Virus record (IMG/VR): IMGVR_UViG_3300045988_117795
Coordinates: 1-13,309 of that record
Length of the DNA stretch: 13,309 nt
Reading direction: 5' to 3' (one strand)
Origin: a virus
A program made the position numbers and the translations under genes. This document shows positions 1 through 13,309 of this stretch, piece by piece; position 1 is the first letter of the stretch; each line of letters begins with the position of its first letter. A model generated the notes under the pieces. It was not told the origin of the DNA and did not search any database. It was given only the letters and a program-made list of their open reading frames with translations.

Positions 1-378
1 AAAGTGTATCCATTGATTTTCGCGGACATTTGTTCACCCCACGTGGACACTCTGTTTGTCTCTAGCACATGGACAGTGTACACACATCATAGACAGTCAT
101 ATGACCATGTACAAAAGGTACAATGTATTTGTCACTGATATGTTTCACGTGAAACAACACATAGTTAGTCATGCCTAACACATCCGGAACAGTGTACACG
201 GCTCACGCACAAAACAGTGTATTTGTTTTCGAACATTTTGACAGTTTTTGACGAACAGAGCCGCCGGGTGTAATTATAGCCCCGGAAAAATCGTTGCGTA
301 TAGGGCCGTCCAGGGCTTCACAGACCGTTGTGTATATTGCACAAAATAGAGGGCGAATAATTGAGTAATTATTGTGTA
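1..378. repeat. Left inverted terminal repeat (ITR-L), 378 bp
   Basis: I checked block by block that 1-378 equals the reverse complement of 12932-13309 with no mismatch. Identity breaks at nt 379 (g, versus t expected from 12931). The repeat starts exactly at the window edge with AAAGTGTA. It contains no convincing ORF and is AT-rich and palindrome-rich. Confidence 0.97.
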
Positions 379-454
379 GTATTTAGACTTGACGTATGGT
401 AATATATAGACAAGCCCAAAAGGGTGAAACAAAAGAAAAGGACGGGAAACAAAA

Positions 455-661
455 ATGTACAAGCCAGGAACTTATATTGTAACGTGGGACGATGACCGGG
501 GCGAATTTCATCGGGGTCCGATTTTTGATAATGAACTTGATGCCAGGGCATTTGCAAATCGCATCTGGACACACCACGATGTGGTGGAAGTTGAAATTGT
601 TAAGTGTATATACAAAAATAAGCGGCGGCATCCGGTAACGGTAGCTAGTGCACACAAATAA
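455..661 (+). CDS. Hypothetical 68-aa protein; the only plus-strand gene, at the left end
   Basis: ATG at 455. Double stop TAATAA at 659-664, followed within 6 nt by an 8-bp GC hairpin. The composition is protein-like (MYKPGTYIVTWDDDRGEFHRGPIFDNELDARAF...). The SD is weak (GGGA 7 nt upstream). No family recognised. Confidence 0.55.
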   Translation: MYKPGTYIVTWDDDRGEFHRGPIFDNELDARAFANRIWTHHDVVEVEIVKCIYKNKRRHPVTVASAHK

Positions 662-669
662 TAAACAAA

Positions 670-692
670 GCCCCCGGTTTCTCGCCGGGGGC
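670..692. terminator. Bidirectional intrinsic terminator between convergent transcription units
   Basis: gcccccgg-tttctcg-ccgggggc forms a perfect 8-bp GC stem with a 7-nt loop. On the minus strand the hairpin is followed by TTTGTTTATTATTT (complement of 655-669). On the plus strand it is followed by the weaker CATTATTA. It lies between the end of ORF 455-661 (+) and the end of the minus-strand structural operon. Confidence 0.8.
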
Positions 693-716
693 CATTATTA
701 CAGGCAAATCTTGATT

Positions 717-758
717 TTACGGGTTTTCTTGTCGCCAGTCCTGATTGATAATTGCCAT
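717..758 (-). CDS. 13-codon micro-ORF (MAIINQDWRQENP) with a perfect SD; doubtful
   Basis: AAGGAGG-ttataat-ATG: a full consensus SD 7 nt upstream of the ATG at 758, with TAA at 717-719. It lies between the fibre gene stop and the terminator. It was too short for the ORF track. No other support. Confidence 0.2.
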   Translation of the reverse strand: MAIINQDWRQENP

Positions 759-775
759 ATTATAACCTCCTTAAA

Positions 776-1228
776 CTACGCCGTCCTGACGTAGATATTG
801 AAATTTGTTTCTTTGTAATCTCCACCATCATTTGTTAGTTTAACAGTGGCCATTCCCAATTTGCCGGTTACCGTCACAGGCTGTCCATAGTTCCCGGCCC
901 TCACCCAGGTCCCGCCGGTCAACGCTTGCAATCTAGCAATCACTTTGGAATCGCTTTCCACCGGCATAGTCTGATTTCTGTAGTTGACATAAACAGAACC
1001 GACAGGATATAGTTTAGCGAACATTGTTGTAATATCTCTTACACTTTCCTGTGCGCTTGTCGCCGCCGCCTGTGCATCCGTCAACGCCTTTTGAATACCT
1101 GCCCCCGGCTCTCTTACGTAGGTCCATAACTCTGTCACTTTATCAACGCAAGTCTTGACCGCATCAAGAATCCAGTCCAGGTTAAGCTGGTGTGTGTCCG
1201 GGTATGGAAAGTGGTTAAAAAGTCCCAT
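776..1228 (-). CDS. Short tail fibre / receptor-binding protein (phi29 gene-12 position)
   Basis: ATG at 1228 with AAGGAGGTG 6 nt upstream. It is the last gene of the structural operon, directly after the lower-collar gene. The N-terminal FPYPDTHQLNLDWIL motif and an internal YPVGSVY motif resemble, from memory, the N-termini and cores of tail fibre/spike proteins of Firmicutes phages. Ends in TAG. Confidence 0.6.
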   Translation of the reverse strand: MGLFNHFPYPDTHQLNLDWILDAVKTCVDKVTELWTYVREPGAGIQKALTDAQAAATSAQESVRDITTMFAKLYPVGSVYVNYRNQTMPVESDSKVIARLQALTGGTWVRAGNYGQPVTVTGKLGMATVKLTNDGGDYKETNFNIYVRTA

Positions 1229-1241
1229 AAATTACACCTCC

Positions 1242-1895
1242 TTAGTATACCATTATACAAAACCGGTGTTTGAAATCGTCTATAATATACGTCTCCAAAT
1301 CGTTGCGGCGCATATCAAGTTCTTCCCGCATCATCTGTTGGGTAGTCGTAACACCGATATTACCGTATAGGTGTGCCGTATGTTTCACGCTTGTTTCTCT
1401 TGTTACTGTATTGTTACTATTGTTCGTGGCACTTGCCGTACTGTTAGCAGTGTCTGTCCCGGCATTTTTTGTGCGGTTTTTGAAAGTTTCTGTGTTAAAT
1501 GCCGTTTCGGATTCAGTGCTTTCGTTCGTTCCGTTCGCCGTGCTTTCGGTATTGCTAGTACTGTTACTCGTTCCTGTTTCTTTTTCGGTATTTGTGTCCG
1601 TGTAGTCCTCATTCCGGTCAAAATTGTGTATGGGGTTGTACTCGGCCGTCAATGCGGCTTCCACCCTCTGCCATTCCGGTAGTCTGGTATTGCTCCACGC
1701 TTTTAGAATCCGCTTGAACACATCAGCATTCGGGTAGAGGGCTTCCAACTGCCCCAATTCAGACAGAATTTCATCGACAAACTCTGCTTTATTTGCAGAA
1801 ATGGAATCCGGTAAAGCAAAATCGTCAAAAATAGTGGAGTCGTAGTTATACAGTCCCAGGTAACTGACCGTCGGGCGCATCCTGTTCCAGCACAT
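1242..1895 (-). CDS. Lower collar / head-tail connector protein (gp11 position) with an S/T/N-rich insert
   Basis: Assigned by synteny, as it lies immediately downstream of the portal gene. I moved the start to the ATG at 1895 because AAGGAGG lies 9 nt upstream; the track start at 1919 is a GTG without an SD. It overlaps the portal 3' end by 50 nt. 217 aa, with a 71-residue low-complexity segment. Confidence 0.5.
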   Translation of the reverse strand: MCWNRMRPTVSYLGLYNYDSTIFDDFALPDSISANKAEFVDEILSELGQLEALYPNADVFKRILKAWSNTRLPEWQRVEAALTAEYNPIHNFDRNEDYTDTNTEKETGTSNSTSNTESTANGTNESTESETAFNTETFKNRTKNAGTDTANSTASATNNSNNTVTRETSVKHTAHLYGNIGVTTTQQMMREELDMRRNDLETYIIDDFKHRFCIMVY

Positions 1896-2775
1896 TTGCA
1901 AATTCCTCCTTGTTCTCACGCCAGTCTACGGAAATTTCGATACCAAACATCTGTTTGGTTTTCTCGCAACTTTCCAGCCAGCCCTCTAGCCAGCTATCAG
2001 CCATGCACCGGGTTTCAAAATTGTTAATACCAATTTCGCCACTCGCTGTGCGCTCCCTCTTGTTATAGTTAGCGTTAGGTATGCCCACGGTGGTACAGAA
2101 CATATTATCGATATTTAGCAGTGCTTCTATCAGCCGGTCAGAAATGTAATTCTGCCCCACGTTTTGCTCAAAAAACGGGGTGCTGAACTCTCCATCGTCG
2201 GTGAACATGGACTTGTCAACTACAACTGCGGGGTCGCCGCTTGCCACACGGTCAAAAGCCTTCTTGAAACTTTCCGCAGTGGCATGATTTTTCGCCCCGA
2301 AAACATACGCCAGCCGGGAATTGAAAAGGTTAACCCCCATAGCCTGCGCCGCCAGTGCCATATAATCCCCGTAAAAGCTGACCAGGTCCATAATGCCGCC
2401 CCAATCCCGGGTACATTTGAAAACTGTACACTGCTCATTGATAATAGGGGATTTGATACCTTGCAATAGCGGGTTTGCGATATAATACTGCCGTGGCTGA
2501 TAGAATACATTGTATCCTGACGGCTGACCGCCCTGCGGAATCACTCCGTACTTGTCCGTCTCGATAATTGCTACGGACCCTCCGATATAGAGCGAATATA
2601 GGAAATAGTCCTTGCTCCAAAACTCTGGCATTGTCCACTCAAAGACAGACATGGCCTTTTGGAGCAAATACCGCCGGAAAAATGTGGCTGTTGCGGTGTT
2701 GGTTACATGGACTCCGGACGGAGATGTTTTTGCATCAATCACGTTTGAGTAATTGTAATAGTATGGTAAATCCAA
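1846..2775 (-). CDS. Portal / upper collar connector (phi29 gp10-like)
   Basis: 309 aa, the same length as phi29 gp10. FEWTMPEFW corresponds to phi29 FEWENLP, and NKRERTASGEI corresponds to phi29 KKERMVTDEV (both remembered sequences). TTG start at 2775 preceded by AGAGGTGA 6 nt upstream. Its position between the tail knob/lysin genes and the lower collar fits. Confidence 0.8.
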   Translation of the reverse strand: MDLPYYYNYSNVIDAKTSPSGVHVTNTATATFFRRYLLQKAMSVFEWTMPEFWSKDYFLYSLYIGGSVAIIETDKYGVIPQGGQPSGYNVFYQPRQYYIANPLLQGIKSPIINEQCTVFKCTRDWGGIMDLVSFYGDYMALAAQAMGVNLFNSRLAYVFGAKNHATAESFKKAFDRVASGDPAVVVDKSMFTDDGEFSTPFFEQNVGQNYISDRLIEALLNIDNMFCTTVGIPNANYNKRERTASGEIGINNFETRCMADSWLEGWLESCEKTKQMFGIEISVDWRENKEEFANVLEQDAPDGQLPGTV

Positions 2776-2781
2776 TTTGTG

Positions 2782-3342
2782 TCACCTCTTTGCCATATAC
2801 GGCTTGAATTTGAAAAGCATCCAAGCGGGAATCCCCGTCGGAGTGGGAACCGGTCCGGGTGGAAAATCCGGGTGGTAGATAAACCCCTGAAATGCATAGT
2901 TGCCATTGATTAGCCATTGCGCCATGTTGGTATTTCCAACTGTTGTGTTGGTCCAGAAATACCCCTCCATATCCGGGGGATATTCGGTCAACGGTCTACG
3001 CCATGCGGATTGCGATATAAGCAGGGTCCCGTCAGTGTTGACCCGCTCCACCACTGCCACGTGACCGGCCCCGCCGTCCAGGTCCTCATAACACGCAACG
3101 GCCCCAACCTGTGGAACCTGTCCGGTCCGGTATGCGCCACTCGCTAGGGCATCTGACCACCACTCGCCGCCGTTGGAAGTTGGTAGTGCCGGACGGCCCC
3201 CACCAATTTCCCAAAAACGGCCCCAGGCATAGCAAGTGCAGTTAGGTAGACCATAGCCCGACTGATAAAACACATTATCAGTATAGTATTGTGAATTCTG
3301 CCACATTCCGTTAGAATCCAGACGTGGAACAAATGTAGACAT
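2782..3342 (-). CDS. CHAP-domain peptidoglycan hydrolase, probably tail-associated (gp13-like role)
   Basis: Candidate catalytic Cys in NCTCYAWGRFWEIGG and candidate catalytic His in GHVAVVERV, with spacing typical of CHAP domains. The ATG at 3342 overlaps the tail-knob stop (TAATG). It is embedded in the tail module rather than the lysis cassette. Confidence 0.75.
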   Translation of the reverse strand: MSTFVPRLDSNGMWQNSQYYTDNVFYQSGYGLPNCTCYAWGRFWEIGGGRPALPTSNGGEWWSDALASGAYRTGQVPQVGAVACYEDLDGGAGHVAVVERVNTDGTLLISQSAWRRPLTEYPPDMEGYFWTNTTVGNTNMAQWLINGNYAFQGFIYHPDFPPGPVPTPTGIPAWMLFKFKPYMAKR

Positions 3343-4769
3343 TAGTCCAAATACACCCCGCTCTGTAACTGTGCTACAATCGCTTGTTTCTCCTCCGGGA
3401 ACATTCCGACACCATCGTCAGAGGCGAGTACAGTACCGCATTGTACATAACCTCCGATATGTGTCCGCAACTGTGCAAAGCCTCCAAAAGGCAGCCCCAC
3501 CACATTCGCCACCGGGGCTTGAGAAGTGTAAAACCGGCTATGAAGTACGGGATTTTCTGCAAATCCTGCAACACTGCCATTTGTTCCGCTGGTAGATGGA
3601 GCCGGGATTAGTGATTCGGCGGCATTTAGCACACCATTTACAGCTCCTCCAATGTCGAGCGAAAAACCGGAACCAACGGCAGATAGCACATTTTTAGCGG
3701 CGCCGATATAGTCATTGACGATTTGCCCAATCTGTAACGGCACACCGATTTGCACACTACCGGCGGCTAGGTCCGTTGTCGCTCCGTTTGCCGCAACTGT
3801 ATAGATTTTATATGGAGACGCTCCTGTGCAAAAATCAATCAGCACTTGCAAACGCAAGTCAGTATTGTGATTGCAACTCATGTCCAGAGGGATTGTCCCA
3901 ATCGGTGCCCAGTACAAATCCCTCAGTGTAAAAGGTGCAGTTTCGACAAATAGCCCCCTGTCGGTAAACTGTGGGTGCAATGGCATTGTACACTTAAATT
4001 CAAATGTTCTAGTCGTTGTACCAATTCTAAATCCGGTAACGGTGAAATTCCACCATCCAAAAGGCATAGAGAAAGTCGAATTTGCGAACCCTTGCGGAAA
4101 AGTTGGGAACCACATACAACTGGTAATATATTGTAGCGGATTGAATAGGGCTTTGAACAAACTTTCGGAAATATCTGTAATTCCTGAGAACGCCCAGTTT
4201 GGGGACTCCATCAGCTTTTTGCAAAACGATCGGAAGTTGGTGTTGTCAAATGCGTAGTATGATACGCACCCAACGCTATTTGCATCACTGTTGAGTATGC
4301 CGACTACATAATATCCGTCTTTGAGATTGTAGGCCATATTACCCGTCAATGTGGGTAATAATGTGGTGGTGGTCTGGTCACCAACGGCCTGAACCGGTGT
4401 GATATAATCTGGAATGCTGGTACTGGTTAAGGTAGACGAACGGTTGACATACGCATTGAATGTTAAAATTGTGTTACGATATGTAGCCAATACGTCAACA
4501 TCAAGATAACATATCCACATACCGGAATCATACTCCCAGCGTCTCACCCAGTAATACCGGGATGTTTCCGGGATGAACGCATAGTTGATGTTACGGGGCA
4601 TATATGACACACCGGCTTCGTTGGCTCCAAACCACAATTTTACGACAGGGTGCAAAATGTCAAATGGTTCGACAAATTCACCCTCATACCTCCATGTGGA
4701 TTTTGAAAAATCTTTAATTTGTGTAGAATTGTACGGTTTTCCGGTAGTTTCGAACACCAAATTGACCAT
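3342..4769 (-). CDS. Tail knob / distal tail tube protein (phi29 gp9-like)
   Basis: 475 aa. The N-terminal pattern NYAFIPETSRYYWVRRWEYDSGMWICYLDVDVLATY parallels phi29 gp9 YIMFQNADYGNKWFYAFVT...FEIDVLQTW (memory). It lies directly downstream of the capsid gene, as in phi29. ATG at 4769 with AAGGGGTGA 4 nt upstream. Confidence 0.7.
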   Translation of the reverse strand: MVNLVFETTGKPYNSTQIKDFSKSTWRYEGEFVEPFDILHPVVKLWFGANEAGVSYMPRNINYAFIPETSRYYWVRRWEYDSGMWICYLDVDVLATYRNTILTFNAYVNRSSTLTSTSIPDYITPVQAVGDQTTTTLLPTLTGNMAYNLKDGYYVVGILNSDANSVGCVSYYAFDNTNFRSFCKKLMESPNWAFSGITDISESLFKALFNPLQYITSCMWFPTFPQGFANSTFSMPFGWWNFTVTGFRIGTTTRTFEFKCTMPLHPQFTDRGLFVETAPFTLRDLYWAPIGTIPLDMSCNHNTDLRLQVLIDFCTGASPYKIYTVAANGATTDLAAGSVQIGVPLQIGQIVNDYIGAAKNVLSAVGSGFSLDIGGAVNGVLNAAESLIPAPSTSGTNGSVAGFAENPVLHSRFYTSQAPVANVVGLPFGGFAQLRTHIGGYVQCGTVLASDDGVGMFPEEKQAIVAQLQSGVYLD

Positions 4770-4786
4770 ATAATCACCCCTTGTTT

Positions 4787-4811
4787 ATATGCCCCCATAA
4801 AGGGGGCATAT
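4787..4811 (-). promoter_or_regulatory. Perfect 10-bp stem-loop between the capsid and tail-knob genes
   Basis: atatgccccc-ataaa-gggggcatat. On the minus-strand RNA it lies 6 nt after the capsid stop. It is not followed by a U tract (AAACAAGG follows), so it is more likely an attenuator or a 3'-end stabiliser than a full terminator. Confidence 0.5.
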
Positions 4812-4816
4812 TTTAA

Positions 4817-5986
4817 TCAATCCAGACACAAAACAATTCCGTTTTCCGTGAAATCGTTCATCCAACGCACGGTGTAATGGTCCCAACGAACACTGTAACC
4901 GCCCCGGGCGTTAAGCGGGGTAGTGCCGCTCCACTCGTTAATAAGGCTTGCCCTGATAGCTTCCTCGTCAAAAATTACCCCGAAAACGTCAGCAGTAACA
5001 GCAGACGTTGCGGTGGTAATGGTGCCATCGGGTGCCAGATAGGACGGGGTAACATTGACGGTTGCGGGGCTGTCAATGGACTGCCAGAAACTGACCGGCT
5101 CAAAATCCACAACTTTCAGGTAATCATCGTTGTAGGTGGTGGACATGACGGTCGTGTCAATCATGTTCGCATCATCGGAGAGCAAATACACCTTCTGTCG
5201 GTCCAGCGGGGTATGGCGGGTAATGGGCTTGCCGGTTACATTGATATGATATTTGACGGTCCGATTGGTCAACTTTTCGGACAGCGTACGGATATAACCC
5301 AGCATCCAGCGGCAAAAATCCGTCCAGTTTTCGGGCTGTCTCACGGTTTCGGCAGTGAGGGTCTTTCCGGTGATTCCGTTGTACTTGGTAACAAGGTGGA
5401 TAACGTTGTCCGTGTCACCCTTGAGTTTGCCGCCGATAAAGTTCAGCACTGCCAGCCGGGCTTCCGTTTCCTTATCCTGCTGAACCATATCGTCAAGATT
5501 CTGATACAACATCGCCCAGAAACGGCCCAGTTCGGCGGGGCTGGAAAATGCCACGTCCAACTGGTCCTTAAAAATGGGCAGGTCCCGGGAGTAGGTGTTC
5601 CCGCCGTAGAAATTCAGCTGAAGAATCTTCGGCTTGTGAATCTCATACATATCAACGGACTGATTGTCCGCAAGAGTGTACTCCACGTTATTCTCCGGGT
5701 CCTTGTCCACAACCTGGACTTTGCGGGTATAGCCGCCCCATTTCTGACTGTCAACGTACAAACCGCTGAATTTCCCACGATAAGGACGGATGGAAAAATA
5801 GGTGGTAGACAGCACCTGACTGATTGCGTTCAGCAGGTTATCATAACCGCATTTAAGGGCAGTCGTGCCGACACTTGCAAAGTTGGCAGTGGTAATTTCA
5901 CCAACATCTGCCGCTCCTCTGACCTGTGCCAGCGTAGCCTTCAGAAGGGTGCTTACCTGTTCAAAATTGAGTTCATTCTGTGCCAT
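4817..5986 (-). CDS. Major capsid protein
   Basis: 389-aa ORF immediately after the scaffold gene and before the tail knob (phi29 gene-8 position). ATG at 5986 with AAAGGAG upstream. It has the largest uninterrupted structural-type composition. The call rests on synteny and size, not on a named motif. Confidence 0.75.
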   Translation of the reverse strand: MAQNELNFEQVSTLLKATLAQVRGAADVGEITTANFASVGTTALKCGYDNLLNAISQVLSTTYFSIRPYRGKFSGLYVDSQKWGGYTRKVQVVDKDPENNVEYTLADNQSVDMYEIHKPKILQLNFYGGNTYSRDLPIFKDQLDVAFSSPAELGRFWAMLYQNLDDMVQQDKETEARLAVLNFIGGKLKGDTDNVIHLVTKYNGITGKTLTAETVRQPENWTDFCRWMLGYIRTLSEKLTNRTVKYHINVTGKPITRHTPLDRQKVYLLSDDANMIDTTVMSTTYNDDYLKVVDFEPVSFWQSIDSPATVNVTPSYLAPDGTITTATSAVTADVFGVIFDEEAIRASLINEWSGTTPLNARGGYSVRWDHYTVRWMNDFTENGIVLCLD

Positions 5987-6002
5987 TGTTCATATACTCC
6001 TT

Positions 6003-6353
6003 TCACTTCTTACCCCGGTTTCTGCCGGGGTCCAGGATACTAGCGGCAACGTCTGCCGCCGTCATTTCGGTATCGGTCTGCCGGGACACGTTAATCATGG
6101 CCCCCTGAACAGCTTTCATCATATCCTCAAACTGTTTCTGCATGGTGGACATCATTTCCTCCATGGGGGACTTCTCCGGCTCCTGCTTCTGCTCCTGCTT
6201 CTTCTCCGGCTCCTGCTTCTGCTCCTGCTTCGGGGGGTCCTGCTTCAGGGCTTCCTGCTTCGGGGTTTCATCCGTCAAAATGGGGGCCAGGGCTACAATC
6301 TGTTCAGCCGTGAAACCCGCATCTTTCAGAGCGGTAATCTGTTCGATTTTCAT
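6003..6353 (-). CDS. Scaffolding protein
   Basis: 116 aa, highly charged and helical-looking, with a K/Q/E/P repeat core (KQEQKQEPEK twice). It lies directly upstream of the capsid gene. Its ATG overlaps the endolysin stop (ATGA). Confidence 0.65.
   Translation of the reverse strand: MKIEQITALKDAGFTAEQIVALAPILTDETPKQEALKQDPPKQEQKQEPEKKQEQKQEPEKSPMEEMMSTMQKQFEDMMKAVQGAMINVSRQTDTEMTAADVAASILDPGRNRGKK
6171..6230. repeat. Perfect 30-bp tandem duplication inside the scaffold gene
   Basis: cttctccggctcctgcttctgctcctgctt occurs at 6171-6200 and again identically at 6201-6230. In frame it encodes KQEQKQEPEK twice. Confidence 0.95.
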
Positions 6354-7021
6354 ACATTTCTCTCCTTTTCGGTAATATAGACATCATAACCGGCCTTTTT
6401 CAGTTTCGCCGCAAGCTTTTCTGCGTTCGCTTTGTTCTTAAACGCACCCATCTGAACACAGTAAAGAACATCCTTGTTCGTTTCCTGTTTGGGGGGAACA
6501 TAGTCCACTTCGAACTCTGCACAAATGCTTTCAGCAATGGCTTCGGCAATATCCGTTCTACGGGCCATGATAAAGGCCGCTCCTGCCGGGGTATCGTGAA
6601 AATCAACCTCAAACAAGACGGAAGTCGCCGCCATCATGCGGCACTCGTAGAACGTCTTATTTTGCTGGACACTTGACCAACGGTCCGTAGGCTGTCCGAT
6701 TTTCTTCATCGCATAGGACAGAGTATTCGCAAGGCTTTTACCGGCCTCATAGTAGTAGGCAACACAGCCACGGGCAACTCCTGCCCCACCTGCATTGCTA
6801 TGCAAGGCCAAATAATAATCATAGCCCAGCTTGTCGCAGTCGGCGGGTCTGCCGTCAATGCCCATCTCCGTATGATAGCAGATTTTATGCTTCACCCCAC
6901 ACCGGTCCAGAGCCTTGCCAACTTCTGCCGCCAGCAACTCCATTTGCTCCATCTCGCTACCGTAGGTCCCGCAACCGTAGTTTCTGTTCTGGTCGGACGG
7001 ACTAATGTATATACTAGGCAT
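6350..7021 (-). CDS. Endolysin: N-acetylmuramoyl-L-alanine amidase (Amidase_3 type) with C-terminal SPOR domain
   Basis: N-terminal ISPSDQNRNYG...E...M, then ALHSNAGG and EVDFHD, match the metal-ligand pattern of Amidase_3-type phage amidases. The C-terminal YCVQMGAFKNKANAEKLAAKLKKAGYDVYI matches the SPOR consensus. SD AAAGAGGTG upstream of the ATG at 7021. Confidence 0.85.
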   Translation of the reverse strand: MPSIYISPSDQNRNYGCGTYGSEMEQMELLAAEVGKALDRCGVKHKICYHTEMGIDGRPADCDKLGYDYYLALHSNAGGAGVARGCVAYYYEAGKSLANTLSYAMKKIGQPTDRWSSVQQNKTFYECRMMAATSVLFEVDFHDTPAGAAFIMARRTDIAEAIAESICAEFEVDYVPPKQETNKDVLYCVQMGAFKNKANAEKLAAKLKKAGYDVYITEKERNV

Positions 7022-7024
7022 ACA

Positions 7025-7228
7025 TTACACCTCTTTGATGTTGGACAGCTTACCTTCCAACCGCTCCATCACCTGCGTGTTCCGGTCCAGAGCATCTACC
7101 CACGCTTTACTTTCGATTGCGTGCGCTTCCCGTTCCTTCTGCTGAGAATAGAACAGGTAGCAAACACAAGCAATCGGGAAACCCACATTGCTAATCAATG
7201 TGGTAATCAACTGTACAGTTTCACTCAT
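7025..7228 (-). CDS. Holin, BhlA/UviB-like (single N-terminal TMD plus coiled coil)
   Basis: Start moved to the ATG at 7228 (GAAAGGGGAAAATTT-ATG). 67 aa. One hydrophobic helix, LITTLISNVGFPIACVCYLFY, is followed by QQKERE and a charged helical tail, as in the BhlA LLFY..KERE pattern (memory). It lies immediately upstream of the endolysin. Confidence 0.7.
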   Translation of the reverse strand: MSETVQLITTLISNVGFPIACVCYLFYSQQKEREAHAIESKAWVDALDRNTQVMERLEGKLSNIKEV

Positions 7229-7393
7229 AAATTTTCCCCTTTCATGTTCGTTTTTTGGTTGCGGGCCGGGGGAGTTGCACCCACCGCTCGCCATTCTCGC
7301 CGCTACTCGCTCCTGCAAATGCGTGACCCCGTTCTTGCGGTGGACTGCCGCACGGGCTTCCTTCCGGGAGTGTCCTTGCCCACGGGGTCACTA
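7229..7393 (-). ncRNA. GC-rich structured RNA element: 5' leader of the late/lysis operon, or a discrete RNA such as a prohead-RNA candidate
   Basis: This ~165-nt interval has no credible ORF and lies directly downstream of a consensus promoter. By hand count, 93 of 136 nt (7261-7396) are G or C. This is visibly higher than the rest of the window, which I did not count. A three-way junction can be drawn: 7323-7330 pairs with 7384-7391 (8 bp), enclosing hairpins tgcgg/ccgca and gggc/gccc. A second bulged G-rich/C-rich hairpin lies at ~7263-7291. Function unknown. Confidence 0.45.
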
Positions 7394-7398
7394 CGCAC

Positions 7399-7427
7399 AA
7401 TATAGCACATTTGTTTGATTTTGTCAA
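7399..7427 (-). promoter_or_regulatory. Near-consensus sigma-A/sigma-70 promoter for the late/lysis operon
   Basis: The minus strand reads TTGACA (7427-7422), a 17-nt spacer, then TGcTATATT (7407-7399). This is a perfect -35 with an extended -10. The predicted start is ~7392. The -35 hexamer contains the ATPase TGA stop codon. Confidence 0.75.
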
Positions 7428-8467
7428 GCACCAAAATAGCGGTTTAACAAAATTTCACACAAACGTTCTTCAAAAATTATCTTGCCGGTTATATACTTCG
7501 CCCATATCCAGTTATATTTCCTGCGGAAATTCGTCAACTCGGCATCTGATAGGCCGAACCGTGTCGGACCGCCGGAAACGTGGGTAGTAATATAGAGGTT
7601 TTCGCCGCCCTTGCGGCGGTAGATACACAACTCCCCGATATTTACTAATGGGTCATAATTGCGTAGGTCCTCCGACTTGTTTGGCATCGCCAGGTCCTCC
7701 CCGATATACTTGTTGTCCAGGGCCATTGCACCAAATTCTGTCCCAGCGGTCATACGATATAGGGCAGTTTTGCTTTTTGCCGCTGAAATAGGGCTGTCCA
7801 TGATATTTACTAACATGATACCCCGGTCCGGCATATAACTAAGTTGTTGATGTTTGCGTTGCATCTGCACAACTTTGTTCACCAAACCCAACCCCATATA
7901 GATTGCATTATCCAACCGGTTAGAGTTGGAGAGACAGAGCAACTTGACAGGCGGTTTCCCCAATAATTCCCGGTTACGGTTGATAGTTTCGTATGCATTC
8001 ATCAGAGCCATACATTCTTCCCGGATAGGACGTGCGTGTGGTTCGGGGATAAATTCATCGTATATAATTATACTATATTGCTCACCGTTAAAACCTCTCA
8101 AATTACTGATAGTTGATAACGCCAGCATCATTCCAACCAGTGGACCGTCCGGGACTAGCTTATCTCCGTCCGGTACTCTGCGAACGATTTCCGTTGTATA
8201 TTTTCCAGATTTTGACAGGCCCACACATTCGCCAATATCTTTATTCAGCCGGGCAAATGGGTTATTGCTTTCGTTCGCCGCAAGAAATTCCGTTTCGGTC
8301 AACGTGCGCCGTAGATAGATAAATGGTATTTCATTTTCAATCACATATTTCAATGCGCCATAGGTCTTGCCGACACCTCGTGCGCCGGTACAAAATATAA
8401 AGGGGTATGGCTTCTCAACGATTTTCGGAACGTCAAGCCAGCCCTCCGGCGTGTAAATATTTTCCAT
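7424..8467 (-). CDS. DNA encapsidation ATPase (phi29 gp16-like)
   Basis: Walker A is FCTGARGVGKTYG. FIYLRRT, Walker B IIIYDEFIPE, LCLSNSN and GTEFGAMALDNKYIGED each line up with phi29 gp16 (GARGIGKSY, FIYVRRY, IVFDEFIRE, ICLSNAV, GTEYGEMSLDNQFIGDS; remembered sequence). Start moved to the ATG at 8467 (GGAGGG 5 nt upstream), giving 347 aa. Confidence 0.9.
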   Translation of the reverse strand: MENIYTPEGWLDVPKIVEKPYPFIFCTGARGVGKTYGALKYVIENEIPFIYLRRTLTETEFLAANESNNPFARLNKDIGECVGLSKSGKYTTEIVRRVPDGDKLVPDGPLVGMMLALSTISNLRGFNGEQYSIIIYDEFIPEPHARPIREECMALMNAYETINRNRELLGKPPVKLLCLSNSNRLDNAIYMGLGLVNKVVQMQRKHQQLSYMPDRGIMLVNIMDSPISAAKSKTALYRMTAGTEFGAMALDNKYIGEDLAMPNKSEDLRNYDPLVNIGELCIYRRKGGENLYITTHVSGGPTRFGLSDAELTNFRRKYNWIWAKYITGKIIFEERLCEILLNRYFGA

Positions 8468-8484
8468 GCTAACCCTCCATATAG

Positions 8485-8505
8485 CAAAAGCCCGGTTTCC
8501 CGGGC
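8485..8505 (-). terminator. Intrinsic terminator after the SSB gene
   Basis: The minus-strand RNA reads GCCCGG-GAAA-CCGGGC followed by UUUUG: a 6-bp GC stem, a GNRA-type tetraloop and a U tract. It starts 14 nt after the SSB stop and ends ~17 nt before the ATPase ATG. Confidence 0.65.
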
Positions 8506-8519
8506 CTTTGATGTGAAAC

Positions 8520-8864
8520 TTAGTCGGCGTACACGCAGTTGATAAACTCCCTGCCGCCCTTGCTGGTGCCGGTGGAAACACGGATGTGGTGAACGTCCAG
8601 TCCGGTCTTAGCGAAACATTCCAGCATCGCCTCGAAAGACTCGATGAACGTTACGGAGTTCGTGGCATACATCTTTTCTCCGGACTTGATAGAGAGGATT
8701 TTCCGCATCTCACCGGTCTTGCGGTCGGCATCCGCAAACAATGCCCACTTGTCAAGGGCCAGTGTCTCACCCTTAACAGAGGTCATTTTCTCGATTTCCG
8801 GGGACGTGGTGAGAAAATACAGGTCTGCGCCCTCTACGTTCTTGCTCATTTTGATAATTTCCAT
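8520..8864 (-). CDS. Single-stranded DNA-binding protein (phi29 p5-like), tentative
   Basis: 114 aa. The C-terminal HHIRVSTGTSKGGREFINCVY resembles phi29 p5 FKVKVVQGTSSKGNVFFSLQL, and the preceding YATNSVTFIESFEAML resembles YSAISKTVAEAASDLI (memory). It has its own consensus promoter. ATG at 8864 with AAAGGAAG 8 nt upstream. Confidence 0.5.
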   Translation of the reverse strand: MEIIKMSKNVEGADLYFLTTSPEIEKMTSVKGETLALDKWALFADADRKTGEMRKILSIKSGEKMYATNSVTFIESFEAMLECFAKTGLDVHHIRVSTGTSKGGREFINCVYAD

Positions 8865-8902
8865 TGTTGTTGCTTCCTTTCAGTTTTTGATTTTTATTTT
8901 GT

Positions 8903-8915
8903 GTTGGATTCCAAC
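8903..8915. promoter_or_regulatory. 13-bp palindrome GTTGGA-T-TCCAAC at about +1 to +14 of the SSB promoter (operator candidate)
   Basis: Perfect 6-bp arms around one central base. It lies 8 nt downstream of the -10 hexamer, within a 59-nt 5' UTR. Confidence 0.3.
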
Positions 8916-8922
8916 CGTCTAT

Positions 8923-8951
8923 ATTATATCAGTGCCTATTCCATTTGTCAA
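8923..8951 (-). promoter_or_regulatory. Consensus sigma-A/sigma-70 promoter in front of the SSB gene
   Basis: The minus strand reads TTGACA (8951-8946), a 17-nt spacer, then TGaTATAAT (8931-8923). Both hexamers are perfect and the TGn extension is present. The -35 hexamer contains the polymerase TGA stop. Confidence 0.8.
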
Positions 8952-11047
8952 TGTTTTTCTTTTGTAATTTCCCTTAACAATTTGTCATATTCTGCCGTGA
9001 TACCTAGTTGATACGTACTATCTCTAATCACTACATTAGCAGTTATCGGTAGTATGTGTCCGTCAACAGATAGAGACGTGATAGCCGGGTGGTCGTTGTA
9101 CATCAGTTCGGCACCACCAGCCCTGCGGAACAAAAAGCCAGGATTTGTGTTGACAAACCGCTCCAACCCCTTGCCGTACTCGTCCCCGGCGTCCAACTCC
9201 GAACCGCCCTCTTTTTTACTTACTCCGGCTATAGTGACGTGTGTTTTCCCGTTTTCGTCCGTGTATGCGTACTTTTTGGCCCCCAAAGTTGCAAAAGTGG
9301 GGTATTTTCCATCCGGTTCAAACACGCCCATATAATGGGCTTCGCCGGAAGGGTCAACAGCCCAGGCCCCAGACTTTTTGCTTGCCGCTATACGGTCATT
9401 ATTATATGGTGTCCAGTCGGGGAGAACATTTGTCTCTAGGTACTTGACAGAATCGGTGTCACAATATACAAATCTGGTTCCCACCAAATCAATACCGAGT
9501 TGCAAGTGGTATCTCGCCCAAGCCGTTGTCCAAACACCCCACGCATATGTCAAAAAGGCATTACGCTGAGCATCTGCAAGGGCTTCACCAATATCCAAGG
9601 CATCTTCGCCCCATTCTCCATCAAAATAGACCTCAGGCTTTGCGGGGTTTTGCGCCGTCATACCATATACGCTATTCAACTTCGCCTTGCTTTTTGCGTA
9701 TATAAGTTCCTGCCCGGGGACGTTCTTCAACTCCGTCTTTTTGTGATAAAGGTCACACAAAACTCCCACCATTTCCGGCGGCAACTTGCCATAGGTGGAG
9801 TAATAGCCGCTTATCACGGTAAAAACCCCGGTGTAATGGTCAACGATAACTTGCAAGTCAATATCCGTCACTGTCAACTCTAGATAGTCGGCGGCAATCA
9901 CTCGCCCATTGTCATAGACCCCGCCCACAATATTCCGGCACTTATCCCTTGGGATATATGGGCATCCGTCTGATATATGCCGTAAATGGCAATTTGATAT
10001 AGCAATCCGGGCCAGTGTTGCAGTTCCTCTTTTCTGCATTGTCAAAAGTCTATCCACTGTGGACAGGCCCAGCTTTTTGAACTCACCCATCGGAAATAGA
10101 TTATTGCACTGGACATCCGGGTAACTGCTGGAACGGTCTGCCGATATTACATTGTGTAATACTTTCCCGGCATAATGGCGGTTGGCGTGAGTATTCCCAC
10201 CCCGGAACGCTTCACGGAGATAGGTATATACTTCCGTATCTGGAAAGATTGCACGAATTTTATAAACCAACTCTTTATTGCTTCGTATGGCATTTCTCAC
10301 GTCTCGCCGTACATAACCGGTTGACGTGCGGGGGATAGTATCCAGTGTATCACCGTCCGCTTGCATTTCATTTGCTAGTGCTTCGCATAGTCCTTGGGTA
10401 TCGTTTGTACAGTATGCAAGTTCATTTTGTGTCATTTCTGTCCACGGGAATCGGATTTTTGTATAATCGAACTCTTTTCCAGATAGTTTTGTGTGTTCGG
10501 CGTGCATTTTGTTCGTAAATGTGTCCAAACTCATATTAGAATGCAGATATGAACATCTAAATTCTATATTACCCCATGTACAAGCAAGGACTTTCCGGGA
10601 CTTTACCGCCATAACATCTTCCCGATGGAAATTGTGAATGCCGGAAAGAAACTGGAATTCATACGACAAATTATGAACCCATATCACAAGCCGGTAATCA
10701 TTTTGCACAATATACTCGTTCCAACCGTCAATCATGGCGGTAAATTCATCCCACGTCCTGCCTATTATCATACACTTTTCGTGTAGACACAAAGTCCAGA
10801 TATACATGATTGATTGCTCATTCCGGCGGGTTTCTACCCATTCGCCCCTGATTTTCTCCGGGGCTGATAGTTCGGGAAAATCTTCCGGCTTTAGCCGGGT
10901 TGTTTCAATGTCAAAAGCGGCAATTTGATTTAGCGTGACCGCCTCATTTCTTGCGCTTTGTTTTTTTCGTCCCCCCTTGCTTTCCAGAGGTTTTGCCGCT
11001 TGTAGATACGGGAGCGCGCTTCCGGCGGTTATTCTTTTTAACTCCAT
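8948..11047 (-). CDS. Protein-primed family-B DNA polymerase
   Basis: Exo I AFDIETT, Exo II HNLSYEFQF, Exo III YCTNDTQGLCEAL, motif A DRSSSYP, motif B KAKLNSVYG, motif C VYCDTDS, and KxY GAKKYAY. Order and spacing match phi29-type polymerases. Start set to the ATG at 11047 (AGGGAGG 9 nt upstream), giving 699 aa; the track start at 11086 is a GTG without an SD. Confidence 0.95.
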   Translation of the reverse strand: MELKRITAGSALPYLQAAKPLESKGGRKKQSARNEAVTLNQIAAFDIETTRLKPEDFPELSAPEKIRGEWVETRRNEQSIMYIWTLCLHEKCMIIGRTWDEFTAMIDGWNEYIVQNDYRLVIWVHNLSYEFQFLSGIHNFHREDVMAVKSRKVLACTWGNIEFRCSYLHSNMSLDTFTNKMHAEHTKLSGKEFDYTKIRFPWTEMTQNELAYCTNDTQGLCEALANEMQADGDTLDTIPRTSTGYVRRDVRNAIRSNKELVYKIRAIFPDTEVYTYLREAFRGGNTHANRHYAGKVLHNVISADRSSSYPDVQCNNLFPMGEFKKLGLSTVDRLLTMQKRGTATLARIAISNCHLRHISDGCPYIPRDKCRNIVGGVYDNGRVIAADYLELTVTDIDLQVIVDHYTGVFTVISGYYSTYGKLPPEMVGVLCDLYHKKTELKNVPGQELIYAKSKAKLNSVYGMTAQNPAKPEVYFDGEWGEDALDIGEALADAQRNAFLTYAWGVWTTAWARYHLQLGIDLVGTRFVYCDTDSVKYLETNVLPDWTPYNNDRIAASKKSGAWAVDPSGEAHYMGVFEPDGKYPTFATLGAKKYAYTDENGKTHVTIAGVSKKEGGSELDAGDEYGKGLERFVNTNPGFLFRRAGGAELMYNDHPAITSLSVDGHILPITANVVIRDSTYQLGITAEYDKLLREITKEKH

Positions 11048-11657
11048 CTTCTGCCGCCTCCCTGTATTCCTTCCGCAACGTTCCACCCGCAGAGGATTTT
11101 AGAAATTCTGCAAAATTCGCCTTTACCTTTTCCGGGTCAATGTTCAATTCCTTCATATCCCTAATTAGGTCAATGATTTGTTCACTATCATACATTTCTG
11201 CAAGGCCCTGATGGATACGCATATTCAAAAATTCCGTGAACAAATGGAAATCCTCATTTGTGCTGATAAAGTCAATCCCACGGGACTGGAATGCTTCAAT
11301 GTGTTTATTTATATTTTTCCTAATGCCTCTTATGGTAGTTTTTTGCGGCTTCTCGAAAAATTCAACTAGATTTTGCAATCCAACGGCAAGGTCTGCGGGG
11401 TTGGTCAACTTGCTAGCCGGTCTGAGATACTCCTCAAACGTTTTATATCCATCTGTCCAAGCAAATCCGGCCTTTTTGATACTCCGCAGACGTTGCATTG
11501 CCGTTTTGCGTAGTCTGATATACTCGTCCTTTGCAGACCGTACGGCATTAGGGTCCCCGGCCCAATCATAGACTTTCGACGGGTCGTAGTAGTAATCCGG
11601 GAGCTGGTAACGGCTCCCCTCTGGTTTTAACCATTTTGTTTGCTTTCGTCTTGCCAT
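10944..11657 (-). CDS. Terminal protein (TP) candidate
   Basis: It lies immediately upstream of, and overlapping, the polymerase gene, as phi29 gene 3 does. 237 aa from the ATG at 11657, similar in size to phi29 TP. YIRLRKTAMQRLRSIKKAG resembles phi29 TP YARLVKNTKAKIARTKKKYG (memory). Both termini are strongly basic. A linear genome with an ITR requires a TP. Confidence 0.6.
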   Translation of the reverse strand: MARRKQTKWLKPEGSRYQLPDYYYDPSKVYDWAGDPNAVRSAKDEYIRLRKTAMQRLRSIKKAGFAWTDGYKTFEEYLRPASKLTNPADLAVGLQNLVEFFEKPQKTTIRGIRKNINKHIEAFQSRGIDFISTNEDFHLFTEFLNMRIHQGLAEMYDSEQIIDLIRDMKELNIDPEKVKANFAEFLKSSAGGTLRKEYREAAEDGVKKNNRRKRAPVSTSGKTSGKQGGTKKTKRKK

Positions 11658-11818
11658 TTCCAATACCCCAACTTAAAAAGCCGGTTAAACTCATACATTG
11701 CTTCTGTCCACCAAAAACAATGTGGTGGTTGTTTAAACGCAAATTGCACCACTTTAACAGCTTTAGAGTGGCTGTCCGGCATGGACAAAATCCGCTTCCA
11801 CATATTGACAGCTTTCAT
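11627..11818 (-). CDS. Hypothetical early protein, 63 aa, Trp-rich
   Basis: ATG at 11818 preceded by GAGGGGAG 5 nt upstream and placed 1 nt after the TAA of the preceding gene. I rejected the track's longer 111-aa version because its N-terminal part overlaps the upstream gene out of frame. No family recognised. Confidence 0.55.
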   Translation of the reverse strand: MKAVNMWKRILSMPDSHSKAVKVVQFAFKQPPHCFWWTEAMYEFNRLFKLGYWKWQDESKQNG

Positions 11819-11819
11819 A

Positions 11820-12182
11820 TTATCTCCCCTCACATACTTCTGCAATCTCGTCTGTAATGTAGCCATACATTCCGGCGCAGGTGTGGACGTACCGTTGGCA
11901 CGTCTTGCAGTTGGGAATGATACGGTCCCGGATTTTCCATGGCAATTTACGGATATAAGCACACAGGTCTATATCTTTTACCGTTGCCCAAGTGGTGGTA
12001 TATACGTCCCCATAGTATGCCGTAGGGGCATAGGGGATATATTTCCCGGTCGATTTGTCCACGGCATAGGGGGCACAATGTACGCCCTGGATTATTGCCG
12101 CCGCGAACTTGCCGTCCTTAACTAAGATTGCATCGTTGTGGCCTTTTACCAAGTGCCAACCATCTGTATATATTTTACTCAT
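11820..12182 (-). CDS. Hypothetical early protein, 120 aa, with C-terminal Cys/His cluster
   Basis: ATG at 12182 with GGAGG 11 nt upstream; the track start at 12200 is the TTG inside that SD. NCKTCQRYVHTC plus two earlier Cys residues suggest a small metal-binding element. No family recognised. Confidence 0.6.
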   Translation of the reverse strand: MSKIYTDGWHLVKGHNDAILVKDGKFAAAIIQGVHCAPYAVDKSTGKYIPYAPTAYYGDVYTTTWATVKDIDLCAYIRKLPWKIRDRIIPNCKTCQRYVHTCAGMYGYITDEIAEVCEGR

Positions 12183-12184
12183 TG

Positions 12185-12475
12185 TTACCAAAACCTCCAA
12201 ATTTTTAACTCTAAATCAGTTTTGTTTCCGGCGCACAACATCGGAAATGTTTTATACTCCCACCACTCGGACCCGTCATAGCTATCTCTTTCCAACCACC
12301 AATCTTCACCCACTACTACCAAATCTTCCGGAACCTCTGGAATACCGTAACTATTATCATATTCAATATTTTCAGCTTGCTTTTCAAATTCACCCCAACT
12401 ACATACCGCATTTATACTTCTGCGCCCAACCCATATAACATCATTAGGGTTTTTCCGTGCTCTCTCAATACGGCT
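12185..12475 (-). CDS. 96-codon open frame with no canonical start, in frame with the upstream ORF across a single TAG
   Basis: I translated the minus strand by hand: SRIERARKNPNDVIWVGRRSINAVCSWGEFEKQAENIEYDNSYGIPEVPEDLVVVGEDWWLERDSYDGSEWWEYKTFPMLCAGNKTDLELKIWRFW*. There is no ATG, GTG or TTG until codon 52. The TAA (12187-12185) lies 2 nt from the next gene's ATG, and that gene's SD lies inside this frame. This is the usual coupled-gene layout. The frame is absent from the ORF track because it lacks a start. Confidence 0.45.
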   Translation of the reverse strand, partial: SRIERARKNPNDVIWVGRRSINAVCSWGEFEKQAENIEYDNSYGIPEVPEDLVVVGEDWWLERDSYDGSEWWEYKTFPMLCAGNKTDLELKIWRFW

Positions 12476-12718
12476 CTAGTCTCCCGCAAAAGATTCATCG
12501 CTTACACGCCTCCTATAATATACCCGATAGCAATAACTTGTGCTGTCCCAACGGGGGAGCAACACATATTTCTCCCCGGCTCTGCGGCCACCGGCAACAC
12601 CCGTTATCAAGTTGTCGCTATCTTTCAAGCGGCGGGACACATAGCCCCGTTCGGATTTAATGTCATACACAACAATTTTTCCATTTTCATAAGCATGTGC
12701 AAATTCACCGTATGTCAT
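12476..12718 (-). CDS. Hypothetical early protein, 80 aa, ending in TAG
   Basis: ATG at 12718 with GGAGG 9 nt upstream, placed 1 nt after the TAA of the preceding small ORF. Basic and aromatic-rich (YCYRVYYRRRV). No family recognised. See the readthrough finding. Confidence 0.65.
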   Translation of the reverse strand: MTYGEFAHAYENGKIVVYDIKSERGYVSRRLKDSDNLITGVAGGRRAGEKYVLLPRWDSTSYCYRVYYRRRVSDESFAGD

Positions 12719-12719
12719 T

Positions 12720-12845
12720 TTACTTTACCTCCAAGATTTTCTCAGGCAAATACCCAGCTTTAACAAGTTCAATCGCCCGGCATTCCATTTCTTTATACTG
12801 TTCATCGCCGTCATTTTCATACGTCCATTTAAGCATTTTTGCCAT
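12720..12845 (-). CDS. Hypothetical first early protein, 41 aa
   Basis: Hand translation: MAKMLKWTYENDGDEQYKEMECRAIELVKAGYLPEKILEVK*. ATG at 12845 with AAAGGA ~10 nt upstream, 42 nt downstream of the predicted start of the right-end promoter. Its stop is tightly coupled to the next ORF. It falls below the ORF-track length cutoff. Confidence 0.45.
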   Translation of the reverse strand: MAKMLKWTYENDGDEQYKEMECRAIELVKAGYLPEKILEVK

Positions 12846-12893
12846 TGTCTTTTCGTCCTTTCATATCGGGAGTTCCTCTCCCTTTGTGATTAT

Positions 12894-12921
12894 ATTATAC
12901 CACACATCCTTCTAATTTCAA
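12894..12921 (-). promoter_or_regulatory. Right-end early promoter, firing inward
   Basis: The minus strand reads TTGAAA (12921-12916), a 16-nt spacer, then TGgTATAAT (12902-12894). It lies 11 nt inside the ITR boundary and upstream of the whole early gene string. Confidence 0.75.
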
Positions 12922-12931
12922 GTTGGAATAA

Positions 12932-13309
12932 TACACAATAATTACTCAATTATTCGCCCTCTATTTTGTGCAATATACACAACGGTCTGTGAAGCCCTGG
13001 ACGGCCCTATACGCAACGATTTTTCCGGGGCTATAATTACACCCGGCGGCTCTGTTCGTCAAAAACTGTCAAAATGTTCGAAAACAAATACACTGTTTTG
13101 TGCGTGAGCCGTGTACACTGTTCCGGATGTGTTAGGCATGACTAACTATGTGTTGTTTCACGTGAAACATATCAGTGACAAATACATTGTACCTTTTGTA
13201 CATGGTCATATGACTGTCTATGATGTGTGTACACTGTCCATGTGCTAGAGACAAACAGAGTGTCCACGTGGGGTGAACAAATGTCCGCGAAAATCAATGG
13301 ATACACTTT
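12932..13309. repeat. Right inverted terminal repeat (ITR-R), 378 bp
   Basis: Exact reverse complement of 1-378. It ends exactly at the window edge (...ATACACTTT-3'). Confidence 0.97.

Follow-up and report, generated by a model that had tools for sequence, protein, structure and literature searches.

Among the described systems closest to the locus studied here is phi29, a Bacillus phage (Salasmaviridae, Picovirinae) with a linear genome of 19.3 kb and the terminus AAAGTA. A 2024 survey gathered 2115 sequences related to phi29, among them 13.8-kb MAGs from the human gut. The small protein-primed podophages AD70P2 and AD70P3, which infect gut Bacillota and are filed under Guelinviridae, have been cultured as well. 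Clostridium phage HM2, for which host and source are not recorded, was grouped with these two as a near system.

We compared these phages with a stretch of DNA of 13,309 bp (the window). The window very probably spans the whole linear genome of a phi29-like phage that is virulent and short-tailed and would belong to a large, uncultured and unclassified group of 12–14 kb human-gut phages. The features of the window are collected in Table 1; its promoter-like sites are consensus matches only.

Table 1. Features of the 13,309-bp window in order of position.
Feature	Position	Strand	Remarks
Left inverted terminal repeat (ITR)	1..378	.	Perfect identity with reverse complement of right end
Palindrome TGTTTCACGTGAAACA, perfect, 16 nt, in ITR	141..156; second copy 13154-13169	.	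2 matches versus 0.06 expected
ORF, 68 aa	455..661	+	Only plus-strand ORF; doubtful reality; called in ENA contig
Hairpin terminator, G+C-rich	669..693	.	Between convergent fibre gene and 68-aa ORF
Small fibre/receptor-binding candidate, 150 aa	776..1228	-	Weak T4 gp10-like matches
Lower collar candidate (gp11-like), 217 aa	1242..1895	-	phrog_3225 4e-4; hhalign versus gp11 89.5%, 42 columns
Portal/upper collar connector (gp10-like), 309 aa	1846..2775	-	PF05352 5.7e-16
CHAP peptidoglycan hydrolase in tail module, 186 aa	2782..3342	-	PF05257 7e-18
Tail knob (gp9-like), 475 aa	3342..4769	-	AlphaFold model and Foldseek
Major capsid protein, phi29-type, 389 aa	4817..5986	-	Phi29_MCP 3.9e-14
Scaffold candidate, 116 aa	6003..6353	-	KQEQKQEPEK repeats; assigned only by position upstream of capsid gene
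Endolysin, 223 aa	6350..7021	-	N-acetylmuramoyl-L-alanine amidase (Amidase_3) and SPOR domain
Holin, 67 aa	7025..7228	-	phrog_4898 1.2e-10; also called as 67 aa in relatives
RNA 3' extension or leader	7262..7322	-	Variable hairpin and invariant T-loop-like hairpin GGGUGCAACUCCC (7282-7270)
Structured RNA core, three-way junction	7323..7391	-	Covariation
RNA P3	7351-7348 with 7340-7337	-	Loop GUCC at 7345-7342
RNA inner hairpin	7369-7359	-	Loop CGGAA
RNA internal loop	7377-7370	-	GGAC at 7375-7372
RNA P2	7381-7378 with 7357-7354	-	
RNA P1	7391-7382 with 7332-7323	-	
Promoter-like site at ATPase stop codon	7399..7427	-	TTGACA-17-TATATT, TG
DNA packaging ATPase, gp16-type, 347 aa	7424..8467	-	PF05894 5.5e-19; hhalign versus gp16 99.5%
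SSB, gp5-like, 114 aa	8520..8864	-	PF17427 0.0036 (below cut-off); clade profile versus phi29 gp5
Promoter-like site ahead of SSB and ATPase genes	8923..8951	-	Perfect consensus TTGACA-17-TATAAT, TG
PolB (protein-primed)	8948..11047	-	PF03175 1e-13; phrog_1907 2e-61
Terminal-protein (TP) candidate, 237 aa	10944..11657	-	Directly upstream of PolB, overlapping it
Early ORF, 63 aa	11627..11818	-	Also called in ENA contig
Early ORF, 120 aa, Cys-rich	11820..12182	-	93% identical in close relatives
Variable accessory slot	12184..12494	-	No convincing gene in window; absent in L005
Early ORF, 80 aa	12476..12718	-	ORF call, compared with relatives
Early ORF, 41 aa	12720..12845	-	Also called in ENA contig
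Early promoter-like site at inner ITR boundary	12894..12921	-	TTGAAA-16-TATAAT, TG extension; kept in L004, L005
Right inverted terminal repeat	12932..13309	.	Same repeat, opposite end

Comparison of the gene content with phi29

As in phi29, the linear genome starts with AAAGT, a gene in the TP position lies directly upstream of that for a protein-primed PolB, and a gp5-like SSB, a gp16 ATPase, a phi29-type capsid protein, a gp10 connector, a gp11-like collar and a gp9 knob are encoded. The structural genes also follow the phi29 order of scaffold, capsid, knob, portal, collar and fibre, as the initial annotation had stated (with a lysin gene after the knob). First among the differences, the window measures 13.3 kb and its ITRs 378 nt, compared with 6 nt for the ITRs of phi29. 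All genes except one small ORF are on the minus strand, whereas phi29 has divergent early and late units. The ATPase and lysis genes lie upstream of the head genes, unlike in phi29; the phi29 head fibre, the gp12 appendage and recognizable p4, p6 and p1 are lacking, and the CHAP protein replaces the gp13 lysozyme/peptidase. No nucleotide similarity was found between the window and phi29.

About 19–20 genes were found, in agreement with the first count of about 20. The phi29-type module set that had been proposed is present, with the scaffold, fibre and TP assigned from position and family conservation rather than from homology to named proteins. In the profile comparison, PolB aligns with phi29 gp2 over 476 columns (hhalign 98.9%, 27% identity), taking in Exo II/III, motifs A, B and C, KxY and the TPR1/TPR2 stretch. 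The clade profile of the SSB likewise matches gp5 (hhalign 95%, more exactly 94.9%; E 4e-8). For the TP candidate, neither Pfam, PHROG, PDB and BFVD nor the phi29 profile comparison revealed homology to a named TP. The model of this candidate is all-helical (pLDDT 76), Y46, T108, G111, G127, Y156 and S158 are invariant, and its MYDSE motif (Y-D-S-E) resembles F-D-S232-E of phi29. From its position, size, helical model and the invariant Ser in the Y-D-S-E motif, we infer that this protein is the TP, with Ser158 (or Tyr156) as its putative priming residue.

In the head and tail modules, the knob model (pLDDT 81) matches phi29 gp9 in Foldseek (E 1e-10, TM 0.5), and its residues 349–392 form a low-confidence Gly/Ala-rich loop. 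The scaffold candidate has no HMM match in Pfam, PHROG or the phi29 profile comparison, and the weak matches of the 217-aa protein suggest that it may be a gp11-like lower collar. The CHAP hydrolase is probably virion-associated, judging from its gene position. The fibre candidate has a conserved N-terminus and a variable C-terminus; its gene shows only ~70% nucleotide identity to close relatives, compared with 85–90% for the rest of the genome. In relatives, the accessory slot is occupied by a PAPS_reduct gene (294 aa) or by an ORF of 209 aa. No homologue of the 68-aa plus-strand ORF was found in the relatives.

Structured RNA between the ATPase and holin genes

Behind the strong promoter at the ATPase stop codon, the TTGACA box of which is conserved across the clade, lies an RNA with a 65–70 nt three-way-junction core. 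Covariation strongly supports this structure, including a loop–loop helix arranged as in the phi29 pRNA: the GGAC and GUCC loops are paired in 94.5% of cells, with 18 two-sided changes versus 3.0 in shuffles. This conserved structured RNA is new to Rfam, and its layout resembles that of the phi29 packaging RNA (RF00044). In both, a closing helix is formed by the 5' and 3' ends, followed by the C helix, a 5'-side internal loop, the small E hairpin that caps this arm, and the neighbouring D hairpin, whose loop is complementary to the internal loop and covaries with it. The core is shorter than that of phi29 (~117 nt), its arms have 4–5 bp compared with ~10 and 6 bp, and it opens the late operon instead of lying at a genome end. 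No sequence or covariance-model similarity links the two RNAs. The covariance model of the window RNA also gave no match in two genomes of the AD70P2, AD70P3 and HM2 group. In the 3' extension, the GGGUGCAACUCCC hairpin is identical to the T-arm of the tymovirus TLS (Rfam E = 4, not significant). The initial annotation did not consider a pRNA, which the phi29-type packaging motor needs.

We tentatively read the RNA as a cis-acting leader of the late (holin–lysin–structural) operon, with chances slightly short of even. Such a riboswitch-like, protein-binding or processive antitermination element would set when the late genes are expressed, given that the consensus promoter would otherwise be constitutively active, and the loop–loop helix would be an intramolecular pseudoknot. 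The late transcription unit always begins with this RNA, even where the module is inverted (L006, L001), which speaks for a leader and against a packaging role. Both side arms have 4–5 bp, so on geometric grounds intramolecular pairing of the loops is conceivable; these equal arm lengths fit a cis pseudoknot and likewise count against a packaging RNA. The unpaired CGGAA loop and the AAGA junction are invariant across genomes with polymerases just 41–54% identical. Palindromic candidate operators adjoin the RNA in many relatives, and in L019-type genomes intrinsic terminators follow the RNA with no space for a new promoter. However, no terminator is present in the genus of the window, no obvious mutually exclusive pairing exists between P1 and a terminator or ribosome-binding site, and even at E <= 10 the RNA matches none of the riboswitch or leader families in Rfam.

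It is possible, if rather doubtful, that the same RNA is instead the packaging RNA of the group, a counterpart of the phi29 pRNA that would form a prohead ring through intermolecular GGAC–GUCC pairing. The shared order of elements and the covarying loop complementarity agree with this role, as do the strong promoter of the RNA and the separate terminator that it has in several subgroups; the phage also encodes a gp16-type ATPase and a gp10-type portal, the phi29 counterparts of which need pRNA. However, Rfam finds no match in the window, including RF00044, although that model finds the phi29 pRNA at 145 bits, and the covariance model of the window RNA does not find the phi29 pRNA. In phi29, a basic RKR-type segment at the portal N-terminus binds pRNA, and the portal of the window lacks such a segment.

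Lifestyle and relatives

We infer a virulent lifestyle, and the host is probably a Gram-positive Clostridia-type bacterium. No tRNA was found and no scanned ORF matched a Pfam or PHROG integrase or repressor, which bears out the first reading of the sequence. The best bacterial relatives of the endolysin, from Oscillospiraceae MAGs, are just 44% identical. Alternatively, the window could be a satellite, or a linear protein-primed element that is plasmid-like or persists in a carrier state, as do some Enterococcus 'plasmids' related to phi29, but this is very unlikely. The 2024 survey does include relatives of phi29 that were deposited as plasmids of Enterococcus and Clostridium; however, the window encodes complete head, tail, packaging and lysis modules, the Pfam and PHROG scans found no partition, integrase or repressor families, and the relatives are stand-alone 12–14 kb contigs.

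The genome had been thought novel and near the lower size limit of tailed phages, but neither view holds. Related phages of 10.4–12.3 kb are present in GenBank, namely Vibrio K58 g2 (10,390 bp), the Salmonella astrithr group, Acinetobacter Phanie and Pectobacterium DU_PP_III (11.2–11.9 kb), and Amedibacillus AD70P2/P3 (12.2–12.3 kb). The gene order, with the ATPase upstream of the head genes, is shared by >100 gut contigs of 12–14 kb, and the window is ordinary for its group. Similarly, the placement of the ATPase and lysis cassette upstream of the head genes is as first described but not peculiar to the window, since this placement and the one-strand layout are the rule in >70 related 12–14 kb gut contigs. 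Among the best 80 of 123 confirmed IMG/VR loci, contigs mostly end at 12–14.2 kb, and knob and TP homologues never occur on contigs >15.7 kb.

The closest relatives, L004 (IMGVR_UViG_3300045988_070639, 13,220 bp) and L005 (_057159, 13,212 bp), share the gene order and long ITRs, with proteins 83–98% identical to those of the window and ~85–90% nucleotide identity over ~11.7 kb; they differ in the accessory slot and left-end content. The usual species threshold is 95% nucleotide identity, and thus the window represents a new species of an unclassified group. AD70P3 also has the ATPase upstream of the head genes and a largely one-strand layout, but the polymerases of AD70P2, AD70P3 and HM2 are just 34–35% identical to that of the window, and where the window encodes the 150-aa fibre, AD70P3 carries a distal tail gene for a product of 578 aa.

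Genome ends

The window equals its own reverse complement over the first 378 nt, with the first mismatch at position 379, which confirms the perfect repeats reported at both edges; extended to 392 nt (1–392 versus 12918–13309), the arms are 99% complementary. The left ITR starts with 5'-AAAGTGTATC and holds three ACAGTGTA repeats, at 73, 189 and 214. All 6 occurrences of this repeat in the window (0.27 expected) are within the ITRs. The TGTTTCACGTGAAACA palindrome is a candidate operator or protein-binding site, and its 14-nt core recurs in 64 of the 98 loci retrieved, often immediately ahead of late genes.

The capsid protein is recorded on a JGI/IMG contig whose length is exactly 13,309 bp, and therefore the window is the whole contig. 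Together with the ITRs at its edges, this supports the original proposal of a whole linear genome of a phi29-type short-tailed phage. The independent relative L004 (~85% nucleotide identity) has its own 416-nt ITR, just 81% like that of the window, and L005 has one of 403 nt. Despite this divergence, the 10-nt AAAGTGTATC is found at both ends of L004, which supports real ends and phi29-style sliding-back. ENA contig ERZ1310127 NODE_3616 (12,553 bp) is identical to window positions 379–12931 with 0 mismatches and corresponds to the unique sequence between the ITR arms, ending at either repeat junction. Since this sole independent assembly found is without both ITR arms, the arm-to-unique junctions rest on one contig and on analogy with relatives.

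That the ITR is an assembly artefact (a fold-back, strand-switch chimera or graph mis-join), the true genome being limited to the unique 12,553 bp or else longer, is highly improbable. The ENA assembly does end exactly at both repeat boundaries and gut virome papers caution about ITR artefacts, but a true two-copy inverted repeat breaks a de Bruijn graph at both boundaries, whereas with a one-sided artefact the contig would run through one arm. Every one of L004, L005, L006, L007 and further relatives has an ITR of its own, identical within a genome and diverged between genomes; the AAA start and terminal 10 nt are shared by L004; and each of the three close genomes has the early promoter at its ITR boundary.

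Proposed replication, expression and packaging

By analogy with phi29, the TP encoded just upstream of the polymerase would prime DNA synthesis at both ends, and the 3'-TTT template end would allow synthesis to initiate at an internal T and then slide back. We propose that the use of each end as an origin keeps the two ITR arms identical. Transcription would run nearly all one way from three strong sigma-70-type promoters, in a presumed temporal order. The promoter at the right ITR boundary would drive the early genes, TP and polymerase, that at the end of the polymerase gene the SSB and ATPase, and that at the end of the ATPase gene the structured RNA, holin, endolysin, head and tail genes. 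Lastly, the gp16-type ATPase would package unit-length TP-DNA through the gp10-type portal, and the tail would consist of the collar, the gp9-type knob, the CHAP wall hydrolase and the small fibre.

Genome ends and completeness

A self-comparison showed that the first 378 nt of the window are the reverse complement of the last 378 nt, with the first mismatch at position 379, which confirms the perfect terminal repeats reported in the initial annotation; at 99% identity, the arms reach 392 nt. The window is the whole contig, since its capsid protein is on record on a JGI/IMG contig of 13,309 bp. An independent ENA assembly of the same sequence, ERZ1310127 NODE_3616 (12,553 bp, reported in three samples), matches window 379–12931 with 0 mismatches. 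It ends at both repeat junctions, which is what a true two-copy inverted repeat does to an assembly graph, whereas with a one-sided fold-back artefact the assembly would have run on through one arm.

The terminus reads 5′-AAAGTG and, with its AAA start and reiterated terminal base, can be compared with the AAAGTA terminus described for phi29. The close relative L004 (IMGVR_UViG_3300045988_070639; 13,220 bp) is ~85% identical to the window over 11.7 kb, with a polymerase identity of 92%. Its ITR of 416 nt is only 81% like that of the window, yet both ends open with the same AAAGTGTATC. In L005 (IMGVR_UViG_3300045988_057159; 13,212 bp), another close relative, the ITR of 403 nt starts at the equivalent of window position 76, so that this end is evidently truncated. 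Arms that are identical within a genome yet diverged between genomes, together with the conserved terminal decamer and the reiterated terminal base, argue for real physical ends. By analogy with phi29, the ends suggest replication from both sides by protein priming with sliding-back. The terminal sequence had no match among JGI metagenome contigs. Taken with the phi29-type gene set, the ITR and the conserved terminus support well the earlier view of a complete protein-primed podophage genome, which we regard as very probably correct.

Each ITR carries three ACAGTGTA repeats, a total of 6 with the mirror copies where 0.27 would be expected across the whole window. They resemble the terminal AAAGTGTA and may be binding sites for replication proteins. 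The ITR was also considered as a structured RNA or a pRNA gene, for which the fold z-scores (−1.0 and −1.7) give no support.

Gene content

Every ORF of substantial size is on the minus strand. Starting at the right end, these are four small ORFs, the terminal protein (TP) candidate, polymerase, SSB, packaging ATPase, holin, endolysin, scaffold candidate, capsid, 475-aa knob, CHAP hydrolase, gp10 connector, 217-aa collar candidate and 150-aa fibre candidate. The polymerase is a 699-aa family B enzyme of the protein-primed type (PF03175; phrog_1907, 2e-61). Its clade profile aligns to residues 21–548 of phi29 gp2 at 98.9%, with ExoII, ExoIII, motifs A, B and C and KxY all aligned and the TPR1 and TPR2 regions aligned at low column confidence. 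The clade profile of the 114-aa SSB matches phi29 gp5 at 95% (E 4e-8). The gp16-type ATPase (PF05894; hhalign 99.5%), the gp10-type connector (PF05352; hhalign 99.0%) and the phi29-type major capsid protein (PF25622) all score above the curated cut-offs. Support for the capsid and holin comes from Pfam and PHROG and not from hhalign against single phi29 proteins, for which none of the scaffold, holin, fibre and capsid profiles was significant.

The 475-aa protein has no HMM match. However, its AlphaFold model, built from 70 homologues (pLDDT 81), matches the crystal structures of the phi29 tail knob gp9 (5fb5 and 5fb4) with a Foldseek E of 1e-10 and a probability of 1.00. The sole low-confidence stretch of the model is the Gly/Ala-rich segment of residues 349–392; phi29 gp9 has a long membrane-active loop, and the comparison suggests that this segment may correspond to it. 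The lower collar candidate shows weak similarity (phrog_3225, 4e-4; hhalign against gp11 89.5% over 42 columns), and a PDB sequence search with the fibre and collar proteins returned nothing. The fibre candidate has a conserved N-terminus and a variable C-terminus; the C-terminal two-thirds of its gene is ~70% identical to L003–L005, related phage loci, against 85–90% elsewhere in the genome. Receptor-binding domains under diversifying exchange typically show such divergence. The protein in the scaffold position is repeat-rich (116 aa, with versions of 100–116 aa in relatives), and direct repeats of the CTCCTGCTT type, with a period of 12–18 nt, encode its KQEQKQEPEK repeats. A 388-aa ORF antisense to the capsid gene is most likely a shadow ORF; its translation is of low complexity.

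The TP is the weakest-supported module of the genome. The candidate, immediately upstream of the polymerase gene and overlapping its start, has 237 aa against 266 aa for the phi29 TP, and both proteins have a basic N-terminus (MARRKQ and MARSPR, respectively). Among its relatives, which are 19–24% identical (~79% or more in the close genus), the residues Y46, T108, G111, G127, Y156 and S158 are invariant, as is the motif Y-[DG]-S. S158 lies in M-Y-D-S-E, similar to F-D-S-E around the phi29 priming serine S232. Neither Pfam nor PHROG gave a match to the candidate, it has no annotated relative among GenBank phages, and its family gave nothing against phi29 gp3 by hhalign. Its all-helical model (pLDDT 76) has no match in the PDB, 2EX3 included, and its only BFVD matches are uncharacterised 'Podoviridae sp.' proteins, with no named TP among them. 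This lack of a named match is expected, since a 2024 review finds TP homology detectable only between phi29 and its closest relatives. Judged by position, size, N-terminus and motif, the 237-aa protein is a likely terminal protein; S158 is our best guess for the priming residue, and Y156 is the alternative.

Regarding the phi29-type modules listed in the initial annotation, the polymerase, SSB, ATPase, capsid, knob and connector stand, while the TP is without named-TP homology and the collar is weak. No tRNA was found in the window by ARAGORN, and no integrase-like or repressor-like families, in line with the same annotation.

Features located in the window, with positions in nt
Feature	Position	Strand	Remarks
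ITR arms	1–378; 12932–13309
ACAGTGTA repeats	73–80; 189–196; 214–221		in the ITR, with mirror copies
16-nt palindrome	141–156; 13154–13169		one in each ITR
Lone plus-strand ORF	455–661	+	68 aa
G+C-rich hairpin terminator	669–693		after the last gene
Diverged part of fibre gene	776–1015		C-terminal two-thirds
Antisense ORF	4877–6043	+	388 aa, opposite the capsid gene
Direct repeats	6159–6277		in the scaffold-position gene
Invariant hairpin GGGUGCAACUCCC	7270–7282	−	after the RNA core
Structured RNA core	7323–7391	−	three-way junction; 3′ extension to ~7262
Promoter-like site	7427–7399	−	at the ATPase stop codon, ahead of the structured RNA
Promoter-like site	8951–8923	−	end of the polymerase gene; 12/12 consensus matches
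Accessory slot	12184–12494		between the 80-aa and 120-aa early genes
Promoter-like site	12921–12894	−	right ITR boundary
Four small early ORFs		−	41, 80, 120 and 63 aa from the right end; no family match
Holin		−	67 aa; phrog_4898
Endolysin		−	Amidase_3 + SPOR; downstream of holin
CHAP hydrolase		−	between the 475-aa knob and the gp10 connector

Comparison with related phages

Megablast with the whole window as query found no nucleotide match in 50,697 phage records; despite this, a polymerase search matched 93 phage records. Among them are unannotated human-faecal 'Bacteriophage sp.' contigs of 12–14 kb, of which MT835998 is the best match at 50% identity. Others are Clostridium phage HM2, the Amedibacillus phages AD70P2 and AD70P3 (12.2–12.3 kb) and Gram-negative phages of 10.4–11.9 kb. 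IMG/VR gave 123 confirmed related loci, and the contigs of the best 80 of these 123 cluster at 12–14.2 kb. Clustered at 90%, the capsid protein belongs to a set of 226 members, among them the GenBank entry 'MAG TPA: major capsid protein [Caudoviricetes sp.]', and a 2024 survey of 2115 phi29-related sequences places human-gut MAGs of 13.8 kb in separate clusters. With relatives at 12–14 kb, and down to 10.4 kb, a size of 13.3 kb is typical for the group and not near a minimum; the first impression of a genome close to the lower size limit does not hold against the phages of 10.4–12.3 kb on record. Likewise, the placement of the ATPase and lysis genes, which had been taken as unusual, recurs throughout the group. 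In a Guelinviridae comparison, the layout of the cultured phage AD70P3 matches that of the window, with the ATPase upstream of the head genes and largely one strand used in both, and the polymerase, capsid protein and portal are 35, 30 and 28% identical, respectively. In L006 (IMGVR_UViG_3300045988_079297) and MT835998, the lysis and structural genes form a module whose orientation is reversed with respect to that of the replication and ATPase genes, so that the units converge and the structured RNA described below stays with the late module. The early region of L006, a 13-kb contig, also contains a type II hammerhead ribozyme at 807–871 (+), with an RF02276 match of 47.1 bits that exceeds the gathering score; none is present in the window.

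Polymerases of Bacillus phages aligned over only about half of the query at ~28% identity, and neither the close sequence kinship with Bacillus phi29-like phages nor the RF00044 pRNA that mark membership of the Salasmaviridae was found. The window does have the polymerase type, the ITR with a reiterated terminal base, the ATPase, connector and capsid set and the gp9-type knob of the phi29-like podophages in the broad sense, that is, Salasmaviridae, Guelinviridae, Madridviridae, Rountreeviridae and unclassified relatives. An identity of ~85–90% to the nearest neighbours makes it a new species-level member of an unclassified genus. It is not a new kind of phage but one more species in an abundant group of very small gut podophages that is both uncultured and unclassified, and for which it can serve as a clean, end-complete reference with true termini; otherwise it is unsurprising. 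The wall-hydrolase domains point to a Gram-positive host. Against 185,579 genomes, the best bacterial relatives of the endolysin are in two Oscillospiraceae MAGs and are only 43–44% identical, a hint at a possible host too weak to name one.

Promoter-like sites, palindrome and variable regions

Three near-consensus sigma-70 promoter-like sites with TG extensions, which are consensus matches only, lie on the minus strand. The perfect 16-nt palindrome TGTTTCACGTGAAACA of the ITR is probably an operator for a regulator. Of 98 loci retrieved, 64 contain its 14-nt core in 1–5 copies each, at many positions in L004–L092, L084 and L085, and AD70P3 and HM2 have one copy each. The core is often paired just upstream of the late genes or overlaps the promoter of the structured RNA. 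The lone plus-strand ORF is without a counterpart even in L004 and L005. The accessory slot contains only ORFs of 28 and 45 aa in the window and is empty or degenerate; it is absent in L005, and is occupied by a 294-aa PAPS_reduct-family gene in the related loci L090/L091 and by a 209-aa ORF in L097/L098. Its absence from L005 rules out the slot as a pRNA locus.

A covarying RNA ahead of the late genes

The gap between the ATPase and holin genes is 195 nt long, G+C-rich and starts right after the third promoter-like site. Rfam returned nothing for the whole window at E ≤ 1, and for window 7200–7440 at E ≤ 10 only a 13-nt identity to the T-arm of the tymovirus tRNA-like structure (E = 4). RF00044 is absent from the window, and the same library scores phi29 pRNA at 145 bits. 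The fold z-score of this leader is 0.0, which is uninformative for a G+C-rich stretch; the structure was recognised by covariation instead. Aligning the gap across relatives revealed compensatory changes in an element that recurs across the whole group. When eight 65-nt cores were aligned by MAFFT, blind to structure and with no gaps, 184 of the 184 cells of 23 pairs are standard pairs and 17 pairs change on both sides, whereas sliding the partners by 1–3 columns reduces pairing to 37–48%. Over 23 distinct RNA sequences, 97.8% of cells are paired. Covariance models built from the eight-core alignment locate the RNA in 34 loci, including L006 and MT835998, where the late module is inverted and the RNA still precedes it. 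When its filters are off, the model also weakly matches a large subgroup with a 33-nt insertion in one arm, which shows the same architecture by eye. Essentially all related gut phage contigs of 12–14 kb carry the RNA, where it heads the late operon. This new element has very strong covariation support and no counterpart in Rfam.

The RNA folds into a three-way junction. P1 joins the 5′ and 3′ ends, the former being the expected transcription start. P2 (4–5 bp) is followed by an 8-nt internal loop on the 5′ side and then by an inner hairpin of 3–4 bp with an invariant CGGAA loop, and P3, of 4 bp, is capped by a 7-nt loop. In all cases the P3 loop is complementary to four nucleotides of the internal loop, with covariation between the two: GGAC/GUCC in the window, and GCAC/GUGC, GGUC/GACC, AGUC/GACU, GAAAC/GUUUC, GUAC/GUAC, AGAC/GUCU and GCUA/UAGC in relatives. 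Although this loop–loop helix lies outside the covariance model, 94.5% of its cells are paired across 29 distinct sequences, and 18 cells show changes on both sides compared with 3.0 in shuffles; 0 of 500 shuffles reach 18 double changes, and slid partners are 5–58% paired. In the genus of the window, a variable hairpin comes next after the core, and then the hairpin GGGUGCAACUCCC, which is invariant in eight close relatives. The latter is identical to the tymovirus T-arm, a match that is not significant. A hammerhead, twister or pistol ribozyme or a known riboswitch was rejected as the identity of the RNA, since their core motifs are absent and Rfam is silent.

Possible late leader or packaging RNA

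A cis-acting leader of the late operon is the reading we favour, at a confidence somewhat short of even. The element is always at the head of this operon, which speaks against a packaging RNA. In several subgroups an intrinsic terminator follows the RNA with no room for a new promoter, an arrangement that fits an attenuator-type leader.

A packaging RNA in a phi29-like lineage far from the Bacillus phages is a somewhat less probable reading. Motors of the phi29 type need prohead RNA (pRNA), and covarying loop complementarity is described as the classic pRNA signature. Covariation backs a three-way junction with A, C–E and D-type helices, and the CE-type internal loop and the D-type hairpin loop are complementary and covary. 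The order of elements also matches phi29 pRNA, in which the A helix is followed by the C helix, the CE internal loop (AACC), the E hairpin and the D hairpin (GGUU). However, covariance models detect no similarity in either direction (RF00044 against the window, and the RNA model against phi29 with filters off), and the two arms are short and equal, so that the loops might pair within one molecule. The N-terminal basic segment of the phi29 portal binds pRNA, and the N-terminus of the window portal is without such a segment. In the reviews consulted, pRNA is described only for phi29 and related Bacillus phages, and we found no report elsewhere. Some other function takes the remaining probability.

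In summary, the genome itself is unsurprising, and the RNA is the part of the window most worth following. If it is a regulatory leader, it would represent a new class of control element for phage late genes, connected with a widespread 16-nt palindromic operator. Should it be a packaging RNA, pRNA would be ancestral and widespread in gp16-type motors and not an oddity of Bacillus phages, with a minimal natural form of ~65 nt, and why gp16-type motors need RNA would become testable by comparison.

Follow-up and report, generated by a model that had tools for sequence, protein, structure and literature searches.

Why does a phage genome of 13.3 kb leave 195 nt free of genes directly behind the gene for its DNA-packaging ATPase? 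The initial annotation had noted here a consensus promoter followed by a GC-rich, structured RNA, and had proposed three explanations: a prohead (packaging) RNA analogue, a cis-regulatory leader of the lysis and late genes, or an RNA of some other class. The prohead RNA analogue proved the best fit, given the phi29-like genome, the pRNA-like grammar of the fold and the covarying complementarity between two of its loops, CE and D. Judging from sequence comparison, we conclude that the gap probably encodes a miniature prohead RNA.

The gap behind the packaging ATPase gene

The window, i.e., the whole stretch of DNA analysed (13,309 nt), is a complete 13.3-kb phi29-like phage genome with terminal inverted repeats of 392 bp. 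Its gene set is phi29-like (gp16 ATPase, gp10 connector, phi29-type capsid protein and protein-primed PolB), with Pfam matches to PF05894, PF05352 (E = 5.7e-16), PF25622 and PolB, PHROG matches that were likewise phi29-like, and PDB matches to 7jqq (phi29 gp16), 7pv2 and 1h5w. No GenBank phage matched the genome in a megablast search, and a scan for tRNA and tmRNA genes found none. An rteR-like match at 666-756 proved to be only the terminal terminator hairpin. The features flanking and within the upstream and downstream parts of the gap are as follows:

7424-8467, minus strand: gp16-type DNA-packaging ATPase, likely start MENIYTPE (PF05894, E = 5.5e-19; PDB 7jqq, E = 6e-16)
7422-7427, minus strand: -35 hexamer TTGACA, read from the sequence, enclosing the ATPase stop codon TGA (7426-7424)
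7399-7407, minus strand: extended -10 element TGcTATATT after a 17-nt spacer; predicted start at ~7392, the first nucleotide before the A helix
7229-7258, minus strand: A-rich leader, read from the sequence, with the Shine-Dalgarno sequence of the holin gene, GGGG (7239-7236)
7025-7228, minus strand: holin, first gene of the late (lysis and structural) block (PHROG 4898, E = 4e-11)

The gap itself (7229-7423, minus strand) spans 195 nt between the ATPase stop codon and the holin ATG (7228-7226). As had been claimed, it is the only long non-coding gap in the gene string, the next largest being 83 and 47 nt. Its GC-richness was also confirmed, although our recount gave 92 G or C residues rather than 93 among 136 nt (67.6% over 7257-7392, against 46.9% genome-wide).

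The promoter, described previously as textbook, is near-consensus, matching at 11 of 12 positions and having in addition an extended -10. The location of the ATPase stop codon inside TTGACA is an arrangement also found in many relatives. Among 47 distinct family contexts, a -10-like hexamer typically ended 5-8 nt (most commonly 7) upstream of the start of the RNA model, so that the 5' end of the RNA would fall in the A helix, as in pRNA. We found no canonical terminator after the RNA in the window, in agreement with the earlier remark that no U-tract terminator follows; a T-rich stretch comes after the A helix in 34 of 47 relatives. Because this phage has no terminator at that point, the RNA would arise as the 5' end of the late transcript.

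A conserved three-way-junction core

Because the A helix and the loops were out of register in MAFFT alignments of 16, and then 7, seeds, we adopted a gapless seed of six distant relatives (ATPase 38-46% identical), from which the window clade was excluded. The resulting covariance model, R1, had a single match in the window, at 7322-7392 (52.6 bits, E = 5e-11), while model R2 scored 67.5 bits on the window core. In whole-contig scans of more than 100 related contigs there was exactly one copy per genome, and matches lay exclusively on the late-gene strand. The elements of the core, listed from 5' to 3', are:

7322-7392, minus strand: conserved pRNA-like core RNA, 71 nt, a three-way junction (models R1 and R2)
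7382-7391, minus strand: A helix, 5' strand (GUGACCCCGU), pairing with 7323-7332 (fold and model)
7378-7381, minus strand: C helix, 5' strand GGGC, pairing with GCCC at 7354-7357 (model)
7371-7377, minus strand: CE bulge AAGGACA, confined to the 5' side; its GGAC (7375-7372) and the D-loop GUCC are complementary
7358-7370, minus strand: E hairpin CUCC CGGAA GGAA with a CNGAA pentaloop, abutting the 3' strand of the C helix with 0 nt between
7337-7351, minus strand: D hairpin GCGG CAGUCCA CCGC, with the CE-complementary GUCC (7345-7342) in its loop
7333-7336, minus strand: junction strand AAGA between the D and A helices, an A-rich, GA-containing linker typical of the family
7323-7332, minus strand: A helix, 3' strand (ACGGGGUCAC) (fold and model)

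An 8-bp helix (7323-7330 with 7384-7391) closing two hairpins into a three-way junction had been recognized in the initial annotation; it is present and extends to 10 bp (7382-7391 with 7323-7332). The RNA had also been described as structured over about 165 nt. The structure was upheld but its extent was not, since only the 5' 71 nt (7392-7322) are conserved family-wide.

The initial annotation had named a lack of conservation or covariation among relatives as grounds for rejection; what emerged was the reverse, with very strong covariation in all four helices as well as in the loop-loop pairing. For the 23 nested pairs, 97.4% and 94.7% of cells were paired, compared with 57-59% in shuffles and 29-46% in slid controls, and compensatory changes occurred at 20 and 19 of the 23 pairs. 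In the A helix there were compensatory changes at all 11 model pairs, and in the D stem all 4 pairs covaried. The C helix was paired in 100% of cells, with covariation at the inner two pairs, and the E hairpin showed a compensatory change from U-A to A-U in two members (L001 and L003), its CNGAA loop being near-invariant in the family. The G-U pairs fix the strand of the RNA.

The element is conserved at ATPase identities of 35-46%. Genomes of the clade measure 12-15 kb, and among the relatives are contigs from human faeces and phages of gut Firmicutes that were isolated from sewage. Two cultured Amedibacillus phages, AD70P2 and AD70P3, have a look-alike at the same position, at ~6410-6473 of L082 on the minus strand; models R1 and R2 found nothing in Amedibacillus AD70P2, Clostridium CI644P6, Clostridium CI55P1 or Eggerthella LE1-1. 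In Lactococcus phage asccphi28 there is no equivalent gap around the ATPase gene.

The CE bulge and the D loop were complementary in every member. Because the register of the loops differs between subfamilies, we dropped column-wise counting and scored the kissing pairs sequence by sequence, comparing each RNA's own duplex with permuted ones. Among 79 distinct RNAs with 51 loop combinations there were 38 different CE/D duplexes; a member's own duplex averaged 4.3 bp, compared with about 2.5 bp after permutation, and the observed sum was reached in 0 of 20,000 permutations. Of 50 aligned members, 45 have a CE bulge of 7 nt, opposed by 0 nt on the 3' side. Because the C and D helices are 4 bp each, the CE bulge and the D loop are equidistant from the junction and could pair within one molecule. 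The covariation fits pairing in cis or in trans alike.

For folding energy, z was 0.0 over all 164 nt and -2.3 over an 81-nt core, and the minimum free energy structure of the single sequence paired GGAC with GUCC intramolecularly. For both reasons we did not rely on single-sequence folding: thermodynamics by itself is unconvincing, and it is the comparison of sequences that carries the case beyond chance.

Downstream of the core lies a second structured region:

7259-7318, minus strand: 3' domain; outer helix 7318-7312 with 7265-7259, inner hairpin 7286-7280 with 7272-7267
7287-7310, minus strand: three GCGAG repeats (7310-7306, 7300-7296 and 7291-7287) at 9-10-nt spacing, in the internal loop of the 3' domain

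These 3' ~65 nt, with the GCGAG repeats and a G/C hairpin, are confined to this phage and 4 close relatives and are absent from other members. In an RNAalifold analysis of 5 close relatives, the outer helix showed two compensatory changes, and the repeats were invariant in the same number of close relatives. The three CTCGC repeats of the initial annotation (GCGAG on the RNA strand) lie exactly where they had been placed (7287-7291, 7296-7300 and 7306-7310). The same is true of a CUCCCCC run and of the GGGG of the holin Shine-Dalgarno sequence (7268-7274 and 7236-7239), but the suggestion that these two pair was not borne out: the sole substitution, in L003, is uncompensated, and the 5 close relatives give no support. 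Placed behind the core, the 3' domain takes the position of domain II in the 174-nt pRNA of phi29. Domain II is dispensable there, and the extra domain may, by analogy, be its counterpart.

Genomic context and competing explanations

In a scan of IMG/VR for the RNA motif that was blind to protein content, a gp16-like ATPase was encoded on 55 of 55 contigs with a true RNA, and on 0 of 45 with a chance match to the pattern. The RNA was the first transcribed element of the late operon wherever its downstream context was inspected, outside an L046-type subgroup. This held even in L087, L093 and L127, where the ATPase gene is 8-9 kb away and on the other strand. The gene that follows varies: most members have a holin gene there, L011, L013, L016 and L019 a gene for a scaffold-like, PA-rich protein, and L021 a lysin gene.

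In the L046 subgroup the RNA is 110 nt long, with a bulged A helix of 6+9 bp and C and D helices of 5 bp each. It has its own promoter and its own covarying intrinsic terminator, with a separate promoter downstream, so that the RNA in these phages resembles a stand-alone gene.

The grammar of the fold, the covarying CE and D loops, the single copy per genome and the exclusive association with gp16 lead us to favour a prohead RNA. Host RNA polymerase would start at ~7392 from the near-consensus sigma-A-type promoter, and the first 71 nt would fold into an A helix made of 5' and 3' segments, an arm comprising C, CE and E, and the D hairpin arm. If phi29 is a guide, GGAC in the CE bulge of one molecule would pair with GUCC in the D loop of the next, and the ring of RNA, which for pRNA is pentameric or hexameric, would close on the portal vertex of the prohead, where, again by analogy, it would dock the gp16-type ATPase for DNA packaging. 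The RNA might be freed from the late transcript by processing, or might be active while still attached. We infer that the loops pair between molecules, that the RNA binds the prohead and that packaging needs it.

The main rival, because the RNA heads the late operon and its loops could pair within one molecule, is a 5' leader that acts in cis. In such a leader, an intramolecular CE/D pseudoknot would govern late-mRNA read-through, translation or stability; it could be, for example, a switch that responds to a protein or ligand, an RNA for processive antitermination or a stabiliser of the 5' end. We regard such a leader as unlikely. Its position between the promoter and the first late gene in all inspected members outside the L046-type subgroup, and the lack of a terminator after the RNA in the window, are what a leader would show, and the equal lengths of the C and D helices (4 bp, or 5 bp in the L046 group) would set the pairing partners side by side. 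However, the gene downstream is inconstant (holin, scaffold-like protein or lysin), the L046 terminator and second promoter part the RNA from the late genes, and kissing duplexes of 3-7 bp on fixed 4-bp stems would be hard to accommodate in one rigid intramolecular fold. The element is, moreover, restricted to phages encoding gp16, and matched no cis-regulatory family in Rfam.

A segment found in some members also bears on this rival. About 22-30% of members have a downstream stretch complementary to the E hairpin, and a defined anti-E segment (6-8 nt, located 7-17 nt after the A helix and complementary to the 5' strand and loop of E) occurred in 21 of 96 contexts, compared with 1% in shuffles. 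The pairing covaries (CCCGGA/UCCGGG, UCUCGGA/UCCGAGA and CGGACGGA/UCCGUCCG), and the segments lie upstream of the Shine-Dalgarno sequence. To judge by these sequences, the anti-E stretch looks like a cis-acting switch, and it counts in favour of a leader; against that, the window clade and most members are without an expression platform.

Less probable by some distance is a phage small RNA that acts in trans outside packaging, as a decoy that titrates a host factor or as a regulator of host or phage mRNAs. The RNA does have a strong promoter of its own, in one subgroup it is a stand-alone gene with a terminator, and its near-invariant E loop suggests a conserved binding partner. However, a small RNA of this kind would leave unexplained both the pRNA-like grammar, with its self-complementary CE and D loops, and the strict tie to the lineage of gp16-type motors, and the sole conserved single-stranded candidate for a seed is the 5-nt E loop.

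Finally, a spacer that is GC-rich by chance, a DNA-level element or a small protein gene missed in annotation might have accounted for the flat folding energy of the whole 164 nt and for the mechanical open reading frames that overlap the gap, but this explanation, to which we attach almost no probability, is refuted by massive compensatory covariation with G-U pairs on the late-gene strand only, by indels of 1, 2 and 3 nt between close relatives, and by retention of the element at 35-46% ATPase identity.

Returning to the prohead RNA, we give somewhat better than even odds to a wider proposal. A minimal, 71-nt prohead RNA would serve the motors of a large clade of 12-15-kb phi29-like phages, its synthesis forming the 5' end of the late transcript. 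In those members that have one, the anti-E segment would mask the E loop until release, coupling pRNA maturation to late expression.

Prohead RNA is a workhorse of RNA nanotechnology and is, to our knowledge, the only known RNA built into a viral DNA-packaging motor. For phi29-like phages other than those of Bacillus, we know only of the assumption that pRNA is needed, never of a demonstration. Reviews from 2016, 2024 and 2025 know it from Bacillus phages only (PMC5066667, PMC11476376, PMC12670572), while it is expected in phi29-like motors (PMC11476376, PMC12670572, PMC5066667; bioRxiv 10.1101/2020.07.27.223032). We found no published report of the present RNA in the literature. Our results suggest that RNA-dependent DNA-packaging motors extend well past the known Bacillus phages; if so, RNA-dependent packaging would be ancestral and widespread in the phi29 supergroup rather than a peculiarity of Bacillus phages. 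The family provides a covariation-supported candidate, undetectable by existing models, of which nature supplies more than 79 sequence variants and 38 loop-loop specificities. It opens to test the ancestry of RNA-dependent packaging, the minimal RNA able to scaffold a gp16 ring, and how such an RNA is made when fused to late mRNA. If the RNA were a cis-acting leader instead, it would still be a new class of structured RNA controlling the late genes of very small phages.

Comparison with known RNA classes

Searches of Rfam 15 with the whole window, the gap alone and seven relatives returned nothing relevant, with no curated family near its gathering score. The single match inside the gap, to Tymo_tRNA-like (11.6 bits, E = 4.2), was attributed to chance. 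A hammerhead or other self-cleaving ribozyme was considered for the junction and the loop-bulge contact, and was rejected because there was no Rfam match and the junction strands are too short.

Two classes of regulatory RNA share some features with the core. Like a purine riboswitch, it is a three-way junction of ~70 nt in a promoter-proximal 5' leader, with a P1-like closing helix and arms of equal length whose distal elements pair. However, in contrast to riboswitch aptamers, the pairing partner is an internal bulge, and the contact is a hypervariable Watson-Crick duplex of 3-7 bp rather than a conserved tertiary contact; the junction nucleotides are weakly conserved, an expression platform is absent in most members, the downstream gene varies, and the RNA matched no riboswitch family in Rfam. 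With HK022 put and lambda nut boxB it shares a promoter-proximal place at the start of a late or delayed phage operon, and its E hairpin resembles boxB in having a short GC stem and a purine-rich pentaloop. However, put comprises two stem-loops and nut a single hairpin plus boxA, neither having the three-way junction and covarying loop-loop helix seen here; the analysis turned up no N-, Q- or Nun-like partner, and in the L046 group a terminator comes right after the RNA.

Among curated models, that of phi29-group pRNA (RF00044) had no match at E <= 10 in the window or, in the Rfam search, in seven relatives. As a control, RF00044 scored 145 bits on phi29 but gave no gathering-score match on B103 or GA-1, and it missed the annotated GA-1 pRNA even at E <= 10. 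Because it misses genuine pRNAs, a match to RF00044 is no defining test of the wider class. Conversely, models R1 and R2 did not match the phi29, B103 or GA-1 pRNAs, so that homology to classical pRNA rests on architecture, not sequence.

The differences from phi29-type pRNA are mainly of size and placement. The core is 71 nt, compared with 118-120 nt for its classical counterpart and 120-174 nt for known pRNAs, and is ~60% as large as the smallest active pRNA of phi29. Its A helix is 10-11 bp and unbulged, whereas that of phi29, which is the ATPase docking arm, is ~25 bp with essential bulges. The C helix has 4 bp rather than 9, the D helix 4 bp rather than 5-6, and the CE bulge 7 nt, compared with 9 nt in the Rfam pRNA model, both having 0 nt on the 3' side. 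Junction strands of 0/2/4 nt, as opposed to 1/3/0 nt in phi29, imply that coaxial stacking would be unlike that in phi29, and the near-invariant CNGAA of the E loop is also unlike phi29-type pRNA. The gene stands at the head of the late operon, usually right behind the ATPase stop codon, and in this phage is without a terminator, whereas the pRNA genes of phi29 and GA-1 are early, have a terminator and lie near the left genome end. The connector's N-terminus, as called, lacks a basic RKR-type motif (a weak negative, since the start codon is uncertain), which we take to be the pRNA-binding site in phi29 gp10.

What is shared with the pRNAs of Bacillus phages is the setting and the design. Both occur in a phi29-like genome with a gp16 ATPase and a gp10 connector, and both have their own sigma-A-type promoter. 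The helix order is the same as in the phi29 group (RF00044): A, C, a bulge on the 5' side only, the E hairpin, 0 nt, C', a short linker, the D hairpin and A'. As among the Salasmaviridae pRNAs of Bacillus phages (phi29, B103, M2/Nf, SF5, GA-1 and others), the primary sequence is hypervariable while the complementarity between CE and D covaries from phage to phage.

The phage genome and the gap behind its ATPase gene

The window carries inverted terminal repeats of 392 bp at both ends (1-392 and 12918-13309, 99% complementary), and is therefore a complete linear protein-primed phage genome. Promoter-like and hairpin sites within the repeats are mirrored. Nearly all of the genes, which were identified by profile searches, lie on the minus strand.

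Genes identified in the window by profile searches
8948-11086, protein-primed family-B DNA polymerase
8520-8864, phi29-SSB-like protein (weak match)
7424-8467, gp16-type encapsidation ATPase (PF05894, E 5.5e-19)
7025-7228, holin
6350-7021, Amidase_3/SPOR endolysin
4817-5986, minus strand, phi29-type major capsid protein
2782-3342, CHAP-domain protein
1846-2775, gp10-type connector

Among solved structures, the ATPase matched phi29 gp16 (7jqq, E 6e-16; 5hd9) and asccphi28 gp11 (7jq6), and the connector matched 7pv2, 7pv4 and phi29 gp10 (1h5w). The phi29 and window ATPases are ~29% identical; the closest GenBank relatives come from unannotated human-faecal phage contigs (35-38% identity) and from AD70P2 and AD70P3, cultured Amedibacillus phages of the Guelinviridae. 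The SSB-like and ATPase genes are immediately preceded by a promoter with a perfect 12/12 consensus and an extended -10 (8923-8951, minus strand), and an 11/12 promoter (12894-12921, minus strand) sits on the inner border of the right terminal repeat. The minus-strand gene string is closed by a strong terminator hairpin (666-756, minus strand; GGCCCCCGG...CCGGGGGCU plus a U tract), where an Rfam rteR match was weak and due to chance (25.6 bits, E 2.5). The 388-residue plus-strand ORF at 4877-6043 overlaps the capsid gene in antisense and is almost certainly no more than a shadow ORF. A 116-residue ORF without a family match (6003-6353, minus strand), situated between endolysin and capsid, contains imperfect tandem repeats (6159-6277; period 12-18 nt, CTCCTGCTT-type on the plus strand). 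At four related loci (L011, L013, L016, L019) a protein with PA-rich repeats is encoded directly after the core RNA, i.e., the conserved three-way-junction RNA encoded behind the ATPase gene; the repeat-bearing protein may be a scaffolding protein.

The gene string has a single long gap, of 195 nt at 7229-7423, as the initial annotation had pointed out. Everything it described in the sequence there was confirmed: a minus-strand promoter (TTGACA at 7427-7422, a 17-nt spacer and TGcTATATT at 7407-7399; 11/12, extended -10), a GC-rich stretch (67.6% GC over 7257-7392 vs 46.9% genome-wide), a helix pairing 7323-7330 with 7384-7391, which can be extended to 10 bp, and three GCGAG repeats with a G/C hairpin. 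The suggested pairing of CUCCCCC with the holin SD was unsupported, the sole substitution (in L003) being uncompensated. The ATPase stop TGA (7426-7424) is embedded in the -35 hexamer TTGACA, and since many relatives share this overlap, the RNA gene abuts directly on the ATPase gene. A coding region in the gap was ruled out by indels of 1, 2 and 3 nt among close relatives. Searches found no tRNA or tmRNA, and no Rfam family matched the RNA at E <= 10. As evidence of structure, folding energy by itself was weak (z = 0.0 over 164 nt and -2.3 over the 81-nt core).

Comparative evidence for the fold and its loop-loop pairing

With the ATPase as bait, we fetched 80 IMG/VR loci with ATPase identities from 95% down to 37%. 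Most of them have a promoter behind the ATPase stop and, after it, a GC-rich stretch of ~70 nt. A compensatory change of U-A to A-U in the E stem could already be seen among four close relatives, whose gaps are 89-92% identical. A covariance model, R1, was built from six distant sequences only (L006, L007, L008, L011, L012, L036). Because the window and its clade had been left out, the score of the window was an independent test: there was one match, at 7322-7392 on the minus strand (52.6 bits, E 5e-11). Among the 80 loci, R1 matched 46, in each case on the strand of the ATPase gene.

Covariation among relatives, on which the proposal of a structured RNA had hinged, was found in two alignments. 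In A5 (41 distinct sequences), 97.4% of cells were paired (57% shuffled, 29-43% in slid controls), with compensatory changes in 20 of 23 pairs and a covariation score of 0.966 (shuffled 0.21). In A9, whose 40 distinct sequences came from a protein-blind pattern scan, the corresponding values were 94.7% (59%; 32-46%), 19 of 23 pairs and 0.835 (0.167). Several positions show G-U pairs and matches are confined to the late-gene strand, so the structure is that of an RNA of that strand.

Elements of the core RNA in the window
7391-7382 with 7332-7323, minus strand, A helix, 10 bp
7381-7378 with 7357-7354, minus strand, C helix, GGGC/GCCC
7377-7371, minus strand, CE bulge, AAGGACA, on the 5' side only
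7370-7358, minus strand, E hairpin, loop CGGAA, abutting the C 3' strand
7353-7352, minus strand, 2-nt linker between C and D
7351-7337, minus strand, D hairpin, loop CAGUCCA
7336-7333, minus strand, linker after D, AAGA
Model consensus: (((((((((((<<<<-------<<<<_____>>>>>>>>,,<<<<_______>>>>,,,,)))))))))))

The majority of 47 distinct contexts have a -10-like hexamer whose end lies 5-8 nt (mostly 7) before the model start, so the transcript is predicted to begin at the A helix. In one subgroup (L029, L030, L045, L048, L074) a palindrome, GTTTCACGTGAAAC, lies between the -35 and -10 of this promoter, and resembles an operator through which a phage repressor would control late transcription.

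In the window, GGAC of the CE bulge is complementary to GUCC of the D loop. This pairing is absent from the covariance model and therefore provides an independent test. Across 79 distinct RNAs, the two loops occur in 51 combinations forming 38 different duplexes (e.g., GCACA/UGUGC, UUGCA/UGCAA, AUGCA/UGCAU, ACGC/GCGU, AAUCA/UGAUU, GUAUCA/UGAUAC, UGAAGUA/UACUUCA). When the two loops of the same RNA were paired, the longest Watson-Crick duplex averaged 4.3 bp, vs ~2.5 bp with D loops permuted among members, and the observed sum was reached by 0 of 20,000 permutations. Such covarying complementarity is a hallmark of prohead RNA (pRNA); in phi29, AACC/GGUU complementarity of the same kind mediates intermolecular ring formation (PMC5066667, PMC12670572).

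The initial annotation had drawn the structured RNA at ~165 nt. Its 5' core is common to the family; its 3' half (7318-7259) was found only in the window phage and four close relatives. The latter has an outer helix of 7 bp, in which the five sequences show two compensatory changes, and an inner G/C hairpin, the GCGAG repeats lying in an internal loop. Its position may be likened to that of the dispensable domain II of the 174-nt phi29 pRNA.

Packaging RNA or cis-acting leader

No second copy of the RNA was present in any of 80 whole contigs scanned, each genome having at most one match (55 contigs at E <= 0.01 and one borderline). The protein-blind scan of IMG/VR, with pattern GNNCANNNNNANNCCCGGAAGGNNGNNC, returned 120 stretches, 100 of which were analysed. 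Genuine model matches accounted for 55, and a gp16-like ATPase was encoded on 55/55 of their contigs, usually along with connector, capsid protein and PolB, vs 0/45 contigs with chance matches. In L093, L127, L132, L135, L144, L148, L240 and GenBank MT835998, the RNA lies near a genome end, on the strand that does not carry the ATPase gene. Three of these were inspected (MT835998, L127, L093); in them a promoter precedes the RNA, and holin and late genes follow. Because these flank the RNA even away from the ATPase gene, its constant neighbour appears to be the late-operon start, not the ATPase gene.

We regard a miniature prohead RNA as the best explanation and, judged from sequence, a probable one; the initial annotation's idea of a pRNA analogue thus became the best-fitting reading, the order of elements being identical to RF00044 (the Rfam pRNA family) and the CE and D loops complementary. 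The main rival, which we think rather unlikely, is a cis-acting late-operon leader with an intramolecular CE/D pseudoknot; the two are not mutually exclusive. Stems C and D have the same length and may therefore permit such a pseudoknot, which speaks for the leader. For phi29, the loop pairing was initially interpreted as an intramolecular pseudoknot as well, a view that trans-complementation experiments overturned. In the members inspected, other than those of the L046-type subgroup, the RNA is the physical 5' leader of the late mRNA, and in the window nothing terminates it, as had been annotated. A leader is further favoured by an anti-E segment of 6-8 nt, which lies 7-17 nt beyond the A helix and was present in 21 of 96 contexts vs 1% of shuffles (e.g., in L006, L011, L016, L087, L127 and L191; absent from the window). 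It is complementary to the E 5' strand and loop, with which it covaries (CCCGGA/UCCGGG, UCUCGGA/UCCGAGA, CGGACGGA/UCCGUCCG), and could be a conformational switch or mask the E loop in read-through transcripts. However, a purely cis role fits poorly with a downstream gene that differs between members (holin, PA-rich scaffold-like protein or lysin), the lack of an expression platform in most members, kissing helices of 3-7 bp on fixed 4-bp stems, the strict link to gp16 motors, and the stand-alone form of the L046 subgroup.

In that subgroup (14 distinct sequences) a 110-nt RNA is encoded at this same site, immediately after the ATPase stop. RNAalifold gave an A helix that is long and bulged (6 + 9 bp), a C helix of 5 bp, a CE bulge of 7 nt (CGUACAA), two hairpins in place of a single E, a D hairpin of 5 bp whose loop is AUGUACA, and a linker, AAGAAU; the CE/D duplex is GUACA/UGUAC. 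A 9-bp hairpin plus UUUUGUUU follows on the 3' side, with compensatory changes in L050 and L077, and beyond it lies a separate late promoter flanked by GTTTCACGTGAAAC palindromes (~L046:4230-4300). By these sequence features the RNA looks like an autonomous gene, which would argue for a trans-acting product.

Relation to known prohead RNAs

RF00044 scored 145 bits on phi29 and gave no gathering-score match on B103 (L085) or GA-1 (L086), missing the annotated GA-1 pRNA (1719-1879) even at E <= 10. The curated family covers far less than the biological pRNA class, and its silence on the window is therefore uninformative. R1 and R2, the covariance models of the core RNA, did not find the Bacillus pRNAs, and the case for placing the core RNA in the pRNA class is one of architecture and genomic setting, not sequence.

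By published accounts, pRNA is known only from phi29 and related Bacillus phages, and a 2025 Infernal survey added 12 more, those named being from the same Bacillus-phage families (PMC11476376, PMC12670572, PMC5066667). A paper on phi29-like phages of Clostridium perfringens mentions pRNA solely as the ATPase partner (PMC3362512). Our literature search found no report of the core RNA. AD70P2 (L082, ~6410-6473, minus strand) and AD70P3 (L286, ~205-268, minus strand) have a divergent look-alike right after the packaging gene. Behind a TTGACA-17-TATATT promoter come A, C, a bulge of 8 nt, an E hairpin whose loop is (U/C)CGAA, D and a U-rich tail. The look-alike was recovered by MFE folding and not matched by the covariance models, including R2.

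Aligned to phi29, RF00044 reads as the A helix, <<<<<-<<<<, a 9-nt bulge, <<<<______>>>> and directly the C 3' strand, then ',,,', <<<<<<_____>>>>>> and the A helix. The order and type of elements in the core RNA are identical to these, whereas helix lengths and junction linkers differ. With the core RNA as a candidate, the use of a packaging RNA by phi29-like phages outside Bacillus becomes directly testable.
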